A stretch of DNA of 64,000 nucleotides, taken from contig CAVXAT010000002.1 of NCBI GenBank assembly GCA_963759805.1, positions 1-64,000 of the forward strand. The letters are read 5' to 3'. Positions 1 to 64,000 of the stretch are shown piece after piece. Numbering within the stretch: the first letter of the stretch is position 1; each line of letters begins with the position of its first letter. The notes under the pieces were generated by a model that was not told the DNA's origin, did no database searches, and was given only the letters and a program-made list of their open reading frames with translations. The position numbers were made by a program, and so were the translations under genes. The DNA is from an uncultured bacterium. Its GTDB lineage: Bacteria; Babelota; Babeliae; Babelales; RVW-14.

Positions 1-46
1 AGTGATTGTGTTAAAAGTCAAAACTTTTTTTAAAAATTTTCGAAAA

Positions 47-982
47 TTAAACTTTACATAACTCGCCTCTTTTTAACAGCGAATTGGCAAGAATAATTAG
101 TTTGCGCATAACGGCAACTATGGCCACTTTGAACGGTTTTTGATTTTTTATCAAGCGATCATAAAAGGCTTTAAGAATTAGGTTATGTTTAATGGTTGTT
201 AATGCGCACATGTAAATCTGATTTCTCGGGGTCATCCGTCCTCCCCGAATTCTTCTCTTACCCTTGAATTTACCGCTTTCATTGTCATATGGACACACAC
301 CAACAAGAGCCGATATTTTATTGTTACTTATTGTTCCAAGCTCTGGAACATGTGATAAAAGAAGAGCTGCAGAGGCAATTCCAATTCCAGGTATAGATTC
401 TAAAATCTCAGCTTTTTGACCAAGTTCGCTATCGTTTTTGAGTAAGCCAGATATTTGCGTATCTACCGTCTTGATTTCTGCGGTAAAAATTTTAATCAAA
501 CGTTTAATGCTCGGTAAACTCATTGCATGTGAAGGTTGCTTTAATCTTGTTTTTTCCGCAGCCAAAAACTTGGTAAGATCGTTTTTACGATTAACGAGAG
601 CTTGCAATTTGGCTTGATTCTCAGTTTTTTCAACCGTCGAATAGCCACGCGTATTTTTAGAACAAAATTCAGCAATTTTTCGTGCATCAATTTTATCGTT
701 TTTGCTTTTGCATCCAGTTGAAACAATAAAACCCCTTATTCGCCTCGGATCAATAATCCAAAGGTTGTAGCCATTCTTTTTTAGCAGCGTTGCAAGCAGC
801 TTTTCATATCCTCCTGTTGCTTCACATGCTATTTGTGCAATATCTTGCTGGGCTATTTTTTTAATGAAACCCTGTATCGCAGCTTCTGTGTTGTCTATTT
901 TTAAGAGTGTTTTTTCAGGATAAATGCAAATATCTAAGCTGTTTTTAGAAATATCGACGCCTACATATATATTTGATACCAT
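47..982 (-). CDS. IS110 family transposase/recombinase
   Basis: RuvC-like DEDD motifs VGVDISK, CEATGGYE, KNDKIDA; C-terminal SIPGIG and ESGKFKG (catalytic Ser region). ATG at 982 with SD GAGGT is preferred over the ORF-track start at 1024. Confidence 0.95.
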   Translation of the reverse strand: MVSNIYVGVDISKNSLDICIYPEKTLLKIDNTEAAIQGFIKKIAQQDIAQIACEATGGYEKLLATLLKKNGYNLWIIDPRRIRGFIVSTGCKSKNDKIDARKIAEFCSKNTRGYSTVEKTENQAKLQALVNRKNDLTKFLAAEKTRLKQPSHAMSLPSIKRLIKIFTAEIKTVDTQISGLLKNDSELGQKAEILESIPGIGIASAALLLSHVPELGTISNNKISALVGVCPYDNESGKFKGKRRIRGGRMTPRNQIYMCALTTIKHNLILKAFYDRLIKNQKPFKVAIVAVMRKLIILANSLLKRGELCKV

Positions 983-984
983 AA

Positions 985-1195
985 CGATTACCTCTGGCTT
1001 GTAAACATGCGAGATCGTACCCAATACGTCTCAAGTGATTGTTCGAGGTTGTTTAATGTAAGTTGATAGTCTCAAACTATGGCACGATCCCTTATGATCA
1101 GCTCGAGCACGAGATCTATCAACTTCCTTGAACAATCGATATTAAAAAAAATAACTCTGGAATAAAGTTAATAAAATTCTTATTTATTTAATAGA
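985..1195 (-). ncRNA. IS110 bridge RNA (target-binding and donor-binding loops)
   Basis: Target loop: stem 1060-1069/1116-1125, inner hairpin 1086-1099, guides at 1100-1108 and 1077-1083. Donor loop: stem 990-994/1045-1049, inner hairpin 1011-1032. Guide ACAATCACTTG (1042-1032) is identical to the predicted circle junction, and TACAAG (1003-998) is complementary to the left end. Exact RNA ends are inferred. Confidence 0.85.
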
Positions 1196-1210
1196 TTTCT
1201 AACATACAAG

Positions 1211-1238
1211 CTTTAGCGACGGCTGGGATCCATGGATT
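1211..1238. repeat. Half of a palindromic repeat interrupted by IS110
   Basis: CTTTAGCGACGGC followed by TGGGATCCATGGATT. The GGATCCATGGAT tail is shared with the REPs at 30246-30279 and 54546-54579. Confidence 0.7.
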
Positions 1239-2287
1239 AGTTGCTCCTATTGCCAAATTGCAGAAATTTGGAATAAATTTATCCATTATATTTTTAAGCA
1301 TTTTTTTGCAGAAAAATTTGCACGTCAGGATCTGTAAATGGGGAACCCCGACGAACAGGTCTATGTGCTGACGAATACGAATGAAAAATGAGAAAGACAT
1401 CCCTGAGAAAAATGCTCAAATATTAAAGAATCATTTAAACAACTCGATTTGAGCAATTCTTTTTCTGGCAGAAAGCTGAGATGTCAGAAAAAGTTGTCTC
1501 TATCATTCTTTGAATTGCCTCATGGCTATTGTATGCATTATGCGGCGTCAAAATGACATTGTCGAATTTTAATAACGAGAAGGCTTCAATTGCCTGTTTT
1601 AGATTTTCTGCCGTTGGAACTTCTTCCTTATCTAAAATATACTCTTGATGAATCCAAATATCTCCCCCTTCAAATGTATCCATTGCCACCCCTCCAAATA
1701 TACCATCTTTAAGCCCTTTGCGAATTGCTGAGATGTTGACAATTGGCCCACGGGATACGTTTATAAACAAGACGCCTTTTTTTAATAATCTTAAGGTATC
1801 AAAATCAATAAGATGATGCGTCTCTTTGGTATATGGAAGATGAATAGAGATAACATCTGAAAGTTTAAGCAGCTCTTCTAAAGATTTATATTCTAACTTA
1901 CATTCTGGGAGTACTGCAGGTTTGGGTGATATGTCATGACAAATGATATTCATGTCAAAACCATTTGCCATTTTAGCAAGTTTGCAGCCTATTTTCCCTG
2001 TTCCAATAATACCAATGGTTTTGCCTGCCAAATCATGCCCTCGTGTTGTTTTCTGATCAAAGGTCCCATGCAAACTTTGTGCAAATGTTACACCTAATCT
2101 TCTGGAAAGCATTAAAATTAATGCCATCGCATACTCAGCAACAGTCTCTTCTGCATAAGAAGGTAAATAAATAACAGCAATGCTATTTTTTTTGGCAAAA
2201 TTTATATCAATACGATCAAGTCCGGTAGCACGTGCGTTTATAAGTTTCAAATTTGGCAAAGCCTGCATAATTGATTGATCTACCCTT

Positions 2288-3357
2288 GGAAAGTTCTAAA
2301 ATGAAGTGCGACACCTTTCTGGTATACTCCAGAAAACTTGTAACAAAAGGTGTCGCTATGAAAGAATACACGCATTTGAAATTGGATGAAAGAAAAAAGT
2401 TGTACGTGAAGAAAAAAGAAGGCATGCCCATGGCTGAAATAGCTAGGGAGCTAAAAAGGGATAAATCATCGCTTTACAGAGAATTGGCCCGCAATACGGC
2501 AGATTCTGTTGTTGGCTATCTTCCGGACGAGGCTAACAACCTGGCCGAAGAGCGCAAGGCAATGCCCATCCCAAAGCTTGATAGGCAGCCAGAAGCCAAA
2601 GCTGTTGTAATTGAGCAATTGAAGGATGGTTGGTCGCCGGAGGTTATTGCTGGAAGAGGGAAACTTGAAGACTTCCCCTTTTAGGATATCCCATGAGGCT
2701 ATCTACCAATTTATATATGGCAACGAAGGGCAGAAGCTTGGATTGTACAAGTTTTTGCTACGAGCAAGGCCAAAACGTGGATTGGTTCACGGACGTAAGG
2801 CCCAAAAAGCTAAAATACCTGACAGGATATCCATCCACGATCGTCCAGTACATATCGCAACTCGAGATGAGTTTGGACATTACGAAGGCGATTTGACATT
2901 TTTTACCAACAATCAGTCCATGAATCTTGGGGTTATTGTAGAGCGAAAAACGCGAATGCTAACTCTTATTAAGAATGAATCAAAGCATGCTGCTATTGTT
3001 ATGAAGGGCATGTTTAACAAGTTGGTGAGTTGCCAAATTTTGCACGCAAATCCATAACCTTTGACAATGGTCTTGAATTTGTAAAACATACCGTACTCAA
3101 ACGATTTATGGGCATGGATACATATTTTTGCGATAAACACTCGCCTTGGCAAAAGGGCCAGGTTGAGCAAACGAATTCGATGTTGCATCGATATTTACCA
3201 AAAAACTCTAATTTGAAGGAGGTGACGCACGAGCAAATTAAATTTATAGAACACAAATTTAATAGTAGGCCCAGAAAGTGCCTGGGGTTTAGAACTCCGG
3301 CTGAGGCTTTTAGTGAACAATTATCAAAGTTTGTTGCACTTCAAACTTGACTTTACC
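2288..3357 (+). mobile_element. IS30 family insertion sequence
   Basis: Imperfect 26-bp IRs (GGAAAGTTCTAAAATGAAGTGCGACA / TGTTGCACTTCAAACTTGACTTTACC); 3-bp target duplication CTT (2285-2287, 3358-3360). Confidence 0.9.
2358..3350 (+). pseudogene. IS30 transposase with two compensating frameshifts (~2680, ~3030)
   Basis: HTH (SSLYRELARN), WSPEVIAG, HEAIYQFIY, GHYEGD, TFDNGLEF and WQKGQVEQTN are spread over three frames. Both shifts are at homopolymers, so they may be sequencing errors. Confidence 0.85.
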
Positions 3358-3442
3358 CTTGAAAGAAAGATAGAAAGTATTTCAACATCTTTTATCTGCG
3401 CAATACAGGTTGCATCAAATGGGGCAGTTGATGCTTTAATTA

Positions 3443-4466
3443 ACCTGAGTTCGACGTTATAAAAAGTTAAGCATGGGCTGGTAAATTAAGCATAAACTTG
3501 CTTCGAAGTGATGGCTTTTTTGGCAAGAAACAATATGCAACAAGTCCGGCAATAAGATTGACAACAAAGTTTGTTGGGCTGCGATGTCGAGAGTGCTCTA
3601 TTTGACAGGTTTCTTTGAGTATACAGTTGACTGATTCTATGATTCCACGCTTACTAAGGCCAAGTCTATCTTCCATTTCCATGATTTGAATTTTCATTTT
3701 TTTCTTCAATTTTGTAATGAGTTTTATGCCTTTTGCAAAAAGCGCGTCAAAGAGCTTCTTTGAAATATATCCTCGATCTCCCCAAAGCTTTCCGAAGCAC
3801 TTTCGGGCAAGGTTGGTTACTACAGATGCGTTGTTGTCGGCAACATTACCAGGTGTGAGCATGAAAGATACTATCTCTCCGCACTCATTGATAATCAGAT
3901 GAAGTTTAAATCCATAAAACCATCCAGTAGACGTTTTTCCGCGTGCAGCAATTCCAGAAAACACCTTGTTTCTGTTGATTCGCAAATTATGACATACCTG
4001 AAGCTTTGTTGAATCGATAAATCCAAAGCCTGTACATTTGTTTTTACAACACAAATTCATAAAAATTGTTAACGGCACAAGAGCCTGCGGAACCAGCTCT
4101 ATAAAGCGATTATAGCTGACGATCCCGTCGAATGCGCCCTTCAAATCGCCACATTCTTTATAATATTTTTTAAAAGTACGATATCCAGAGTGATGAAAAT
4201 AAATGAGTATCGTCAGAATGTCACTGAGAGACATTCTTTTCTGTTCTCTTTTTACCAATGCCGATAAATCTGCAGAAATTGAATGTGCATCTAGATGTGT
4301 TTTAAAATCTTTACAAAAATTGTCTACGTCATAAAAAATTTGAGTTAAAATCATTTTACTTCCCTTTTTGAAATCCTTTTTTAGATTGGTTTTAACATTC
4401 TAAATCTATAGAGGATTTGCTTTAAGGGAAGTCCTTTTCAAAGAATTTTAATTGTCGAACTCAGGT
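3443..4466 (-). mobile_element. IS982 family insertion sequence
   Basis: Perfect 13-bp IR ACCTGAGTTCGAC / GTCGAACTCAGGT; flanking direct repeat TAATTA (3437-3442, 4467-4472). Confidence 0.9.
3467..4354 (-). CDS. IS982 family DDE transposase
   Basis: SYNRFIEL, FIDST, GWFYGFKLH, GDRGY, IIESV and IEHSRHRS motifs. Confidence 0.93.
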   Translation of the reverse strand: MILTQIFYDVDNFCKDFKTHLDAHSISADLSALVKREQKRMSLSDILTILIYFHHSGYRTFKKYYKECGDLKGAFDGIVSYNRFIELVPQALVPLTIFMNLCCKNKCTGFGFIDSTKLQVCHNLRINRNKVFSGIAARGKTSTGWFYGFKLHLIINECGEIVSFMLTPGNVADNNASVVTNLARKCFGKLWGDRGYISKKLFDALFAKGIKLITKLKKKMKIQIMEMEDRLGLSKRGIIESVNCILKETCQIEHSRHRSPTNFVVNLIAGLVAYCFLPKKPSLRSKFMLNLPAHA

Positions 4467-4488
4467 TAATTAACCACCTGTCCCTAAA

Positions 4489-5184
4489 TTAATTATTTTT
4501 ATATTCGACAACTTGCACAACAACATCCTGACGAACAACAGGCTGCGCGGGGGGATGTTGCACGCCAATATTCTGGGTAGGCACCTGCGGTTTGATCGCT
4601 TGCGGCATAGACACTTGCGGCGTGGCAACTTGCGGGGTAACTGTCACAGTTTGATTTGGCTCAGCCCGAATAACTGTTGTAGTTGTAGTCGCAGTTGAAG
4701 TAGATTCAATATCATGAGATTTGTCCTCAGGAGTTTCCATTCTGGACGAAGAACCGGTCCATGAATTATCAAGCGAATTATCAAGCCATGACTGGCGAAA
4801 TTTCATATTTTCTTTTTCAAGATTCTGTACGTCTTGTTCAAGCCTCTGATTCTCTTTTTCAAGTTTCTGAATTTGTGAAATTCCTTTTTGTTCGGCTAGT
4901 TTGGCAAATTCAACATGCTGCTTTAACCCATTCAGCTCTTGCGCCATTTTTGCCATATTTTCTTCAAGCTGTTTTATGCTAAGATCAACACTGTAAAAAG
5001 ATCCCGCATCAACGCTACTGTTGATTTTATTCACATCCAAATACTCTTTTTCATCTTTTGACACAGATTCACTTGGGGCTATTTCTTGTGGATAAAGATC
5101 AATTTGTAAGAAAAAAATATTTAAAATCCCCAAAATAAAAATACGCGGCAAGCGCAGCGTTCGATTATCTGTAAGATCAACCAT
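4489..5184 (-). CDS. Hypothetical exported coiled-coil protein with Thr/Pro/Gln-rich tail
   Basis: N-terminal hydrophobic segment, heptad-rich middle, PQV repeats. ATG at 5184 with an SD-like AAGGGA is preferred; the ORF is open to 5298. Confidence 0.6.
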   Translation of the reverse strand: MVDLTDNRTLRLPRIFILGILNIFFLQIDLYPQEIAPSESVSKDEKEYLDVNKINSSVDAGSFYSVDLSIKQLEENMAKMAQELNGLKQHVEFAKLAEQKGISQIQKLEKENQRLEQDVQNLEKENMKFRQSWLDNSLDNSWTGSSSRMETPEDKSHDIESTSTATTTTTVIRAEPNQTVTVTPQVATPQVSMPQAIKPQVPTQNIGVQHPPAQPVVRQDVVVQVVEYKNN

Positions 5185-5320
5185 GAACTTGTCCCTTTCA
5201 AAATAAGAAAAAATATTAGCAAAACCCATTAGATTGCTATCTGGATTATATAATTTATTCGTTTTATCAAACAGATCAAGAGATTTATTTTGTTTCAAGC
5301 TTTCAGCTCAATCTTCCAGT

Positions 5321-5752
5321 TCAGTCTTCCCTGTTTTTCATGCTACGAATTTTTTTAATCAAACTTCGATGTGTTTTTTCACGAAATCGAGACTCTTTTG
5401 TTGCTTTTGATACACGTGTTGCCATCCGTTTTTTCGGAACATAAAGAGCGTTACGAACCTCTTGAGCAAGCCGGATTAGCGCCATCTCTTTATTCTGTTG
5501 CTGACTACGCGATTCACTACTGTGAATAATCAAATCGCCATCAGTAGTCAAACGTGATTTTAGATTTTCCAAGAGGCGGTTTTTTTGCTCTTCATTCAGT
5601 GCACTTGTTGTTTGGACATTCCAACGAACCGTTATCCGCGTATCTGTTTTATTAACATGTTGCCCGCCAGCACCACTAGATCTGCTGGCAACTAAGTCAA
5701 TCTCATAACCCGGAATGGTGATACCGTTTTTAATGTGTAAATCGTTCTTCAT
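5321..5752 (-). CDS. arfB: Alternative ribosome rescue peptidyl-tRNA hydrolase ArfB
   Basis: SRSSGAGGQHVNK motif, RSQQQNK, basic C-terminal tail. Confidence 0.93.
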   Translation of the reverse strand: MKNDLHIKNGITIPGYEIDLVASRSSGAGGQHVNKTDTRITVRWNVQTTSALNEEQKNRLLENLKSRLTTDGDLIIHSSESRSQQQNKEMALIRLAQEVRNALYVPKKRMATRVSKATKESRFREKTHRSLIKKIRSMKNRED

Positions 5753-5780
5753 TTGCTACAAACCCCTTTCTATAAAATAA

Positions 5781-5815
5781 AAAAAGCACCTACTATAAAA
5801 TAATAGATGCTTTTT
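5781..5815. terminator. Intrinsic terminator after rplQ
   Basis: AAAAAGCACCTACTA...TAATAGATGCTTTTT hairpin flanked by A/T runs. Confidence 0.6.
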
Positions 5816-5845
5816 AGTTTTTTAAATAAATTTAATTAACTTAAA

Positions 5846-6202
5846 TTAAACCCATTCAAGTCGTGCAACTTTTGCCGTGTCGCTTTCACGTTGGCCGAGG
5901 GGGATGACTCGTGTGTACCCACCAGGTCTGCCAACATACCTAGGCGCAATTTCCTTGATCATTTTCATAACAGCTTTGTCACTGTATGGCAAAAGAGATT
6001 TAATTCTACGAATAGTATTAAAATCTGATCCTTTAGCTGCAATTGTGACAATTTTTTCAGCGAGTTTTTGTACTTCTTTTACTTTAGTTTTTGTAGTTTG
6101 AAGCACACCATACTCAATAAAGTGAATCACTTGATTGCGAAGCAACGCTTTTCTGTGCCCTGATTTTAGATTTAATTTTTTTCTACCAAACTGATGATTC
6201 AT
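5846..6202 (-). CDS. rplQ: 50S ribosomal protein L17
   Basis: HRKALLRN, RPGGYTR; position in the alpha operon. Confidence 0.97.
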   Translation of the reverse strand: MNHQFGRKKLNLKSGHRKALLRNQVIHFIEYGVLQTTKTKVKEVQKLAEKIVTIAAKGSDFNTIRRIKSLLPYSDKAVMKMIKEIAPRYVGRPGGYTRVIPLGQRESDTAKVARLEWV

Positions 6203-6204
6203 GA

Positions 6205-7248
6205 TTATTCACCACTTTCTTGATCTTTAAGAGCTTTTTTAAGATCCAATTCTTTAACATTCATTCCCAAGTGCAACCCAAATGCCAACAGAATTTCCTT
6301 AACCTCGCGCAAAGACTTGCGACCAAAATTCTTTATCTTGAGCACATCGTCTTCTGTCAGATTAACTAAATCAATAACACGCTTAATTCCGGCTCCAACA
6401 AGACAGTTGTGTGCCCGAACCGAAAACTCTAATTCATCGATAGGTTTTAGGAACAAGTCTACTGGTAATCCTTTGGTTGGTCCTTCCAAATCAAATTTGC
6501 CTTCGGCCTTACCTTCTTGTCCGATTTCTTTTGAAATCTCATTGAATGGAATTTCCGTTGCCTGTAAGAAATGTTCAAGCTGTGTCCTCAAAACGGATGT
6601 TGCGTAATGAATAACATCTTGAGGCTTTGCAGCTCCGTTTGTCTGTAAACAGAAAATTAATTTGTCATAATCGATTCTTTGTCCCACACGAGTCTTTTCT
6701 ATATTATACTCAACTCGTTTGACGGGCGAGAACATTGCGTCCAAATAAATTCTATTGTCATCCTGAAGTGATTTTCCCGCAGGCCACTGTGCTGCAAGAT
6801 ACCCTCTACCAGTTTCAACAAAAAATTCTATTTCAAGTTCCCCATCCGGAGCCAAATGTGCAATAACATGTTCTTTATTGATCAACTCAAGGTGTGCGTC
6901 AGCTGTGATATCAGCAACTTTGGCAACACCGGCACCCTTAACCGAAAGGTGCATCTTACCTGGTTCGCCTGTAGAATTTTTAATCGCAACCTGTTTTATA
7001 TTCAACACCAACTGCAATGTATCTTCAATAACACCTTTTACCGTTGAAAATTCATTATTAACACCTTTTATGATAACAGATGTTACAGCAGAACCTTCGA
7101 CAGAAGAAAGCATAACCCTTCTCAATGCATTGCCAAGAGTAGTACCATACCCCGGTTCCAATGGCTGAGCAATCAACTCACCATATGTCTCAGAAGATAC
7201 CTGTTTGTTCCAGCTCAACTTAGGCAGTATCAATGGCTTATAATTCAT
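6205..7248 (-). CDS. rpoA: RNA polymerase alpha subunit
   Basis: PLEPGYGTTLGNALRR, LEFSVRAHNCL, NFGRKSL. Confidence 0.97.
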   Translation of the reverse strand: MNYKPLILPKLSWNKQVSSETYGELIAQPLEPGYGTTLGNALRRVMLSSVEGSAVTSVIIKGVNNEFSTVKGVIEDTLQLVLNIKQVAIKNSTGEPGKMHLSVKGAGVAKVADITADAHLELINKEHVIAHLAPDGELEIEFFVETGRGYLAAQWPAGKSLQDDNRIYLDAMFSPVKRVEYNIEKTRVGQRIDYDKLIFCLQTNGAAKPQDVIHYATSVLRTQLEHFLQATEIPFNEISKEIGQEGKAEGKFDLEGPTKGLPVDLFLKPIDELEFSVRAHNCLVGAGIKRVIDLVNLTEDDVLKIKNFGRKSLREVKEILLAFGLHLGMNVKELDLKKALKDQESGE

Positions 7249-7300
7249 TTGGAGCAATCCCTTTTTAAAAACCAACTACAAACTCATAACCTCAAATTCT

Positions 7301-7936
7301 TTACTTAGAATACAACTCAACAATTAAGTGCTCTTGAATTGGAGCGGTAACATCGGAACGAATTGGCAACCTTGCAACTGTTCCCTGTCGGTCTTTCTTG
7401 TTAAGCTCCAACCACTCTGGAACCTTTACTCCCATGCCCATTCTCTTATCAATTACAGTTTCAATAAAATTTGAATTTTTTAAAGTTGAACCGGTAAGAG
7501 AGATAACATCACCCTCTTTAACCAAAAAGGATGGCGATATCACACGCTTACCGTTAACATTTATATGTCCGTGGACAACCAACTGTCGAGATTGGACTCT
7601 TGAAATAGCCATCTTCAAACGATAAACAACATTATCAATACGACGCTCTAAAAGACTCAAAAGGCTCTCGCCGGTAACGCCTGTAGAACGAACAGCGATA
7701 TCGAAAAACCTCTTGAATTGAGCTTCTCTTAAACCATACATCAATCTAACTTTTTGTTTTTCTTGAAGCTGTTTTCCATATTCGGAAAGCTTCTTCGTGC
7801 CAACACGTTTTGCGTGTTGACCAGGTCCTGTGGGACGCTTCTCAAGCGTACACTTTGCAGTGCGACACTTTGCTCCCTTCAGATACAATTTTTCACCAGC
7901 TTGTCTGCAGCGGCTGCATTTTACAAATTCAGACAT
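7301..7936 (-). CDS. rpsD: 30S ribosomal protein S4 (Cys-rich, Zn-binding type)
   Basis: CxxC N-terminus, LERRIDNVVYR, IVELYSK. Confidence 0.97.
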   Translation of the reverse strand: MSEFVKCSRCRQAGEKLYLKGAKCRTAKCTLEKRPTGPGQHAKRVGTKKLSEYGKQLQEKQKVRLMYGLREAQFKRFFDIAVRSTGVTGESLLSLLERRIDNVVYRLKMAISRVQSRQLVVHGHINVNGKRVISPSFLVKEGDVISLTGSTLKNSNFIETVIDKRMGMGVKVPEWLELNKKDRQGTVARLPIRSDVTAPIQEHLIVELYSK

Positions 7937-7979
7937 GTTAACCTTTTTATATTATAAATCGCAAGTAATCAACATTAAA

Positions 7980-8363
7980 CTATACACGTCGTTTCTTAGG
8001 AGCTCGGCATCCATTGTGAGGAATTGGAGTAACATCTCTTAACATAGAGATGTTCAACCCGGAAGACTGAAGCGCTCTTACAACGCAATCACGTCCAGAC
8101 CCTGGTCCCTGAAGGTTGACCTCAACAATTCTTACACCCAGCCCAAGCAATTCTTTTGCTATCTTAGTTCCAATTTGAGTTGCTGCGTATGGAGTACCTT
8201 TTCTTGCGCCTTTAAATCCAAGCTGTCCAGAACTACCACGAACAAGCACATCACCATCAACCGTTGTTACAGCAACCATGGTGTTGTTAAAACTTGATTT
8301 TACGTGTGCAACCACTGACTCGATATTCTTATGTTGCTTTTTTTTACTCTTTTTATATGCCAT
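7980..8363 (-). CDS. rpsK: 30S ribosomal protein S11
   Basis: SFNNT, DVTPIPHNGCR. Confidence 0.97.
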   Translation of the reverse strand: MAYKKSKKKQHKNIESVVAHVKSSFNNTMVAVTTVDGDVLVRGSSGQLGFKGARKGTPYAATQIGTKIAKELLGLGVRIVEVNLQGPGSGRDCVVRALQSSGLNISMLRDVTPIPHNGCRAPKKRRV

Positions 8364-8385
8364 CTTTACCCTTGCCTTATATCAA

Positions 8386-8775
8386 TTATTTCTTAGCCAG
8401 AATCTTTTTGTTTGGCACGACATTTGCAGGTTTTCTTGGTCCCTTACGAGTACGAGCGTTTGTTTTTGTACGCTGTCCTCTGACGGGCAAGCTCTTCTTA
8501 TGACGAAGCCCTCTGTAGGAACCAATCTCTTGAAGTCGCTTGATATTCATTGTAATCTCTTTTCTCAACTCGCCTTCAATCTTGAAAAATTGAGTTATAT
8601 ACTTCTGAATAGCTGCAACTTGTTCATGAGTCAAGTCCTTGATTCTTACATCCGGACTTACTTTTATATCTGCCAAAATTTGTCGTGCTCTAGGTAACCC
8701 TATACCAAACAGGTAGGTTAACCCTATTTCAACACGTTTTTCGTTAGGTAAAACAACACCTTCTATTCGAGCCAT
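8386..8775 (-). CDS. rpsM: 30S ribosomal protein S13
   Basis: [24 protein letters not shown]. Confidence 0.97.
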
Positions 8776-8812
8776 TAAAATTTACCTCTCAGAATAAACC
8801 TAAATTAATTTT

Positions 8813-8926
8813 TTAACCTTGTCGCTGTTTGTGCTTTGCAATTTTGCAAATTATACGCACAACGCCATTACGTTTAATAACCTTACAATTCGAACAAATT
8901 TTCTTAACGGATGTTCTTACTTTCAT
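8813..8926 (-). CDS. rpmJ: 50S ribosomal protein L36 (below the ORF-track cutoff)
   Basis: Hand translation gives [37 protein letters not shown]. Confidence 0.95.
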
Positions 8927-8987
8927 TGCATTTTCCCAAAACTTACTTTGAAACCTAAAAATTCACTCTATTCTTAATTACTTACAA

Positions 8988-9212
8988 TTACTTACAGCGG
9001 GAAACTATTCTACCCTTCATCAAATCGTAAGGAGACAATTCGACTACAACCCGATCACCAGGTAAAAGCTTAATGTAATGCATACGCATCTTTCCGGACA
9101 CATGTGCAAGGACCATATGGTCCCCACCGCTTAATTTGACCTGGAACATCGCGTTAGGTAAGGCCTTTTCAACCACACCTTCCATTACAATAACATCTTC
9201 TTTCTTTGCCAT
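8988..9212 (-). CDS. infA: Translation initiation factor IF-1
   Basis: LPNAMF, SGKMR, LSPYDL. Confidence 0.97.
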
Positions 9213-9233
9213 ATGAATCCGTTTCCCAAATCT

Positions 9234-9980
9234 TTAAATTCTTGTTAACACTTCTGAGCCATTCTTAACAACCAAAACAGTGTCTTCAACATGTGCTGAT
9301 AGCCCACCATCTGCAGTTTTAGCCGTCCAACCATCCTGTAAAATTCGAACTTCATGACTTCGCTCTGAAATCATCGGCTCAATCGCTAACGTCATTCCTT
9401 CTCTCAAAACTGTATCATCTACTGTTTTTCTGTAATTAGGAATCTCAGGCTCTTCATGCAAATCCTTTCCAATTCCATGCCCTGCAAAAGCTCTAATTAC
9501 GGAAAAACCATCAGTTTCAACTTTATCTTGAATACATGCTGAAATTTCAGAGATCTTAACACCCGGCGCAACCTTTGCAATTGCAGCGTCCAAAGCGATC
9601 TGAGCTGTTTGCGCCATCTTCCTTGCAGTTACACAAACATTTCCCACAAAAAAGAACCTTGTAATATCAGCACAGTAACTTTTATAAGACCCTACAACGT
9701 CTATCTTAACAAAATCTCCAGATTTTAAAATAAGATCTTTTGATGGAATCCCATGAACTATGACGTCATTAAGCGAAATACACGTCGCATGCTTATAACC
9801 GGCATATCCCTTGCAGAAAGGAACAAGCCCGGATTTACGCATTTTTTCTTCAATTATTCTGTCCAAATCCCAGGTACTAATTCCAGCCCTAACCTCAGGT
9901 TGTATATCATGTAAAATGGTTGCCAGTCGTTTACCGGCGATTCTCATCTTCTCAATTGCAATCTTATTTTTTATCAACAT
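9234..9980 (-). CDS. map: Type I methionine aminopeptidase
   Basis: HGIP, GHGIG..LHEEP, AIEPM, SAHVEDT. Confidence 0.96.
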   Translation of the reverse strand: MLIKNKIAIEKMRIAGKRLATILHDIQPEVRAGISTWDLDRIIEEKMRKSGLVPFCKGYAGYKHATCISLNDVIVHGIPSKDLILKSGDFVKIDVVGSYKSYCADITRFFFVGNVCVTARKMAQTAQIALDAAIAKVAPGVKISEISACIQDKVETDGFSVIRAFAGHGIGKDLHEEPEIPNYRKTVDDTVLREGMTLAIEPMISERSHEVRILQDGWTAKTADGGLSAHVEDTVLVVKNGSEVLTRI

Positions 9981-9988
9981 GACCCTCT

Positions 9989-11308
9989 TTAACGTACATA
10001 GCGGCCCTTTAACCTGCCGGATGCAAGAAAGCCTTCATAGCGTCTCTCGATTAAATGGGATTCAATCTGAGCAGACGTATCAAGAGCCACACCTACAACA
10101 ATCAGCATACTCACGCCACTAAAAAACACGGGAAAGTTAATAAAATGTCTAATTATGGTTGGCAAAATAGCCAAACCAGCTAAATACATCGCACCTGGAA
10201 AGCCTATTCTTGTCAAAAGATAATCGAAAAACTCAGCCGTCTTTTTACCGGGGCGAATTCCGGGAATAAATCCACCTGATTTTCTAATATTTTCAGCTAA
10301 TTCTACCGGATTGAAAATAATCGCAGTATAAAAATATGTAAAAAACACTATCAAACCGGCATTTAAAACGTTGTAAAGTACTGAATAAGGACTAAAATAA
10401 TCCGACATTATGGATGAAATCGCAGGCCACCTGTATGCAAATAACCCGGCAATAGCCATCGGCATCGCCAAAATAGATTGGGAGAAAATCACAGGAACAA
10501 CACCTGCTGGATTAATTTTCAAAGGAATATAAGAGCTTTGCCCACCATAAACCTTATGCCCAACAACTCTTTTTGCGTACTGTACAGGAATTTTGCGCTC
10601 ACCTCTTTCAAGAAAGATGATGCACATAATCACGCCGACCACAATGGCAAGAAGCAATGCAGCCAAAAAGAGTCCTATTTGCCCCATCTGATAATTTTCC
10701 CACAATTTGATTATTGCACCTGGTAAAGCAGTAACGATACCTGCAAATATTATCATCGAACTACCATTACCCAATCCGTGAGCATTAATTTGTTCACCAA
10801 GCCACATCACAAAGAGAGACCCAACGCTTAAAATAAGTACTGTCGTTAGCTTGAAACCCAATCCGGGAGCAAATACCAAACCAGTTTGATGCTCCATGTA
10901 CGCAGCAATACCAACGGATTGCACTAATGCAATGCCAAACGTCAAATATCTTGTATATTGATTAATAATACTTCTTCCATATTCACCCTCTTTTGACAAT
11001 GCTTCCAATGAAGGAACCATAATCGTCAAAAGCTGCATCATAATCGATGCACTAATGTACGGTGAAACACCAAGCGAAAATATAGAAAAAAGTTTTAATG
11101 CTCCACCGGAAAAAAGATCCAAGTAGGAAAGCAAACTTCCTGCCAAACTTGAATCAAATCTTCCATACAGAGCAGCAACATCTATTCCGGGAACACTTAT
11201 ATGTGCCCCAAACCTGAATACTGCAAACATTCCAAAGGTGAATGCAAGCTTTTTTCTTAACTCCGAAACAAGAAATATGTTCTTGAAGTTATGCAGTTGT
11301 ACCACCAC
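9989..11308 (-). CDS. secY: Preprotein translocase SecY
   Basis: LGVSPYISASI, GLGNGSS, IPGIRPG; multi-pass hydrophobic pattern. Confidence 0.97.
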   Translation of the reverse strand: MVVQLHNFKNIFLVSELRKKLAFTFGMFAVFRFGAHISVPGIDVAALYGRFDSSLAGSLLSYLDLFSGGALKLFSIFSLGVSPYISASIMMQLLTIMVPSLEALSKEGEYGRSIINQYTRYLTFGIALVQSVGIAAYMEHQTGLVFAPGLGFKLTTVLILSVGSLFVMWLGEQINAHGLGNGSSMIIFAGIVTALPGAIIKLWENYQMGQIGLFLAALLLAIVVGVIMCIIFLERGERKIPVQYAKRVVGHKVYGGQSSYIPLKINPAGVVPVIFSQSILAMPMAIAGLFAYRWPAISSIMSDYFSPYSVLYNVLNAGLIVFFTYFYTAIIFNPVELAENIRKSGGFIPGIRPGKKTAEFFDYLLTRIGFPGAMYLAGLAILPTIIRHFINFPVFFSGVSMLIVVGVALDTSAQIESHLIERRYEGFLASGRLKGRYVR

Positions 11309-11762
11309 TTCCAGACTCCTTCATCAATATTGCCTTACCACCAGCGTTTTCAATTGCCTTAATAGCCGATTGACTAAATGCATCTGCATTTACAGTCAGC
11401 TTTTTGGTCAATTTTCCATTACCAAGAATTTTTACAAAGAATCCCTTGTTCCCCTTCACCAATCGCAAATCTTTTAATGCTTGCAATGTAACTTCATCAC
11501 CAGCATTAAACTTCTCTTCCAAAACTTCGAGATTTAAAACAACATACTCTATTTTAAATTCTCTGTTGGTAAAACCACGTCTTGGAATACGACGATTCAA
11601 AGGCATTTGTCCGCCTTCAAATAAAGGGCCAACCTTATGGGTTCCTCCGGTTCTTGCTCTCTGTCCCTTGTTACCTCTGCCGGAAGTACCCCCACGATCA
11701 CCACCGCGACCTTTGCGTTTTGTTTTTTTGGTAATTTGCGTTAATTTTTCAAGCTGCAACAT
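11289..11762 (-). CDS. rplO: 50S ribosomal protein L15
   Basis: GRGNKGQRAR, FEGGQMPL. Confidence 0.96.
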   Translation of the reverse strand: MLQLEKLTQITKKTKRKGRGGDRGGTSGRGNKGQRARTGGTHKVGPLFEGGQMPLNRRIPRRGFTNREFKIEYVVLNLEVLEEKFNAGDEVTLQALKDLRLVKGNKGFFVKILGNGKLTKKLTVNADAFSQSAIKAIENAGGKAILMKESGSGGTTA

Positions 11763-12300
11763 GTTTTTCCTCAAACAAGTCTTTCATTGTTTTACCACGC
11801 AATCTAGCAATCTCTTTTGCGGTTCTCAATTTGCCCAACGCCTGCAACGTTGCCTTAACAACGTTTTGAGGATTAGACGATCCAATCGTTTTTGCTAAAA
11901 TGTCTTTGATTCCGGCAACTTCCATAACTGCTCGAACGGCACCACCAGCTATGACACCGGTACCTTTTGATGCAGAACGAATAATTACTTTACTGCCACC
12001 CTGCTTTCCTTCTACGTTAAATGGAATTGTTGTCTTGTAGAATGGAATCGAAATCATATTTTTTCTTGCACGACGCAGTGCTTTGGCAATTGCAGAAGAA
12101 ACCTCTCTGCTTTTTCCAAGAGCAACACCAATGTTACCCTTTTTATCACCAACAACTACTAATGCTGAAAATGCAAAACGACGACCACCTTTAATAACTT
12201 TTGCAACTCTTCTAACATTTAGAACAGCTTCAGAATACTCTTCTGCCTGCGGAACCGATGCTTTTGCTAATAAGCTTCTTTTGTTTTTCTCTTCGGCCAT
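11749..12300 (-). CDS. rpsE: 30S ribosomal protein S5
   Basis: RVAKVIKGGRRF, GTGVIAGG. Confidence 0.97.
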   Translation of the reverse strand: MAEEKNKRSLLAKASVPQAEEYSEAVLNVRRVAKVIKGGRRFAFSALVVVGDKKGNIGVALGKSREVSSAIAKALRRARKNMISIPFYKTTIPFNVEGKQGGSKVIIRSASKGTGVIAGGAVRAVMEVAGIKDILAKTIGSSNPQNVVKATLQALGKLRTAKEIARLRGKTMKDLFEEKHVAA

Positions 12301-12333
12301 AATCTCTTCCTACGTTCCTAAATTTTCACAATA

Positions 12334-12690
12334 TTAAAAATTCAAGCCAGCTTCTCGTAACCCGTCAGCCAATGCTTTTACTCGACCATGATACTTATAT
12401 CTGCCACGATCGAAGAAGACCTCTTTGATCGCTTTTTCTGCAGCTAACTTCCCAAGCTCCAAACCAACAAGTTTGGCAACTTCTTTCTTATCCCCTTTTG
12501 CTTTTTTTAAATTAAGAGAAGAAAAACTGACTAAAGTTTTTTGGGTGCTATCATCTATGATCTGAGCATAAATGTTTGCAAGGCTTCTGAAAACAGCTAT
12601 GCGTGGCTTTTCGCCTCGACTAACCTGGTTTCCTCTAACCCTAAAAACTCTTCTCTGTGTTTTCTGCGCTTTTTTTCTTATCAAACTCAC
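12334..12690 (-). CDS. rplR: 50S ribosomal protein L18
   Basis: FDRGRYKYHGRVKALA. Confidence 0.96.
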   Translation of the reverse strand: MSLIRKKAQKTQRRVFRVRGNQVSRGEKPRIAVFRSLANIYAQIIDDSTQKTLVSFSSLNLKKAKGDKKEVAKLVGLELGKLAAEKAIKEVFFDRGRYKYHGRVKALADGLREAGLNF

Positions 12691-12729
12691 GTGTATATCC
12701 TTTTCAACACAAAACTACCCAGACAAAAA

Positions 12730-13287
12730 TTATGCTGCTGCTGAAGCTTTTGTTTTACCAGCCTTACGAGTAATAACTTCGTCAACTCTCATAACACCCG
12801 TACCCTTATAAGGTTCTGGCTCTCTGAAAGACCTCACCATATCACAAACATTTCCAAGCACGAATTTATCGTGAGATTTGAATGTAAGAAGTTGTCCGGT
12901 CTTATCAACTTCAACGGTAACCCCTTCAGGAAGATTCAGATCAATTTTATGGGTATACCCCAAAGTAAATGTTAACTTTTTACCTGCAAGTTGCGCTTTA
13001 AATCCAAGCCCTACAATTTTCATTGCCTGTTCAAACCCCGCCTCCACACCCTTAATTTTATTTGCAAGCAATGCTCTATGCAAACCCCAATCCATCTTAT
13101 TTTTTTTAGATTGTTTTTCACCTTTTGCTAAAGACAAAATAAGATTTTTGTCTTTCAATGTTGCTACCAAAGTATTTGGTATTTCATGAACAAATTTTGC
13201 CTTAGCCCCTGCAATAGTAACAGTGTTTCCATTAACCTGTACCTTTGCACTCGAAAATGAAATTGCTTTTCTACCGATCTTTGACAT
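12730..13287 (-). CDS. rplF: 50S ribosomal protein L6
   Basis: MSKIGRK, PEPYKGTG. Confidence 0.96.
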   Translation of the reverse strand: MSKIGRKAISFSSAKVQVNGNTVTIAGAKAKFVHEIPNTLVATLKDKNLILSLAKGEKQSKKNKMDWGLHRALLANKIKGVEAGFEQAMKIVGLGFKAQLAGKKLTFTLGYTHKIDLNLPEGVTVEVDKTGQLLTFKSHDKFVLGNVCDMVRSFREPEPYKGTGVMRVDEVITRKAGKTKASAAA

Positions 13288-13298
13288 ATTTCTGCCCT

Positions 13299-13691
13299 CT
13301 ACCAAACGTGACAAATAACTTCTCCGCCAACACCGAGCTTTTTAGCCTGTCGATCGGTTATAACACCCGAGCTTGTCGTTAAAATTGAAATTCCAAGACC
13401 CCCGATAACAGGCGTAATGGATTTTGAACTCTCATATTGACGACGTCCCGGAGTACTAATACTTGTTATTTCATGGATAACAGACTCACCATCAACATAT
13501 TTCAAAAATACTGTTAAAGTTTTTTTGCTGTCTTCTTCTGAGATTTTAAAATCTTTGATGTACCCCTCGTCTTTCAAGACTTTAGCAATCTCAACTTTTA
13601 AAACTGAGCTAGGAATAGCTACAGATCTTTTATTAACTTTTAATCCGTTTCTAATAATTGTTAAAAAATCGCCTATCATATCTCTGGACAT
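13299..13691 (-). CDS. rpsH: 30S ribosomal protein S8
   Basis: DMIGDFLTIIRN, GGEVICHVW; start moved to the ATG at 13691. Confidence 0.96.
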   Translation of the reverse strand: MSRDMIGDFLTIIRNGLKVNKRSVAIPSSVLKVEIAKVLKDEGYIKDFKISEEDSKKTLTVFLKYVDGESVIHEITSISTPGRRQYESSKSITPVIGGLGISILTTSSGVITDRQAKKLGVGGEVICHVW

Positions 13692-13707
13692 AATCAAATT
13701 CCCACTT

Positions 13708-13893
13708 TTACCAACTAGCCTTTTTAATTCCAGGCAAAACACCCTGCAATGCATTTTTACGAAAACACATCCTGCACATCTCGAAAAAACGCATATACGC
13801 ACGCGGTCTTCCGCAGAGCTTACAACGATTTCTTGCTCGAGTCGAAAATTTAGGAGTTTTATTACTTTTTTCTATCATCGCTTTTCTTGCCAT
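13708..13893 (-). CDS. rpsN: 30S ribosomal protein S14, short Zn-binding type
   Basis: [15 protein letters not shown], 61 aa. Confidence 0.96.
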
Positions 13894-13905
13894 ATCAATC
13901 CTCTA

Positions 13906-14454
13906 TTAACTCTTCTTTCGGAAAGGCATATTAAATTTTTTTAGCAATGCAAGCGCATGCTCATCTGTTCGGGCTGTAGTATGAATTGTTATATTCAAAC
14001 CACGGCTTCTATCGACTTTATCATAATCAACTTCAGGAAAGTTAATCCAGTCCGATAACCCAAGATTATAATTACCCGTTCCGTCAAACTTAGTCGAAAT
14101 TCCCTGAAAATCACGAACGGATGGTAATACAATATTTATAAGCTTGTCCAAAAAATGATACATTCTCGATTTACGTAAAGTAACGCAAACTCCGATTGGC
14201 ATTCCCTGACGTAACTTAAAACTTGCAATCGATTTTTTTGCAAGTGTTTTAACTGAACACTGTCCTGCAATTTTATCAATCAAATCCTTTACCTGTGTTA
14301 CAACTTTTGAGTCAGTAACACCCTCTTTTACGGCAATGTTAATAACAATTTTGGAAATTGCAGGAACTTCCATAACATTCCCAACGCCTAACTCTTTTTC
14401 AAGTTCTGGGCGAATTTTTGTTTTATATAAATCTTCAAGTCGTGATTTATTCAT
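13906..14454 (-). CDS. rplE: 50S ribosomal protein L5
   Basis: AKKSIASFKLR, FDGTGNY. Confidence 0.96.
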   Translation of the reverse strand: MNKSRLEDLYKTKIRPELEKELGVGNVMEVPAISKIVINIAVKEGVTDSKVVTQVKDLIDKIAGQCSVKTLAKKSIASFKLRQGMPIGVCVTLRKSRMYHFLDKLINIVLPSVRDFQGISTKFDGTGNYNLGLSDWINFPEVDYDKVDRSRGLNITIHTTARTDEHALALLKKFNMPFRKKS

Positions 14455-14469
14455 AGACCTTACCTACCA

Positions 14470-14784
14470 TTAAAAAGATTCTTTGCATCTATGACAAATT
14501 CTTGCTTTGTCATTTTCTTCTAAAAATTTAACCTGTACACGGCAAGGCTTTTTGCAAGAAGGACAAATTGGCATAACTTTATGCAAAGGAATTGGACGTT
14601 CTTCTTTTACAATTCCACTTTTTTGGCCAGCTTTTCTTGCTTTTACATGTCGGGTCACAATTTCCACATCTTTTACAACAACAGTACTATTATGATTATC
14701 GACATTAATTACTAAACCTTGCTTGCCTCTATCTTTTCCGGAAAGAACAATAACTGAATCGTTCTTTTTCACTCTACTTAACAT
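14470..14784 (-). CDS. rplX: 50S ribosomal protein L24
   Basis: KOW motif VLSGKDRGKQG. Confidence 0.95.
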   Translation of the reverse strand: MLSRVKKNDSVIVLSGKDRGKQGLVINVDNHNSTVVVKDVEIVTRHVKARKAGQKSGIVKEERPIPLHKVMPICPSCKKPCRVQVKFLEENDKARICHRCKESF

Positions 14785-14800
14785 ATTTTTACCTCAACAC

Positions 14801-15169
14801 TTACCAAACTTCAGGCGCAAGCGAGATAATCTTAGCATACCCAGCAGCCCTCAATTCTCTTGCAATAGGACCGAAAATACGCGTTCCAACTGGCTGTTTT
14901 TCTTTATCAATGATAACAGCCGCATTATCATCGAAACGAATATAACTGCCATCAGAACGACGACATTCCTTACGAGTTCTAACAATAACAGCATCCAGCA
15001 CTTCGCTTTTTTTAACAGTCCCACCAGGGATTGCATTTTTCACTGTAACCTTAACAATATCACCCAAGTAGGCATAACGTTTTTTGCTACATCCTGTGAT
15101 ACGAATAACTTGCAACTTTTTAGCGCCAGAATTATCAGCAACCTCAAGCATTGCACGTTCTTTAACCAT
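14801..15169 (-). CDS. rplN: 50S ribosomal protein L14
   Basis: [21 protein letters not shown]. Confidence 0.97.
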
Positions 15170-15194
15170 CGCTAGTATCCTTTTCTATGCATAT

Positions 15195-15470
15195 TTAACT
15201 TTTTGGCAAAATTCGAACCAAGGTTGCATGCTTTGTTTTGGATAATGGTCGACATTCTTTAATTTCAACAACATCCCCAATACTAGCCTTGTTTTCTTCA
15301 TCGTGCGCTTTAAACTTTCTGTGTCTCTTGACAACTTTTCCATACAATGGATGCTTTAACAATCTTGTAACTTTAACAACAATTGTCTTGTCCATTTTAT
15401 CAGAGACAACCTCGCCGACAAACACTCGGCTCCCTGATTCTTGAATATTTTGTTTAGCCTTATCCGACAT
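15195..15470 (-). CDS. rpsQ: 30S ribosomal protein S17
   Basis: [16 protein letters not shown]. Confidence 0.97.
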
Positions 15471-15511
15471 TTCTTACCTAACCTCTAATCAATAAACTGC
15501 ATTTTGACAAC

Positions 15512-15702
15512 TTACTGCTGCTTTTGATTCAAATATGTAAGAGCTCTTGCAATCTGAACTCTCAATTTCCTGAACTGAGATAAATCCTTTAACTGACCAG
15601 TTATCTTAGTTAATTTTAGATTAAAAAGCTCTTTTTTTAATGAAGCAACCTCTTGCTTAAGAGCTGCACATCTAAATTTTTCAATTCTTTTTTGTCCATC
15701 AT
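15512..15702 (-). CDS. rpmC: 50S ribosomal protein L29 (one base apparently missing near 15668)
   Basis: SD GGGAG then ATGATG gives MMDKKELKNLD. A one-base shift continues AALKQEVASLKKELFNLK...IARALT. Confidence 0.88.
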
Positions 15703-15716
15703 AAAATGCAACTCCC

Positions 15717-16156
15717 TTAAGCAGACTTATCTCAGCCGAAATCAAATCAGCCTTGGTAACAAAACGAGTTTTCAACGGAAGCTTATATGCAGCAAGTCGC
15801 AAAATCTCTTTTGCTTCTAATTCCGTAAGCCCTCCGCCCAACTCAACAATCACACGACCACGTTTAACAACAGACACCCAAAACTCAGGATTTCCCTTAC
15901 CTTTACCCATTCGAGTTTCAGCAGGTTTTTTCGAAATAGGCTTATCAGGAAACATTCTTAAATACAACTGGCCAACTTTCTTAAGCTGCCGACTAATGGT
16001 TACACGAAGTGATTCAATCTGCTTTGATGTAACCCAATGAGGTTCCATTGCAACTAAGCCAAAATCGCCAAAAGCCACAGTTCGGGCACCCTTAGAGAGG
16101 CCCTTCATACGCCCTCTCTGCGCTTTTCTAAATTTAGTTTTCTTTGGCATTAACAT
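15717..16156 (-). CDS. rplP: 50S ribosomal protein L16 (one base apparently missing near 15731)
   Basis: RMGKGKG motif. A natural-looking end SAEDKSA-TAA at 15717 lies one base out of frame. Confidence 0.92.
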
Positions 16157-16179
16157 AGCTCATTCCTTCCAAGGCTGTA

Positions 16180-16800
16180 TTAATATTCGCCTTTGCAAAT
16201 CCAGACTTTCACACCAATCACACCATAAGTTGTAACAGCTTCGGCAAGAGCATAATCAACATTACTTCTTAGCGTATGTAAAGGAATGGAACCCACTCTT
16301 AACCATTCAGTACGAGCTATTTCAGCTCCCCCAATACGTCCAGAAATACAAATTTTAACTCCGCGTGCACCATTTTTTATTGCAGTAAAACCTGCTCTTT
16401 TCATTAAACGTTTATAATTGGCGCGTTTTTCAAGCTGTTCAGCAATGCTTTTTGCCACAAGCGCTGAGTTCAAATCTCTGGTCCTAACTTCCTGAACCGA
16501 GAGCTCGACGTTTTTACCTATAAAACTGCCTAACTCCTGCTTGACCTTTTCAATCCCTAAACCCTTTTTTCCGATGATAACACCGGGACGAGAAGAGTGA
16601 ATTGTAATTCTCACATTTCCAACCGCTTTATCAATTACAATTTTGGCAACTTCAACGTCATTTAGTTTACTTTTAAGATATTTACGAATCTGAATGTCTT
16701 CAATAAGATCAGCACCATAACCCTTTTTAGCAAACCAATGAGCGTGCCAATCTTCGAAAACCCCTAACCTAAAACCTACTGGATGAACCTTTTGTCCCAC
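16180..16800 (-). CDS. rpsC: 30S ribosomal protein S3
   Basis: MGQKVHPVGFRLG, PLHTLR. Confidence 0.97.
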   Translation of the reverse strand: MGQKVHPVGFRLGVFEDWHAHWFAKKGYGADLIEDIQIRKYLKSKLNDVEVAKIVIDKAVGNVRITIHSSRPGVIIGKKGLGIEKVKQELGSFIGKNVELSVQEVRTRDLNSALVAKSIAEQLEKRANYKRLMKRAGFTAIKNGARGVKICISGRIGGAEIARTEWLRVGSIPLHTLRSNVDYALAEAVTTYGVIGVKVWICKGEY

Positions 16801-16838
16801 AGTAACACCTCTAATTTTCTTTTATTTTCAACCAAATC

Positions 16839-17180
16839 TTAAAATTTCTTGTCAAGAACAATTTCCAAATGACTCAACCGTCTTCTCTGCATATTTGCAC
16901 GCCCCATAGCCCCAGGCTTAAAATACTTTATAACCGGACCATGATCAATGGTAATCTGTTTAATGTAAAGTTTATCCATCGAGTCAATTTCTGGATTCTT
17001 AAAGCGTACATTTGAATATGCGGAAAATAATGTCTTCAATATTGGTTTTGCTTTTCTTACGCCAACAGTCTTCAGAAAGGCAAATGCCTTATCTACCGAA
17101 TACCCGCGAATCACATCCACCATTGGGCGAAGTTTGTAAGGGGAAATTCGTATATATTTACATTTAGCACGTGAAAGCAT
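16839..17180 (-). CDS. rplV: 50S ribosomal protein L22
   Basis: RISPYK, PGAMGRA. Confidence 0.95.
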   Translation of the reverse strand: MLSRAKCKYIRISPYKLRPMVDVIRGYSVDKAFAFLKTVGVRKAKPILKTLFSAYSNVRFKNPEIDSMDKLYIKQITIDHGPVIKYFKPGAMGRANMQRRRLSHLEIVLDKKF

Positions 17181-17225
17181 TATTAACAACCTTTATTATT
17201 GTAACAAAAAACTAACTATTTGTAC

Positions 17226-17624
17226 CTACTTCTTTTTTGCGGTACCTGCTGCAGGAGCAACTGGAGCTGCAGTAGCTGCAGGGGTTGCCGTTGCAGTGGC
17301 AGCTGGGGCGGCCGCACCTGGTACTGGAGCCAACGGAGTTGGAGCACCTTCCACACCTGCTTTTCGTTGTCCGCTGTGTACACGAAATGTTCTAGTAGGA
17401 ACAAACTCACCTAACTTATGCCCCACCGCATTTTCAGTAATAAAAACTGAAACAAATTTTCTTCCGTCATGAACGGCAATAGTCATTCCAACCATTTCAG
17501 GAAGAATCATACTGGCGCGTTTCCAAGTTTTTATTACTTCCCGCTTTCCAGATTCTTTAACTTTTTCAATTTTTCCCATCAAACATGGCGATATGTATGG
17601 GCCTTTGCTCAAAGATCTTGACAT
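17226..17624 (-). CDS. rpsS: 30S ribosomal protein S19 with Ala/Pro/Thr tail
   Basis: [12 protein letters not shown]. Confidence 0.96.
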
Positions 17625-17637
17625 ACTCAATTATCCT

Positions 17638-18453
17638 TTATTTTCTTCTTTTCAGAATAGCTGTACTCTTACGTTTACGCGTTCTTACACCTTTACAGCT
17701 CTTACCCCATGGAGTCATTGGGTGAGATCCAGATTTTGAACGACCTTCACCACCACCATGTGGGTGATCGACCGGATTCATGGCCATACCACGAACCGTT
17801 GGTCTAATTCCCATACGACGGCTTCTTCCTGCTTTACCAATCACAACGTTTTTATAATCTGCATTAGAAAGAATTCCAACAGTAGCCCAGTTATCCAAAC
17901 TTACTGTTCGCATTTCTCCGGAAGGCATTTTTAAAACGGCCAATTCGCCATCTTTTCCTACCAACTGAATAGCACTTCCTGCACTTCTTGCAAATTTTCC
18001 ACCGCGACCTGCATAAAGTTCAACGTTGTGAACAAAAAATCCGACAGGAATATTTTTTAATGGCAAAGCGTTGCCAACTTTTGCCTCTGCCTTATCGCTT
18101 GCCAAAATTTCATTTCCCAAACCCAAGCCTTCAGGTTTTAAAATATAGGATTTTGCTCCATTCTTAAAATAAATAAGAGCAATTGACACATTTCTATTTG
18201 GGTCATATTCAAACGCATGTACAACACCAGGAATGTCTCTAACAACTCTTTTAAAATCAACGATTCTGTAAAGCCTCTTTGCGCCACCACCTTGATGACG
18301 ACTTGTAATGCGTCCATAGCAATTACGGCCACCAGTTTTATGTAATGGTGTAACGAGCGACTTCTCCGGACGCTCCTTACTCAGATCAGTATATTTTATG
18401 TACTGCTGTGTACGCAAAGAAGGATTTCTTGGTTTTCTACTTACAATAGCCAT
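17638..18453 (-). CDS. rplB: 50S ribosomal protein L2
   Basis: EYDPNR, MNPVDHPHGGGEG. Confidence 0.97.
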   Translation of the reverse strand: MAIVSRKPRNPSLRTQQYIKYTDLSKERPEKSLVTPLHKTGGRNCYGRITSRHQGGGAKRLYRIVDFKRVVRDIPGVVHAFEYDPNRNVSIALIYFKNGAKSYILKPEGLGLGNEILASDKAEAKVGNALPLKNIPVGFFVHNVELYAGRGGKFARSAGSAIQLVGKDGELAVLKMPSGEMRTVSLDNWATVGILSNADYKNVVIGKAGRSRRMGIRPTVRGMAMNPVDHPHGGGEGRSKSGSHPMTPWGKSCKGVRTRKRKSTAILKRRK

Positions 18454-18456
18454 TTT

Positions 18457-18816
18457 TTATTTTCCTTCAGCCTGTACATCCTTAACTTTCTGTGCACCAA
18501 AAGACTCAGCCGCGCCCATGGATTCAAACATTCCAGGTATCTCAATCTTATAACCCTTTTTAAGAGTTATAATTGCTTTCTTTTTAGCTGAAGTCAAAAA
18601 CTCTTTTCTACCAAAAGCCTTAAGCTTAGCCGGCACGGTTACCACACAAACATTTGCAACTTTTACATTCCAAATTTTTTGAATGGCATCCTTGATCATG
18701 CTTTTATTTGCTTCTTTGTGCACTTCAAACGTAAGCTTGCCCAACTTGCGATATAATTCAAAGCTCCTGCTCGTCATTATAGGCTGTTTGATAATATCAT
18801 AAACTTTTAGTTCCAT
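18457..18816 (-). CDS. rplW: 50S ribosomal protein L23
   Basis: KKKAIITL; position between rplD and rplB. Confidence 0.93.
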   Translation of the reverse strand: MELKVYDIIKQPIMTSRSFELYRKLGKLTFEVHKEANKSMIKDAIQKIWNVKVANVCVVTVPAKLKAFGRKEFLTSAKKKAIITLKKGYKIEIPGMFESMGAAESFGAQKVKDVQAEGK

Positions 18817-19439
18817 CGTGAAATCATTTCTTTAAATAAATCCACATCCTTTTTAAAAAACACCCAACAACCACCGTTGATCAAATCAAACGCATTTGGT
18901 TGATCAAACGAAATGATATGAACATTGGGAATATTTCTAAAAGATGCGATGCTTGTTATATCATCAAAAGGCAAAAACAACAACACCTTTTTATTGTCCA
19001 AAGCTGCGGCCTTCAACATTTTCTGTGCTAATTTTGTAACAGGCTTTTCAGCTGAAACAGTAAAATCTAGACAGGAAATTGCTTTTTCGGCCAATTTGGA
19101 AGATAAAATATTGTTAAAAACCAAATCCATCTCTTTGCTGTTCATTGACAAAGTTCTTGTTCTTGGTTGCGGACCAAAAATCACACCACCTTTTCTCCAA
19201 AGTGGAGATCTTAATGATCCGGCTCTTGCTCTACCCGTACCCTTTTGCTTCCAAGGTTTACGATTAGAAAATGCAAGCTCTGCCCTGGTTTTGCACCCTA
19301 CCGTACCCTGTCTCCAGTTTTGACGCAAAACGCGAATTGCTCGTGCAAATGCCACAGGATTACTCTCTTTTGCTGTGATGTCAAAACTAACAGAACCTTG
19401 AACATTGCCGTCTAAATCATAAACTATTACTTCTGACAT
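18807..19439 (-). CDS. rplD: 50S ribosomal protein L4
   Basis: KPWKQKGTGRARAG. Confidence 0.96.
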   Translation of the reverse strand: MSEVIVYDLDGNVQGSVSFDITAKESNPVAFARAIRVLRQNWRQGTVGCKTRAELAFSNRKPWKQKGTGRARAGSLRSPLWRKGGVIFGPQPRTRTLSMNSKEMDLVFNNILSSKLAEKAISCLDFTVSAEKPVTKLAQKMLKAAALDNKKVLLFLPFDDITSIASFRNIPNVHIISFDQPNAFDLINGGCWVFFKKDVDLFKEMISRWN

Positions 19440-19441
19440 GG

Positions 19442-20080
19442 CTATTTCCCTTGCTTTCTAATCAAAACCAGAGAATCTTTTTTACCAGGAACGGAGCCCT
19501 TAACTAAAACGAAGGATTTTTCTCGATCAATTTTTACAACCTCTAAACCACGAATGGTAAATTGACGACACCCCATATGTCCTGGGAATCTCTTGCCTTT
19601 AATAACCTCACCTTGTGTTCTCATGTGACTAATTGCACCGGGCCTACGATGAAATTTGGAACCGTGAGATTTTGGACCACCCGCAAAATTCCAACGCTTC
19701 ACGACACCTTGAAATCCCAATCCTCGACTTGTACCGGTAACAGCAACTTTTTGACCTTCTTGCAAAGCAATATGATCAAAAGCAACACGCTGTCCCAAGC
19801 CAAAACTTCCGGCTCCATCTTCTAAGCGTACCTCTTTAATGTTGGAAAAAAACTTATTTTTTGTTTTTAACCAATCATTAGAAAACTCTTTACCCCAGTA
19901 TTTTTCTCTTAACATACCCAATTGTAATGCAACATATCCATCTTTATCTGCAGATTTCAACTGTGTTACATACAAATTTCCGGTATCAATCACCGTAACG
20001 GGAACAACATTCCCTTCAGAGTCAAACACCTGAGTCATTCCAACTTTTTTACCTAACACACTATTCAACATAGCTGCCAT
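19442..20080 (-). CDS. rplC: 50S ribosomal protein L3
   Basis: [17 protein letters not shown]. Confidence 0.96.
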
Positions 20081-20092
20081 ACCTCATCTTAT

Positions 20093-20398
20093 CTACTTAA
20101 TTTCCACATCAACGCCAGCTGAAATGTTAAGTTTCATCAACGCATCCATTGTCTGTTCCGACGGAGATACAAGGTCCAAAATTCTCTTGTGTGTAATAAT
20201 CTCAAACTGCTCACGAGACTTTTTATCAATATGAGGAGACCTTAAAACAGTAAAGACCTTTTTATTGTTTGGAAATGGGACTGGGCCCAACACCTGAGAG
20301 CCAGTCCTTTTTGCCGTCAAAACTATCTGTCTTACAGCATTATCCAACAAGCGATAATCGTAAGACTTCAATGTTAAACGAATTTTCTGTTTTTTCAT
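20093..20398 (-). CDS. rpsJ: 30S ribosomal protein S10
   Basis: [14 protein letters not shown]. Confidence 0.97.
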
Positions 20399-20416
20399 CT
20401 TTATGCCGCTATCAAA

Positions 20417-21607
20417 TTATTCAAGGATTTCAGTAATAACACCAGCACCGACAGTTCTTCCACCTTCACGAACAGAAAATTTCAATTCGTTTACCATAGC
20501 AATCTTGCTGATCAAATCAACTACAACTTCTACGTTGTCACCAGGCATAACCATTTCGCGACCGGCTGGAAGGGTTATTGTACCTGTTACGTCTGTTGTT
20601 CTGAAATAAAATTGAGGACGATAGCCATTGAAAAATGGACTATGACGACCACCTTCTTCTTTGGTTAACACAACCAACTGAGCTTTAAATTTCTTATGAG
20701 GAGTAATTGATCCGGGAGCGGCAACAACTTGTCCACGGATAACATCTTCTTTATTAATACCACGAAGTAACAAACCTACGTTATCACCGGCCTCAGCTTC
20801 TTTCATCTCTTTGTTGAACATCTCTATGCCAGTTACCGTTGATTTAGCTGTGTCGGTAAATCCAATAATTTCAACGTTTTCGCCAAGTTTAACTTTACCT
20901 TGATCAATTCGTCCTGTTACAACAGTACCACGGCCTGAAATTGAGAAAACGTCTTCAATAGGCAACAACAATGGTTTTTCAATTTCGCGTTTTGGTAGAG
21001 GAATGTAGCTATCAACAGTGTCCATAAGTTTTAAAATTGATGGAACACCAATTTCACTTTGATCACCCTCTAGAGCCTTGAGTGCTGAACCGCGAATAAC
21101 CGGAATACTCTTACCTGGGAAACCATATACTGTTAAAAGATCTCTTACTTCTTCTTCGACCAGATCAATCATATCTGGATCATCAACCATATCAACTTTA
21201 TTCATGTAAACTACAATTGCAGGAACACCAACTTGGCGAGCCAACAGAATGTGTTCTCTTGTTTGAGGCATTGGTCCGTCTGCAGCAGAGACAACTAATA
21301 TAGTTCCATCCATCTGAGCAGCACCTGTTATCATGTTTTTAACATAGTCAGCGTGCCCAGGGCAGTCTACGTGAGCATAGTGTCTGTTTGCAGTTTCATA
21401 CTCAACGTGTGTTGCGTTAATTGTAATACCACGAGCTTTTTCTTCCGGCGCCTTATCAATCTGATCATATGCTTTAAATTCAGCCAAACCCTTAGATGCA
21501 AGCACTTTTGTAATTGCAGCAGTCAATGTTGTTTTACCATGGTCAACGTGTCCAATGGTACCAATATTTAAGTGAGGTTTTTTACGCTCAAAAACACCCT
21601 TTGCCAT
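20417..21607 (-). CDS. tuf: Elongation factor Tu
   Basis: [20 protein letters not shown]. Confidence 0.98.
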
Positions 21608-21641
21608 CGTTATATTCCTTCTATTCTTTTAAAATCAATAC

Positions 21642-23707
21642 CTACTTTTTAACTACCAGTTGATCTTGTACATGTTTAGGAACTTCTCGGTAAACTTCAA
21701 ATTGCATGCTATAACTAGCTCTACCCTTTGACAAAGATCTTAAGGTTGTTGAATAACCAAACATTTCTGCCAAAGGTACTTCTGCGGATACAACCTGAAT
21801 TCCCTTCTTACTCTCCATTCCCAAAATTCTGCCTCTTCTGGAATTAAGGTCACCAATTACATCACCCATATTTTCATCCGGTGTAAAAACTTCAACCTTC
21901 ATTATAGGTTCAAGAATTACAGGGGATGCTTTTGAACATCCATCTTTAAATGCCATAGATGCTGCAATTTGGAAGGCCATTTCCGAAGAGTCAACATCGT
22001 GGAATGAACCATCGAAGACGGAAGCTTTTACGTCTACAACAGGATATCCAGCTAAGACACCAGAATTTGTGGAATCTCTAAATCCTTTTTCTATGCCGGG
22101 AATAAATTCTTTTGGAACTGAACCACCAGTGATTTCATTCTCGAACTCAATACCAGCTCCACGCTCAAGTGGCTCAATCTTCAACCAAACGTGCCCGTAT
22201 TGCCCACGTCCACCTGATTGACGAATATACTTTCCTTCAGATTCAACAGATCTTTGAATCGTTTCTTTGTAAGCAACCTGTGCTTTACCAACGTTTGTTT
22301 CAACTTTATGCTCTCTAAGCAAACGATCAACAATAATTTCCAAATGCAACTCGCCCATTCCGGAAATAATTGTTTGATTTGTTTCTGGATTATATGTGAA
22401 TCTAAAAGAAGGATCTTCTTGCATTAACTTACGTAATGCGACACCCATTTTTTCATATTCCCCTTTACCCTTTGGCTCAATTGCCATATCAATAACAGGA
22501 TCGGGAATGTAATATTTTCAAGTAAAATAGGCTTATCTTCCGCACAAAGTGTATCACCAGTCATAACGTCTTTTACACCAACTATTGCACAGATATCACC
22601 AGCTGAAACCTCTTTAATTTCTTCTCGTTTATTTGCATGCATTTTGAGCAAACGACTTACTCGTTCAGTTTTACCCTTCGAAGCATTATAAACATATGAG
22701 CCAGACTCAAGATGCCCAGAATAAACTCGAGCAAATGTCAACGATCCAACAAATGGATCTATCATAATCTTAAATGCTAATGCACAAAACGGTTCTTTAT
22801 CGCTAGTCTTTCGTTCTTCCTCTTTACCCGTATTCGGATTAACTCCCTTAATAGAAGGAACATCTAACGGTGATGGAAGATAATCAACAACCGCATCAAG
22901 CATTAACTGCACGCCCTTATTTTTAAATGCAGAGCCACAAAACACAAGTGTAATCTCTTGAGCAATAACACCCTTATGCAACGCCGATTTAATTTCTTCA
23001 ACTGAGTATGACTTGCCATCCAAATATTTTTCAGCTAGAACTTCATCAAAATCGCATGCACGTTCTACAATTTTAGTACGCATCTCCTGGATCTTGTTCT
23101 GAAATTCGGACGGTGCATCCTGCCAAGTAATCACAGAACCTTTATCTTCTGCGCTAAATGTTGCCATCTTGCCGGTTAAAACATCAATTAGACCATAAAA
23201 ATTTTCAGACTCTCCAACAGGAATCTGCATAGCAACCGGATTTCCATGCAACTTAGATCTAATTTCTCCAACAACTGAAAAATAATCTGCCCCAATTCGG
23301 TCCATCTTGTTAACAAAGGCAATTCTAGGAACTCTGTGCTTATCTGCTTGTCGCCAAACTGTCTCAGACTGAGGCTCAACACCACCCACAGCACAAAAAA
23401 CAGCAACAGCTCCATCAAGAACACGCAGCGATCGTTCAACTTCAATTGTAAAATCTACGTGACCGGGAGTATCAATAATATTGATATGATGATCTTTCCA
23501 GAAACATGTCGTCGCAGCGGAGGTAATCGTTATACCTCGTTCTCTTTCTTGCTCCATCCAGTCCATGGTGGCTTCGCCCTCATGAACCTCACCAATTTTG
23601 TAAGAAACACCAGTATAAAACAGTACCCGTTCTGTAACGGTAGTTTTACCGGCATCAATATGCGCCATAATTCCAATGTTTCTATACTTCGTTAAATCGT
23701 TACTCAT
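21642..23707 (-). CDS. fusA: Elongation factor G (one-base frameshift near 22505, probably a sequencing error)
   Basis: AHIDAGKT and DTPGH in the 5' [11 protein letters not shown] and YSMQF in the 3' ORF. Adding one base restores ...[12 protein letters not shown]. Confidence 0.93.
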
Positions 23708-23725
23708 TTTAAATAAACCCCCACC

Positions 23726-24208
23726 TTACCAAGCATAATGAGAGAAGGCTCTGTTAGCCTCTGCCATCCTATGTACATCTGTCTTCTTTTTAAGAGCACC
23801 ACCCTGACCTTGGACAGCATCCAACAATTCGTGCGCCAACCTCATTCCCATTGTTTTATCAGAACGGCTTGCCGCCGCTTCAATAAGCCAACGCAAAGCA
23901 AGTGCAAGCGCTCTTTCCGGACGAACTTCGGTAGGAATTTGATATACACCACCGCCAACACGTCTTGCTTTAACTTCAACATAAGGTTTGATCTGAGAAA
24001 TTGCCTTTTCAAATATCGCATATCCCTTCAAATCATCCCCATTATTTTTCGCTCTCAATTCATCGAACGCATCATAAACAATTCGACGAGCAGTATCTTT
24101 CTTCCCACGCTCCATGATTGTATTGATCAATTTTTGAACCAAAAATGATTTAAAGCGCTCATCAACCCCAATGTCTCTTTGAGCTCTTACCGACTTACGT
24201 CTAGGCAT
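23726..24208 (-). CDS. rpsG: 30S ribosomal protein S7
   Basis: RRVGGGVYQIP, HRMAEANRAF. Confidence 0.97.
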   Translation of the reverse strand: MPRRKSVRAQRDIGVDERFKSFLVQKLINTIMERGKKDTARRIVYDAFDELRAKNNGDDLKGYAIFEKAISQIKPYVEVKARRVGGGVYQIPTEVRPERALALALRWLIEAAASRSDKTMGMRLAHELLDAVQGQGGALKKKTDVHRMAEANRAFSHYAW

Positions 24209-24210
24209 CT

Positions 24211-24588
24211 TTATGCACCCTTCTTACGTTTAGCACCATACAAAGAACGCGATTGCATACGTCCAGTAACACCAGCCGTATCAAGCGTACCTCTAATAAT
24301 GTGATATCTTACACCGGGCAAGTCCTTTACTCTTCCACCGCGAACAAGCACAACTGAGTGCTCTTGAAGATTGTGGCCCTCACCAGGAATGTACGCTGTA
24401 ATCTCTTTTCCGGTCGTCAATTTTACACGAGCAACTTTACGCAATGCTGAGTTTGGTTTTTTAGGAGTCTGCGTGTAAACACGAACACATACACCTCTTC
24501 TTTGAGGACACGAATCAAGCGCAGGAGCCTTGGTCTTTACCTTTGTACCTTTGCGGCTACTACGTACTAGCTGGTTTATCGTTGGCAT
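24211..24588 (-). CDS. rpsL: 30S ribosomal protein S12
   Basis: [20 protein letters not shown]. Confidence 0.98.
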
Positions 24589-24926
24589 ACTATCTATTCC
24601 TATAAAAAATAATCAAAACTAACAAACTTTTTTCACTCTCAATTTTCACACTCATGCCCAAAATAGCCCCTGTTAATAGCTTTCATTTATGACAAAAGCT
24701 ACGTAAGAATAGCCACTTTAGCTCGCAATCACAACAAAAAATGTGTATTATACAAGCGACACGTGATAGGCATAATTGTATAGTTTTCTACACTTTTTTC
24801 AAGTTTTTCCAACTAAAAAATATTTATTGCACAAACTGTTAGAAATTTTGCCTCAAATTCTGTATTCTTAAGACTTAAGCACATTTGTATGTAGGCATAT
24901 TAATTTTAAGTACAGGAAGGAACAGA

Positions 24927-26090
24927 ATGCATTTAATAGGTTTTTCTGCAAATTTTATTTCAAAAATTCTCCCAATAGCACTTTCACTAGCCGGACTGGG
25001 ACTGTTAATCACCGTTCATGAATTCGGCCACTTTTTCTTCTGTAAACTATTCAAGGTCCACACCCCTACCTTTTCAATCGGATTTGGGCCAAAACTTTTT
25101 CAAAAGAAAATTGGAGATACAAATTTCAGGTTGGCGTTAATCCCTTTTGGGGGCTATGTCGAAATTGCAGGCCTTGCCGAAACCGGGCAAGGGGAGCAAG
25201 AACATGCCAAAGACACCAGCGACAGGTCCTTTGACAAAAAATGGTACTGGCAGAAATTTTTCATCCTCATCGGCGGTATACTTTTCAATTTGCTGTTTGC
25301 GTACACTGTCTTCTGCGCACTTATCTTCTTTACGCCCAAATCAACGAATGGTGGTCTAAAAATCACACAACTCGTCAAAGACGCTCCGGCTGAAAAATAC
25401 GGCGTACAAGTTAATGATATGGTCATTGGGATAAACAAAATTAAGTTCGATCCACAAGACCCGGAAAATATCTTGGAAAACTATAAAAAATTGCTCACAG
25501 AGATAAGAAGCAATCCAGGGCAAAAGATTGAGATGTTCGTTAAAAGAGACGGTGAAATCAAGCAGTTAGACATTGTTTTGAATACGGTAAAAGAGGCCGG
25601 AAAAGAGATAGGCAAGATGGGAGCCTCATTTGAACCGCAAATGCCAAAAATGTCATTCTTCAAATCAATAAAAATGGGAATTAAGCGCACAAATGAGATT
25701 ATTGTGGGATTAATAGTCGGAATACAAAAAATGTTTACTTCTCGCAGCCTTGATGGCACAATGGGGCCCATTATGATTATCTCACAGGGGGCAGACTTTG
25801 CGAAAGCCGGAGTGCTAGCATTGTTAATGTTTTTAGCCCTGCTCAGCATAAGCCTTGCCGTTATGAACTTGCTACCAATCGGGGCATTAGACGGCGGCCA
25901 ATTACTTTTCGTAACTATCGAAGCAGTCATTCGTCGCAAGATTCCAGATACCATCAAACTAGTAATCAATCTGGCCTCTTGGGTACTTATTCTAGGACTT
26001 GCTGTTTATCTATCGGTCCAAGAGTTACGACAACTCTTTTGGCCAAGCATTAAACGCTTGGGATGCAAAGTTCTAGGATTCTTTAGGTAA
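24927..26090 (+). CDS. rseP: Site-2 (M50) intramembrane metalloprotease RseP with PDZ domain
   Basis: HEFGH and NLLPIGALDGG motifs. Confidence 0.92.
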   Translation: MHLIGFSANFISKILPIALSLAGLGLLITVHEFGHFFFCKLFKVHTPTFSIGFGPKLFQKKIGDTNFRLALIPFGGYVEIAGLAETGQGEQEHAKDTSDRSFDKKWYWQKFFILIGGILFNLLFAYTVFCALIFFTPKSTNGGLKITQLVKDAPAEKYGVQVNDMVIGINKIKFDPQDPENILENYKKLLTEIRSNPGQKIEMFVKRDGEIKQLDIVLNTVKEAGKEIGKMGASFEPQMPKMSFFKSIKMGIKRTNEIIVGLIVGIQKMFTSRSLDGTMGPIMIISQGADFAKAGVLALLMFLALLSISLAVMNLLPIGALDGGQLLFVTIEAVIRRKIPDTIKLVINLASWVLILGLAVYLSVQELRQLFWPSIKRLGCKVLGFFR

Positions 26091-26306
26091 GCACTTACAA
26101 CTTATTACCAGCTTCTACCAGTACCTAAATTCACGCTTTGTATATTTATTGTAAAAGCTGTGATAAGTACAAATTATTTTGCTTGCATCAACTCCAGCCG
26201 CAATCTGAGCAAGAAAATAGTTTCACTGCGCAACTTTGTTTTTACCCATATTTTTTGCTTTGCATCTAGCACTGCACCAATTCCTGAAAGGATTCCACGA
26301 TCGCTC

Positions 26307-26355
26307 CACTTATGAGCTAAAGGTAACATGACATGTTACCTTTAGCTCATAAGTG
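26307..26355. repeat. Perfect 49-bp palindrome (24-bp arms, 1-nt spacer)
   Basis: CACTTATGAGCTAAAGGTAACATG-A-CATGTTACCTTTAGCTCATAAGTG. Confidence 0.95.
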
Positions 26356-26551
26356 ACACATTAGCCTGGCTTTTGCAATAGTTTTGCAAATATGTTGCGC
26401 CCCCGCTCACGATAGCTAAAATCTCGCGATTTAATTCATCAAAAAAAATTATTTTCAAAACTTGCTTTTACCCCCCCCCTTATTATTTATTACAATTAGA
26501 ATAGAAAGTTATTTTATAATATTTTTAATATCTTATTCAGGGGAGGAAGGT

Positions 26552-26713
26552 ATGAAGAATTTCAAGCAATTATTAGGTCTTTGCTTGGCCTATGCATGCA
26601 TCAATGCAAACGTACAGGCAATGGAAATGGGTGAAGTTGAAGCCGATGCTAGAGAAGAGGCTGCCGCCAAAAAGCTAGCTGCCGAGGAGAAGGCCGCCGA
26701 ATCGGCTGTCTGA
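26552..26713 (+). CDS. Small secreted protein or effector remnant
   Basis: SD GGAGG; signal-like N-terminus ending VQA-ME; EAAAK-like helix. Confidence 0.55.
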   Translation: MKNFKQLLGLCLAYACINANVQAMEMGEVEADAREEAAAKKLAAEEKAAESAV

Positions 26714-26747
26714 AACCCTGCTGCCGGACAACCAAGTGCTAAATAAG

Positions 26748-27677
26748 CTATACACGAAGATGAGGAGGCATAACCCGCCACTGATCGGGATTAGAAATAT
26801 AGTGAACGACAACTTCGCGGTTAAAGCTGTGGCCAGTTTTAGCCGCGATTACTTTTCCGGCCAGAGATAAGCCCAACAGGCTTAAATCACCGATAAGATC
26901 AAGAACCTTATGCCTGACACACTCATCATCAAACCGTGTTTCGTTTAGAAAGCCTTCGTTACTTAGTACAACAGTGTTACCAAGCGATGTTCCCTTTGCA
27001 ATCCCAAGCTTGCGCATCTGTGGAAGTTGCTCCAAAAACCCAAATGTTCTTGCCGGCGCAATATTTTGAGCAAAAAATTCTGGCGTTAATATGCATTCAA
27101 ACTGGCTGCTGCCAACAAGTTTATGGGCAAAGTCCGCCGTATAAATTAAGTGAAGAGCTGGAGAATTATCTTGTGAGGTATAATTATCTTGCGTGGGATG
27201 ATTGCCCTGTACGGGATGATTGTCCTGTGCAGGATAAATCTCAATAAAGCGTCCCGTTTTATCTTCAAATCTAAGTTTTTCTTTGGGGGTAATATACTTT
27301 TTTGCAACATTTTGAAATTGAAAGCCACAGTCTAAAATACCCTGAACAAATGGAGAGGCACTGCCATCCATGATTGGAATCTCGACACCATGTACCTCTA
27401 TCAAAACATTATCAAGTCCGGTTGCAACAATTGCCGCCAGCAGATGTTCTGTTGTACTCAACATCCAACCACTACTATTTTTCAAAACCGTTGCCTGCAT
27501 TGCAACCTCAGGAATTACAGACCCAATTTTAAAAACATCATTGGGGAACGCCGGGTTTGTGAAAACAATGCCAGAATCTTGAGCTGCCGGCTTTAAGATA
27601 ATCTTGGACAACTGTCCGGAATGAACCCCTATTCCTTCAAAAATGACTTCGTTTTTCAGTGTGCTTTGTTGCTGCAT
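26748..27677 (-). CDS. lpxC: UDP-3-O-acyl-GlcNAc deacetylase LpxC
   Basis: GIGVHSG, TEHLLAA, PIMDGSA, APARTFGF, RHKVLDLIGDL, GH. Confidence 0.93.
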   Translation of the reverse strand: MQQQSTLKNEVIFEGIGVHSGQLSKIILKPAAQDSGIVFTNPAFPNDVFKIGSVIPEVAMQATVLKNSSGWMLSTTEHLLAAIVATGLDNVLIEVHGVEIPIMDGSASPFVQGILDCGFQFQNVAKKYITPKEKLRFEDKTGRFIEIYPAQDNHPVQGNHPTQDNYTSQDNSPALHLIYTADFAHKLVGSSQFECILTPEFFAQNIAPARTFGFLEQLPQMRKLGIAKGTSLGNTVVLSNEGFLNETRFDDECVRHKVLDLIGDLSLLGLSLAGKVIAAKTGHSFNREVVVHYISNPDQWRVMPPHLRV

Positions 27678-27727
27678 GTAATGCCTAATAATATAAACCC
27701 TAATCACGTAACCCATTTAAACAATTA

Positions 27728-27758
27728 TAGCAGGTCTACAAATCTGTAAACCTGCTAC
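27728..27758. terminator. Hairpin downstream of rplM
   Basis: TAGCAGGTCTACA-AATC-TGTAAACCTGCTA followed by an A-run (U-run on the - strand). Confidence 0.6.
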
Positions 27759-27805
27759 AAAAACTTATTTATCTTGCTGACCTGGTTGATCTGGCCCAAA
27801 GCCAA

Positions 27806-28231
27806 CTAATCTTTTAGCTGCGCTTGGTGTGGATGCTCTGGCCCAACATAAATCTTAAGTTTCTTAAGAACTTGTCGATTCAGTTTATTTTTTGGAAGCA
27901 TGCCTTTTACACCGTGCATAATCAGTCTGGATGGATCTTTTGCAAAAACATCTTTGGCTGAAGGCTCTTTTAAACCGCCTCTCCAACCGGAGAAACGAGC
28001 ATAAATTTTATCATCCCACTTATTTCCGGTTAAAACAATTTTCTCACAATTTACAACAACAACATAATCACCGCAATCAGTGTGAGGAGTGTATGTAGGC
28101 CTATCCTTCCCTCGAAGAATATCTGCAATCTGCGTGCACAAACGACCTAAAACTTTGCCTGAAGCATCAATCTTACGCCACTTTGGCTCGCGTTCTTCTG
28201 GTTTCAAAATATAACTTTTATTCATATCCAT
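27806..28231 (-). CDS. rplM: 50S ribosomal protein L13
   Basis: VLGRL, YTPHTDCGD, GMLPKN, HPHQAQ. Confidence 0.96.
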   Translation of the reverse strand: MDMNKSYILKPEEREPKWRKIDASGKVLGRLCTQIADILRGKDRPTYTPHTDCGDYVVVVNCEKIVLTGNKWDDKIYARFSGWRGGLKEPSAKDVFAKDPSRLIMHGVKGMLPKNKLNRQVLKKLKIYVGPEHPHQAQLKD

Positions 28232-28372
28232 GGCTGATAACCTTAAATCTACTATTTAGAAATCTACTTTTAAGCCTTAAAATTCAATAAAAATGACATT
28301 CTTCATTCTAGGGCAAAAAACGGCTATGGTCAAATATTTTCTAACCGCTCGGTTATTTTTTCTCTTATTCGG

Positions 28373-30031
28373 TTATTTTTTCTCGACAACCACCCTCATG
28401 AACTCCATAAACAGCGGATTTACCTTCAGGGGTGATGAGGTAAACTCCGGATGAGCCTGCGTTCCAAGCATAAACGGATGATCCTTTATCTCTGAGATTT
28501 CCACCAGATTTTTCTCAGGGTAGATCCCTGAAAATACCACGCCGGCTGCTTCAAATTGCTGCCTGTACGCATTATTGAACTCATAACGGTGACGATGTCG
28601 CTCCTCGACCAAATCTTTGCCATAAGCCTGATATGCTTGAGATCCCTTCAATACTTTGCACGGATATGTGCCAAGACGCATTGTTGCACCCTTACGCTCA
28701 ATTCCAAGCTGTTCTGCAAGCATTGATACAACCGGATTGGCTGTTTTTTTATCAAATTCCGTGCTATTTGCGTCTTTAAGCCCAAGAACGTTTCTGGCAA
28801 ACTCAATAAGCATTACCTGCATCCCAAGGCATAATCCAAGATATGGAACCTTGTGCTCACGTGCCCACTGCGCTGCCAACATCTTACCCTCAACCCCCCT
28901 GTTATCAAAACCACCTGGCACAACAATCCCATCAAGGCTTGCCATATCCTTCCAAACATCGGCACTTGAATCATCCTTTGCCCTTTCAAGTTGCTCAGCC
29001 TCAATTACTTCAAGTTGTACTTTAGCTTTATTCCAGTATCCGGCGGATAATATCGCCTCAATAACGCTTATGTATGGATCGTTGCTCCCAACATACTTTG
29101 CCACAAGTCCAATTTTCACATCTTTTTTACTATTATCGATCAGATCAATTAATTGCCGCCACTGAGATAAATCAGTTGGCTTGGCATTCTCAATTCCAAA
29201 ATAATTTTGAATCTTTTCACACAGACCCTGTTTTTCCAGATCCAAAAACAACCTATAAATTGGTCTGTACGTCAAAGCCTGGAATATAAAATCCTTCTCA
29301 ACACCACACATTACGGATAACTTTTCGCGCGGTTTTATTCCCACCGGCTTCTCCGCCCGCAATACCAAGCTGTTAGGAATTAGCCCAAGCCCCTTCAAAG
29401 TATACACACTGTGCTGGGTTGGCTTTGTCTTAATTTCATTGGCCCAATCCAAAAATGGCACATAACTGAGATGACAATGGAAAAGCCTGTGATAACCAAG
29501 TTCAAGCTGAATCTGACGTATCGCCTCCAAAAAGGTGTTCCCCTCCATATCCCCAACAGTGCCACCTATCTCTATGAGTACAAAATCTGTCTTTTTATCA
29601 ATGGCAAAATCTAATAAACGATTTTTTATTGTATCGACCACATGAGGAACCAACTGAATGCAACGCCCTAAAAACTTACCCTCACGCTCGCCTTGAAGCA
29701 CCTCTTCAAAAATCTGTCCTGACGAAACTGATGATGTTCTGGTCAGATGCAGTTGCATTAATCTTTCATAATGGCCTAAATCAAGATCTGTTTCTGCTCC
29801 ATCTGCTGTAACAAAAACTTCGCCGTGCTCCATCGGCGACATTGTTCCAGGATCAACATTCAAATATGGATCCCATTTGACCACTGCAATTGAGTAACCC
29901 GCATTTTTAAGAAGTACGCCGATAGAGGAAACCAAAACCCCTTTACCAATTGACGAACAAACCCCACCGGTAACGGTTATAAATTTTGTGCCATTATCAA
30001 TAACAGTCTTTAATTTTTCACTGAAGCTCAC
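28373..30031 (-). CDS. pyrG: CTP synthase
   Basis: TGGVCSSIGKG, KTKPTQHS, GLCLGMQ, ERHRHRYE, HPEF. Confidence 0.97.
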   Translation of the reverse strand: MSFSEKLKTVIDNGTKFITVTGGVCSSIGKGVLVSSIGVLLKNAGYSIAVVKWDPYLNVDPGTMSPMEHGEVFVTADGAETDLDLGHYERLMQLHLTRTSSVSSGQIFEEVLQGEREGKFLGRCIQLVPHVVDTIKNRLLDFAIDKKTDFVLIEIGGTVGDMEGNTFLEAIRQIQLELGYHRLFHCHLSYVPFLDWANEIKTKPTQHSVYTLKGLGLIPNSLVLRAEKPVGIKPREKLSVMCGVEKDFIFQALTYRPIYRLFLDLEKQGLCEKIQNYFGIENAKPTDLSQWRQLIDLIDNSKKDVKIGLVAKYVGSNDPYISVIEAILSAGYWNKAKVQLEVIEAEQLERAKDDSSADVWKDMASLDGIVVPGGFDNRGVEGKMLAAQWAREHKVPYLGLCLGMQVMLIEFARNVLGLKDANSTEFDKKTANPVVSMLAEQLGIERKGATMRLGTYPCKVLKGSQAYQAYGKDLVEERHRHRYEFNNAYRQQFEAAGVVFSGIYPEKNLVEISEIKDHPFMLGTQAHPEFTSSPLKVNPLFMEFMRVVVEKK

Positions 30032-30150
30032 AGACTCTCCTTTAAAGAAATCGTTAAATACTAAAGTACTTTTTTTTCAAGAGTAACGTGAGCTCGATAA
30101 TTCTAAGATTGATATAATGACCCAAAGCAACGCCGCATCGTAGCACTGTA

Positions 30151-30207
30151 TCATCCTGAATTTACCTGCCTCGCCGTAGCCACAGCATGGCGTAGGCGGG
30201 TTTCAGG
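30151..30207. repeat. REP-like hairpin (TCATCCTGAA..TTCAGG) carrying a 36-bp second hairpin in its loop (30165-30200)
   Basis: Comparison with the empty copies at 30246 and 54546. Confidence 0.8.
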
Positions 30208-30245
30208 CCTGTCCGAAGTGTTAAATTGCCTCCCTTAGCGCCATT

Positions 30246-30279
30246 TTGTCATCCTGAACTCGTTTCAGGATCCATGGAT
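30246..30279. repeat. REP-like palindrome
   Basis: TTGTCATCCTGAACTCGTTTCAGGATCCATGGAT, identical to 54546-54579. Confidence 0.9.
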
Positions 30280-30496
30280 TAATAACCTTCCTATTTTTGT
30301 TGTACTTAGGTTATCGAGTTCGCATTAAACAAAATATTTACAAATTATAGCCAAATTTTGGGTTAAATACATAAAATTTTTACATGTTTTTAAATGAAAA
30401 GGCTAATTATTAACTAAAACAAGCATAAATGTGCATTGCATAATAATTACTAATTACTTGAACCAGCACACCCATTTGCAAATCCAGCACACCCAT

Positions 30497-31645
30497 TGTT
30501 CTAGTCCAGATACATATGAGACTAAAAAGTTGAATTTTTGAATTTGCTTGAAATATAATAAAGACCTCCAGAAAACATAACAAACTTTTTAGGAGGCCTT
30601 TATTATGCAGACAAAACGTCTACACAAGAAATACTATTATATTTCTAAAATAGATGAAAGAGATTATTCAAAAATAGTTTGGGAGCGCAAGCAAAAGCTC
30701 GAGCTATTCGATACATTAATGTGTGATGGATGCTCGGAAGAAGTTGCCATCCAAGCAATTGGAATGTCTCGATCAAAATACTATCGATTAAAAGCTCGTT
30801 ATCAAAGAGATGGCCTTGCAGGCCTTGAGAATCAAAGTAGAAAACCACATCGCTTAAGACAACCTCAATGGCCCCCTGAAATTGAGGAAAAGGTATGTGG
30901 GATTCGAAATAAATTCCGTGTTTGGGGCAAGGATAAAATTGCTGTTATTCTTAAACGGGAATTCAATCTTAAGGTATCGATTAGCACGGTTGGACGCATA
31001 TTATCAAAGCTTATAAAAAATGGAAAATGTAAAACTGTTTCGTTTTATACTGGAAAATACTCACCAAAGCCAAGAATATTTAATGATCATGCTCAGCGGT
31101 TACCAACTGGAGCCAAGAGCAAAAGACCTGGAGAACTCGTACAAATTGACCATATGACGGTTAAACTTGATTCAGGAAAAGAAGTTAAACACTTTGATGC
31201 AATGTGTCCAACGACGCACGTTGCCGTGGGTAAAGCATATCGCCAAGCAACGAGTTTAATCGCAACAGATTTTCTTGATTTTATGGTTCAGCAGCTGCCT
31301 TTCCCGCTTTTATCAGTTCAGGTCGATGGGGGCAGTGAGTTCAAAGGTGAATTCGAACAAGCCTGTAAAAGTCGCAATATTCCCCTTTTTGTTACCCCTC
31401 CGAGATCGCCTCAAATTAACGGTGCTGTTGAACGGGGAAATGGAACCGTTAAGTATGAATTTTACAGCCTGTACGACAAAGGCGACAACCTTCAATTCAT
31501 TAATGACTCACTGCAACAATTTATGAATATATATAACAATTATCGACCCCATCGCAGTTTACAAGGACTTACGCCTATGGAATACTGTATAAAGATGGAG
31601 GTCTTTCAATCGAATTCTCAGTCTCATATGTATTGAACGCAGTCA
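30497..31645 (+). mobile_element. IS481 family insertion sequence
   Basis: TG...CA termini; IR core ATACATATGAGACT / AGTCTCATATGTAT; 5-bp TSD CCCAT (30492-30496, 31646-31650). Confidence 0.88.
30605..31636 (+). CDS. IS481-type rve/DDE transposase
   Basis: HTH region, LVQIDH, VQVDGGSEF, NGAVER, YNNYRPH..L..LTP. Confidence 0.92.
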   Translation: MQTKRLHKKYYYISKIDERDYSKIVWERKQKLELFDTLMCDGCSEEVAIQAIGMSRSKYYRLKARYQRDGLAGLENQSRKPHRLRQPQWPPEIEEKVCGIRNKFRVWGKDKIAVILKREFNLKVSISTVGRILSKLIKNGKCKTVSFYTGKYSPKPRIFNDHAQRLPTGAKSKRPGELVQIDHMTVKLDSGKEVKHFDAMCPTTHVAVGKAYRQATSLIATDFLDFMVQQLPFPLLSVQVDGGSEFKGEFEQACKSRNIPLFVTPPRSPQINGAVERGNGTVKYEFYSLYDKGDNLQFINDSLQQFMNIYNNYRPHRSLQGLTPMEYCIKMEVFQSNSQSHMY

Positions 31646-31742
31646 CCCATTTGCAAATAAAGAATTTATAAATTAATCTTGTTAGTAATCTAAGTAGAAT
31701 ATTGTGAGGTTATATTTTAATATTTTTTTGGGAGGTTATTTC

Positions 31743-33551
31743 ATGAAAATGTTTAAGAAAATAATATTATCGATTCTGATAGCTGGCTGCACAAGTTTTG
31801 CAGCATTTGGAGCGAAAGATTCCGGTACAGCGCCAGCAACTGCGCCCAAAGCAGATTATATAAAAATACAACTCAAGAACGGAAGGGTCCTGCATCTTCC
31901 CAAACAAGTCGCAAATATTACAAAATATTTCAACAACCCTACGCAACAAGCTATGCGCACTGGCATTGAAACCGGTGTTAAATTTGAAAATTTTGATGAT
32001 AACGTCGTTGAGCTAACCTGCAGCATGATTAAAGTAATTTACAACTTGCGCCAAGATCAAGAGTCCCAAGCATACAGTAATGATACCAAAAATAAAATGC
32101 TTCAAGATATACTTAATCACGCGCTTAATAATAAACGCACATTGCTCAAGCAAACTGATTTTGATATCAACCAAGCATGGTGCTTTGCCGATTATCTCGA
32201 TGGAATTCCAGAATTAGAACAAGCCATTATGGCTGTGTTGGCCAAAAACATTTGTACACCAGAATTTCTTGATACATTCCAAGGCAATGAATTTTTATCA
32301 GATGATCCAACCAATGATCTAACCAATCAAAAATTTAGGGAGCAATTAAAAGAAGCTTTAAATAAGTATATAAAAATACATCAGCCTGATGTTTATGCGC
32401 GCATAATGCCTTACAGCTGCTCTCAAACATTGAGGTTGCGGAACGACAGCGCCTGTAGCCTATGCGTTACACCAGATGGCAAGATAGTTTCTGGATCTTT
32501 TTTTGGATCCATAACCATATGGATCTGTAATCCTGTAAATCATAAATATAGGCTGCTTCAAACACTTAATGCTTCAATTGGCGGTCTCCCCGATCCGTGG
32601 GTGCTGAGCGTATGCGTTACACCAGATGGCAAGATAGTTTCTGGGTCTGGTAACAATATCATCAAAATATGGTCATATAATCCTGAAACCCTTCAGTACG
32701 CCCTGTCTCAAACACTTGATTCTACGGTTGACGGCCATACCGGTTGTGTCAATTGCGTATACATTACACCGGATGGCAAGATAGTTTCCGGATCGAATGA
32801 CAATACCATCAAAATATGGACCTATAATCCTGAAATCCATCAATACACGCTGTCTCAAACACTTAATTTTCCATTTGATGGCCCTGCCGGCCATACCTAT
32901 TGTGTCAATTGCGTATGCATTACACCGAATGGCAAATTGGTTTCTGGGCTTTATGACAACTCCATCAAAATATGGGCTTATAATGGAGAAACCCATCAAT
33001 ACACCACCCTCCCTCAAACACTTGATTCTAGAGTTGGCGGCCATACCAATAGTGTCAATAGCGTATGCGTTACGCCAGATGATAAGATACTTTCTGGGTC
33101 TTCTGACAGTACCATCAAAATATGGTCCTACAGTCCTGAAACACATCAGTACGCCCTATCTCAAACACTTGTCGTCGGTCATGTGGGCAGTGTTGAAAAT
33201 GTGTGTGTTACTCAAGATGGCAGGATCGTTTCAGCACTTGAGGTCCCCCCAGGTTGGGGCGACATTATGGACTCAGCCATAAAAATATGGTCCTATAATA
33301 CTGAAACCAATCAGTACGCCCTATCCCAAACACTTGATTCTACAGTTGGCGGTCATACCAGTTTTGTCAGGACGGCATGCATTACATCAGATGGCAAAAT
33401 AGTTTCCGGGGCTAATGACAACACCATCAAAATATGGGCGGCGCCTAATTTAACGATTGAGCAGATTATTGCACGGTTAAAAAAAGAGCTCGTACCAGCA
33501 ACTCAGGTACGACAGAAACACAAACATAGGACGCAGTCTTCGTGGAAATAA
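31743..33551 (+). CDS. Secreted Skp1/BTB-like domain plus WD40 repeat protein
   Basis: Signal peptide; N-terminal region ending FADYLDGIPEL (resembles Skp1 AANYLDI); about seven GH..V..TPDGKIVSGS.D.TIKIW repeats. Confidence 0.85.
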   Translation: MKMFKKIILSILIAGCTSFAAFGAKDSGTAPATAPKADYIKIQLKNGRVLHLPKQVANITKYFNNPTQQAMRTGIETGVKFENFDDNVVELTCSMIKVIYNLRQDQESQAYSNDTKNKMLQDILNHALNNKRTLLKQTDFDINQAWCFADYLDGIPELEQAIMAVLAKNICTPEFLDTFQGNEFLSDDPTNDLTNQKFREQLKEALNKYIKIHQPDVYARIMPYSCSQTLRLRNDSACSLCVTPDGKIVSGSFFGSITIWICNPVNHKYRLLQTLNASIGGLPDPWVLSVCVTPDGKIVSGSGNNIIKIWSYNPETLQYALSQTLDSTVDGHTGCVNCVYITPDGKIVSGSNDNTIKIWTYNPEIHQYTLSQTLNFPFDGPAGHTYCVNCVCITPNGKLVSGLYDNSIKIWAYNGETHQYTTLPQTLDSRVGGHTNSVNSVCVTPDDKILSGSSDSTIKIWSYSPETHQYALSQTLVVGHVGSVENVCVTQDGRIVSALEVPPGWGDIMDSAIKIWSYNTETNQYALSQTLDSTVGGHTSFVRTACITSDGKIVSGANDNTIKIWAAPNLTIEQIIARLKKELVPATQVRQKHKHRTQSSWK

Positions 33552-33599
33552 CTGTTCAGTTATAAAAATAGTTTGTCAGCAACAAATAATTTGGTTTCA

Positions 33600-33636
33600 T
33601 AAGTGGGTCGATTAAAAACCGGCCCACTTAATTTTT
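33600..33636 (+). terminator. Intrinsic terminator after the WD40 gene
   Basis: TAAGTGGGTCG...CGGCCCACTTA followed by ATTTTT. Confidence 0.7.
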
Positions 33637-33838
33637 GGGCGAATAATTAAATAAAATGAACGAACGTTTATGGCTCAATATACTCGATCTATTCTAAGCT
33701 TAACGTCTTTCATGGTCAAAATAGACGCATACTTTTGGCATTCCATGGTTAAAATAGACGGTTGCTTATGCCAAGGCCCAGCCCAAGCGGACAACGCCAT
33801 CATCTGCCATAGCATAGAGTACAAAAGTATGCTAAACA

Positions 33839-33869
33839 TTGACTTATGGTATTACTGCATGGTACCATA
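33839..33869 (+). promoter_or_regulatory. hicAB promoter with overlapping operator
   Basis: TTGACT-18 bp-TACCAT overlapped by the inverted repeat TATGGTA-N11-TACCATA. Confidence 0.55.
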
Positions 33870-33909
33870 ATAACAATGTTGTAAATTGGGTATAAAAAAT
33901 TGGACCCAA

Positions 33910-34164
33910 ATGAATAAAAAACAAAGCGAAACATTGCAGGCGATTTTTAAAGAGCCAACAAAATCAAATGTAAAATGGACAGACATTGAGTCGCTATTTA
34001 AGCATCTTGGGGCTGAAGTAAGTCAAGGCAACGGATCTCGTATAAGAGTTGCACTTAATGGGGTAAGAGCGGTTTTTCATAGGCCACATCCAAGAAAAGA
34101 GACCGACAAGGGTGCTTTGGTTTCGGTACGTAGATTTTTAGAAAATGCAGGGATAAAGCAATGA
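33910..34164 (+). CDS. hicA: HicA family toxin
   Basis: GNGSRIRV, FHRPHP motifs. Confidence 0.92.
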   Translation: MNKKQSETLQAIFKEPTKSNVKWTDIESLFKHLGAEVSQGNGSRIRVALNGVRAVFHRPHPRKETDKGALVSVRRFLENAGIKQ

Positions 34165-34481
34165 TGAAATATAAAGGCTATTTGGGCGAAGTTTCTTATG
34201 ATGCAAATGCAAAAATCTTTCATGGAGAAGTTCTAGGGCTAAAAGATGTTATTACGTTTCAAGGAACAACGGTCGTTGAACTTGAAAAGGCATTTAGAGA
34301 TTCAGTTGATGATTATGTAGCTTGGTGTAAAGAGCGTGGCGAAGAGCCTGAGAAAGCATTCTCTGGAAACATTCATATAAGAATCTCGCCTAACCTTCAT
34401 GCAAAACTTGCACAAACCGCTATAGTGCAAGGCGTAAGTTTAAATTCTTTGATTATTGATAAATTACAAAAAAATAAATAG
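34161..34481 (+). CDS. hicB: HicB family antitoxin
   Basis: YKGY, ITFQG, SVDDY, C-terminal RHH (RISPNLH...SLN); overlaps the hicA stop. Confidence 0.92.
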   Translation: MMKYKGYLGEVSYDANAKIFHGEVLGLKDVITFQGTTVVELEKAFRDSVDDYVAWCKERGEEPEKAFSGNIHIRISPNLHAKLAQTAIVQGVSLNSLIIDKLQKNK

Positions 34482-34519
34482 ACGATATGGCGTAACACTC
34501 TTTATTTAATCGATTTCTA

Positions 34520-35824
34520 CTAACCCATCATATTTTCAATGTCATCAGCAGATTTGGGCAAGGCCCCACTCAGACAAACGACACCGTCATCAGCCATTGC
34601 GTAATCGTCTTCAATTCTAATCCCAATGTTCTCTGCTTGGATATAAATTCCTGGCTCGATGGTGAAGACATCGCCCGGTTGAAGCGGAATTTCGCCATTG
34701 CCAACGTCATGAACATCAAGGCCAAGAAAATGCCCTATGCCATGCACAAAGTATTTTGAATAGCCTAACTTTTCTAAAAATTTAACGGCCTGATGGTGCA
34801 GTGATTTCTCAGGCAAATTTGGATTATTCAGATACATTCCGGGCACGGCCAGAGATTCAATATATTTCTGTGTTTGCAACACAACATCATAAATCTCTTT
34901 CTGTCGCACGGAAAATTTTCCACCAACCGGAAAAGTCCTAGTTAAATCTGATGAGTAGTTCCCATACTCAGCACCGATATCCATAACGACCAAATCGCCG
35001 ACAGCAAGCTTGTCAGTGTTGTTACAAGAGTGTAAAGTTGTTGTATTTTTACCCGTCGCAACAATGCTGGGAAATGCCGGAACTGCGCCGGCAGCCTCTT
35101 GAAAAATATACTCTATAATTGCCTGAATCTGATACTCATACTTACCCGGCTCAATACTTTTTGCAGCAGATTGAATGGCAAGTGACGTAATTTGTGCCGC
35201 TTTATAAATCAAGTTTATTTCATGATCTTCTTTAATGCGCCTGGATTTATGAACAATGCCTGAAACATCAGCAATTGTAATTTTATAATCAGACAGCCAG
35301 GCCTGAAAGCACGAAACTAGCTGCATTTGAGTAAAATATCTTGAGTTTGTGATTGAATCCATCAATGTATAAAGAACCCCGCCAATGCCAATATTTTTCT
35401 TTATATCGGCAATAATCTCGCTGTAACGCTCAGGTGTAAAAAATGGGGCACTCGAGTAACCCTTGATTTGCGCTCCAAGATATTTAATCTGATCGACAGA
35501 CAAATTTGCTTTATCGCTTTTTATGGTCAAACCCGTTTGTACCCACTGTTCACGACTTTGACTATAAAAAGGTAGATACAAAAGATCAGTACCATTAACA
35601 TCAATACCATCAAAATAGCAGCACATAACAACTGCCGGCTCTGTTATTCCGGTTAAATAGTAAAATGATGATTCCTGTTTAAACACATGACGTGCTGATT
35701 CAAAATCTGCTATCAGCAACAACGCTCCAGCCCCACCCTTGGGGTTCAATAATTTGATCTGCTCTATAATTTTTGTTCGTCGATTTTTGAAACGATTTAA
35801 TTTCTTTTCAGGCATATAAAACAT
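34520..35824 (-). CDS. pepP: Xaa-Pro aminopeptidase (M24B)
   Basis: FYYLTG, DIGAEY..SDLTRT, HGIGHFLGLDVHD, TIEPG, IRIEDD. ATG at 35824 preferred. Confidence 0.9.
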   Translation of the reverse strand: MFYMPEKKLNRFKNRRTKIIEQIKLLNPKGGAGALLLIADFESARHVFKQESSFYYLTGITEPAVVMCCYFDGIDVNGTDLLYLPFYSQSREQWVQTGLTIKSDKANLSVDQIKYLGAQIKGYSSAPFFTPERYSEIIADIKKNIGIGGVLYTLMDSITNSRYFTQMQLVSCFQAWLSDYKITIADVSGIVHKSRRIKEDHEINLIYKAAQITSLAIQSAAKSIEPGKYEYQIQAIIEYIFQEAAGAVPAFPSIVATGKNTTTLHSCNNTDKLAVGDLVVMDIGAEYGNYSSDLTRTFPVGGKFSVRQKEIYDVVLQTQKYIESLAVPGMYLNNPNLPEKSLHHQAVKFLEKLGYSKYFVHGIGHFLGLDVHDVGNGEIPLQPGDVFTIEPGIYIQAENIGIRIEDDYAMADDGVVCLSGALPKSADDIENMMG

Positions 35825-35864
35825 CTCTTCTCCCGTTTCGACTAATATCTTCTGAAACTCGCAT

Positions 35865-36019
35865 CCTTCGACAGGCTCCCAGACTTCGCCCTTCCCACTC
35901 CGCTCAGGTAGCTCCGAGGGACAGGTCGTGGCTACGCCGGGCACGGCAGGACGAGCGCCATGAAGTAGGCGCGCTCGTGGTGAGCTCGTCGAACCATCAC
36001 CCTGTGACGCGCCGGGCCT
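35865..36019. repeat. Inverted REP doublet; the left REP carries a 69-bp nested insert (35879-35947)
   Basis: CCTTCGACAGGCTC|insert|AGGACGAGCG paired with CGCTCGTGGTGAGCTCGTCGAACC (35972-35995). Confidence 0.85.
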
Positions 36020-38413
36020 CTACTGCTCCCTGCGCATTATAGGCTGACGTCTAAATTTTTTAGCAAATGTACCTAGCGAATCTAACTTTAAAGCAAAAAC
36101 AAATGTATGCTCTGTCGTATTATTACCATACTCACGATATTTTTTAACCTCAATTCCAAAATATAAACCCCAACAGTGTCCGTTTATTTCCATTCTTACT
36201 CTATGAATCAAAGGGTTTAAGCCTTGTAAATCTGCAAAATGGCAACCCTTTTCATCATAAAACTGGCCATCATAACAAAGTACTACCTCTTTGCTAATTG
36301 GAATTGCAATATTCACAAAAATAAAATGCGGAACATTTGATAAAAGCTCACGGATCCGTTGTAATAATGGGTACTGATAAAAATAACCGGCGGAGATGTT
36401 TAGCTTATCTTTAAAAATACCTAACCCTATCTGAGACTGAAGTAAACGAGCCCGACCAAACTCAACTTCTTGAGCTAAAGAAAGTTTTAAAATACTGTAT
36501 CCAATACTAAAATCATAACTAAGCGGTAAAAGATGCCGTTGTCCTACTCCGCGACGCAGGTAAAAAATATCGGATTGACTATAAAAATCATACCCCTGCT
36601 CAATATTCAGATCGATATTCCAGTTTTTCCAATTCAAATTATTGGAAATATTTCCGGACAGTTCGTTTATTGGATATGCTCGATCCCACAAATCCATGTA
36701 ATACCAATTTTTTTGATAAAATTTAGGCAAGAATGTCCACTTAATTGTCGGCTGCATAAAATTAGAGCAACTAAAATCATCACTATAACTGGTGACCTCA
36801 GGCAGAGCCCATTCAGCACCATATTTTGAGTAAATTCTATAAGCTCCATTCCCCAACAGATGATCCTCGATAACATTTTTTTTATGAATATCTTTTGAGA
36901 AAGTGTTACTTCTAAACTGAACTTGCGGTTCAGCAAAAAGCCTAATGTTGCTATTTTTTAAATTAATGCGCGAATGAAGATTCCCCTTATATCCAGCCCT
37001 GAATACATCATGCTTTTTAGGAGGAATCAACAACGATTCATTAATCATTCTTGAATTTACAAAGATACGCCCTATCTTAATTTGGCTACAAGAGATCTCA
37101 TCAAAAAACAGGTCATGCCGATAAAATAATGTATTATATAGGCTCCAGTTGGAAGCATTCCACTCAAAATGAGGTAGCTTTACCGTGTTAAACCTATCTT
37201 CAATCTCTTTTTTTGTAACAAAATCATCATTAAACTCAATAACTTTTTCTTTATGATCATTAGCGAATTTTTTAGCAAAAACAATCTCCTCCCGAGTAAG
37301 ATTTAAAAATTGCTTACGACTTGTACGCTCTTGATCCCATTTTAATTCAACCAAATGCTTACTGGATAACCCCCTAAAAATAACCGAATTAAAGAATGTG
37401 TCATCAACCTCTTCAATGTTATTATAAAAGTAGTATCCAATCTGTTTATCCGTACCAAAATCTGCACGGATAAGACTTCTAAAATCAAAATTTCCAAGAT
37501 GCGTCAGATATGTAAAATCCTTACCCTGAATCCAATACCTATGCTCTGTTTTTGGAACAATATTGTCATTTTCTAAGGCATACGAATCGTTGACTACGGC
37601 GTACTGCCCATAGGCAGTTGTAAATGAATCGGGAGACCGCGCCCATCTAAATTCATCTGAAAATACACAGCCTCTTCGCGTTTTAAAATCTAAGCCAAAC
37701 GTAGTATCACAATGTCGATTGATATATTTGTAATACTCTACTTTCACGCCAAAACCAAGACTATAATCAAATGAAAATTTTGGAATTAAAAAACCTGACT
37801 TTGAACGGCCCTGAATTGGCAAAGCCATCCTTGGCACATAAAAAACCGGAATTCCACCTGTTTTGAAAAGAATATTCGACGCATCTATGAAATAACTTCC
37901 GTGTATAACAGCCTTTGTCGCACTAAAATACCAGTGTAAATCCTCTTGATCACAAGCCGAAAACAGAATATCTTCCATTCGCCAGTTAAAATCATTAAGT
38001 TTTTGTGCCCTCTTCGCAGAAATATACCCTTCATCCATATGAATTTTTATATTCTCGGCATAACCTGTTTTATTTTCAAGATTCAAAAGAATATAATCAG
38101 TTAAAATTACAAAATCATTATTTTCAATTTTTACCGGACCACATTCAGACATCTTTGCAATCAGTGTCTGCTCCTTACGATCTATCTCTACCCTGTCAGC
38201 AGACAAACGAAATTTTTGATCTATGATCGCATCGACGGCGCCTTCAAAAATGATTCTGTTCTCATCAATAACCGTCTGTTTTAAACTGTTTACGCGCAAA
38301 AATTTACCGGACGTTGAGGATTTTATAGCGGCATTTAAATTAAAAGAAAAAAATGTAAGAATAAGCAGCAAACCCGCTTGTCGCAAATAACTTTTAAGCA
38401 TATTCAAAATCAA
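36020..38413 (-). CDS. lptD: LptD-like outer-membrane assembly protein
   Basis: Signal peptide, jellyroll-like N-terminus (ADRVEID, FSAC..WYFSA), RSKSGFLIP, C-terminal HCW, aromatic-rich beta pattern. Confidence 0.75.
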   Translation of the reverse strand: MILNMLKSYLRQAGLLLILTFFSFNLNAAIKSSTSGKFLRVNSLKQTVIDENRIIFEGAVDAIIDQKFRLSADRVEIDRKEQTLIAKMSECGPVKIENNDFVILTDYILLNLENKTGYAENIKIHMDEGYISAKRAQKLNDFNWRMEDILFSACDQEDLHWYFSATKAVIHGSYFIDASNILFKTGGIPVFYVPRMALPIQGRSKSGFLIPKFSFDYSLGFGVKVEYYKYINRHCDTTFGLDFKTRRGCVFSDEFRWARSPDSFTTAYGQYAVVNDSYALENDNIVPKTEHRYWIQGKDFTYLTHLGNFDFRSLIRADFGTDKQIGYYFYNNIEEVDDTFFNSVIFRGLSSKHLVELKWDQERTSRKQFLNLTREEIVFAKKFANDHKEKVIEFNDDFVTKKEIEDRFNTVKLPHFEWNASNWSLYNTLFYRHDLFFDEISCSQIKIGRIFVNSRMINESLLIPPKKHDVFRAGYKGNLHSRINLKNSNIRLFAEPQVQFRSNTFSKDIHKKNVIEDHLLGNGAYRIYSKYGAEWALPEVTSYSDDFSCSNFMQPTIKWTFLPKFYQKNWYYMDLWDRAYPINELSGNISNNLNWKNWNIDLNIEQGYDFYSQSDIFYLRRGVGQRHLLPLSYDFSIGYSILKLSLAQEVEFGRARLLQSQIGLGIFKDKLNISAGYFYQYPLLQRIRELLSNVPHFIFVNIAIPISKEVVLCYDGQFYDEKGCHFADLQGLNPLIHRVRMEINGHCWGLYFGIEVKKYREYGNNTTEHTFVFALKLDSLGTFAKKFRRQPIMRREQ

Positions 38414-39024
38414 AATGGTCTTCTGCCTGTTAAAGCCTTGGAAATCGTAACGCGATCCATATATTCAAGATTTGATCCAATCGGCACACCACTTGCCAAC
38501 CGAGAGACAGGAAGCGATAAATCTTTTATCTTTGAAAAAATGTAGCTTGCTGTCGCCTCCCCTTCAGGGGTTGGATTAGTTGCAAAAATCAGCTCGTTAA
38601 CCGTTTTTGTTCTTAATCGCTTAACCAATGAATCAATCGTTAGATTATCCGGCCCAATACCCTCAAGAGGACAAAGCGCCCCACCCAAAACATGATACAC
38701 TCCATTAAATCCACCGCTATTTTCGATAGCGAAGAGATCATGCAGCGTTTCAACAACGCAAACAGTTTGTTTATCGCGCTTTGCTGAAGAGCAAATCGAA
38801 CAAAGCGCATCACTATCTTCTGCCTTTTCTGTCAAATTAAAACAATCTTTGCAAAATTTAACCGAAGCCTTTACGTCAATTAATGTCTGACAAAATTGCT
38901 CAATACTTTTTTTGTCATTCATCAAAAAGTAGACAGCCACCCTGTAAACGTTTTTTGAAGCCAAGAATGGCACTCTTTGTAACTGACGGATAAGCCTTTG
39001 AAATGTCGGTAAATCTGCAAACAT
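38410..39024 (-). CDS. recR: Recombination protein RecR
   Basis: CxxC...CxxC, YHVLGG, ATNPTPEGEATA. Confidence 0.96.
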   Translation of the reverse strand: MFADLPTFQRLIRQLQRVPFLASKNVYRVAVYFLMNDKKSIEQFCQTLIDVKASVKFCKDCFNLTEKAEDSDALCSICSSAKRDKQTVCVVETLHDLFAIENSGGFNGVYHVLGGALCPLEGIGPDNLTIDSLVKRLRTKTVNELIFATNPTPEGEATASYIFSKIKDLSLPVSRLASGVPIGSNLEYMDRVTISKALTGRRPF

Positions 39025-39052
39025 GCAAAGCCTATTTTAATATCTTGATAAT

Positions 39053-40801
39053 TTAATGGCTCAATACATATTTTCTGAAATAATCTTCCACTAACGTCAG
39101 AATATTATTCATGGTCCAGTATAAAACCAGCCCAACCGGAAAATTTGCAAAAAGAGCTGTCATAACAATAGAAACGAAGTACATCATTATCTTCTGTTTT
39201 TCATCGCTTGATGGAGTCATAGCCTGTTGCCAAATCATTGTAATTCCCATTAACACAGGAATAACGTAATATGGATCCTTGGCTGAAAGGTCCATAATCC
39301 ATCCAAAAAATGGTGCCTGATAAAGATCAAGATAGTTTCCCAAAACACGATACAATGCAAATAAGATAGGCATCTGTATCAATAAAGGTAAGCAGCCAAG
39401 CAGCGGAGTCGCTGTCGATAAATTATGATCTGCATGGAACTTCATCAACTCCTGATTCTGCATCTTCAAATCCTGTTTATACTTTTGACGAATGCGCTGA
39501 ATTGTTGGTTGAAAGCGTTGGTACTCTTCCATCTTTCTTCTACTAAAAATTGAAAGCGGAACAAATGGGAGACGAAGTAAAATGGTCATGACAACAATTG
39601 CCCAACCATAATTTCCAATCAGCCCAAATAACCAATAAAGCAGTTTAAGAAGCAGCTTGCACAACCAAGAAAGCCACCCGAAAGCTAATAAATCAACCAA
39701 GCGACTATCAACAACCGACATGGATTCCAAAACCTTTGGACCAATATAAAAAGATACATTAAAACTCTTTGCCTCTGTCAACTCCGGGCCTTCAAATATC
39801 GTTATAACCTTCTTGGTATCAGTCCGTTTGACATAGGCACGTTGAACAAACTTTGCAGGATCATTGACCATGCCATGAGCAAAATATTTATCTTCAGATC
39901 CAAACATAACTTTTGGGGTAACCCAATGCCATGCCAAATCTTGGGTTGCCTTCAGATCAATCTTCTCAACCGACTCTTTTGATTCATTAAACACAAAAAC
40001 ATTTATTGTATCATTTTCAATTTCACTGACACATGGCGAACTAACTAAAATTCTTGCACGGATGGGGAGCAATTCATCTGTCTTGCGTGGTTCAAAATTA
40101 ACGGTCAAATCAATTTTGTAACTATCTTGATAAAGTGAATAAATCTTGCGAATAGTCCAAAATTCGGTTTCAATTTGATATGCCACTTCCACAACATCGT
40201 GCTGATCAATTTTTTTATCCTGTTTATGCAAAAATTGATATTTAAATGGCGTATTCTCTTCAAGAGCTAATAAGAAACAACCGTTCTCACGATTATCTTT
40301 TCCAGCGGCTGACTTTTCACCAGCGACTTTTTCACCAGAAGCCTTTTCACCAACGGCGCCACCATCTTTACCAACGCTCTTGCCCGCATCTTTACCCTCA
40401 CATTTATTGCCATCTTTATCAGCATCTCTTGAAATAGTTTTTAATGGCGAGCCGTTTTTGCCTTTATGATCGTTCAGTTCAAATTCCGCCAAAACTGCAC
40501 CATAATTTGAAAAAACTGCTTTGTACTTTGGCATCTGCACATCAGTTAAAACTTCTGCCTCTTCATCCCGAGATCCATCTCGTACAGATCCATCTCGTTT
40601 TTCTTCAAACTTAACCTGCATATTCAACGGACGGTAAAGCTCCTGAACTGCCGCGACCTTTATTGGCTGACCTGCGACGGGAGCTTGAACCGTTTCAACA
40701 GATGAAGGTTTTTGAGCAACTTTTCCACTGAAAAAATACTGCAAGCCCAAAACTGTTAATAATGAAAGCGATAATGCTATAAAAAACTTTTTGTCTATCA
40801 T
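39053..40801 (-). CDS. yidC: Membrane protein insertase YidC
   Basis: GNYGWAI, GCLPLLIQMP, DLSAKDPYY, PVGLVLYW. Confidence 0.95.
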   Translation of the reverse strand: MIDKKFFIALSLSLLTVLGLQYFFSGKVAQKPSSVETVQAPVAGQPIKVAAVQELYRPLNMQVKFEEKRDGSVRDGSRDEEAEVLTDVQMPKYKAVFSNYGAVLAEFELNDHKGKNGSPLKTISRDADKDGNKCEGKDAGKSVGKDGGAVGEKASGEKVAGEKSAAGKDNRENGCFLLALEENTPFKYQFLHKQDKKIDQHDVVEVAYQIETEFWTIRKIYSLYQDSYKIDLTVNFEPRKTDELLPIRARILVSSPCVSEIENDTINVFVFNESKESVEKIDLKATQDLAWHWVTPKVMFGSEDKYFAHGMVNDPAKFVQRAYVKRTDTKKVITIFEGPELTEAKSFNVSFYIGPKVLESMSVVDSRLVDLLAFGWLSWLCKLLLKLLYWLFGLIGNYGWAIVVMTILLRLPFVPLSIFSRRKMEEYQRFQPTIQRIRQKYKQDLKMQNQELMKFHADHNLSTATPLLGCLPLLIQMPILFALYRVLGNYLDLYQAPFFGWIMDLSAKDPYYVIPVLMGITMIWQQAMTPSSDEKQKIMMYFVSIVMTALFANFPVGLVLYWTMNNILTLVEDYFRKYVLSH

Positions 40802-40956
40802 GACTTGTCCTTACCTTAATTTTTAACAAGACCTTAAATTATAAGCACACTAATTTTAACGAGAAAACTAAATTTTAACAGAGAATAGCCCATCAAGCTA
40901 GCCCTGATTTCAAACCATTCGGTTTTCAAGTCTTCGACTTTATACCATTAGACTTT

Positions 40957-41808
40957 TCAAACCAACCCACCCAATCCCCGAACAATAGCCTCCAAAACGA
41001 CGTGCCAGTCATCATCCTGGTTAACTCCAACCTCAATCAAAAGGGCTGGGGCAACAATTCCACACAACGGTTTGAGCGGAATGCCGTAAAAACCCCCAAA
41101 ATCAAATATTTTCTGGTTGTCTGCCCCTGAAAGTGCATTTGACAACTGTTGACCAATATTTTTTGTTCTGAAAATACTAACTTGATGCGCCTGCAAAACC
41201 GATATCATTTTAAGAGATGGGAATGTCCTGTCAACAAAATCGCCAACAGGGTCTGCCACATGCTGGTAAACATAGACCTTTGGCCTAACTGACTCTAATT
41301 TAAAAAGATGGACACTTATGAATAGATCTACGTTTAAACGGTTGGCAAACGAGGCATTCTGAAAATCGACTATCTTTTCCCCGGGTACACGGGTCAAAAC
41401 AACCCTGAAATCATACGCTCGTTCAAAAGCACTTTGAAGCTCTTGGGCAAACCTAAACGTCGCGGCACGCTCAAAACCACTCAAGCTACGCCCCGGATCC
41501 CCCGCATGTCCGGCGGGATTGATCATAATGACCTTCTTTGCACCCTTGAGAGAAGGATCAAGAAAGGGGGCATTAGCGTAAGCCATAAAATTAGTTGCGA
41601 AAGTAGACAACCCCGCCATCAAAGTTAATGTGATTAAAAATAGTCTTCTTGCACAACTTGGAATTTTAAAAAGGCGCGCTCGTGGTGAGCTTGTCGAACC
41701 ATCGCCCGGCTTGTCCGTCGTAGCTCGAAGAGCGAAGTCGGAAGGGCGACGGGCCTGGTCATGCAAGAGATCTATTAGTCTGATTAAAGCTGATTTAAAT
41801 ATCTTCAT
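40957..41808 (-). CDS. N-acetylmuramoyl-L-alanine amidase (Amidase_3-like)
   Basis: INPAGH, ER, VVLTR, ANRLNVDLFISVH, PALLIEVG. The start is uncertain and the N-terminus overlaps a REP. Confidence 0.8.
   Translation of the reverse strand: MKIFKSALIRLIDLLHDQARRPSDFALRATTDKPGDGSTSSPRARLFKIPSCARRLFLITLTLMAGLSTFATNFMAYANAPFLDPSLKGAKKVIMINPAGHAGDPGRSLSGFERAATFRFAQELQSAFERAYDFRVVLTRVPGEKIVDFQNASFANRLNVDLFISVHLFKLESVRPKVYVYQHVADPVGDFVDRTFPSLKMISVLQAHQVSIFRTKNIGQQLSNALSGADNQKIFDFGGFYGIPLKPLCGIVAPALLIEVGVNQDDDWHVVLEAIVRGLGGLV
41672..41756. repeat. REP composite with a 33-bp hairpin insert (41710-41742)
   Basis: Matches 53790-53837 except that the 3-nt loop is replaced by 36 nt. Confidence 0.88.
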
Positions 41809-41896
41809 GCTGTCATTCTAGCCTAAAACAAGTATCTTTACAAATTTGGCAAAAGAAAAACCCCCGGTTTTTCAACTAGGGGCTTAAATTCTGTTC

Positions 41897-42580
41897 TTAT
41901 TTTGGACAACAATTCGGATGTGTTCCACGTGGACCGCATACTCGATCTTTAAAATCATATTTATTACGATCATAACCAAAGCCGAGACAACCGTCTGTCT
42001 GTCCAGGTTTTGCAAGTGGAGAATGATGCATAACGTCAGGTACCCAACTTAATATATACTTCACTAATACAAAAGGCGCATATAAAATGTCAGTCCGTCC
42101 GTAAAACCATAATACTACCAAGCTAACTCCTCCTACCATAATAGCCGTACTTACAAGAGCAACTGGTCCGTGAGCAAGATATTTTATCGCTTTCCAAAAA
42201 TTATTGGGACCTTCTTTTAAATCACCTATTAAAGAATTTTCTTCTTTCTTTTCTGGCTTTTCTGTTAATTTTTTTAATAACTCAATTTGAGCTTTACCAA
42301 GCTCAATTTCATTTTTGAGTCTAACAACTTTTGCAATATCATCTGCAGACAAATTAGGATTCGAAGAAGCAGAGCGGAAAAACTCAGTTGCTTCCATTAT
42401 TTTTTTATTTTCACCATCACTTAAAACCACGACCGGAATAGGGTCATTGATAGATGCTTGAACCTCATCTTTTTTAACCATCGCAAAAAGATATATGGAA
42501 TCTGTTAATGCATAACTCATTGCAAGACAAGCAAAACTCAAAATTAAAACTTTACCCTTAAAAGTATATATGTTAATCAT
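41897..42580 (-). CDS. Hypothetical secreted/membrane protein (paralog of 44139-44975)
   Basis: Signal-like N-terminus ending LFA-M; PVVVLSDG motif; C-terminal TM segment and Cys-rich tail. Confidence 0.65.
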   Translation of the reverse strand: MINIYTFKGKVLILSFACLAMSYALTDSIYLFAMVKKDEVQASINDPIPVVVLSDGENKKIMEATEFFRSASSNPNLSADDIAKVVRLKNEIELGKAQIELLKKLTEKPEKKEENSLIGDLKEGPNNFWKAIKYLAHGPVALVSTAIMVGGVSLVVLWFYGRTDILYAPFVLVKYILSWVPDVMHHSPLAKPGQTDGCLGFGYDRNKYDFKDRVCGPRGTHPNCCPK

Positions 42581-42829
42581 AAAAATCCCCCCGAAAATTA
42601 ACCCTAAATCTCTCAAATATGCGATATCTAAAGCTACCTTACTCACCCACTTGTACTCTATTTTCATCTTACAAGAAAGGCGTAATTTTGCAACAGGCAC
42701 GCAAAACCAAACAATAATCAAAACAAGCAAAATCCCATTATTAATTTCAAATATAAAAAACCAAAATTGATTCTAGGCCTAGAGGCCACGACTTGGACGT
42801 CATCAGCCCCCAGCGCTAGAATCAATTTT

Positions 42830-43951
42830 TTATTTTTCTAATAGCCTTGTTACAAATTTGTGAATTAAAACATAGCACAAAGGAATAAAAAATGGTGTCA
42901 TTTCAAAACTTCCATATCTGGCTATGTGCTGATCAAACGCACAAATCCTATCTAACGTATAATTATTATATCGAGCAACGCTACAGTTTGCTTCTGTGTC
43001 CTTTCCATACTCCGTATGAATCAAAAGAAACATCGTCAAAGATGCCATAAAAAAAGCCCCCAAAATAGCAAATGGCGCTTCTATAGTAAATCTAGACACA
43101 TTTAATGCAATGCCACCTAATGAAGTCGTTGATCCACTAACGACTTCTAATCTTCTTAAATACTCAGGGCTTATTGCATTTAGCGCAGACAATATTGTGG
43201 TTGCCATTTTTTGATCAACTGACGATAATACACGTTCTAGTTGTGCAGCTGCAGCTTCTGGTTTTATCTGTAATCTTGCTACTGCTGCCGCTGATCGACT
43301 TTGCATAGGTATAGCTTGTCCTTCTTGCAACGGTATTTCAGATTCTTTGTCTGAGATTATTCCGAACACATCTACTGTTTTCGGTAATGCTTTTAGAGAT
43401 TCGCAAAAGGACCCATACCATGTCTCACCCAATGCACGCCTTGCTACTTTTCTTGCCGCTTTTGCTCGTAACATTGCTGCTGCGTGCGCTGCTGGGTCTT
43501 GTGTTTGTGTTGCTTTATATTCTGCTATGGCTGACGCAATAATTGCTGCTAGAGCATTGGCTACTTGTGCTGGGGTTACTTGTACCAGCGCGTCAGACAA
43601 ATCACCTTCTAAAATAGCTGCTATTACTTCTGCGTTTTTTGTATGCGGTGAGATCAAACGTATTAAACTAGATTGACCTGCCACTTCTCGTACTACTGGT
43701 ACTACTGGGGCTGTTGTTGTTGATGTTGATGCTACTGGTTGTGGGGCTGGGGCTGTTGTTGATGTTGATGCTACTGGTGGTATTGTTAATGAACTCAAGC
43801 TCGAAGATCTCGAAACTCTTGTTGATGTTCCTGGCTTACGCTGTTGCTGCCCTTTTCCGGAACCACCCTTACCAGGGTTGCCAGTCATGGCAGATAGACT
43901 TGTAGAAATCAATAATCCCATCGAAACGATAAAAGCTAAATGCTTTTTCAT
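42830..43951 (-). CDS. Hypothetical secreted/membrane protein
   Basis: SD AGGAGG; signal ending LSA-M; PVASTSTT repeats; C-terminal hydrophobic segments. Confidence 0.75.
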   Translation of the reverse strand: MKKHLAFIVSMGLLISTSLSAMTGNPGKGGSGKGQQQRKPGTSTRVSRSSSLSSLTIPPVASTSTTAPAPQPVASTSTTTAPVVPVVREVAGQSSLIRLISPHTKNAEVIAAILEGDLSDALVQVTPAQVANALAAIIASAIAEYKATQTQDPAAHAAAMLRAKAARKVARRALGETWYGSFCESLKALPKTVDVFGIISDKESEIPLQEGQAIPMQSRSAAAVARLQIKPEAAAAQLERVLSSVDQKMATTILSALNAISPEYLRRLEVVSGSTTSLGGIALNVSRFTIEAPFAILGAFFMASLTMFLLIHTEYGKDTEANCSVARYNNYTLDRICAFDQHIARYGSFEMTPFFIPLCYVLIHKFVTRLLEK

Positions 43952-44138
43952 GATATAACCTCCTAAAAAAATAAATAATATAACCTCACATTTTTAAAGA
44001 CTACTATTCTTTGTAATCTCTTCTATTTTCTCAAATAATTGCATAACAGTCAAACGCATGCAATGTATCAAAAAACTGTAAAAATCAACAAAAAATGACT
44101 TTGAATGTTTCTATGTGAAAAGATACAGAAGTTGCCGT

Positions 44139-44975
44139 TTAGCAGCCACGTAGGTTTTTATCAATCGCGCACAATGATGGATCGCACAGGGTACCATCAA
44201 TCTCGCAATAGCCGGCAAAGCTCCCATCCGGCAAAACAACGGCCGGAACGCTGTTTGAAATCAGTTTCGCTGCCTGCTTTAATTGGGCTTCTTGGGCCGA
44301 AATTTTGTTTAACTGAGCATTACAAATCCCATTCTTCCCTGAACCCCAACGCTCTGAAATTCCAGGTATCCAATCTGCAATCAAAGGCCCCGGCCCATTG
44401 CAGTAGGCAGGAATAATCAAAAGTTGCCACACAATTGCTCCACCTATCAATAAAACAACCCCCATTGTTGCACCAACTGCAACACCTTTGATAACAGATT
44501 TCGAAAGCGATTTTAACGACTGCCCTACCCCTTGCAAAGATTCTTTTAAAGTATCAACAACAAAAGAGTCTTTAAAGGCAGACCTAATCCAGTTCCCTAC
44601 TGAGCCTGTTGATGGTAAACCATTGGCACTACGTTGGTCGCTTAACTCTGCTAATCCATCTGGTCTGGATGGTAAAACTCCTCGATCCAAACTTCGCTTA
44701 AGATTAAGTACGTTTTGAAATTCCTCTTTATTTTTCATTTTTCCGGCATCTTCTAAGGCAACTTTCAAAAATTCCTCCATCGGAACAACTTTGGATTCTT
44801 TGCCGTCACTCATCATAACAACTGGATGCAAAGCAGCATCTTGTGCCGGAGTTGGCATAGCGGAGAATAATTCAGTTACGTAACTAGTCACACAAATAAA
44901 TGAAATCAGAGTAGCAAAAAGAACTTTGCTACCCCAAAATTTACACACAGTCTTAAATTCATCAAATTTAAACAT
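44139..44975 (-). CDS. Hypothetical secreted/membrane protein (paralog of 41897-42580)
   Basis: Signal ending FSA-M; PVVMMSDG; long hydrophobic segment; Cys-rich tail. Confidence 0.7.
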   Translation of the reverse strand: MFKFDEFKTVCKFWGSKVLFATLISFICVTSYVTELFSAMPTPAQDAALHPVVMMSDGKESKVVPMEEFLKVALEDAGKMKNKEEFQNVLNLKRSLDRGVLPSRPDGLAELSDQRSANGLPSTGSVGNWIRSAFKDSFVVDTLKESLQGVGQSLKSLSKSVIKGVAVGATMGVVLLIGGAIVWQLLIIPAYCNGPGPLIADWIPGISERWGSGKNGICNAQLNKISAQEAQLKQAAKLISNSVPAVVLPDGSFAGYCEIDGTLCDPSLCAIDKNLRGC

Positions 44976-45075
44976 TTTTTATCTTTCTAAAATTATACGC
45001 TTAAATGAAAGCCTACAAAAGCTTACAGATAAAAATACTTTTATCAAGTAAGATTATTTAATAGAAAAACCAAAA

Positions 45076-45107
45076 AAGACGGTAGATTTTTAAAATTCTA
45101 CCGTCTT
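45076..45107. terminator. Intrinsic terminator
   Basis: AAGACGGTAGA-TTTTTAAAAT-TCTACCGTCTT. Confidence 0.75.
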
Positions 45108-45161
45108 AAAACTTCTTACTTACAAACTTCTTAATCTTTTCAGATTAAAGATCAATTCGGA

Positions 45162-46007
45162 TTAGTCGTCAAGGCCAAATGGATGGTATCCCCATCTTCT
45201 TAGTTCTGGGCGTCCAAAGAAAAAACTTACAGGCAGCTTAATAAATAAATCATAAGCACAACGCAATCCAATTATAACCCCAAAAAGCCATCCACCAAAA
45301 CGTAAGCCACTCAATCCAAGAAATGTTCCCAGATACTGTAATCCCGAAATTGCAGTCCATAATCTTGAGACCGTATAGTGAAAGGAGATTCGAGAAAATA
45401 CATCCTCCAATGCAAAACCGGCCAATCTCAATCTCTTATTCGCGGCATCTCCAAGAGCATCGCTTGATGTGAGATATAACATTATTCCGCATAATAAACC
45501 CTCTAAAACACATCTAATTAAAACTTTTGTTGTTGGCTCAGCATTAGCTGTAGAATTAGTAATCCAAGAGGTTATTGATGACCCTAACTCCCAAGGAGCA
45601 GCAAGTAATTTCTTAAGAGCACTGACTGCTGCCTGGCGATTAGCAGGCACTGCTGCTGCAGAGGTACTCGCACCAGGAGTAAGAACATTGCCTAATGCCC
45701 TGCGATTAGCAGGTACTTCCGCTGTAGGTGTACTCGCAACAAGAGTAAAAGCTTTGCCTCCTGCCCTACGATTAGCAGGTACTTCCGCTGTAGACGTACT
45801 CGCAACAGGAAGCCTTTTGACTTCCTCAACAGAAGAAGTTTGCGTTGCATACGTAACAGCGCTGCTGTGATAATCCTTCTGTTTCTTCTGGGAAGAATCC
45901 TTCTGGGAAGCATTCTCATCTTTTTTCATGGCATTTAAGTCAGAACTCAAAAGGCCCATACTCAACCCTGCACCCACCAATAAAAACACAAATATATTCT
46001 TTTTCAC
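45162..46007 (-). CDS. Hypothetical secreted/membrane protein with three 21-aa repeats
   Basis: GGAGG then GTG start; signal ending LNA-M; ASTxxAxVPANR x3; several hydrophobic segments. Confidence 0.72.
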   Translation of the reverse strand: MKKNIFVFLLVGAGLSMGLLSSDLNAMKKDENASQKDSSQKKQKDYHSSAVTYATQTSSVEEVKRLPVASTSTAEVPANRRAGGKAFTLVASTPTAEVPANRRALGNVLTPGASTSAAAVPANRQAAVSALKKLLAAPWELGSSITSWITNSTANAEPTTKVLIRCVLEGLLCGIMLYLTSSDALGDAANKRLRLAGFALEDVFSRISFHYTVSRLWTAISGLQYLGTFLGLSGLRFGGWLFGVIIGLRCAYDLFIKLPVSFFFGRPELRRWGYHPFGLDD

Positions 46008-46236
46008 GATAACCTCCATATTTAATAAAACTAAAAAAACCACCATCTTTTTAAACTAAAATTTATCACTTGTAATATTATACTAGCAGACAAAAATACT
46101 AAAATCAAAGGCCCCCACCCCATTGCAAACTTGAAAAACAAAAAATATACTCTATCATCACATAAGATTTTAAATAAATTATTAAATAAACTATCCAATT
46201 GTGTGTTAGGAATTAGATGTGTGTGTTAGGAATTAG

Positions 46237-48309
46237 ATGTCTGAATCATTGACAGAAAGTAGCTTGAAGTTTTGGGAAAAGCAGGCTCAAAAATTACCTT
46301 GGTTTAAAAAATGGAATCATGTTCTAGCATGGAATGAACCATTTGCACACTGGTTTGTTGGCGGTCAAATAAATGCCTCATACGCATGTCTAGATATTCA
46401 CATTAAAAACGGATTGCAGGACAAAACAGCAATCATCTGGGAAAGTGAGAATGGTAGCTCACAAACTCTCACATACGGCCAACTTTATGATCAAGTAAAT
46501 AAATTTGCCAGTTTTTTACAAACACAGGGTGTTAAAAAGGGCGACATCATCGTCATTTATCTTCCAATGATTCCTGAAGCAATTGTGGCCATGCTGGCAG
46601 TGGCACGGCTTGGGGCAACGCATTCAGTAGTGTTCTCAGGCTTTAATACAACGGCATTAAAAGATAGAATTGTCGACACTCAAGCCAAATTCGTAATTAC
46701 AACTGATGCGGCATTTTATAGAAACAAAAATATTGTCCCGAAATATGTTGTATCAGACGCAATCAGACAGATTAGCCAGACTGCGCATGACAATGCAGCG
46801 CAAGCAAATTTTGTTAAAAAAGTTATTGTAATTAAGCGAACAGAAAATTCAATAACTATAAATCCCGATCTTGATGTTATTTACGACCCAAACACCTCAA
46901 CGGGTCCGATGGAACCTAGCCATGCGGAATTTGTTCCCGCCGCCGTGCCCGGCGTAGCCACGACCTGTCCCTCGGAGCTACCTGAGCGGAGTGGGAAGGA
47001 CGAAGCCTGGATGCCTGTCGAATCCAATCACCCTCTTTTTATTTTATATACATCCGGAACTACAGGAAAACCCAAGGGCATCGTCCACTCAACCGGCGGA
47101 TATTTAACTTATGTTTATTCAACAATTAAATGGGCTTTTAATATCAGCAAAGATTCAATTTACTGGTGCACGGCAGACATTGGGTGGATTACGGGGCATT
47201 CGTACGTAGTCTACGGCCCCCTCATGCACGGGGCAACAATTTACATCCGCGAGGGCGCACCTGACTGGCCAACTCAGGATGTCTGGTGGAAGGCAATTGA
47301 AAAGCATAAAATTTCAATTTTTTACACATCCCCAACGGCATTACGTATGTTCATGAAAATGGGTAACGAGAATATTTTAAAACACGATTTATCCAGTTTA
47401 AAAACGCTTGGTTCGGTTGGCGAACCGATAAACCCTGAAGTCTGGCGATGGTTCAATGATGTTATCGGACAAAAAAGGTGTCCGATAATTGATACGTGGT
47501 GGCAGACGGAAACAGGTGGTTTTATGATCTCTCCAACCGCAGGACTTAATCCTACCACAGAGCTTAATCCAATTGCAGAAATAAAACTTAAACCCGGGTC
47601 CGCAACCTTTGCATTACCGGAAATTGATGCTGACATTGTTGATTCAGGCGGACAATCCGTACCACCCGAAACCAAAGGGTTTCTTGTAATCAAAAAGCCT
47701 TGGCCGGGAATGGCAATTGGAATTCATAACAATCCACAAGCATTTCGTGAGATTTATTGGTCAAAGTTCCCAAGCATGTATTATTCAGGCGATTATGCAA
47801 TAAAAGATTCCGAAGGGTATTTCTGGTTACTTGGCCGAGCAGATGAAGTATTAAAAATCTCCGGCCATAGAATTGGAACATCAGAAATTGAAAGCATAAC
47901 ACTTGAACATGAAGCAATTGCTGAAACTGCAGTTATCGGAATTCCTGATGAGATAAGAGGAGAAGCAATAATTATATTCTCGATTCTCAAAACAAGTTTC
48001 ACCGTGAGCATTAGCACTGAACACGAAGTATTAAAACACGACGTATTAAAACACGACGTGTTGGAACACGAAGTGTTCAAGCAAGAAATCTTGCAAAAAA
48101 TCAGAACTCAGATTGGTGCATTTGCAACTCCAAAAGAGATTCACTTTGTTGAAAGTTTACCAAAAACCCGTTCGGGGAAAATAATGCGTAGACTGCTTAA
48201 AGCAGTTGTGCAGGGTCAAGCAATCGGAGACCTGTCCACATTGGAAGATGGAACGTCGATTGAAGAAATTCAAGCAATTTATAATATGATTAAGAAACAG
48301 TTGGGATAA
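46237..48309 (+). CDS. acs: Acetyl-CoA synthetase
   Basis: LYTSGTTGKPKG, TADIGWITGHSY, DTWWQTETG, PKTRSGKIMRR. Confidence 0.96.
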   Translation: MSESLTESSLKFWEKQAQKLPWFKKWNHVLAWNEPFAHWFVGGQINASYACLDIHIKNGLQDKTAIIWESENGSSQTLTYGQLYDQVNKFASFLQTQGVKKGDIIVIYLPMIPEAIVAMLAVARLGATHSVVFSGFNTTALKDRIVDTQAKFVITTDAAFYRNKNIVPKYVVSDAIRQISQTAHDNAAQANFVKKVIVIKRTENSITINPDLDVIYDPNTSTGPMEPSHAEFVPAAVPGVATTCPSELPERSGKDEAWMPVESNHPLFILYTSGTTGKPKGIVHSTGGYLTYVYSTIKWAFNISKDSIYWCTADIGWITGHSYVVYGPLMHGATIYIREGAPDWPTQDVWWKAIEKHKISIFYTSPTALRMFMKMGNENILKHDLSSLKTLGSVGEPINPEVWRWFNDVIGQKRCPIIDTWWQTETGGFMISPTAGLNPTTELNPIAEIKLKPGSATFALPEIDADIVDSGGQSVPPETKGFLVIKKPWPGMAIGIHNNPQAFREIYWSKFPSMYYSGDYAIKDSEGYFWLLGRADEVLKISGHRIGTSEIESITLEHEAIAETAVIGIPDEIRGEAIIIFSILKTSFTVSISTEHEVLKHDVLKHDVLEHEVFKQEILQKIRTQIGAFATPKEIHFVESLPKTRSGKIMRRLLKAVVQGQAIGDLSTLEDGTSIEEIQAIYNMIKKQLG
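46942..47010 (+). repeat. 69-bp nested palindromic insert, in frame within acs
   Basis: 67/69 identical to the reverse complement of 35879-35947; encodes AVPGVATTCPSELPERSGKDEAW. Confidence 0.95.
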
Positions 48310-48333
48310 ATTCCACAAAATTAAGAATATAAA

Positions 48334-48918
48334 TTAAGAACGTGCAAATGTAACTAGTTTTGAATAATCTCCTTGATCTGCTAACTTCAATGCATCAATA
48401 TACTGTTTTCGAATTGGTGTAGCCTTATATAAATCCTGATTTATTCCCCAACTAAAACGGGGATGTCCCAATTGCATTATAAGCAAATCAGCCATCAAGC
48501 GCGCATGTCGCCCATTCCCGTTAGGAAAGGCATGAATCCACACTAAACGATGGTGTAATCTTACCGCAATTTCGTCATCAGAAAAAGATTTGTTCTCCAG
48601 TTGATAATTAACATCATCACAAAGTTTTTTCAACTCGACTGGAATAATAGGCCAGTCAACACCTATATTTTTCCCATAATGACGAAAGATCCCTGCCCAC
48701 TTCCATGTTTCATTAAACATCTGTTTATGTAGCTGCTGAATAAAATGAACCGAAATAATATCCTTTTTTTCACGCCCCCATTTTTCGGCAGCAATAATAT
48801 TTTTTTGTTCCCAAGCATTCAGTTGTTCATGAGTGGTAATATGTGTTGGGATTAAATCGGCAATTTCCTCCGGCTCGATGGGCGTAGCGCCCTCCGGATA
48901 ATTAAATTTCATCATCAC
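48334..48918 (-). CDS. Mobile mystery protein B (Fic family)
   Basis: YPEGATP, WKWAG.FR, Fic motif HAFPNGNGRHAR. Confidence 0.9.
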   Translation of the reverse strand: MMMKFNYPEGATPIEPEEIADLIPTHITTHEQLNAWEQKNIIAAEKWGREKKDIISVHFIQQLHKQMFNETWKWAGIFRHYGKNIGVDWPIIPVELKKLCDDVNYQLENKSFSDDEIAVRLHHRLVWIHAFPNGNGRHARLMADLLIMQLGHPRFSWGINQDLYKATPIRKQYIDALKLADQGDYSKLVTFARS

Positions 48919-49375
48919 TCCAAAGATTTCTTGGACTCCCTTGAAGCAATTCCTCTATCAGATCATCCTCCTGTTGACGCCTCTGCTCAGAAGAAAGCCC
49001 CTGTTGTTCCAATTTCATTGAATGCTCCACAACGCTAAGGCGTTTTCTTGCAACCAATTGCGCTCTTTCTTTTAGTATCTGATCAAAGGGCTTGTTTGGA
49101 ATGAAAAAATATACGCAACGACAATTCATCGCCCTTGCAACCTGATCAAGAGCCTCTAAGGAGATAGTTCGCTCCTTTTCACGACGTTCAAATGCCATCA
49201 CATTCGACTGAGTACACCCCAACCGCTTGGCAAGTTGCTGTCCTGATAACCCCAGAACTTTACGAATAACCTGAATCCATCCATTCTTGGGAACATGTTT
49301 TTGAGCTAAAATGTTAAGGTCAGTTAAGCTCGCCTGTACTTGATCACGCATCATTTTCTGAAAATTTTTTCTCAT
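48902..49375 (-). CDS. Mobile mystery protein A (XRE-type HTH)
   Basis: PKNGWI..RKVLG, QLAKRLG, HSMKLEQQ; adjacent to protein B. Confidence 0.88.
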   Translation of the reverse strand: MRKNFQKMMRDQVQASLTDLNILAQKHVPKNGWIQVIRKVLGLSGQQLAKRLGCTQSNVMAFERREKERTISLEALDQVARAMNCRCVYFFIPNKPFDQILKERAQLVARKRLSVVEHSMKLEQQGLSSEQRRQQEDDLIEELLQGSPRNLWSDDEI

Positions 49376-49376
49376 A

Positions 49377-49430
49377 ATAATCACCTATAAGTATTAATTT
49401 AATTAAAAATTATAATCTATAAGTGATTAT
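49377..49430. promoter_or_regulatory. Inverted repeat upstream of mobile mystery protein A (candidate operator)
   Basis: ATAATCACCTATA ... TATAAGTGATTAT, 12/13 complementary. Confidence 0.5.
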
Positions 49431-49498
49431 ATTGGAAAAATTAATATAATTAAAAGGGTTTGCTAATTTTATATATTTCTACTATTTAACAAACGAAT

Positions 49499-50359
49499 TT
49501 AAGCCGTAACTGGAGAGTGTTGTTGCACTGCAGGGATTTCTTTCGCATTATCTCGATTTGCCAAAGACTCTGCCAGCATTAAAGATCTTTCATCAAGATT
49601 ATATGCCCTTACTTTGACATCGGTATGTCCATAGCGAATACCTACAAAATTCATCCCCAACTCTTGGGCGGCAACTTTTACAGATTCCACGTTTTTTAGC
49701 TTATCATCAACAAAAACAATCTTTTTTACTTTCAATTCCGGTTTACCCAACAAAAAGGCCTTAAGCGCCGGCCCTTTGTAATACCCATCACAAAACAAAA
49801 TGCCATTACAATACTTGGACCCTAGAGTGGTAAGTGTTGCATTAATTCCATTTTCAGAAATGGCTCCCTGTTCAACATCAATTCCAACTGATTTTAGCTG
49901 GTTAAAAACGCTCTCTATCAGACAGAGAGACCTAACAGTTAAAATCATCACGCTATGGCCATTGTTTTTCAAGTCTTTGATCAAATCTTTTGTACAAGAT
50001 TCAACAGCCTGAACCGCCGCAGAACGCTGAATTTCTACGTAAACTGGAAGCAGTTTAGACTTCGCATCTGCATTTGATAACCCATTATCTTCAAGTTTGT
50101 TCATCATTGCACAAAACCAAGCATCAAAGCCATAATCCACTTTACCTTCAACAAGTACATTATCGTAATCAAAGATAAATAAAGTTTCAGGCTCAATAAA
50201 TCTTTTGACATCTTCAATAGCATTACTTTCTATGATCTGAACGGATGTATCCGCAGGTACACCAATGGGAAGCTTACGCGAGCCCTGAAATTTATAAAAA
50301 GCAATTGCAACAGCCAACGAACATAATGTTAACACAAATAATTTTGTAATTTTTTTCAT
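49499..50359 (-). CDS. DUF2608-like HAD-superfamily protein, membrane-anchored or exported
   Basis: FDYDNVL, ILTVR, GILF...KG, FVDDK. Confidence 0.75.
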   Translation of the reverse strand: MKKITKLFVLTLCSLAVAIAFYKFQGSRKLPIGVPADTSVQIIESNAIEDVKRFIEPETLFIFDYDNVLVEGKVDYGFDAWFCAMMNKLEDNGLSNADAKSKLLPVYVEIQRSAAVQAVESCTKDLIKDLKNNGHSVMILTVRSLCLIESVFNQLKSVGIDVEQGAISENGINATLTTLGSKYCNGILFCDGYYKGPALKAFLLGKPELKVKKIVFVDDKLKNVESVKVAAQELGMNFVGIRYGHTDVKVRAYNLDERSLMLAESLANRDNAKEIPAVQQHSPVTA

Positions 50360-51093
50360 GATACTCTCTTAAATATTGCTAGAAACTCTTTGTTACCAGA
50401 CTTATCGCCTTTGATTGGCGATTCCATTAAATCCATCATTTCAAAACCAAACTCCAGCATCCCATTTTTTATTTTTTCGACAACTTTTTTGTGCACGTCA
50501 TCGTCTTTAACTATTCCGCCACGCCTAACATCTTCTCGCTCTGCCTCGAATTGAGGCTTGATCAATGTAATAATTCTTGCATCGGGCTTTAATAACTTAC
50601 AAACCGCGGGCATAACTTTAAGCAAAGAGATAAAAGACAGATCAAGAGTTGCCAAATCTACCAACTCCGGCAAAGAGTCAAGATAACGTAAATTTGTTTT
50701 TTCGTACAAGATAACTCGAGGATCTTTGCGAAGTTTTTCATGAACAATTCCAAAACCGACATCCACGCCGTAAACACGTTTTGCACCTCGCTGCAGCAAG
50801 CAGTCAGTAAAACCACCTGTTGAAATTCCTGCATCAAGAACCACCAAGCCTGTAACATCAATCTTGAAATTATCCAAAGCACCTTCAAGTTTAAATCCTG
50901 CACGGCTTACAAATTTTGGCGTTTCATTTTCAAGCTCAATTTTTGCATCAGGAATAACCTGTGTGCCGGCCTTATCTACAATCTGGTCATTAACCTTGAC
51001 CTTGCGCTGCAGAATAAAACTTTGTATCTGATTTCTTGATAAATTCGGGAATCGCTCCTGAATAACCAAATCTAACCTCTTTTTCTCAGCCAT
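50356..51093 (-). CDS. tlyA: TlyA family rRNA methyltransferase
   Basis: S4 domain, VSRAGFKL, STGGFTDCLLQRGA, IKPQFE, GNKEF. Confidence 0.94.
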   Translation of the reverse strand: MAEKKRLDLVIQERFPNLSRNQIQSFILQRKVKVNDQIVDKAGTQVIPDAKIELENETPKFVSRAGFKLEGALDNFKIDVTGLVVLDAGISTGGFTDCLLQRGAKRVYGVDVGFGIVHEKLRKDPRVILYEKTNLRYLDSLPELVDLATLDLSFISLLKVMPAVCKLLKPDARIITLIKPQFEAEREDVRRGGIVKDDDVHKKVVEKIKNGMLEFGFEMMDLMESPIKGDKSGNKEFLAIFKRVS

Positions 51094-51101
51094 AATTTAT
51101 T

Positions 51102-51153
51102 CAAGCATAACTTTTATGCAAGCATAAGTTTTATGCAAGCATAAGTTTTATGC
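51102..51153. repeat. Three tandem 17-bp self-palindromic units
   Basis: CAAGCATAA(C/G)TTTTATG x3; the last unit overlaps the stop codon of the protease gene. Confidence 0.9.
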
Positions 51154-52764
51154 TAGCCCCTCCAATAATTTAGATTTTTTATAGAAGAAGCGATCTGAAA
51201 GCATCTCTTCATCCTTCAAAAGCTTCTCAATTGAAAGTACCGCACATAATTTATCATCCGTCGTAATAGTTATATAACCACTCTGCTTGCCCTTAAGCAC
51301 AGCAGCTCTAAATTCAGCCAACGTCTTAATCTCTTCCCCATTGATTTCTGTAATTATATCACCCGGACGTAAAATTCTGGTTTTACGCGCCTGAGAATTT
51401 GGCAAAACATGCGAAATAATAACTGCAGGATCGTACTGAATATCAACACGCATGTATTTGACTAAATTCGAAGCGCTGTTAATCAATTTTTGTACGTGAT
51501 TCAATGTCAACTGCATAACAACCATTCCACCTATAACTTCGTAATCAGTCATATCCGGTTCAAATTCAGGATAAACGGCACGAACCTCAGGAATATATTT
51601 GTGTTCAAGCGGAAATGTAAAAACTCTCGCAGCCCCCTTGCGATACATCAGTAATCTTAGATTGTCCCCCACCTTCATTCTATTCAAAAGTTCAAATAAC
51701 GAAACTTTATCTTCACTCCATGGCACATTCATCTCACCATACATATCAACCTTATATCCGTTGATCTCATAAAGCATGTCACCGTCTTTTACGCCAACAC
51801 CACTGAGCAGAGTATTCTCAAAAACTTTAGCAACATACCAGCCACCCTCTTCCGGATTTCCAAGATAATCAACAAGTTCAGGTGTTGAAGCGGTAAACAG
51901 ACATCCAAGCGTTGGACGACGAAGCAATTTAACTTTATATAAATCCTTCAGTGCAGTTTTAACCTCATTAATTGGAACAATATATCCAACATTTTGAGCA
52001 TCTGCAATTATGCAGGTGTTAATACCAATGACTTCACCCTCAACATTAAGAGAAGGCCCACCGGAATTTCCAGGATTGAGCGGAGCGGTTATCTGAATAT
52101 ATCCAAAGTTTCCATGACGCTCACGACCACTAACAATTCCCAACGTACTTTTTAATCTGAATTGAGCCAGAGGATATCCCAGCGCAAGAACCTCTTGTGA
52201 GCGTAAAATTTGATCAGAATCACCAAGAGCCAGATAAGAAATTGTTTTCAATTTTGTCTGTATCTTTTTCTTGGACTCATCTGTTAGCTTTAACAAAGCA
52301 ATATCACGCTCAGGGCTGACACCAACAATTTGAGCATCAAAACGCTCCATTCCAAAAGATGGAATTTGAATTTGAACACTTATGGCCTGAGCAATAACAT
52401 GGTAATTTGTAATCAAATCTCCCTCGGCGTTAATGAAAAAACCACTACCGGCGCCTTCATTCTGGCTGGGAGTTTTGTAGGGCTCCGTCCAGTTAAACTC
52501 AGATGTTTGTGAAAATACCTGTACGACGGTATCCTTCACCTGCTTCTGCACATCAAGCCAAGTTTTTCCCGTCTTTTGCGAAACTACCCTTGAAGGAGTA
52601 ATCTTTGTCTCTTTATTTGCATCTGCTGTTTTTTCTATGTCTACGGCCTGTCGATATTTTCTGAATGCAAGTCTATTCATAAAACTTGTATATAATACAT
52701 AAACCGCAATTACGGCGACAAGTGTCAACAGAATGGACAGCCCACTCTTTTTAAAACTTTGCAT
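51148..52764 (-). CDS. HtrA/Deg-like trypsin protease with PDZ domains
   Basis: GSGF, TNYHV, DIALL, NPGNSGGP; PDZ-like GDIITEING. Confidence 0.9.
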   Translation of the reverse strand: MQSFKKSGLSILLTLVAVIAVYVLYTSFMNRLAFRKYRQAVDIEKTADANKETKITPSRVVSQKTGKTWLDVQKQVKDTVVQVFSQTSEFNWTEPYKTPSQNEGAGSGFFINAEGDLITNYHVIAQAISVQIQIPSFGMERFDAQIVGVSPERDIALLKLTDESKKKIQTKLKTISYLALGDSDQILRSQEVLALGYPLAQFRLKSTLGIVSGRERHGNFGYIQITAPLNPGNSGGPSLNVEGEVIGINTCIIADAQNVGYIVPINEVKTALKDLYKVKLLRRPTLGCLFTASTPELVDYLGNPEEGGWYVAKVFENTLLSGVGVKDGDMLYEINGYKVDMYGEMNVPWSEDKVSLFELLNRMKVGDNLRLLMYRKGAARVFTFPLEHKYIPEVRAVYPEFEPDMTDYEVIGGMVVMQLTLNHVQKLINSASNLVKYMRVDIQYDPAVIISHVLPNSQARKTRILRPGDIITEINGEEIKTLAEFRAAVLKGKQSGYITITTDDKLCAVLSIEKLLKDEEMLSDRFFYKKSKLLEGLA

Positions 52765-52862
52765 TAAAAAAGCCTTTCAATTCTGGAACTAATTCAGCGA
52801 TATTTAATTTATAATTCTAACAAAATGAAAGAAAAACACCACGCTTTGTGGATAAATTTAAG

Positions 52863-53729
52863 TTACTTGTGAAAAATCGATTCCTGTAGGGCATCATGAA
52901 CTTCACACGAACAAGATTCGTGATCCTGAGCTTCATGTCTCTGAAATCTAAATTTTAGATATAGAAAAATTTGGGATATTTTAATAAAAATAGCTTTGCA
53001 CAATGCAAAGGCAATGTAAGCAGCATAAATAAAGAATAAAACCTTTATACATCCAAACACCATTGCAAACGCTACAAAAATAATTCCGGCCAAGGCATAA
53101 AAGCCTTTTCTAATGTGTTTAAATGTTGGAATTCTTACCGAACATATCATCAATCCGGACAGAACAATCATGGCAAAGGCCAAAGCAAACAAAGAAAAAA
53201 GCGATTTAAACGACACTTGATGCATATTCAGAATAAGTGAGGCGAGAAAACAGGCTGCAAATGGGGTTGGAACTCCGATGAAAGACTTTGACTGCTCGTT
53301 ATGCGTTATATTAAATTTTGCAAGGCGTAACAGGCCGCATGCTAGGAAAAGACCACAAATTCCCATACCGATTACACCAAATTTTTTAAGCTGCCAACAG
53401 TAGACCAAAAATGCCGGAGCAAGGCAAAAAGTTATGGCATCGGACAATGAATCAAGTTGTAGGCCAAACTCGCTTGATGAACGAACCCAACGAGCAACCT
53501 GACCATCAAGCGCGTCCATTAAAGCACCAAGAAAAATACAAAATGCCGCTGCAACCCAGGCCTCACGCGCTGCAAAAATTATAGAACAAAAACCAAAAAA
53601 CGAGTTGCCTAACGTGAAAATGTTTGGGATAACACGCAAACCCCTACGAAATGGAATTGGGCGAAAATTGAACCCTTTTCTACCTCTTCCAAATCGATGG
53701 GTACATTTTGATTTAAAATTTAAAGCCAT
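52863..53729 (-). CDS. pssA: CDP-diacylglycerol-serine O-phosphatidyltransferase
   Basis: IPNIFTLGN, DALDGQVAR...G.QLDSLSD, RLAKFN, FIGVPTP. Confidence 0.88.
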   Translation of the reverse strand: MALNFKSKCTHRFGRGRKGFNFRPIPFRRGLRVIPNIFTLGNSFFGFCSIIFAAREAWVAAAFCIFLGALMDALDGQVARWVRSSSEFGLQLDSLSDAITFCLAPAFLVYCWQLKKFGVIGMGICGLFLACGLLRLAKFNITHNEQSKSFIGVPTPFAACFLASLILNMHQVSFKSLFSLFALAFAMIVLSGLMICSVRIPTFKHIRKGFYALAGIIFVAFAMVFGCIKVLFFIYAAYIAFALCKAIFIKISQIFLYLKFRFQRHEAQDHESCSCEVHDALQESIFHK

Positions 53730-53789
53730 AAAACCCCCTTGGTTTTTGTTATCAACTAGAACTCTTCTGTAACTATGCACTTTTTACTA

Positions 53790-53837
53790 GCCCGCTCGTG
53801 GTGAGCTTGTCGAACCATCGCCCTATGGGCGACGGGC
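53790..53837. repeat. REP-like palindrome (empty form)
   Basis: GCCCGCTCGTGGTGAGCTTGTCGAACCATCGCCC-TAT-GGGCGACGGGC. Confidence 0.88.
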
Positions 53838-53859
53838 AAAGTTAGGAAAAAAGTCTCTT

Positions 53860-54498
53860 TCATTTCGCAACAACCACTTGAGCGTACTTAATAACTTTAT
53901 CTTTGAATCGATAACCCTTACTCATCACCTCAATGATCTGCCCTGATTTATGCCCAACTGAATCAATTTGTGCAACAGCTTCGTGAAGTTCCGGGTTAAA
54001 AACTCCAGAAGCAGAGATCTCTTCAACGCCCAACTCTTGCAAAGCTTTTTTAAAATTCTTCTGCACGACAGATAACCCATCAATCCATTGTACAACAGCA
54101 GGCTGGTCACTCACAATTGATGAACTTAGGGCTCTATCCAAATCTTCAATAACAGGAACTAATTTCAAAATTATAGACTCTTGTGCAACGGCAGTCCACT
54201 CTGCCCTTTGTTTCTCAACCCTTCGCTGGTAATTCTGCAAATCGGCAGAGACACGTAAAAATAGATCTTTGTAATTAGGCTGCTCGGCTTTAGATTCGAC
54301 TTTTGGCTCAGTTTTTTGTTCAGTCTTTTCTTGCAATTCAACTTTTTCTTGTTGCACAGCTTGCTCTAGCTGTTCACCCTTTTCTGGTTGCACAACTTGT
54401 TCATGTTTCGAGGCCGCAACAACTGCTGGCTCTGTGTTCACAGATTCAGTTTTCTCAGAATTTGAGTCATTATGCCCGTTTTTACCGCTGTTATCCAT
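53860..54498 (-). CDS. grpE: Nucleotide exchange factor GrpE
   Basis: RVSADLQNYQRR, FNPELHEA, KGY. Confidence 0.94.
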   Translation of the reverse strand: MDNSGKNGHNDSNSEKTESVNTEPAVVAASKHEQVVQPEKGEQLEQAVQQEKVELQEKTEQKTEPKVESKAEQPNYKDLFLRVSADLQNYQRRVEKQRAEWTAVAQESIILKLVPVIEDLDRALSSSIVSDQPAVVQWIDGLSVVQKNFKKALQELGVEEISASGVFNPELHEAVAQIDSVGHKSGQIIEVMSKGYRFKDKVIKYAQVVVAK

Positions 54499-54545
54499 TT
54501 TAACCTGCCCTTTTCAACCTGAAAATCGTATTTTATTATTCCGAA

Positions 54546-54579
54546 TTGTCATCCTGAACTCGTTTCAGGATCCATGGAT
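54546..54579. repeat. REP-like palindrome
   Basis: Identical to 30246-30279. Confidence 0.9.
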
Positions 54580-54921
54580 CCTATGTTTTCCACATATTCT
54601 ATCAATATTAACAGCTTTATTATAAATAAAAACCGCTCAAAAATAAAGAAACCCCCACTTTAAACCAAAAATCAGGTGCACAGTATAATTGTTATAATTT
54701 TTTTTATAATTTTTTTAAAATCGTTTTTTGATAGAAAACTGCAGCTTTTCGCATTTTTTGTTTCAACTATTCCTGATGCAACCATAAAAACTTCAAAACT
54801 TATTACAGCGTGAAAACTTTCTCCCACATGGCCTTTGACGAGCACGTTTTAATGCGCTAAATTACAAATAGATGTAAATTGTTTTTTTACAAAAACGGTT
54901 ATTTATTAATAGGAGGTTATC

Positions 54922-57900
54922 ATGAAAAAGATTTTTCATGTTTTTTCGATGTTACTGTTGTTAGGTTCGTTACAAGTTGATCTTTGCGCAATGCAGGAAC
55001 CAGATGATGCAACGACTCCCGTTGAAATACCAGTAGATCATCCAAATTCCGGCCTGATAAACGGCCAGAGCATCTGTTATCTAAACGCTGTAATTCAATG
55101 TCTTTCAAATCTTAAAACTTTCAGAGAAAAATTGTTAGCCCACGAAGACACTTATCAGAACAATCCTCTTGTTTTAAATTTAATCAGATTATTCAAAGAC
55201 TTAAGAACAACCACAGAACCTGCAATACAAAATGACACCTTGATTGGCCATGTAAAAACGTTAATCACAAATCAATCAGGAAATGCACGAGAACACTTTC
55301 AAGATGCGGATGAAATTCTAACTCTGTTGTTAGGACAAATTAACAAACCAAACAAAATTTCTTTAGAGTTACAACTTGATCAGAAAGTTAAATGCCTTGG
55401 AGCTCATGGTGCAGCCGGTTGTCAGCACGAATCCCCAAAACATGAGACGCATGAAACAATTGCATTACCACTTGATGAAATTGCCACTCAAAATACACTT
55501 CAAGCATTGCTTGAAAGCTTTTTTACATCATCATTCGCACATGATTATGTTTGTGATGGTTGTGGTAAAAAAAATACATCTTTTAAAACTTCTAGAATTT
55601 CAAAAAACCAAGATGAATTAATTATCACGTTAAAAAGATTCAATTCAGATGGGACCAAGATAGATACATCTATTTCATTTCCAATGGAACTCGATTTAAA
55701 GCCTTATTCAACAGATGGGCTAAAACAACAAGCCGGCGTAGATCTTTCATATGAATTAGTTGGTTTTGTTTGTCATGGCGGTAACCATTATATTTCATTT
55801 GTAAGAGATTTTGGAAATGGGGAATGGTACATGTATAACGATTCGGCAGTCAGCGATGAAATAAATTTGCAACTTATACAAGGGATTACCACGACAGGTA
55901 GTTTTTCACTAAATTCTCAAATTTTCACACCATACATTTTGTTTTATCAAAAAAATGGAATCGGGGGGCAAACGCTTGCTCATCCAACAGCACAACAATC
56001 TGTAGATCAAGATGAAGGCGAAGATTGGGATTCATCAGATGGCGAGGATGAACTTCAGCCGCCAACAACTAAAGGCTTTTTTAGCTGGTTTCTTGGATGG
56101 GCTACCGGTAACAACCAAAGAGAAGACGAGCGAAGAAAACAAGAAGAGGTTAAATTGCAAGAAGAGGCGATAAAGAAACGTCAAGAGGAGAAACTAAGGA
56201 TGCGAAGGGAAACTAGACTACAAGAAGAAGTGATAGAAAAACGCCAAAACCTAGGACTCATGAAAGTCGAAGCACTCCCATATTTAAATTCAGTCGTACA
56301 GTGTCTTTCGAATCTTAAAAAATTTAAGACTAAACTATTTGCAAGTGAAAATGATTATAAAGATGATTTTTTAATTCTTAGCCTTATTAATCTTATCAAA
56401 AGACTGAAGAATTCTAGCGAATCATTAGGAAATCAAGATTTTGTAGAGCAAGCAAAGATTTTGGTGCAACAAAGTAAAAATAATGAAGTTGCACTTCAGG
56501 TGGCAGATGAATTTTTAAATTTGTTATTTGATCGTCTGCATACCCAAGACATGGAACCTCTTAATCTCCTAATTAATATAATTACCCAGTGCATAAAAAA
56601 CAAAGATATATCAGGTTGCGAATATTCTTTAGATGAAGATGGAGTTGTGCAACCCAAGACAAGCCTATGTTTTAAAGAATTAAAAAGTGTCCAAGAAATT
56701 TTGGCAAAGCAATTTTCACCTTCTTTTGATAAAGGGTACACCTGCAAATGTTGTCATAAAGCTGGAACTTCTGTTATTACACAGAAATTTTTACGCTGCC
56801 CTTCCGAATTAATAATTTCTTTACAACGATTTGATTCATCTGGAAATAAAGATTTATCGCCAGTTATTTTACCATTGATACTTGATTTGACCCCTTATCT
56901 TAGCCATGAATTACTACAACAAATCGATCAGGCTCCGTATGAATTAGTGGGCATTGTTTGTTGCAATCGAAACTCTCAATATTATTCTTACATGAAAAAT
57001 ATTGCATCAGATAAATGGTTCCGGTACAACGATGAGTCCGTTGTAGAGGTCAGCAATCAAGAAATTAAAACGCTGGCAGATTCCGGAATAGATTCGCAAA
57101 ATTTTGTGCCATACATTTTATTTTATGAATTAAAGGAGTCCGAATGCCATACAAGTGCATCTCAAGCGCAACAAAGTTCAACTGCAACGAAAGATCAAAG
57201 ATCAAACGCTAAAAACACACAAGAAATAATGGCTCAAATGACGAAACTTTGGAATATAAAGAAGCAACAAGAACGGGACCTTAAACGTGCTCAGGGCGTT
57301 GCAAAATCGGCTGATAAAAATCTAGTTAATGCGCAGTTGGATGGAGCCGATTTAACCGATTTGGATTTGAATGGGGCAGATTTAACGGGTGCGTCTTTAA
57401 TCGGTGCAACATTGGTTAGAACAAAATTGAATGGCACAATTTTGGCCAATGCAAAGTTAAATAATGCAATTATTTCGGATGTTCAATTATGCAATGCGAC
57501 ACTAAAAAACACAGATTTGAATAATTCAACAATAACGAATATAACCGCTCATAACATAACTATCTCAGATGGTACAAAATTTGAGAATGCAACAATAAGC
57601 TCGCTAAATCTAAAAAATATCAAACTACAAAATGTGTCTTTTGCAAATGCAACATTAAAAAATATCACATTTTCAACCTCATTAATTGATCATGTAAATA
57701 TGGCACACATACAAGCTGAGGAGTTATATTTAAATGAATCTTCGCTGACAAACATAGATTTCAGCAGGGCTTGCATTGTAGGTCTTGATATAAGCAATGC
57801 AAACATCATAGGAGATTGGTTAAATTTCAGATATGCAACGATAAAAACGGGGTGCATTAGGGGAACAACCACATCTAGAAGACCTAGCCCTGGCGAACGC

Positions 57901-58512
57901 TCAGATGGCATCACAGAAAAAGAAAATACAGGACTAATAATGGATACAGTAGGCGTTTCAACACTTGTGACATCTACAGCTTTTGGTACTGTTACTATTC
58001 CTATTCCGATTGTTGGATCTGCCGCTGGATTTTTCTATGGATTGTTTTTGGTTGGAGTTGAGCTTATCATTCACGATGAATACCTCGACTCAAAAAAAGA
58101 TTTTGGCGCTTCAAATATTAACAGCATTTTGCTCAATTCCGATTTTTATGGAGCATCATTACAAGACGTGATTGTGCAACATGTAAAGCTTGGTAATTGT
58201 ATGAATATTGGAAGAATTAGAAAAGCAGTTGGAACCAATTTTGATAACATTGTAAGTAGCAATCCAAAGGATTTGGACGATTTAAGACACAAGGGCGCTT
58301 GTGTAAATGAAATTCCATCAGACGAATTTAAAGTACTATGGCCTACAAAAGGAAACGATCAGAAAGTTTTTTGGGTCAAGCTACTTGCTGGTGCTGCGCA
58401 TGGAACCCTCTCAGGCACCATATCAAAAGTTGAGACAAATTTACGGGACAAACAACAAGAGGCAAAGTATAAGTCTTTTATATCTGAAGAAATACAAAAA
58501 ACAAGAAAATAA
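54922..58512 (+). CDS. Secreted protein: USP/C19 deubiquitinase domain, degenerate second USP domain, pentapeptide repeats
   Basis: Cys box GLINGQSICYLNAVIQCL, QDADE, LKRF, His box HGGNHYISF..W..YND; a second copy has substitutions at the catalytic positions; A(D/N)Lxx repeats follow. Confidence 0.88.
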   Translation: MKKIFHVFSMLLLLGSLQVDLCAMQEPDDATTPVEIPVDHPNSGLINGQSICYLNAVIQCLSNLKTFREKLLAHEDTYQNNPLVLNLIRLFKDLRTTTEPAIQNDTLIGHVKTLITNQSGNAREHFQDADEILTLLLGQINKPNKISLELQLDQKVKCLGAHGAAGCQHESPKHETHETIALPLDEIATQNTLQALLESFFTSSFAHDYVCDGCGKKNTSFKTSRISKNQDELIITLKRFNSDGTKIDTSISFPMELDLKPYSTDGLKQQAGVDLSYELVGFVCHGGNHYISFVRDFGNGEWYMYNDSAVSDEINLQLIQGITTTGSFSLNSQIFTPYILFYQKNGIGGQTLAHPTAQQSVDQDEGEDWDSSDGEDELQPPTTKGFFSWFLGWATGNNQREDERRKQEEVKLQEEAIKKRQEEKLRMRRETRLQEEVIEKRQNLGLMKVEALPYLNSVVQCLSNLKKFKTKLFASENDYKDDFLILSLINLIKRLKNSSESLGNQDFVEQAKILVQQSKNNEVALQVADEFLNLLFDRLHTQDMEPLNLLINIITQCIKNKDISGCEYSLDEDGVVQPKTSLCFKELKSVQEILAKQFSPSFDKGYTCKCCHKAGTSVITQKFLRCPSELIISLQRFDSSGNKDLSPVILPLILDLTPYLSHELLQQIDQAPYELVGIVCCNRNSQYYSYMKNIASDKWFRYNDESVVEVSNQEIKTLADSGIDSQNFVPYILFYELKESECHTSASQAQQSSTATKDQRSNAKNTQEIMAQMTKLWNIKKQQERDLKRAQGVAKSADKNLVNAQLDGADLTDLDLNGADLTGASLIGATLVRTKLNGTILANAKLNNAIISDVQLCNATLKNTDLNNSTITNITAHNITISDGTKFENATISSLNLKNIKLQNVSFANATLKNITFSTSLIDHVNMAHIQAEELYLNESSLTNIDFSRACIVGLDISNANIIGDWLNFRYATIKTGCIRGTTTSRRPSPGERSDGITEKENTGLIMDTVGVSTLVTSTAFGTVTIPIPIVGSAAGFFYGLFLVGVELIIHDEYLDSKKDFGASNINSILLNSDFYGASLQDVIVQHVKLGNCMNIGRIRKAVGTNFDNIVSSNPKDLDDLRHKGACVNEIPSDEFKVLWPTKGNDQKVFWVKLLAGAAHGTLSGTISKVETNLRDKQQEAKYKSFISEEIQKTRK

Positions 58513-58537
58513 AGAATAATAAAGTTAGGAGGTTATC

Positions 58538-59524
58538 ATGAAATTCAAAAATGTTTTTTCACTCATTTTAATTTTAAACGCTGCAAACTTATTTGCATAT
58601 GACCAACAAACATATAAAGAACTGCTTGCTGGTGGCAAAAGGTTTGCAAATGCAGACTTGTCAAAAGCAAAAATCGAAAATATGGATTTATCAGATGTTA
58701 CTTTTGTGAATGTAAATTTAACTGATGCATGCTTTCATAATTCGATGCTTACAAATGTCACATTTGATTCATGTAATTTATCGGGTTCTATATTTTATGA
58801 TATGGTATTTAATAATTCCAAAATTTTAAACAAATCTAATTTGGCACATTCTATTTTTGAAAAGGTAATTTTTGATAGCTCAGAAATAAATAATTCATCA
58901 ATGGCTCATGTCAAATTGTCAGAAACTGATCTTGTGGCAGCTAGAATTTACAATGTTGACATGTACAACACCAAGCTTGAGTCTGTAAATTTTTCTGCGT
59001 GTACCCTGGAGCATATAAATTTCAGGGCAGCCAAACTCGAATTGGTAAGAATCTACGAAACAACTCAGATTGGTACTGATCTGATCTTTGATCAAGCAAC
59101 TCTTTCACAGTGCTGTTTCCTAGGCCAAAAGGAACGCAGTTCAGTTATAGGGGGCGACTTTTTTGGCACGACTATTATGCATAGCTACTTTGTAAATCTA
59201 AATTTTGATAACTGTACACGCTTAGATCAAGTTGGCGATGCAACAAAAAGTTTATTCGACAATATTTCCTCTATTAGTCCAAATGACCTAAGAATATTTG
59301 CTGAAAGGCTGAAATTTAAAGAGGCAAAAGTCAATGGCGAATGGACTAAAGACAAAGACTATTGGAGTAAATTTGAATCTCATTATTGCAAGCAATTTTT
59401 TGCGGCATTGTGGCCATCAGTAGCTTATTTAGGTACTTTCGCCTTTGTTGGATTGGTTTGTCCAGCTGCTGCACCTATAGCAGCATCTGCAGTATCTGGA
59501 GGAGTATCTGCAGTAGTTAACTAA
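58538..59524 (+). CDS. Secreted pentapeptide-repeat protein with C-terminal hydrophobic segment
   Basis: Signal peptide; FANADLSKAKI-type repeats; C-terminus similar to that of the upstream gene. Confidence 0.85.
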   Translation: MKFKNVFSLILILNAANLFAYDQQTYKELLAGGKRFANADLSKAKIENMDLSDVTFVNVNLTDACFHNSMLTNVTFDSCNLSGSIFYDMVFNNSKILNKSNLAHSIFEKVIFDSSEINNSSMAHVKLSETDLVAARIYNVDMYNTKLESVNFSACTLEHINFRAAKLELVRIYETTQIGTDLIFDQATLSQCCFLGQKERSSVIGGDFFGTTIMHSYFVNLNFDNCTRLDQVGDATKSLFDNISSISPNDLRIFAERLKFKEAKVNGEWTKDKDYWSKFESHYCKQFFAALWPSVAYLGTFAFVGLVCPAAAPIAASAVSGGVSAVVN

Positions 59525-59564
59525 CTATATTAAATTTAGAATACTGAAAAATTTGGAGGTTATC

Positions 59565-62500
59565 ATGAAATTTAAAAATATTTTGATTTATCTTTTTGCT
59601 GTAGGGCAGGTTGGTTTTGCATGGGGAATGGGAAGAACACAATTTGCTAGTTCGTGTACAGAGCTCTGGTTTCAGGGAAGCAGTATACAGGACCAGGCAC
59701 GTCCCACAACCTCTAGTGAATGGGGTATCAGAGTTAATTTACCTTCACGCAGCAGGTACACGAGCGAATCCTCATATTCACGGTCTAGCGGTCCTTTGAG
59801 AAAATGTTTTGCTAATTCACCAACGAAGGCTGTATTTAATTTACCTAATCTTGTGAGTTCTCATCAGTATAAAACTCTTGATAAGGCATTTAGTGCACTA
59901 CTAAATTCAGACGCTACTGTGAAAGCTGTACAAAATGACCCGAATGTTCTTGTACAATTGTATTCCGCATTGGCACAACTTCATGAGCAAATGGCTTTTC
60001 AGGATAAAAAGAACACTTTGGTTACAGATGGTACACACTGGTTTTTACAAAAACCAAATGGAAAACGGCTCGATTTAACATCAAAAGTGTCCAATGCCTC
60101 TTATGCAATAAACCAATTTGTCTATGAAATTAAAGATGAATTAGAAAGCAAAGGAATCCCTTTTGATCTTGTTTTGCGCAGCCATCGCGAATGTGTTGGT
60201 TTTTCTAAAGATGGCAAAAAAGTAATTCATCGATACTCTGGTCTCCCCGGATCCGGGCAGGAATATGTTCTTGATTTGATTGTATCCACGGAAGATGATG
60301 GATCCAAAAAGATTACTCACAAGATTAAGAATAAAAATAAAGTAAATGATAAAAATTTACGAAAACCAAAAGATGTACAACCGCCAGCTCCCACAATTCC
60401 ACATGCTCCAACTCCCACTCCAGATATCCTATACAAGGGCGTAATTTTATCCCAACAGCCTCTCTTGATTGATACAAGTGTTGATGCACGTTGTAAAGGC
60501 ACAATAAAAACTTACATGGACTCTCCTAAATTTGCCGAAAAGGCATATTCTCTTTTTAATTCCAAAGATGCATTTAGGGGAATCCGTTTTACAGAAAATG
60601 ATTTTAATTTAACAGAGAGGAGTCCTGATGGAACACTTGTCTATATTGCAGGAGCTTTAGTGGAACACGAAGATGGCACGAAAGAAGCTGGCGCTATTAG
60701 AATTGTTGTAAAACCTAATCCAGAAATGCCTGAAATAAGAGAGATACATTCTTATGTTGGAGAATTAAATAAAGATGTATCCAATGGGTTGGATGTTAAT
60801 CCGCTCACTCAGGACCGACCCGGCAAAAAGGACGATGGCGTTTCTTCTGATCCTAAAATCTCTCCCACACCTAAACACATCTTTGATATGTCAAAGCTTT
60901 TAGATTCTGATCTTAAGCAGATTGACCTACACCATTATATGTTGAATCAATCGACAAAACAATTTGTCAGATTTAACTCTCACATTGACAGCTTACAACA
61001 GGGTAGAGGAACACAAGCCGCAGATGGTTCTACTACAAAACCCCAGCAAGGTCCTAATACTGGTGCAGCTGGTGATAGAAAAGACAAAATAGCTCCCGAA
61101 AACGAATATACAGAAGCAGGTCAAACGCATAAAAACCTTGCGGGTCAGCATCAACTTGAAACTCAAGATCAAGATGATGAATTGCCCAAACAAGAATCCT
61201 CTCAGGCAGGGGCAGCTAATGTTGACGCCAAAGCTGCCGAAGAGGCAGCTGCAGCTAAAGCCCAAGCTGAAGCCGAAGAAACAGCCGCCAAAGCAGCTAA
61301 AGAAGAAGCCGACGCTATGGCAAAAAAAGCAGTCGATAAAAAAATAGCATCTGAAGCCTCAGCAAAGAAAACCAGAAGATCTAAAGCCATCCTAGCTCAA
61401 CAAAACAAAGATATAACCCAAAAATCTCTACACCAAGCTGAACAAATTGAAGCATTGGTAAATAAGGGGTTCACTAAAGATCTCGCAAAAATGAAAGTAT
61501 GCGCACCCAGAGAATACAGTGCATTTGTTAAATTGAGCGATAAACAGATTTTGCAACGTGAAGAGCTATCCACAGCTAAAACAGATGTAGGGGGCACAGC
61601 TAAGCCATCCCAGCCAGTTGAAATGTCACAACCAATCAGACTCACACTTGCAGATCGTTTTCAACAAGCAACTTCTGTTGATTCAGGAACTCAAGGAAAA
61701 CAACCAGCGCTTAATTTTTCGATAGAAGATCGAAACCGTGGATTCAAAGAGCGCATAGCACGCATGCAACAACACTCAACAAGCAGATTATCAGAACAAC
61801 CAAAAGCACCTGTAATACCAGAAGTACCGGTAAAACCAGTTGAAACGCCAACTCAGGCACCACAACCGCAACAACCAACATTTATAGAAAGAATTAGAGA
61901 GCGTGCTGCTGAAGTTATTGAAATGGCCAAAATACCAGCCCTGGAAACACTCAAAACCGTTGTGACATCTGCCACAGATAATCTTTTAAAATACTTTTTT
62001 ACTTCCCCTCCCACCATGGACGGAAAACATTTCTTTGGTGAAGGCCCAGAAGAGACAAGATATACTCCATATTTGGATAGGCCACTACTAAATTTGCAAA
62101 GTAAATTGCATCCAGACATGGAAATGCAAGACTCATCACAAAATCTAGCAACTGCAGCTGCTTCTTCTGGCGAACAGGAATATCCGATTATGTTCGATCC
62201 CACAGCTCGCCCAGTAAAAATAACGCACACTGGATATTCTTCATCTAATCCTACGGAAGTAGAAAAACCCTTTGTAATGCCTCACGATGTCGGCATTGAA
62301 GGACCAACTGCAACAACACAAACTGGTCACTTAAACCTGGAACAATTTAAACGCCACACAGACTACACGGCAAAGAAAAGTGCAGAATTGGCAGAGATTA
62401 CTCGTGATAACCCAACGCTGCAAAATACCTGCAAATTTGTGGATGCTCTGAATAGATTTGCTAACTTATATGCAGAGGCTGATGATGGGGTTGGAGCAAC

Positions 62501-63563
62501 CGCTTTGGGCAAAGCCGCACAAAACACATTGCGCAATGCACAAAGGGCTGCGACAGCATTGGGTAGAGGTGCAATTCGAGGTGCTGAGAAATTTGATCCC
62601 AAGGTTATGTTTGTTGCCAATGCAAAACTTGCAATGTTTGCAATTGGGGAAATTAGCAGGCAAGAAACTGTCGACCAGGCCTTTTTATCTTTCAATCCTG
62701 AACAAGCTGAGCAGGCGGCTTCGGCACATGCTCAACATTGCACAGAACAGTATCAAGCATTTTCAACGGCTGCCAAACAAACTCTTGAGCGGTTAAGGAG
62801 CATGCCATGGGAAGAAGTGCTTGAAAATGGTTCTGAGCTTGGTGTTGATCTTGTTATGCAAGGTGTGTTTATTAACGGACTGGGCAAACTTGGTGGAACA
62901 GCATTGCAGCGTTTTGCTGCATTAACATCGGATTTAAATGAAATTGTCAAAGCTGAAAAAATAGCCGCTGCCACTGGAAAGGCTTCCGCTCAAATTACAG
63001 AGCTTGGGCAACAGGTTGCTGTTGTAGGTAAACTTACTGAACAAGAGGGATCTGAAGTAGCAGGAAGAGTTGTTGGAATTATTAAAGATAATCCCGAGCT
63101 TATCCAGAGCGAATTTGGTTTTGTACAAACTGTAAGAGCTGTATCAAAAATTGAGCAAAAGCCACATTGGGAATCGCTTGCGCTTGACCCTGCCCATGGA
63201 AATAAAATAAGTATCAAAAGTATTGAGGAAGCTTTGGCTGGAATTGCTGCTGAAGAAAAAGGATTTTTACCAGGACCTATTAGGCGCGATCCGAGCGCAG
63301 CCGCAGAATTTATTGATACATTAGGAAGAGCTTGGGATGTTAAAACTCCACTATCACTTGCTCCCAATGGGCAACATGTTTTCAAAATCGACCAGGTATT
63401 TAGTAGTATCAAACGAGAACTAGGACTTGGCGAAAATGTCATCTTGAGTATGATTAAACTTAATAAAGAGGATGCGTTGTCTTTGATTGCAAAATTAAAA
63501 ACAGAATTGTCAGCAGCTGAGATCGAAAAAATTATTACTGTTTTTAGAGAGGACTTATTTTAA
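59565..63563 (+). CDS. Large secreted polymorphic-toxin-like protein with a putative C-terminal nuclease
   Basis: Signal peptide, long low-complexity linker, Gly/Ala-rich pre-toxin helices, C-terminal DPAHG...EEA...AEFID..G..WDVK motif. Confidence 0.65.
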   Translation: MKFKNILIYLFAVGQVGFAWGMGRTQFASSCTELWFQGSSIQDQARPTTSSEWGIRVNLPSRSRYTSESSYSRSSGPLRKCFANSPTKAVFNLPNLVSSHQYKTLDKAFSALLNSDATVKAVQNDPNVLVQLYSALAQLHEQMAFQDKKNTLVTDGTHWFLQKPNGKRLDLTSKVSNASYAINQFVYEIKDELESKGIPFDLVLRSHRECVGFSKDGKKVIHRYSGLPGSGQEYVLDLIVSTEDDGSKKITHKIKNKNKVNDKNLRKPKDVQPPAPTIPHAPTPTPDILYKGVILSQQPLLIDTSVDARCKGTIKTYMDSPKFAEKAYSLFNSKDAFRGIRFTENDFNLTERSPDGTLVYIAGALVEHEDGTKEAGAIRIVVKPNPEMPEIREIHSYVGELNKDVSNGLDVNPLTQDRPGKKDDGVSSDPKISPTPKHIFDMSKLLDSDLKQIDLHHYMLNQSTKQFVRFNSHIDSLQQGRGTQAADGSTTKPQQGPNTGAAGDRKDKIAPENEYTEAGQTHKNLAGQHQLETQDQDDELPKQESSQAGAANVDAKAAEEAAAAKAQAEAEETAAKAAKEEADAMAKKAVDKKIASEASAKKTRRSKAILAQQNKDITQKSLHQAEQIEALVNKGFTKDLAKMKVCAPREYSAFVKLSDKQILQREELSTAKTDVGGTAKPSQPVEMSQPIRLTLADRFQQATSVDSGTQGKQPALNFSIEDRNRGFKERIARMQQHSTSRLSEQPKAPVIPEVPVKPVETPTQAPQPQQPTFIERIRERAAEVIEMAKIPALETLKTVVTSATDNLLKYFFTSPPTMDGKHFFGEGPEETRYTPYLDRPLLNLQSKLHPDMEMQDSSQNLATAAASSGEQEYPIMFDPTARPVKITHTGYSSSNPTEVEKPFVMPHDVGIEGPTATTQTGHLNLEQFKRHTDYTAKKSAELAEITRDNPTLQNTCKFVDALNRFANLYAEADDGVGATALGKAAQNTLRNAQRAATALGRGAIRGAEKFDPKVMFVANAKLAMFAIGEISRQETVDQAFLSFNPEQAEQAASAHAQHCTEQYQAFSTAAKQTLERLRSMPWEEVLENGSELGVDLVMQGVFINGLGKLGGTALQRFAALTSDLNEIVKAEKIAAATGKASAQITELGQQVAVVGKLTEQEGSEVAGRVVGIIKDNPELIQSEFGFVQTVRAVSKIEQKPHWESLALDPAHGNKISIKSIEEALAGIAAEEKGFLPGPIRRDPSAAAEFIDTLGRAWDVKTPLSLAPNGQHVFKIDQVFSSIKRELGLGENVILSMIKLNKEDALSLIAKLKTELSAAEIEKIITVFREDLF

Positions 63564-63564
63564 T

Positions 63565-63903
63565 ATGGCAAACCTGATACTGAAAAATGACAAAGTTATA
63601 TGGAAGTGTTCCAACTCCATGCTGGCTCTTATTTATGAAACAATTATGGGAATTATGAATGATAAAAAAATGAATAAAGAGTCCGCAGTTTGCAAATTTG
63701 TGGAAAAATTAAATCAGGATATCTATGGAGATGGATGTATTTCTATTGATCTGGATGATTATCTAAAAAACAATGACGATATACTTGTTTTTGCAAAGTT
63801 ATTTAAGGAATCAATAGAACAGCTTAAGAAAAAATTTGAATGGCAAGAAGAACTATATAGCCACACATTAAAATTATATCAACAGCTGACATGCCCTGAT
63901 TAA
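63565..63903 (+). CDS. Putative immunity protein
   Basis: 112 aa, no signal peptide, start separated from the toxin-like gene stop by a single base. Confidence 0.55.
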   Translation: MANLILKNDKVIWKCSNSMLALIYETIMGIMNDKKMNKESAVCKFVEKLNQDIYGDGCISIDLDDYLKNNDDILVFAKLFKESIEQLKKKFEWQEELYSHTLKLYQQLTCPD

Positions 63904-64000
63904 TTATCATAGAGCATAATGTTTTTGTCATTTTCATGCCTCGGCATGTATAAAAGTGCTGGGGCTTTTTTGCTGCACTCGCTACCGTTGGCATGGAAGG

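Follow-up and report, generated by a model that had tools for sequence, protein, structure and literature searches.

The closest described relatives of the element analysed here are IS621 of E. coli and ISCro4, members of the IS110 group that carry a bridge RNA at their left end, as far as the accessible parts of the primary reports describe them (Durrant 2024, PMC11208160; Hiraizumi 2024, PMC11208158). The available text of the IS621 structure paper has the handshake bases pairing with the opposite substrate at its position 7, and the accessible portion of a preprint describes recombination of half-matched substrates by IS621. That IS elements insert into REPs has long been known from literature available in part; REP targeting by bridge recombinases is already published for IS621 and ISPpu10, bridge-RNA guidance has been known since 2024, and the core mechanism considered below is not new. 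Here we describe an intact-looking IS110 element of the IS621 type whose three copies share a single insertion point within a dispersed hairpin repeat; it very likely moves as an RNA-guided recombinase. The copy analysed lies at the start of the window, the whole 64-kb stretch of DNA considered, with which contig C2 begins; the genome measures 1.5 Mb and is 89% complete.

The complete element occupies positions 1-1210 of the window on the minus strand and runs from CT core to CT core, the right-end core lying at 2-1 and the left-end core at 1210-1209. A BLAST search revealed two further full copies on contig C1 (C1:2786-3995 and C1:253207-254430; 99.9% identity), one of which lacks a single base of the recombinase gene. 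Sequence divergence starts directly outside both CT cores in all three copies and, because the two C1 copies have different flanks, the boundaries are fixed at 1 and 1210; relatives span 1179-1232 bp between the same ends. The initial annotation had placed an IS110 element at 1-1238: judged from the C1 copies, the element indeed ends exactly at position 1, while its other end has to be moved to 1210, leaving 1211-1238 as flank outside the element. Position 1 of the window is the first base of contig C2 and the upstream flank of this copy is consequently absent from the assembly; the flank GCCAT that had been predicted for it directly precedes the base equivalent to position 1 in both C1 copies. 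The terminal 16-base string of contig C14 has only two other occurrences, both of which run into exactly this filled hairpin, and on this ground C14 probably adjoins C2 at window position 1. Among the sequencing runs listed, none contained half of the sequence words sought and none was of RNA; of the 22 runs, contigs from 4 were compared, and none spans position 1 or the end-to-end joint, which provides no evidence either way. Viral contigs gave only four distant matches, and the 1566 plasmid records that matched were all below 60% identity.

The recombinase gene (47-982, minus strand) encodes 311 amino acids, with the ATG at 982 rather than the TTG at 1024 as the most likely start codon. Both IS110 domains, PF01548 and PF02371, were detected in a Pfam search run on the longer TTG frame, and the NCBIfam model NF033542 was passed at 194.5 bits (cut-off 140). 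When the query is aligned with 41 homologues out of 120 listed, residues D10, E54, D96, D99 and S236 never vary, so that the DEDD motif and catalytic serine that define the family occur together with both of its domains; the only PDB matches were ISCro4 and IS621 (E ~1e-34). Short CT cores at both ends and insertion of three copies at the same repeat base are further IS110 traits, and the long non-coding end upstream of the gene (~228 bases, compared with 46 bases downstream) is a trait of the IS621 type. A predicted Shine-Dalgarno sequence, GAGGT (990-994, minus strand), which doubles as the 3' side of the stem of the donor loop, precedes the gene, GAGG being present in 14 of the 14 aligned elements.

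The donor, its guides, the target guides and a junction promoter had all been proposed before, and each was recovered at its position, the promoter being known from sequence alone. The right end (1-9, minus strand) consists of the core (2-1) and the left donor half ACAATCA (9-3), with ACAATCA or ACAATTA found at the right end of all 22 copies compared; the left end (1201-1210, minus strand), identical in 22/22 copies, consists of the core, the right donor half and a predicted -10 box, TATGTT (1206-1201). A predicted -35 box, TTGACT (21-16, minus strand), holds the same register in 13 of 15 elements, is shifted by one base in another and altered in the remaining one. After joining of the ends the two boxes would stand 17 bp apart, a spacing that is conserved. 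Within the non-coding end, a target-binding loop is predicted at 1060-1125 (minus strand; fold z = -4.45, together with the guide-flank covariation described below), with its left guide at 1108-1100, right guide at 1083-1077 and handshake bases at 1076-1075, followed by a predicted donor-binding loop at 991-1048 (minus strand; fold and pair counts), with its left guide at 1042-1032, right guide at 1003-998 and handshake bases at 997-996. The two-loop fold was tested on the aligned elements: 96.9% of the cells are paired, 9 of 30 pairs show two-sided changes and none of 500 shuffles reaches this level. A target loop 5' of the donor loop, with conserved stems, is thus present computationally, as in IS621-type elements; RNAalifold favours a leader helix, discussed below, over the donor-loop outer stem, and the four Rfam matches all fall under the gathering score. 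By analogy with IS621 and ISPpu10, excision would yield a circle in which the two CT cores are joined, thereby creating both the donor site and a promoter with its -35 box from the right end and its -10 box from the left end; a single transcript would carry the gene together with the RNA, and pairing of the left-end RNA with donor and target would follow, leading to strand exchange.

All three copies are inserted at one base of a dispersed hairpin, as alignment of the flanks of the other copies demonstrated. The surviving half of the target hairpin at the window copy lies at 1211-1225 (minus strand), comprising the left target (1217-1211) and the arm GCCGTCGC (1223-1216). Empty sites that are identical to this flank and continue as the initial annotation had predicted exist at three places in the genome (C8:3654, C1:22843 and C4:5495); the site of the second copy has three empty twins and that of the third has close empty ones. 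One arm of this GC-rich hairpin is 8 bases long, the loop varies between 4 and 16 bases, and the other arm comes in three main variants; the hairpin pattern gives 63 hits, a few of them overlapping, compared with 0-2 in three Markov controls. The element has therefore entered a dispersed palindromic repeat, of which empty copies are present, at a fixed point, as expected of a REP-targeting IS110 such as IS621, ISPpu9, ISPpu10 or ISPa11. The hairpin is itself hosted by a larger palindromic repeat, part of which is seen at 1226-1286 (plus strand; matches at many loci): among 59 pattern hits of the larger repeat, 47 are empty and five hold a hairpin of 31-43 bases at one point, six being unclassed and a sixth 'filled' row being a 7-base artefact. 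Because larger repeats occur both empty and hairpin-filled, the sequences indicate that the hairpin unit itself inserts into other repeats, giving a nested arrangement of element in hairpin in repeat. The 36-bp hairpin unit at 41708-41743, which stands where the copy at 53809 has three bases, is the one cited earlier (at 41717) as an example of the same family. It does belong to the family, as a sibling of the target; its right arm matches the right guide at only 5/7 positions and, with these two mismatches, the unit is not a predicted target.

A search for a Y1 (RAYT) gene bracketed by the target hairpin, using our patterns in this 89% complete genome, found none among five Y1 matches, one of which has a single hairpin upstream. 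Three small GIY-YIG genes, L171 (C1:266306), L172 (C9:54564) and L173 (C1:132943), are each bracketed by inverted copies of a palindromic repeat in the manner of RAYT genes, and two more, L174 and L175, are preceded by a tRNA-like gene and by a hairpin similar to the target family; such small GIY-YIG genes are candidate mobilisers of repeats. Elsewhere in the window, at 1435-3350, a 2-hydroxyacid dehydrogenase frame lacks the start of its catalytic domain, the profile beginning at position 57 of 134, and adjoins a helix-turn-helix transposase-like stretch split over three frames, which we take to be a broken IS30-type element that cut the dehydrogenase gene. A second transposase (DDE_Tnp_1_3) lies at 3467-4354, and the same terminal sequence is found at the end of contig C10. 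At 32432-33466, repeats arranged in tandem every ~150 bases probably encode a repeat protein, and an 81-base GC-rich repeat occurs as an inverted pair (35867-35947 and 46942-47022; 95% alike).

The guides were then compared with the three insertion sites. At the window copy the left target guide matches the flank (1217-1209) at 7/9 positions, as had been claimed; this agreement does not extend to the other two sites, at which 4/9 and 3/9 positions match, plus one wobble each. Considering the seven non-core positions, the window copy has five matches and one wobble and the other two have 3+1 and 1+1; the levels of these other two are reached by 27 and 67, respectively, of the 68 empty sites with a G before the core. 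At both C1 sites a one-base bulge would improve the fit of the left guide, a post-hoc guess; by analogy with IS621, recombination of half-matched substrates is another possible source of weak-match sites. No genomic site matches the full 14-base predicted target, and the best match (8/9 on the left) lies outside the hairpin family. The proposal that specificity can be decoded from the guides thus holds only in part, mainly for the right guide and the base beside the core and not for the left guide as a whole. In the mechanism that we favour, the 7-base right guide would read the conserved hairpin arm and the G beside the core would be read by the left guide and the donor-loop handshake base, while the rest of the left guide faces the variable hairpin loop and is likely permissive; because the left guide would be mostly permissive, one guide could serve many members of the hairpin family, and landing in mostly dispensable repeats would spare genes.

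The use of sites with weak left-guide matches would also be explained if insertion also depended on the hairpin shape of the target as a second signal, either recognised by the protein or necessary to open the DNA, a possibility that we take seriously while judging it somewhat improbable. The hairpin family hosts all three copies here and 4/5 copies of a relative, and, in the accessible part of the ISPpu10 report, the target stem-loop raises integration, loss of the stem-loop reducing it to 43.85% of wild type. However, the genome holds 149 empty right-guide sites, 68 of which have a G before the core, and 28 of these 68 are family members, so that finding 3/3 copies in the family has a chance of 0.07 from sequence alone; furthermore, only 4 of 20 reconstructed targets fold better than nearly all of their shuffles (<=10/200), and the stem here would include the right target, unlike that of ISPpu10. 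The fifth copy of the relative (L011) also counts against a required hairpin, as it lies outside any family member, in apparent coding sequence, where the right guide matches at 6/7 positions and the left guide hardly at all. The same chance of 0.07 can be turned round to argue that the repeat is hit merely as the commonest source of a short right-guide sequence, with a guide that is not tuned to it, as can the position of the best 14-base match outside the family and the lack of any full one. We consider this unlikely, since the right guide exactly fits the largest of the three arm variants and several relatives with different right guides also reside in palindromic repeat-like flanks.

Evidence that the guides themselves direct targeting, as initially proposed, came from relatives of the element. 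The sample comprised 22 loci, all at >=56% identity, holding 14 distinct target loops on a nearly fixed donor; the named loci are from Babeliales, Dependentiae or unclassified bacteria, and the same target loops recur in genomes from the window's own order. The right guide agrees with its own flank at target positions 10-14 at a rate of 0.88 compared with 0.40 when permuted, and the left guide at positions 1-7 at 0.66 compared with 0.35; none of 10,000 permutations reaches either value, although these counts overstate independence because the 14 elements share ancestry. Among the 13 loops that had a left flank, the left-guide match rate is 0.28 at position 1 and climbs to 1.0 at position 7. 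Right-guide match rates are 0.73-0.98 across positions 10-14, with no signal of pairing at positions 15-16 (0.196 vs 0.201). In 14/14 elements the donor loop carries a first handshake base complementary to target position 7 (C-G in 11, G-C in two and U-A in one), a U in the target-loop handshake lies opposite an invariant donor A, and the donor change from ACAATCA to ACAATTA is mirrored in the guide in both elements that carry it. A pattern search of 261 genomes found 19 places, three of them new: a fifteenth element, whose right guide predicts its flank at 7/7 positions and whose left guide fits poorly, and two further copies that fit the guide-flank rule. The remaining explanation, targeting by the protein or by homology, with guide matches that are chance or relics, could draw on the poor left-guide fit at 2/3 sites here; we regard it as extremely improbable, as proteins 79-80% identical carry different guides and have correspondingly different flanks, and as the covariation and handshake results in relatives speak against it.

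In the phylogenetic tree, 13 close elements form one supported clade whose inner order is mostly open. Owing to this, to the omission of L091 and to the branch of L092 being inflated by a frameshift, retargeting events were not counted from the tree. One sequence, OY969622.1, holds two elements of the clade, L009 and L019, ~6 kb apart; because they share the donor and differ in their target loops, each could be able to move the other. At the left end of L016 the first ~18 bases are duplicated in tandem.

The leader of the left-end RNA contains a segment (1126-1137, minus strand) that is complementary to the 5' strand of the donor loop and the left donor guide (1048-1037), as detected by folding and shuffling. 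In the lowest-energy fold of the left end, 1137-1126 is paired to 1048-1037, which covers the left donor guide and displaces a donor-loop stem that contains the predicted ribosome-binding site, and the naked RNA is predicted to prefer the fold without the donor loop by 4 kcal/mol. The segment beats shuffles in 12 of 14 elements in a narrow window (<=6/300), and it is also present in the fifteenth element (9/300); in a wider window it was found in 11/14 close relatives compared with 2/30 distant elements, the distant set being the 30 of 115 distinct loci with a callable donor guide. With the leader, the probability of the donor-loop outer stem is <=0.10 in 10/14 elements, compared with >=0.64 in 11/14 without it, and the predicted ribosome-binding site is more open in 13/14; in the window element itself the site opens only slightly (0.55 vs 0.45), and even without the leader the stem has a low probability (0.19). 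Covariation in the leader helix was not significant (52 of 500 shuffles), and an adjoining 8-mer is equally conserved; the segment could be carried passively by shared ancestry. Two other roles were considered and rejected. As a DNA copy of the donor, the segment should follow the right end; its complementarity tracks the RNA scaffold instead, no CT core adjoins it and, on the sense strand, its variants form G-U wobbles. As a promoter, it lies at a distance from the target loop that varies between 7 and 17 bases, and a promoter scan shows no box starting there.

We tentatively propose, while rating it as rather improbable, that in this Babeliales clade the left-end RNA acts as a self-contained switch, and that a single fixed donor is used with at least 15 target loops, several of which are directed at nested mobile hairpins. 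In the mRNA state, the leader would pair with the donor guide and with the 5' side of the stem of the donor loop, hiding the guide and leaving the ribosome-binding site of the recombinase free; in the bridge state, recombinase binding or trimming of the leader would flip the RNA and bury the ribosome-binding site, so that one RNA would exert negative feedback on its own enzyme. Such a switch, if real, would address how one transcript can be both mRNA and guide, and removal of the leader would be predicted to improve activity. The literature searches, which covered openly readable text, found no report of IS110 in Babeliales and no cis switch in a bridge RNA.

The element offers a compact (311 amino acids) predicted bridge recombinase from a little-sampled lineage in which target, donor and empty sites are all readable. 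Moreover, 15 target loops on one scaffold and one donor form a natural series in which evolution indicates which guide positions matter, positions 10-14 of the right guide and position 7 being strict and the distal left guide loose.

Compared with known systems, the element resembles IS621 and ISCro4 in its RuvC-like DEDD and serine-bearing domains, CT core, handshake bases, palindromic-repeat insertion, predicted junction promoter and predicted two-loop RNA upstream of the gene; it differs in its distant protein (E ~1e-34), its donor and target, its weak left guide and its host, most likely a member of the Babeliales. Its natural right guide has 7 bases as opposed to 4 in IS621, longer natural guides being reported in the accessible literature. 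The outer repeat, with its TGTC start, 8-bp stem and CCA tail, is similar to the CGTC-tagged REPs as described in the available text of Di Nocera 2013 (PMC3733652), while the inner target hairpin matched no named family, the CGTC-tagged REPs again being compared by text description. According to the part of the report available, ISPpu10 of Pseudomonas putida (bioRxiv 10.64898/2026.03.19.712850) likewise targets a REP hairpin with a strict right guide and a left guide that is permissive except beside the core, a property measured there; its stem is formed by a 5' extension and the left target, whereas in the present element the right target forms a stem arm and the left target lies across the loop, and dependence on the stem has been measured, in these sources, for ISPpu10 only. 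ISPpu9 (PMC8450116, PMC12288879) is, in the accessible text, also a REP-targeting IS110 with a 5' leader structure that likely hides the ribosome-binding site; that leader is opened in trans by an antisense RNA, whereas the candidate opener here is a segment of the same RNA. Finally, as in ISEc11/ISXne4 and ISEc21/ISMch6 (PMC11187229), close relatives have been retargeted through guide changes, and, unlike those pairs, the elements described here constitute a clade of 15 target loops with one nearly fixed donor.

Follow-up and report, generated by a model that had tools for sequence, protein, structure and literature searches.

The transcript of an IS110-group insertion sequence is predicted to adopt two competing folds, one of which hides the Shine-Dalgarno (SD) sequence of its recombinase gene, and both folds are conserved. 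In the alternative fold a short leader segment, here called the anti-guide arm, pairs with the left donor guide of the bridge RNA and invades the strand that sequesters the SD sequence. Comparison of homologues indicates that this alternative helix is real, selected and restricted to one clade. The element lies at the start of the 64,000-nucleotide stretch of DNA that was analyzed (the window), which comes from an uncultured bacterium.

An IS110-group bridge recombinase element

The following features of the element and its left flank were assigned.

1–1210, minus strand: IS110-group (IS621-like) insertion sequence, bounded on either side by a CT core; its right end coincides with the first position of the window
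47–982, minus strand: recombinase gene, 311 amino acids, with PF01548 and PF02371; DEDD residues D10, E54, D96 and D99, and S236
1–9, minus strand: left donor with CT core (right end), the same letters as the left donor guide
16–21, minus strand: TTGACT, −35 half of the predicted junction promoter, 17 nt from TATGTT across the circle junction
1201–1210, minus strand: CT core, right donor TGTA and −10 half of the junction promoter (TATGTT, 1206–1201), from sequence
1209/1211–1286, no strand assigned: left flank, a REP-like repeat targeted by the element, with 16 further partial matches in the genome and empty sites

The catalytic residues D10, E54, D96, D99 and S236 were invariant in 90 aligned homologues, and the sole PDB matches to the recombinase were IS621 and ISCro4 (E about 1e-34). 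Three near-identical copies of the element with differing flanks were found in the genome, as were matching empty sites. The third copy (G000:C1:2786-3995) has a single-base difference and an interrupted recombinase frame. For all three left flanks, empty sites were also located at other genomic positions, at least eight being among those listed. Joining the two ends generates a donor around the CT core together with a predicted sigma-70 promoter, TTGACT-17-TATGTT, from which transcription is predicted to start near position 1194. Positions 1201–1210 were at least 90% conserved in the alignment of homologue left ends, and the TTGACT half was present in most of the homologue right ends listed. 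A subterminal inverted repeat of ∼8 bp surrounds the donor (10–17/1197–1204), with one mismatch in this element and none in most homologues, compared to the 2–3 bp reported for the IS110 group in the accessible text.

The donor guides matched the joined ends (left 9/9, right 6/6), and in homologues with altered donors the guide tracked the donor. The right target guide was an exact complement of the right flank (7/7) in both copies that have one. The left target guide (1100–1108) was a loose match to the left flanks: among the 7 bases that precede the core, the three copies had 5, 3 and 1 matches. From its sequence, we conclude that this element is an IS110-group bridge recombinase system whose predicted bridge RNA is otherwise ordinary.

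Those relatives that carry names belong to Babeliales/Dependentiae assemblies. A single-protein scan of genome contigs identified no relative, Rfam gave no match at family threshold over positions 1–3000, and none of the 11 matches in a viral pattern scan adjoined a transposase. Within positions 1435–4354 of the window, the end of a D-2-hydroxyacid dehydrogenase frame adjoins a second IS-like element, which is frameshifted (2271–3350), has an HTH_38 match and is, in our view, IS30-like; a DDE transposase gene is located nearby (3467–4354).

The SD sequence forms one strand of the donor-loop closing stem

The bridge RNA and its leader contain the following segments.

1138–1194, minus strand: AU-rich leader with weak and variable 5′ hairpins, from folding and alignment
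1126–1137, minus strand: anti-guide arm, consisting of an 8-nt core (1137–1130) and an AAGG extension
1060–1125, minus strand: target-binding loop with covarying stems, intact in both folds
1108–1100, minus strand: left target guide, inside the target-binding loop
1083–1077, minus strand: right target guide, exact complement of the right flank in the two copies with one
1045–1049, minus strand: anti-SD strand (CCUC) of the donor-loop closing stem, paired in 37/37 homologues as in the IS621 architecture
1034–1042, minus strand: left donor guide, 9 nt, equal to window positions 9–1 and following the donor in homologues with changed donors
1011–1032, minus strand: inner stem-loop of the donor-binding loop, 7 of 8 pairs having changes on both sides
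998–1003, minus strand: right donor guide, complement of 1210–1205
990–994, minus strand: SD sequence GAGGU, the 3′ strand of the donor-loop closing stem, from sequence and host SD use

On the transcript (minus) strand, ACCUC (1049–1045) pairs with GAGGU (994–990) to close a donor loop spanning 1049–990, and the SD sequence lies 7 nt ahead of the AUG of the transposase gene (982). Both loops were recovered, with compensatory changes in their stems, when a consensus fold was computed for 37 left ends, and the leader was unpaired in it; the CCUC/GAGG stem was paired in all 37. A preliminary description of this DNA had identified the closing stem as pairing the transposase SD sequence, and its coordinates and pairings were correct. 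By analogy with A116 of IS621, A1049 probably flips out when protein is bound, which would leave an SD stem of 4 bp. GAGG was found at −16 to −4 in 12.8% of 907 long host ORFs versus 1.5% further upstream, a sequence signal that this host uses SD sequences; the 16S rRNA 3′ end carrying the anti-SD was not found in the assembly. By eye, the donor loop of several distant elements is closed on an SD-like purine run.

IS621 resembles this element in its left-end RNA with a target loop followed by a donor loop, its CT core and its junction promoter (PMC11208160, PMC11208158, PMC13626964), as well as in its stem-A-4 bp-G motifs, DEDD and serine recombinase and REP-like target. Unlike the element studied here, the accessible description of IS621 contains no leader arm on the donor guide and no translational control, and the 5′ stem-loop of its RNA is called flexible and non-specific (PMC11208160, PMC11208158, PMC13626964).

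An alternative helix pairs the leader with the donor guide

The leader segment GAUUGUUCAAGG (1137–1126, minus strand) pairs with CCUCGAACAAUC (1048–1037) at 11 of 12 positions, the sole mismatch being A·C (1129·1045). The plus-strand version of this helix is paired at 12/12, with a U·G pair. The arm core (1137–1130) is complementary to G1044–A1043 and guide bases 1042–1037, and the AAGG extension invades the anti-SD strand. Both the minimum-energy and the centroid folds of 975–1200 contained the helix (z −3.2), so the 11/12 helix pointed out in the preliminary description is also the computed minimum-energy fold. When the leader was removed in silico, the SD stem and both bridge loops formed. 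None of 20,000 base-shuffles of the element's leader reached 11/12 pairs, although the target of this comparison was picked post hoc. The masked fold was favored by 5.3 kcal/mol in this element (about 5,400-fold).

The helix had been proposed to be mutually exclusive with the SD stem, to bury the anti-SD and half of the left donor guide, and to free the SD sequence. Exclusivity applies to the last three pairs and not to the 8-bp core, whose bases all lie outside the SD stem; a pseudoknot is therefore topologically possible. The folding programs used here score pseudoknot-free structures. Fold exclusivity thus rests on two or three invading pairs, which are absent in 6–7 of the 37 homologues. 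The anti-SD strand is indeed invaded, but the share of the guide that is covered is 6 of 9 nt plus G1044–A1043 rather than half. The predicted cost of opening the SD falls, yet the SD is freed only in part (3.1 versus 4.8 kcal/mol). In IS621 the G of the G121–G122 linker is bound by the recombinase (PMC11208158), and the counterpart of this linker here is G1044–A1043. As the arm covers G1044, the counterpart of G121, the masked form cannot act as an active donor loop.

Other pairings of this region were considered. A 5′ stem-loop alone does not explain the arm, as no conserved upstream partner was found and the best mean pair probability was 0.15; in 16/37 homologues the arm's first 4 nt fall within a hairpin from further upstream. 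Long-range pairing of leader positions 1143–1135 with codons 9–11 was rejected as well (p ≤ 0.05 in 4/37). The first 6 nt of the arm (1132–1137) can also pair with 1013–1018, the 3′ strand of the inner stem, in 26–30 of the 37 homologues.

The helix is conserved and selected within one clade

Homologues were collected from 90 loci, and those whose matches started within the first 15 residues provided 53 distinct upstream regions. Thirty-seven of the 53, with protein identities of at least 55%, constituted the clade set. L046, L028/L082 and L060 were excluded as partial matches (L046 shows the arm on inspection), and L035 and L043 are nearly one element. Because the 37 sequences are kin, all of the p-values overstate the case.

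The duplex between leader and donor strand was stronger than in 300 dinucleotide shuffles at p ≤ 0.05 in 31 of the 37 homologues and at p ≤ 0.01 in 20, whereas the control strand, the right guide, did so in 0/37. The arm columns underwent 2.6 changes on the recombinase tree versus 8.5 for the 51 upstream leader columns. The 8-bp core was paired in 96.5% of cells, including 12 G·U cells and 2 compensated cells. Substitutions cluster at the 2 sites at which a transition yields G·U in the transcript, with 11 events, compared to 8 uncompensated events at the 6 sites at which G·U would arise on the opposite strand. This bias toward the transcript strand gave p 0.002, or 0.02 when weighted by the leader substitution spectrum; the count takes into account that in L016 and L039 the best-pairing register differs from the aligned register. 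The sole compensatory event was a partner-strand change in the sister elements L016 and L019 that was matched by a change in the arm; that there are no others is explained by the near invariance of the partner strand. The anti-SD was invaded by at least 2 bp in 29/36 homologues compared to 10.8 expected with random spacers. In six elements the best duplex paired the guide alone and left the anti-SD uninvaded. The arm has decayed in L037, L026 and L020 and is weakened in L039. A lack of conservation among homologues had been named in advance as evidence against the proposed switch; instead, the helix was conserved and selected within the clade.

The situation was different in distant elements, of which 33 were tried; two had no leader and nine were re-parsed. 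Only 2 of the 31 scorable elements had the helix at p ≤ 0.05, with about 1.6 expected, and we therefore rejected it as a general IS110 feature. The two positives were L070 (p 0.010) and L127 (p 0.027). In L070 (42% identity) the guide is altered and a leader segment matches it at another position, which is within chance for 31 tries, and no further elements of this kind were found in four other genomes. In L072 (G235) the first 25 nt of the left end contain a segment complementary to the element's own changed donor-loop strand; this segment straddles the predicted start and falls outside the scored leader.

Two further observations concern the sequence around the arm. The 8 nt before it (1139–1146; alignment columns 87–97) are also conserved, and by eye about one third of the homologues have a second TTGTT located 11–16 nt upstream of the arm.

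Predicted consequences of the helix for translation

In transcripts cut before the SD sequence, the helix had P > 0.8 in 29 of the 37 homologues. With full leaders, 22 of the 37 had the helix and 10 had the SD stem at P > 0.5, the median gap between the two folds being 0.6 kcal/mol. Blocking the arm raised the cost of SD opening by at least 1 kcal/mol in 27/37, compared to 1/37 for a control block; as this effect is a consequence of the pairing, it is neither independent evidence nor proof of function. These folding calculations predict that pairing of the arm precedes transcription of the SD and that it eases SD opening.

Two comparisons count against a role in translation. Helix strength and SD-stem strength were uncorrelated among the homologues (rho −0.22, p 0.18). 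The SD of distant armless elements was not significantly more open than that of the arm-blocked clade (5.9 versus 7.1, p 0.16), and the notion that the SD is more locked in this clade than in armless relatives was unsupported.

A conserved, predicted antisense promoter in the first recombinase codons

A further conserved signal was identified on the opposite strand.

954–982, plus strand: predicted antisense sigma-70 promoter; −35 at 954–959, TG at 974–975 and −10 at 977–982

The layout is a −35 element, 17 nt and an extended −10, and transcription is predicted to start near 989 and to read across the SD sequence and the bridge RNA. A scan for antisense promoters was positive in the first 50 coding bases of 29/35 homologues versus 0–12 in other windows. 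The motif TGnTAnnnT was present at a fixed place in 34/37, its background being 0.0012 per position. Codon choice follows the motif: Val9 is encoded by GTC in 36/37 homologues versus 11% usage elsewhere, codons 1–3 keep A, TA and CA though the amino acids vary, and the antisense-promoter sites are the two most constrained of 61 fourfold sites. The motif was also found in 9/33 distant elements, so its range is wider than that of the helix. No intrinsic terminator was found within 880–1320. An internal sense promoter at TAATAT was rejected, as no −35 element rose above background.

Conservation of this promoter means that the helix could also act in the antisense RNA. In terms of energy, the duplex was stronger on the antisense strand in 19/37 homologues and on the sense strand in 6. 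Antisense folds contained the helix at P > 0.5 in 25/37, and in this element the 5′ seed was 80% unpaired. The pattern of substitutions favors action on the sense strand, although it does not settle the matter against the antisense strand. As an antisense RNA from this promoter would cover the SD sequence, we infer that it would be inhibitory.

A working model and its alternatives

Because the arm is predicted to hide the donor guide with the ribosome-binding site open, one transcript likely serves first as messenger and later as guide, probably once the enzyme has accumulated. In our model, the RNA would arise from the junction promoter or by read-through, which has been shown for IS621 in the text accessible to us (PMC13626964). 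The target loop would fold first and bring the arm beside the emerging anti-SD and guide, both of which the arm would then pair. The SD would emerge in a more open state and recombinase would be made. The recombinase would likely capture the donor loop, displace the arm, bury the SD and arm the guide, and the antisense RNA, predicted to start at the edge of the SD, could add a second layer of control on the open form. Three elements of the model are ones that we infer: triggering by the recombinase, reversibility of the change, and a resulting limit on recombinase output. We assign a probability of about 0.45 to the reading in which the protein-free transcript is translatable and guide-masked, and accumulating recombinase captures the donor loop, buries the SD and arms the guide. 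The fuller version, in which the mRNA is born guide-locked, its product flips it into an untranslatable armed guide and antisense RNA polices the open form, is more tentative. Against the model stand the single compensatory event, the restriction of the helix to one clade, the three or four decayed arms, and the 5.3 kcal/mol gap, which is large to close in this element. On paper, the affinity reported for the IS621 recombinase and its RNA in the part of the source available (2.1 nM; PMC11208160) fits the median gap but is strained by 5.3 kcal/mol, and this makes leader trimming a real alternative.

Another explanation, which we consider unlikely, is that the helix is a safety catch on the guide alone: the 8-bp core would restrain reactions that need only the donor loop, perhaps in a pseudoknot that stacks on the SD stem and leaves it intact, and any effect on translation would be incidental. 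The conserved part of the arm is indeed the 8-nt core without a base in common with the SD stem, six elements lack invasion, and the strengths of arm and SD stem are unlinked. Such reactions also exist, as the IS621 donor loop alone supports excision and donor-donor recombination according to the accessible text (PMC13626964, PMC11208158). This explanation does not account for anti-SD invasion in 29/36 homologues versus 10.8 expected, or for the three invading pairs in this element.

Less probable still is a one-way maturation in which the long transcript is always a messenger until a nuclease removes the AU-rich leader and the arm to yield the bridge RNA. In silico removal of the leader does restore the full bridge fold, this route sidesteps the 5.3 kcal/mol gap, and processing of a guide from a transcript shared with transposase mRNA has been proposed for the family in the accessible text (PMC11187229, PMC12288879). 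However, the IS621 bridge RNA, as described there, is about 177 nt from the junction promoter and keeps its 5′ stem-loop (PMC11208160, PMC11208158), and the near balance of the folds in most homologues (median 0.6 kcal/mol) fits a two-state RNA.

It is comparably improbable that the helix acts in the antisense RNA, where it would close the main hairpin and leave a 5′ anti-SD seed available for binding to the mRNA. The promoter signature in 34/37 homologues, the 12/12 helix here and its greater strength on that strand in 19/37, the antisense folds with P > 0.5 in 25/37 and the 80% unpaired seed of this element are consistent with this reading. On the other side, substitutions favor sense-strand G·U pairs, G1133 is kept in all intact arms although G>A is the commonest leader change, and only L070 has an arm-like match among the nine distant elements with the promoter motif.

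Least likely, the arm acts as DNA, whether as half of an inverted donor site, as a site for protein binding or within a promoter, with RNA pairing as a by-product: plus-strand 1132–1137 repeats six left-donor bases, the neighboring 1146–1139 is conserved, a second TTGTT is often found upstream and half-match recognition is reported for IS621 in the accessible text, but the final two bases of the core, like the G-rich extension, match the RNA-only G1044, A1043 and CCUC, which are absent from donor DNA, the site has no CT core, no −35 element at promoter spacing exceeds background, and the distance from arm to target loop varies by more than 10 nt.

Relation to known systems

The preliminary description took this form of autoregulation to be undescribed, which is correct in part. 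ISPpu9 already provides a known case of an IS110 leader that buries the ribosome-binding site, as well as of antisense control. There, as here, the leader buries the transposase ribosome-binding site, an antisense promoter lies in the first codons and the target is a REP sequence (PMC8450116, PMC12288879); according to the accessible text, the leader represses translation 26-fold and the antisense RNA Asr9 stimulates it (PMC8450116). In contrast to Asr9, which opens the site in trans, the arm described here is predicted to open it in cis. The −10 element of the Asr9 promoter overlaps the ribosome-binding site, whereas the predicted antisense start here is at or before the SD, so that the RNA would cover it. 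The description of ISPpu9, so far as accessible, proposes neither a role for the recombinase nor a masked guide.

The ISEc21 seekRNA is similar in that the upstream non-coding region is co-transcribed with the transposase mRNA and processing is proposed (PMC11187229), but the accessible text describes no alternative fold or link to translation. The antisense RNAs of IS10 (RNA-OUT), IS30 and IS200 are named as inhibitory in the part of the source available (PMC8450116). These elements resemble the arrangement predicted here in having an outward promoter whose antisense RNA spans the start of translation. In translational attenuators and autogenous operators, access to an SD sequence is controlled by competing helices. 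Unlike the transcript described here, none of these antisense RNAs, attenuators or operators is known to be also the guide of the enzyme that is regulated.

A cis helix that masks the donor guide, or feedback of a recombinase on translation, was not found in the accessible passages of running text in the IS110 literature. These two aspects, the cis arm and the recombinase feedback, are seemingly new.

Implications

As to how an IS110 transcript is shared out between its messenger and guide roles, the accessible literature describes co-transcription with presumed processing. A conserved anti-guide provides a concrete, mutable handle on this division, and is a natural case of a self-masked guide. 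If the model is true, a recombinase-sensing switch would set the ratio of protein to guide and delay excision and donor recognition until there is enough recombinase. For genome editing, native bridge RNAs of this clade could test weak unless the arm is omitted, and the arm itself is a template for conditional guides. The predicted antisense promoter in the first recombinase codons, which codon optimization would erase, would extend control of the ISPpu9 type far beyond Pseudomonas.

Follow-up and report, generated by a model that had tools for sequence, protein, structure and literature searches.

A nested non-coding hairpin in an uncultured Babelota bacterium is tied to a family of Slx1-like GIY-YIG nucleases

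The 64,000-nucleotide stretch analysed here (contig CAVXAT010000002.1 of an uncultured Babelota bacterium; hereafter the window) contains palindromic repeats whose loops are short in some copies and filled by a second hairpin in others. This raises the question of what the inserted hairpin is, and how it gets there. The original prediction was of a minimal element of 33 or 36 bp, always inserted in multiples of three, mobilised in trans by a candidate HUH/RAYT-like enzyme, and forming a three-tier hierarchy of host REP, unit and IS110. The relevant features are listed below, with host A and host B denoting two palindrome families that are entered, and G156 a genome of the same genus.

30149..30207, plus strand: host A, a CGTC-type palindrome with a filled loop
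30165..30200, minus strand: 36-bp unit in this host A loop
30247..30279, plus strand: host A with an empty 5-nt loop
35843..36022, no strand: decayed MITE shell between an lptD-like gene and pepP, with two host-B modules (ends approximate)
35865..35957, minus strand: host B palindrome, split by a 69-bp insert
35879..35947, plus strand: 69-bp composite, a 36-bp unit with a nested 33-bp unit
35893..35925, plus strand: the inner 33-bp unit; the same event is copied to five places in the genome
41641..41774, no strand: MITE shell in an amidase gene (40957-41808, minus strand), absent in G156 and in a further genome, G163
41710..41742, minus strand: 33-bp unit filling the loop of the small tail hairpin of this shell
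46942..47010, minus strand: second 69-bp composite, in frame in the acetyl-CoA synthetase gene (acs), with an exact empty site in G156
53757..53857, no strand: MITE shell (right end approximate) with a host-B module and an empty tail hairpin at 53790-53837; G156 lacks this shell
54547..54579, plus strand: host A with an empty loop, as at the orthologous site of G156

All three of the filled sites initially proposed were borne out. The 33-bp unit at 41710-41742 faces a paralogous short loop at 53790-53837, the 36-bp unit at 30165-30200 fills a loop that has 5 nt in the host A copies at 30247 and 54547, and the 69 bp at 35879-35947 are indeed one unit within another. The two 33-mers are identical at 24 of 33 positions and differ by the G-C/C-G swap described, and insertion of units without target duplication is likewise supported. 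The empty sites first put forward are real but paralogous; orthologous ones were established separately in G156, where four sites of the window are without the inserts. Unit gain is recent relative to same-genus genomes, while the host A copy at 54547..54579, being shared with G156, is older than the other inserts. The acs composite did not figure in the original list; it is identical to the 35879-35947 copy at 67 of 69 positions, and adds 23 amino acids. Genome-wide, 33 host-B anchors comprise 14 empty sites, nine with +36 bp, one with +69 bp, six with larger composites and three lacking the right anchor.

The hierarchy has a further outer tier, a TA-duplicating MITE shell around the sites at 41710 and 35879, which the original prediction had missed. 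Ten distinct paired shells, bounded by an inverted repeat and with TA at both ends in most, combine terminal inverted repeats and target duplication with a lack of coding capacity; their termini may resemble those of RPE-1. Shell length minus 2 is a multiple of three in 8 of the 10. The amidase shell measures 134 bp with both TA, a net gain of 132 bp or 44 codons, in frame within the N-terminal signal region, and neither G156 nor G163 has the 35843..36022 shell at the orthologous position. No autonomous transposase with shell ends was found in this genome, where an IS630 fragment alone was recovered. A long shell pair in the genome G155, considered as an autonomous partner, proved to be a shell holding an IS110.

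Across the genome, a structure-based detector identified 93 units (94 matches, less one removed as a chance long-loop match), and none in five block-shuffled genomes. The unit is a GC-rich, gene-less DNA hairpin of 30-46 bases, with a modal size of 30 bp, whose G-rich strand folds into a zipper-like stem with a GNA/GNA (3x3) internal loop. In matches to a pattern blind to pairing, 246 of 330 pairs are Watson-Crick (shuffled mean 171, maximum 193). The stem foot carries the tag CCTG in 44 units, CTTG in 28, CGTG in 17 and another in four. Units lie in other hairpin repeats, in their own copies, at tRNA gene ends and at in-frame positions within protein genes, and tRNA or hairpin-repeat motifs adjoin 67 of the 93, against 2.8% of random places. 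Rfam gave no match at gathering score in the window; at 14 nuclease loci tRNA alone was matched, a weak sX4 match at one of them being part of a tRNA-Ser, and a plasmid collection held no match to 35840-36030. The evidence supports a well-delimited non-coding hairpin of very small size, found nested both in host palindromes and in copies of itself, with no duplication of the target.

The claim that insert lengths are always multiples of three did not hold. Empty counterparts within the genome are available for 29 events, which cover 49 of the 93 copies. Of these events 23 conform, the exceptions being 31, 34, 34, 35, 46 and 67 bp, among which the inserts of 31, 34, 35 and 67 bp are clear. All nine events found at least once within a long ORF conform, compared to 14 of the 20 others; the figure is 3 of 15 for cores at tRNA ends, and tRNA-Val fragments hold a +35 insert. 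An intrinsic rule is rejected by these non-conforming inserts and by a 31-bp tandem period in the genome G038. The bias is most readily explained by ordinary survival of inserts in coding sequence together with the 30-bp modal size, although the excess outside ORFs is unexplained by selection at the site. Adaptation of the units to avoid stop codons was also rejected, since their stop-free frames do not exceed those of shuffles (4.53 versus 4.55 of 6).

The predicted IS110 tier was confirmed, with all three copies inside a unit and a bridge-RNA-like guide that matches it:

1..1211, minus strand: IS110 element (transposase 47-1024) at the CT core of a unit
1034..1125, minus strand: predicted bridge RNA, its guide roles assigned by analogy with the text of PMC11208160
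1077-1083, 1100-1108 and 1034-1042, minus strand: predicted right target, left target and left donor guides

Positions 1209-1235 hold what remains of the split unit, together with a host-A tail. As in bridge recombinases, the element possesses DEDD and Tnp20 domains, a CT core, and a guide loop matching target and donor, the donor match being that of the left donor guide. The left guide fits three real sites partially, and its perfect target occurs nowhere in the genome.

What, then, moves the unit? This genome contains three kinds of small GIY-YIG nuclease gene, labeled here Ssn-like, UPF0213-like and Slx1-like, provisional names given from sequence motifs and from comparison of the protein. 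Host A brackets the Ssn-like and host B the UPF0213-like genes; at C1:132943, for instance, a single-domain GIY-YIG gene lies between inverted host A repeats. The Slx1-like cassette, whose gene encodes 80 residues, has a leader that matches the unit. Among 29 Slx1-like loci, 26 have an upstream unit, one host A and none host B, and four have a downstream unit. Host B flanks 25 of 29 UPF0213-like loci, five of which have a unit, and the Ssn-like loci show host A in 11 of 26 (an under-count by a strict detector, most flanks being CGTC-like by eye), a unit in three and host B in none. The corresponding counts in distant control stretches are 0-1. Outside Dependentiae, an upstream unit was found at 52 of 59 loci, against 0.1 expected. 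The MITE shells were considered as outer ends of these nuclease cassettes and rejected, as a shell end lies within range at 1 of 27 Ssn-like, 0 of 31 UPF0213-like and 0 of 111 Slx1-like loci.

Co-occurrence follows the same pattern. In 150 genomes of the phylum, this one excluded, the Slx1-like gene and the unit occur together in 84, the gene alone in 10, the unit alone in 15 and neither in 41; the odds ratio is 23, compared to 3.2 for UPF0213-like and 1.5 for Ssn-like genes, in genomes whose kin are not independent. At 56 of 60 loci with an upstream tRNA, spanning 13 amino-acid types and many phyla, the CCA marks the exact start of the unit, and the triplet after the CCA finds a downstream complement at 43 of 52 loci (8.4 on average in shuffles). 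Both Slx1-like copies of this genome are preceded by a tRNA and a unit; in the assembly, which is 89% complete, a contig end truncates one and a frameshift disrupts the other, and no intact copy was seen. The predicted fold (pLDDT 95) consists of the GIY-YIG domain and nothing else, with HIGLE/Slx1 as the nearest match. The unit is tied to the Slx1-like family, and not to the other two.

From this I infer that the nuclease mobilises the unit. My preferred reading, to which I give a probability of roughly 0.5, is that the unit is the leader-matching hairpin of a tRNA-CCA-anchored Slx1-like cassette, and spreads into folded single-stranded DNA probably with the aid of the nuclease. The enzyme would bind the zipper-like stem, at its internal loop on the G-rich strand, and nick at junctions of single- and double-stranded DNA. 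GIY-YIG nucleases cut DNA but are not known to join it, and the insertion step would therefore be borrowed from host repair, which may copy another unit into the nick, sometimes primed by a few bases in common, leaving no target duplication. Composites would travel as cargo, within a MITE shell or as the whole 69-bp block; only inserts of a multiple of three would survive in reading frames, enriching 30-, 33- and 36-bp donors, and an IS110 with a matching guide would use the unit as its landing site. A related family offers a parallel, as the text of PMC11893778 describes SsnA as binding its hairpin repeat and cutting the adjoining single strand. More tentatively, each of the three single-domain GIY-YIG families may own a hairpin repeat family, in place of a transposase, the smallest of these repeats, the ~30-bp leader hairpin of the Slx1-like cassette, being a mobile element that enters any folded single strand of DNA by nick-and-copy. 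If true, this would be an undescribed transposition route, and would supply proteins of many phyla with peptide insertions.

The upstream unit is one-sided, unlike the bracketing of Ssn-like and UPF0213-like genes, and so could be a regulatory RNA leader. In that case the nuclease link might merely reflect the structured leader of the cassette, with host template switching or gene conversion at replication-stalling hairpins spreading the units and no dedicated enzyme involved. The leader does show alternative pairing, tRNA fragments and units form tandem arrays, about 10 bases are common to the acs site and the flank of the host-B donor, and the 4-base tail of the insert recurs in the target at C5:88847, C9:12845 and C5:6193. 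However, the unit keeps precise ends in many unrelated targets that have no flank in common, and copy number follows the gene, with a median of 6 units per genome where it is present and 0 where it is not; I consider this explanation unlikely.

The linkage of gene and unit fits cutting by the unit's own nuclease or by that of the target repeat equally. Under the latter, the Ssn-like enzyme would cut host A and the UPF0213-like enzyme host B, with the unit as repair filler. All three families are at hand in this genome, the acs target is host-B-like, and units are more numerous where Slx1-like and UPF0213-like genes co-occur (median 12 versus 3.5). Yet units also enter tRNA D-arms, T-loops and CCA ends, as well as other units, none of which is host A or B, and most inserts lie in loops, whereas the text of PMC11893778 has SsnA cutting upstream of its hairpin. 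It is improbable that target-repeat nucleases account for the insertions.

An HUH tyrosine transposase acting in trans, whether RAYT or IS200/IS605 TnpA, was the candidate originally put forward. The absence of target duplication and the single-strand hairpin logic would suit it, as would the CT that ends many left flanks, CT being the dinucleotide cut by TnpA_REP. Five Y1 matches exist in the genome, two of them identical copies; the four resulting proteins score 23-36 bits against a RAYT cut-off of 80, or are unmatched, and all have IS200/IS605 TnpA as their best match. No repeat family brackets any of the five genes, and the stem-foot tags are not GTAG. RAYT is rejected as the mobiliser, and an HUH enzyme of any kind appears highly improbable. 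Least plausible is that units move as an RNA copy, through tRNA-promoter read-through and reverse transcription, or that the IS110 recombinase moves them: units do sit at the 3' end of 14 of 42 tRNA genes, and the IS110 core is the same CT as in several unit-in-unit inserts, but no native reverse transcriptase was found in this assembly, the only one being eukaryotic non-LTR-like by eye on a 4.8-kb contig that is probably bin contamination, and units have neither a CT core at both ends nor a match to the predicted donor guide.

The preferred nuclease-aided reading bears on a wider problem, namely how REP-like repeats lacking a RAYT, and coding palindromes of the RPE kind, multiply. Spread is stated as an open question for CGTC repeats in the text of PMC3733652, and that of Ssn repeats is taken up as a hypothesis in the text of PMC11893778. 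With three nuclease-repeat pairs, exact insertion points and orthologous empty sites, cut and insertion sites can be compared directly here. Two further tiny, possibly hairpin-specific single-strand nuclease families would also extend the Ssn toolbox.

Each tier has a published analogue, in CGTC REPs and Ssn, Rickettsia RPE, and IS621. Neither the unit, its nesting nor the tRNA-anchored cassette appears in any of the literature matches listed, drawn from outside subscription journals and the supplements and figures of Chenal et al. Closest is Ssn with its NTS/SRM repeats (Chenal et al., 2025, PMC11893778), also a single-domain GIY-YIG protein with a dispersed hairpin and an oriented unpaired tag, which its authors suggest to be a domesticated mobile element; host A and C1:132943 share the repeat-gene-repeat layout. 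The text of that paper treats cd10448 alone, without cd10449, cd10456 or tRNA, and the sections compared do not mention nesting of the kind seen for the unit. The partner of the unit is instead an Slx1-like protein of 80 residues, whose leader lies on one side only and at the ends of tRNA genes, and the SRM pattern published there matches none of 52 host-A copies. Host A, with its TGTC tag, 8-bp stem opening with AT, 5-nt loop, CCA tail and head-to-head dimers, fits the CGTC-tagged REPs (CGTC/TGTC tag, 8-9-bp stem from AT, 4-5-nt loop, CCA tail) as described in the text of Di Nocera et al. (2013, PMC3733652), which also have intragenic copies and no transposase. The unit and host B differ from these in their tags and internal loop, the unit having a 3x3 internal loop rather than a simple stem-loop.

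The Rickettsia palindromic elements described in the text of PMC10969869 also comprise palindromic repeats and shells of ~100-220 bp that lie in frame in unrelated genes, in hosts of a different phylum. In-frame inserts with an empty orthologue likewise occur here (acs, +23 amino acids; amidase, about +44), and the amidase insert peptide, in one frame, matched no NCBIfam RPE model. REP/REPIN-RAYT systems have non-autonomous hairpins, doublets and a repeat-bracketed gene in common with hosts A and B, but this genome has neither RAYT nor the GTAG tag. Targeting of palindromic repeats by IS110 elements is already known, and ISPpu9 is reportedly another REP-inserting element of this type. A CT core and a guide loop matching a palindromic repeat are common to the present IS110 and to IS621, as presented in the text of Durrant et al. 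(2024, PMC11208160); unlike the REP targets of IS621, the target here is the small unit, with a partial left guide fit.

The window covers C2:1-64000 in a genome (G000; 1.5 Mb, about 37% G+C) that contains 94 GC-rich hairpin units by a structural detector, against none in five block-shuffled genomes; one was removed as a chance long-loop hit, leaving 93. Each unit is built on a basal stem of 6 bp, followed by a 3x3 internal loop (GNA/GNA when the G-rich strand is read) and a GC-closed apical hairpin, which varies in size; a tail of 4-5 bases completes it. When the search pattern left five stem positions unconstrained, pairing was seen at 246 of 330 positions in this genome and at 268 of 315 in other loci (shuffled maxima 193 and 181, respectively), counts that cannot serve as probabilities because the copies are related. 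Internal-loop triplets co-vary across all units, GTC occurring with TAT only (19/19) and TCC on the left with TCC only (5/5). The filled and empty sites of the original prediction (41672-41756 vs 53790-53837, 30151-30207, and 35865) were all found in the window, and its observation is real, if partly mis-stated.

A tRNA or another hairpin motif flanks 67 of the 93 units (2.8% for random positions), and 14 of the genome's 42 tRNA genes carry a unit at their 3' end. On contig C19, tRNA-Val fragments repeat in tandem, filled next to empty, with periods of 102 and 69 bp. There (G000:C19:8446-9209), ahead of the intact tRNA, each 5' fragment has a +35 unit interrupting its D-arm, and two gain a further +33; a similar array of tRNA-Arg lies at C14:13118-13720, with +34 in the T-loop.

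I cut each unit out in silico and sought the resulting junction elsewhere in the genome, which gave empty sites for 49 of the 93 copies, corresponding to 29 events. Insert lengths had been claimed to be always multiples of three. This is the case for all nine events in which a copy lies deep within a long ORF, which is largely definitional, and for 14 of the remaining 20 (p = 0.001 against one third, the events not being independent), where one insert is ambiguously 33 or 34. The claim fails on clear inserts of +31 and +35, with 13 and 21 exact empty sites respectively, on two of +34 and one each of +46 and +67, and on unit cores at tRNA ends, 3 of 15 of which are multiples of three; no excess of stop-free frames was found in the units. 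Multiples of three are therefore a bias rather than a rule.

The predicted hierarchy also missed a tier: outer MITE shells with 17-19-bp terminal inverted repeats enclose the site at 41672-41756, its empty paralogue and the site at 35865. Assuming that TA is duplicated, net length is a multiple of three in 8 of 10 distinct paired shells (99, 123, 159 four times, 189 and 219), and the other two both lie outside long ORFs. Shell insertions in coding DNA likely amplify cargo of such lengths. A search for an autonomous partner of the shells found none. Host A, a CGTC-type palindrome, is itself a target of another MITE family, whose inverted ends are 14 bp long (G000:C1:41148-41422 and C1:159369-159617); the end motif of that family immediately follows filled host A at window 30208-30222. 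In other genomes, one shell (G149:C3:1590-1979) surrounds two host-A repeats and an apparent decayed Ssn-like gene fragment, and another (G155:C41:6608-8275) carries repeats of host B, the palindrome flanking UPF0213-like genes, one of them interrupted by a different IS110.

Orthologous sites in G156, of the same genus, lack the inserts: acs is missing exactly the 69-bp composite (23 aa), a 36-bp unit holding a 33-bp one, the N-terminal region of the amidase is shorter by about 44 residues, and neither the lptD/pepP nor the pssA/grpE spacer contains the repeats. Both genomes share host A at 54547, a second relative (G163) is consistent with G156 at both sites that aligned, and around 30150 the alignment was too poor for a call. 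The acs composite and the copy at 35879 are identical at 67 of 69 positions, and nested composites therefore travel as one block. The coding stretch beside the acs composite (46942-47022) matches a host-B donor flank over about 10 bases, a sequence likeness hinting at microhomology or target mimicry. Spread of the units by host template switching is a possible, though rather unlikely, alternative.

A nuclease-assisted route brings in the five stand-alone GIY-YIG genes of the genome (plus UvrC). Host A brackets one and host B two; two others come after a tRNA and a unit, one truncated by a contig end and one frameshifted. They fall into what I take to be Slx1-like, UPF0213-like and Ssn-like families, labels of my own drawn from search hits and motifs. 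Among the best-scoring nuclease loci of 150 genomes from the phylum, the unit was found at 26/29 Slx1-like loci, host B at 25/29 UPF0213-like loci and host A, with a strict detector, at 11/26 Ssn-like loci. Off-diagonal counts were 0-5, several being, by eye, units nested in host repeats, and the pairing is diagonal across the three families. Four additional loci of the Ssn search were cross-hits or close to threshold, three being excluded (L096-L098), and the Ssn presence list omits five genomes whose matches were cross-hits. Unit presence follows the Slx1-like gene (both in 84 genomes, gene only in 10, unit only in 15, neither in 41). Among the best 80 of 585 GTDB relatives of this nuclease, the unit lies upstream in 52/59 loci classed non-Dependentiae (Alphaproteobacteria, Verrucomicrobia, Planctomycetota, Nitrospirota, Patescibacteria and others) and 16/21 classed Dependentiae, a classing of my own in which some records were placed by similarity. 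The unit starts at the tRNA CCA in 56/60 loci, and at nuclease loci its 5' arm co-varies with a complement further downstream. The protein is a GIY-YIG domain alone, with HIGLE/Slx1 and UPF0213 as nearest structures. Most of the 80-aa nuclease genes (L012-L040) have a tryptophan codon immediately before the stop, which may be the right boundary of the cassette.

The unit's association with the nuclease and its targeting are shown, and the system is of the nuclease-plus-hairpin-repeat kind. For cutting and insertion I favor, at a probability of about 0.52, a route in which the nuclease would assist nicking of folded ssDNA and the unit would be copied in; MITE shells would afterwards carry units, and the reading frame would then filter inserts. 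That the target repeat's own nuclease makes the cut is doubtful. A RAYT-like enzyme had been suggested as mobiliser; the genome's five Y1 matches are instead IS200/IS605 TnpA, each with its own ends, and movement by an HUH transposase is improbable.

The predicted IS110 tier holds, as all three copies split a unit, always at the same CT core. The IS110 non-coding end folds into a loop whose motif positions resemble those of the two IS621 target guides, left and right, as described in PMC11208160; the predicted right guide fits 3/3 sites and the left partially, and the motifs, placed like those guides, are candidates for the same role. Movement of the units themselves by an RNA or IS110 route is highly improbable.

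Searches of a paper library listed no work on the unit, on its nesting or on the cassette anchored at tRNA ends. Host A fits both the CGTC REPs and the layout of Ssn; insertion in frame has its parallel in the Rickettsia RPE, and IS110 inside palindromes in IS621. The lead to SsnA came from the Minerva preprint (10.64898/2026.09.22.753630).

Other features of the window are:
21642-23707, elongation factor G, broken by a frameshift or assembly error into overlapping ORFs of 427 and 281 aa
26307-26355, AT-rich and perfect inverted repeat of 24 bp whose arms lie 1 base apart, of no relation to the unit
31704-33551, WD40 ORF
54922-58512, ORF of 1196 aa combining pentapeptide repeats with a ubiquitin C-terminal hydrolase domain, likely a host-interaction protein

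Elsewhere in the genome, a 4.8-kb contig encodes a 599-aa reverse transcriptase (G000:C20:3019-4815) resembling a eukaryotic non-LTR retrotransposon protein, and is probably bin contamination.

Follow-up and report, generated by a model that had tools for sequence, protein, structure and literature searches.

How a small palindromic element came to lie in frame within a metabolic gene, directly before codons that resemble its target in repeats, is the question raised by one locus of the window, a 64,000-nt stretch of DNA from an uncultured bacterium. The assembly containing the window is a 1.5-Mb genome, 88.7% complete, with about 37% GC. The acetyl-CoA synthetase gene acs (AcsA, 690 aa; 46237..48309, + strand) is an open frame without interruption, and its product matched the profile TIGR02188 with 786.8 bits against a cut-off of 724.95. 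A sequence-only reading of this DNA had noticed a 69-nt repeat within the gene, and the insert proved to be real: positions 46942-47022 (+) match 35867-35947 (-) over 81 nt with 95% identity, and the 67/69 identity reported between the two copies holds in the register used there. All acs codons and the frame are kept.

When insert-free orthologs of Acs were sought, as had been suggested, the 23 residues were missing in 18 of 18 orthologous loci spanning the site (19 loci were looked at, and one that did not reach the insert site was left out). Based on this alignment, the 23 added residues, a predicted protein segment at approximately residues 236-258, are a lineage-specific in-frame insertion. 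We also mapped the insert on a structure model built from a 17-sequence alignment (mean pLDDT 73, pTM 0.79), a single-sequence model having been set aside (pLDDT 36). Residues 234-257 were modeled as coil with pLDDT below 50, flanked by folded parts, and the model, with the insert, agrees with solved Acs structures, so that the Acs fold is predicted to be otherwise intact. In one ortholog of the same genus, an insert of its own, 20 residues long, adjoins the same site, which indicates that the linker there accepts changes of length, and the insert peptide is likely neutral cargo. An in-frame insert is ordinary in this genome, since 35 of 148 repeat clusters fall within long ORFs, at least one of them being a tRNA false positive; six in-ORF repeat clusters were compared with orthologs. 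Short tandem duplications were also observed at the start of acs and inside it (window 46200-46240, 47545-47575 and 48020-48074), with 9 and about 20 residues extra relative to orthologs.

The insert had been described as lying exactly between codons, with M-P-V-E as the mimicking codons, and neither description was borne out. According to the ortholog and copy alignments, the boundary is likely one base off, and the nested hairpin insert of 69 nt occupies 46943..47011 (+) in the corrected register, splitting a Val codon. Taking out 46943-47011 leaves F-V-P-A-V-P-V-E-S. At the junction, the 18 orthologs have Val (10), Glu (5), Leu (2) or Thr (1) and in no case Met, and three same-genus relatives have Val at the position where this Acs has Met; the mimicking codons are thus likely V-P-V-E. 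Among the copies in intact repeats of other genomes, 6 of 87 end in A followed by the A of the repeat itself, so the last arm base is part of the element. Because this base belongs to the element, the cut was likely G^T inside a GTG Val codon, and Met would have arisen when the junction G subsequently changed to A. The native acs bases TGCCTGTCGAA (47012..47022, +), which resemble the repeat loop GAGCCTGTCGAA but lack its stem, would together with the G at 46942 have encoded Val-Pro-Val-Glu. The corrected empty site, A-V-P-V-E, agrees with the repeat target loop GAGCCTGTCGAA at 11 of 12 bases; an ancestral Glu codon at the junction would give a perfect loop match, yet would require two changes. 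The acs relatives are distant (4-fold identity 0.47-0.54) and do not fix the ancestral synonymous bases, and it is by parsimony that the whole mimic was probably present in acs before the insertion. A closer relative with an empty acs allele was not found in metagenome contigs, and the genus was represented by only three genomes; the sole member of the Acs protein cluster was unrelated (29 aa), and the 21-nt left end of the insert had no exact match in a genome contig collection from which its own genome was possibly excluded.

The 69 nt consist of two nested copies of one hairpin family, a 36-nt outer and a 33-nt inner element. The 5' part of the outer element (46943..46963, +) comprises the leader CCGTG, the arm CCCGG, the core CGTAGC and the first half of the loop; the inner element of the same family (46964..46996, +) sits in this loop, and the 3' part (46997..47011, +) shows two G>A changes that are private to this copy, the first within the core and the second at the terminal base. 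The outer element is also present un-nested elsewhere in the genome, and the inner 33-mer has six copies in the genome, inside different outer elements. It had been proposed that the insertion is recent and that the nested composite moves as one unit. The first proposal holds in relative terms, the copy being young with two private changes from the family consensus. The second is at best likely, considering that the inner 33-mer occupies different outer elements; stepwise insertion of 36 and then 33 nt would also preserve the frame each time.

Members of the family follow a common grammar: a short leader, a 5-nt arm, C-GNA-GC, a loop of 3-11 nt, GC-GNA-G and an arm of 5-6 nt, in a unit of 27-37 nt. 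The grammar was fitted by 104 elements in the genome, compared with 1 in a reversed and 1 in a complemented control genome, and the family is therefore not a product of chance. Without the stem filter, the arms were paired in 85 of 98 cores, and 37 of 50 distinct arm pairs could pair (shuffled mean 18, maximum 28). Within the internal loop, covariation from G.A to A.C is seen at the outer position, and these pairs may be read as sheared. The hairpins were not unusually stable in terms of folding energy (z from -0.9 to +0.6); folding programs give tandem G-A pairs poor scores. A search of Rfam gave 0 matches. Copies are located in REP-A (our label for a host palindromic repeat described below), in CGTC-type repeats, in one another, beside tRNA genes and in unique DNA. 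Some hairpins of the family directly adjoin the 3' end of a tRNA, and their right arm then overlaps the encoded CCA (L018-L029 region, e.g. L029:1330-1380). Elsewhere, a tandem array (L199:1450-2120; G000:C19:8457-9111) consists of units of 69 and 102 nt; every unit contains a family hairpin, the nested 33-mer is present in two, and an open frame of 261 codons spans the array.

The second nested 69-mer copy (35878..35946, -), placed by copy alignment and by the pepP start, is intergenic, because pepP orthologs begin with M-F-Y/F. This copy opens REP-A (35858..35957, -) at TG^AGCCTGTCGAA, and both filled and empty forms of REP-A occur in the genome. A larger composite repeat, located upstream of pepP, includes the REP-A around the second copy. 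Within the window, a 33-nt family member adjoins a further REP-A copy (41710..41742, +), a 36-nt member lies in the loop of a CGTC-type repeat (30165..30200, +), and an empty REP-A copy was found at 53791..53823 (+). Larger composite repeats (window 35840-36020; L194 and L195) end in inverted termini CTCTTCTGAAA..TTTCAGAAGAG; these outer ends may resemble those of RPE-1, for which the profile matches listed gave no support.

The 10 nt that directly follow the insert in acs agree with the most frequent repeat target to a degree well beyond chance. The sequence-only reading had asked how often inserts lie 5' of this motif in the genome, and a count gave 73 sites of GCYTGTCGAA, 67 in repeats and 6 outside as classified by eye. 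The element fills 21 of the 67 repeat sites at the same base and one of the six unique sites, that of acs. Among hand-curated junctions to unique DNA in this genome, 2 of 18 mimic the REP-A loop with at least 8/9 matches, namely acs (9/9) and tkt (8/9), which corresponds to a binomial p of ~1e-5 at a background of 1.25e-4 per position. The 18 junctions were picked by hand because the automatic classification used the motif itself and placed acs and tkt among repeats. The remaining 16 bear no likeness to the REP loop. In 43 other genomes, GCCTGTCGAA follows 11 of 114 same-arm-type copies (at least 8/9 match), all 11 in REP-A; these were distinct copies, unconditioned on the target motif, with three contig-end matches left out. 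The base after the element was A or T in 91 of the same 114. As such, the idea that insertion is sequence-directed stands in part: the likeness at acs and tkt is beyond chance, but GCCTGTCGAA is not the general target of the family. A universal GCCTGTCGAA rule is ruled out by the 11/114 count and by the many other targets in this genome, and GCCTGTCGAA is one hot spot for the hairpin family.

A motif search across collections, conditioned on the target motif, gave 111 distinct loci, 87 of which were true elements, 86 with A at +1. All four pairs of the stem around the target were formed in 74 of the 87 repeat targets, and the acs site forms 1/4. Since the acs site is without the stem, it was linear sequence that counted there. 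In tkt (composite repeat at L185:1590-1720; G000:C4 ~102035-102210), the hairpin end is followed by native codons for V-P-A-D, whose sequence mimics the REP-A loop, T is kept at +1, and about 25 linker codons have been lost. A Patescibacteria record (L057:400-445) provides a third candidate, a degenerate copy of 30 nt that lies in frame within a Thr/Ser-rich linker, where the codons T-G-S-T-S-S spell the REP-A loop on the other strand. A bare 99-nt triple-nested composite, in frame in a 207-aa ORF on the minus strand (L048:1478-1577), showed no mimicry. Searching 261 genomes for a non-A base before GCYTG yielded five matches and no new coding mimic: tkt, one REP-A variant, two in another repeat and one degenerate copy without a long ORF.

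The two ends of the element behave differently. Its 3' end is constant at the hairpin foot, whereas the leader varies from 4 to 9 nt among copies at the same REP site (83 copies), and in proS there is no leader, the 27-nt insert abutting a native Lys codon. In proS, an esterase gene, rlmN, tkt and dprA, 1-3 nt at the junction are common to the element and the native codons. A fixed target-site duplication of the MITE kind was not found, as acs shares 1 nt and other sites 0-3 nt; it is ruled out by the varying junction overlaps and by the 114 copies in other genomes.

Regarding the enzymes that might act on such hairpins, the genome holds five small GIY-YIG genes and one 606-aa protein with the domain. 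The assembly has two clade-3 copies, both short: one of 63 aa at the end of a contig and one of 69 aa. From 151 genomes of the phylum we took the best 29 loci for each of three GIY-YIG types and dropped loci with short flanks. This hairpin was present within about 200 nt of the clade-3 gene in 21 of 26 loci (from the best 29) and in 0 of 46 distal windows, counts that, like those for the other clades, include related genomes and are not independent. It lay mostly on the upstream side only, and on both sides in four cases; REP-A was near 1 and CGTC repeats near 3 of these 26 loci. The pairing was different for clade 1, with REP-A in 16 of 28 loci and this hairpin in 6, and for clade 2, with CGTC repeats in 15 of 27 loci and this hairpin in 5 (each from the best 29). 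Many clade-3 genes adjoin tRNAs. The link between clade 3 and the hairpin is one of genomic proximity, and, by analogy, the small clade-3 nuclease is likely the mover of the hairpins. At the loci L026, L027, L028, L029 and L030, three small GIY-YIG clades were seen, and across the phylum each is tied to a particular hairpin family, which for clades 1 and 3 is not of the CGTC type. For Y1 transposases, there were five matches in the genome (88.7% complete), four of them clear genes with their own ends. By eye, none of the five was bracketed by this hairpin; one Y1 gene has a copy about 150 nt upstream, adjoining a tRNA.

We compared the family with known systems on the basis of text descriptions, and the figures of PMC3733652 and the supplements of PMC11893778 may list related repeats. 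Rickettsia palindromic elements (RPE) are described as in-frame palindromes in housekeeping genes of a small AT-rich genome, creating new peptide segments (PMC10969869, PMC3733652), and the element in acs is likewise a dispersed palindrome in frame that is missing from orthologs. While RPE-1 is about 150 bp, the present unit is 27-37 nt and nests in itself and in other repeats, and the RPE descriptions in the available parts of these two papers give no target-mimic rule or enzyme. No RPE profile was among the matches listed for nine proteins (NCBIfam, E at most 0.1, best 25 for Acs), in a library whose RPE models are unconfirmed. The GTAG- and CGTC-tagged intragenic REPs (Di Nocera 2013, PMC3733652) are also similar, as the accessible text presents them as clustered hairpins of 20-40 nt, some within other palindromes, many lying in ORFs and encoding 20-30 residues. 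Such inserts are known from RPE and REP and are common in this genome, and the 23 new residues of Acs are the ordinary part of the case. Unlike GTAG-tagged REPs, this hairpin has no unpaired terminal GTAG; the motif is internal when present and varies (GAAG, GGAG, ATAG), and no RAYT/Y1 gene was flanked by it among the five Y1 matches inspected by eye. In contrast with CGTC-tagged REP/NTS/SRM, it is without a terminal CGTC/TGTC tag and an 8-9-bp stem, and CGTC-type repeats exist separately in the genome, where they serve as its targets. A term search of the supplement on intragenic REPs of PMC3733652, as far as available, did not find the family peptides. According to the same text, site choice and spread of CGTC repeats without a known transposase is an open question.

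A parallel for an enzyme is SsnA, reported as a small GIY-YIG protein flanked by CGTC-type hairpins that cuts ssDNA a few nt upstream of the hairpin (Chenal 2025, PMC11893778). As with Ssn and NTS/SRM, a small single-domain GIY-YIG gene lies beside its own strand-specific hairpin structure here, with the cognate hairpin flanking it in 21 of 26 loci (from the best 29), and cleavage of the Ssn type, some nucleotides before the hairpin, would agree with the short leader of the element. In the portions of that paper available, cutting and a restriction-like role are shown, and a part in spread or mobility is only hypothesised; moreover, SRM is of the CGTC type, which matches the separate clade-2/REP-B pair here and not this hairpin. 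REP/REPIN with TnpA-REP (RAYT) provides another likeness, being non-autonomous ssDNA hairpins with a required bulge and an adjoining enzyme gene (PMC8266576). The accessible description there is of an HUH tyrosine transposase with a GTAG guide and C^T cleavage, whereas here the neighbour is GIY-YIG and the junctions are mostly G^A or G^T. No literature on this hairpin family or on target mimicry was found within a search scope that left most subscription papers outside.

What is observed is the insert with its two canonical ends, the match of the flank, and the association in the genome of the hairpin family with the GIY-YIG clade. To account for these observations, we favor nuclease-assisted copying into acs, primed by the likeness of acs to the 3' flank of the donor and with a GIY-YIG nuclease as the likely enzyme, to which we assign a probability of about one half. 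The donor would be a sister copy in a REP-like repeat, whose 3' flank the Val-Pro-Val-Glu codons of acs match; since the nested form lies in REP-A twice (C2, C5), the donor likely had a REP-A flank. A nick or break in acs would release a 3' end that anneals to the donor flank at the foot of the hairpin, and a polymerase would copy the hairpin and stop a few bases beyond it. An Ssn-like nuclease would cut the donor strand there, producing the short and variable leader, and the end would be rejoined with 0-3 nt of overlap. Of the resulting insertions, only those would survive that preserve the reading frame and fall in a tolerant loop. Target-primed copying fits the fixed 3' end, the varying leader and the 1-3-nt shared junctions. 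Against priming by the flank, most insertions in unique DNA are unlike the REP loop (16 of 18, and none of the non-REP contexts among the 114 copies). The distance of the acs relatives, the nuclease link by proximity, with many clade-3 genes also close to tRNAs, the shortness of both clade-3 copies in this assembly and the unremarkable folding energies count against this explanation as well.

The left junction bears on a second explanation. A stretch of 8 nt is common to the empty acs site and the left end of the donor, and use of this overlap would give 66 nt, not the observed 69. Because the 8-nt overlap was unused, precise enzymatic ends are favored, which keeps alive the possibility of a dedicated enzyme that reads the target itself, by protein or by an in-element guide as in IS608/TnpA-REP. 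The REP-A loop would then be a preferred site independent of the donor flank, and acs an off-target. Both acs junctions lie on canonical ends, the exact TG^AG site is common to many element and REP variants (87 of 111 loci, 86 with A at +1), and occupancy is of like order in repeat (21/67) and unique (1/6) sites. In contrast, the targets are very diverse, leaders vary and may be absent, the four clear Y1 genes have their own ends and, by eye, no such hairpins as ends, and most junctions read G^A or G^T instead of C^T. We regard a dedicated enzyme as a tentative alternative.

Host break repair alone, by annealing on one side and illegitimate joining on the other from an abundant donor, would make the GIY-YIG genes mere neighbours or targets. 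The inserts in tkt and dprA replaced about 25 native codons, as expected of repair, several short tandem duplications lie within acs, and REP-A donors are abundant in this genome. However, repair alone leaves unexplained the regular ends at the hairpin foot, the conserved core with covarying arms (37/50 versus a shuffled mean of 18 and maximum of 28) and the clade-specific pairing of nuclease and repeat, and we consider it unlikely. Alternatively, the look-alike may have arrived with the donor, a conversion tract into the REP flank having overwritten acs codons that held no prior mimic. While the two nearest relatives have other synonymous codons at Val and Pro, this predicts A at +1, giving a Glu codon, where the base is T at position 2 of a Val codon, likewise in tkt, and it needs more later changes than a clean insertion, which makes it very improbable. 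An assembly chimera or chance landing, conceivable as this is a single metagenome-assembled genome, can practically be dismissed, given a repeat-flank overlap of no more than 10 nt, two changes private to this copy, an undisturbed frame with every acs codon in place, and a chance p of ~1e-5.

With flank-primed copying as the preferred reading, acs contributes an off-target event, resolved to the base, at a coding look-alike that lacks the stem; tkt provides a second case. A stemless look-alike in exact register amounts to natural target mutagenesis, in which linear sequence 3' of the cut suffices. The two further GIY-YIG clades with their own hairpins are candidate site-specific ssDNA nucleases. 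A more general extension, which we hold to be possible but rather doubtful, is that widespread 30-nt micro-elements spread without a transposase, a non-Ssn GIY-YIG nuclease fixing one end and donor-flank pairing setting the register of landing. If so, each copy would bear its own address, hot spots would be self-reinforcing, and codons that spell the address, as in acs and tkt, would be hit.

Several other features of the window were recorded. A perfect 24-bp inverted repeat with a 1-nt spacer is intergenic at 26307-26355. An IS481-like integrase is encoded at 30605-31636, a HicB-family gene lies at 34161-34481, and a Fic-domain protein is encoded at 48334-48918. The 1196-aa protein encoded at 54922-58512, which combines pentapeptide repeats and a ubiquitin C-terminal hydrolase domain, looks host-directed; next to it lie a pentapeptide protein and an unknown ORF of 1336 aa, with starts that are nearly identical.
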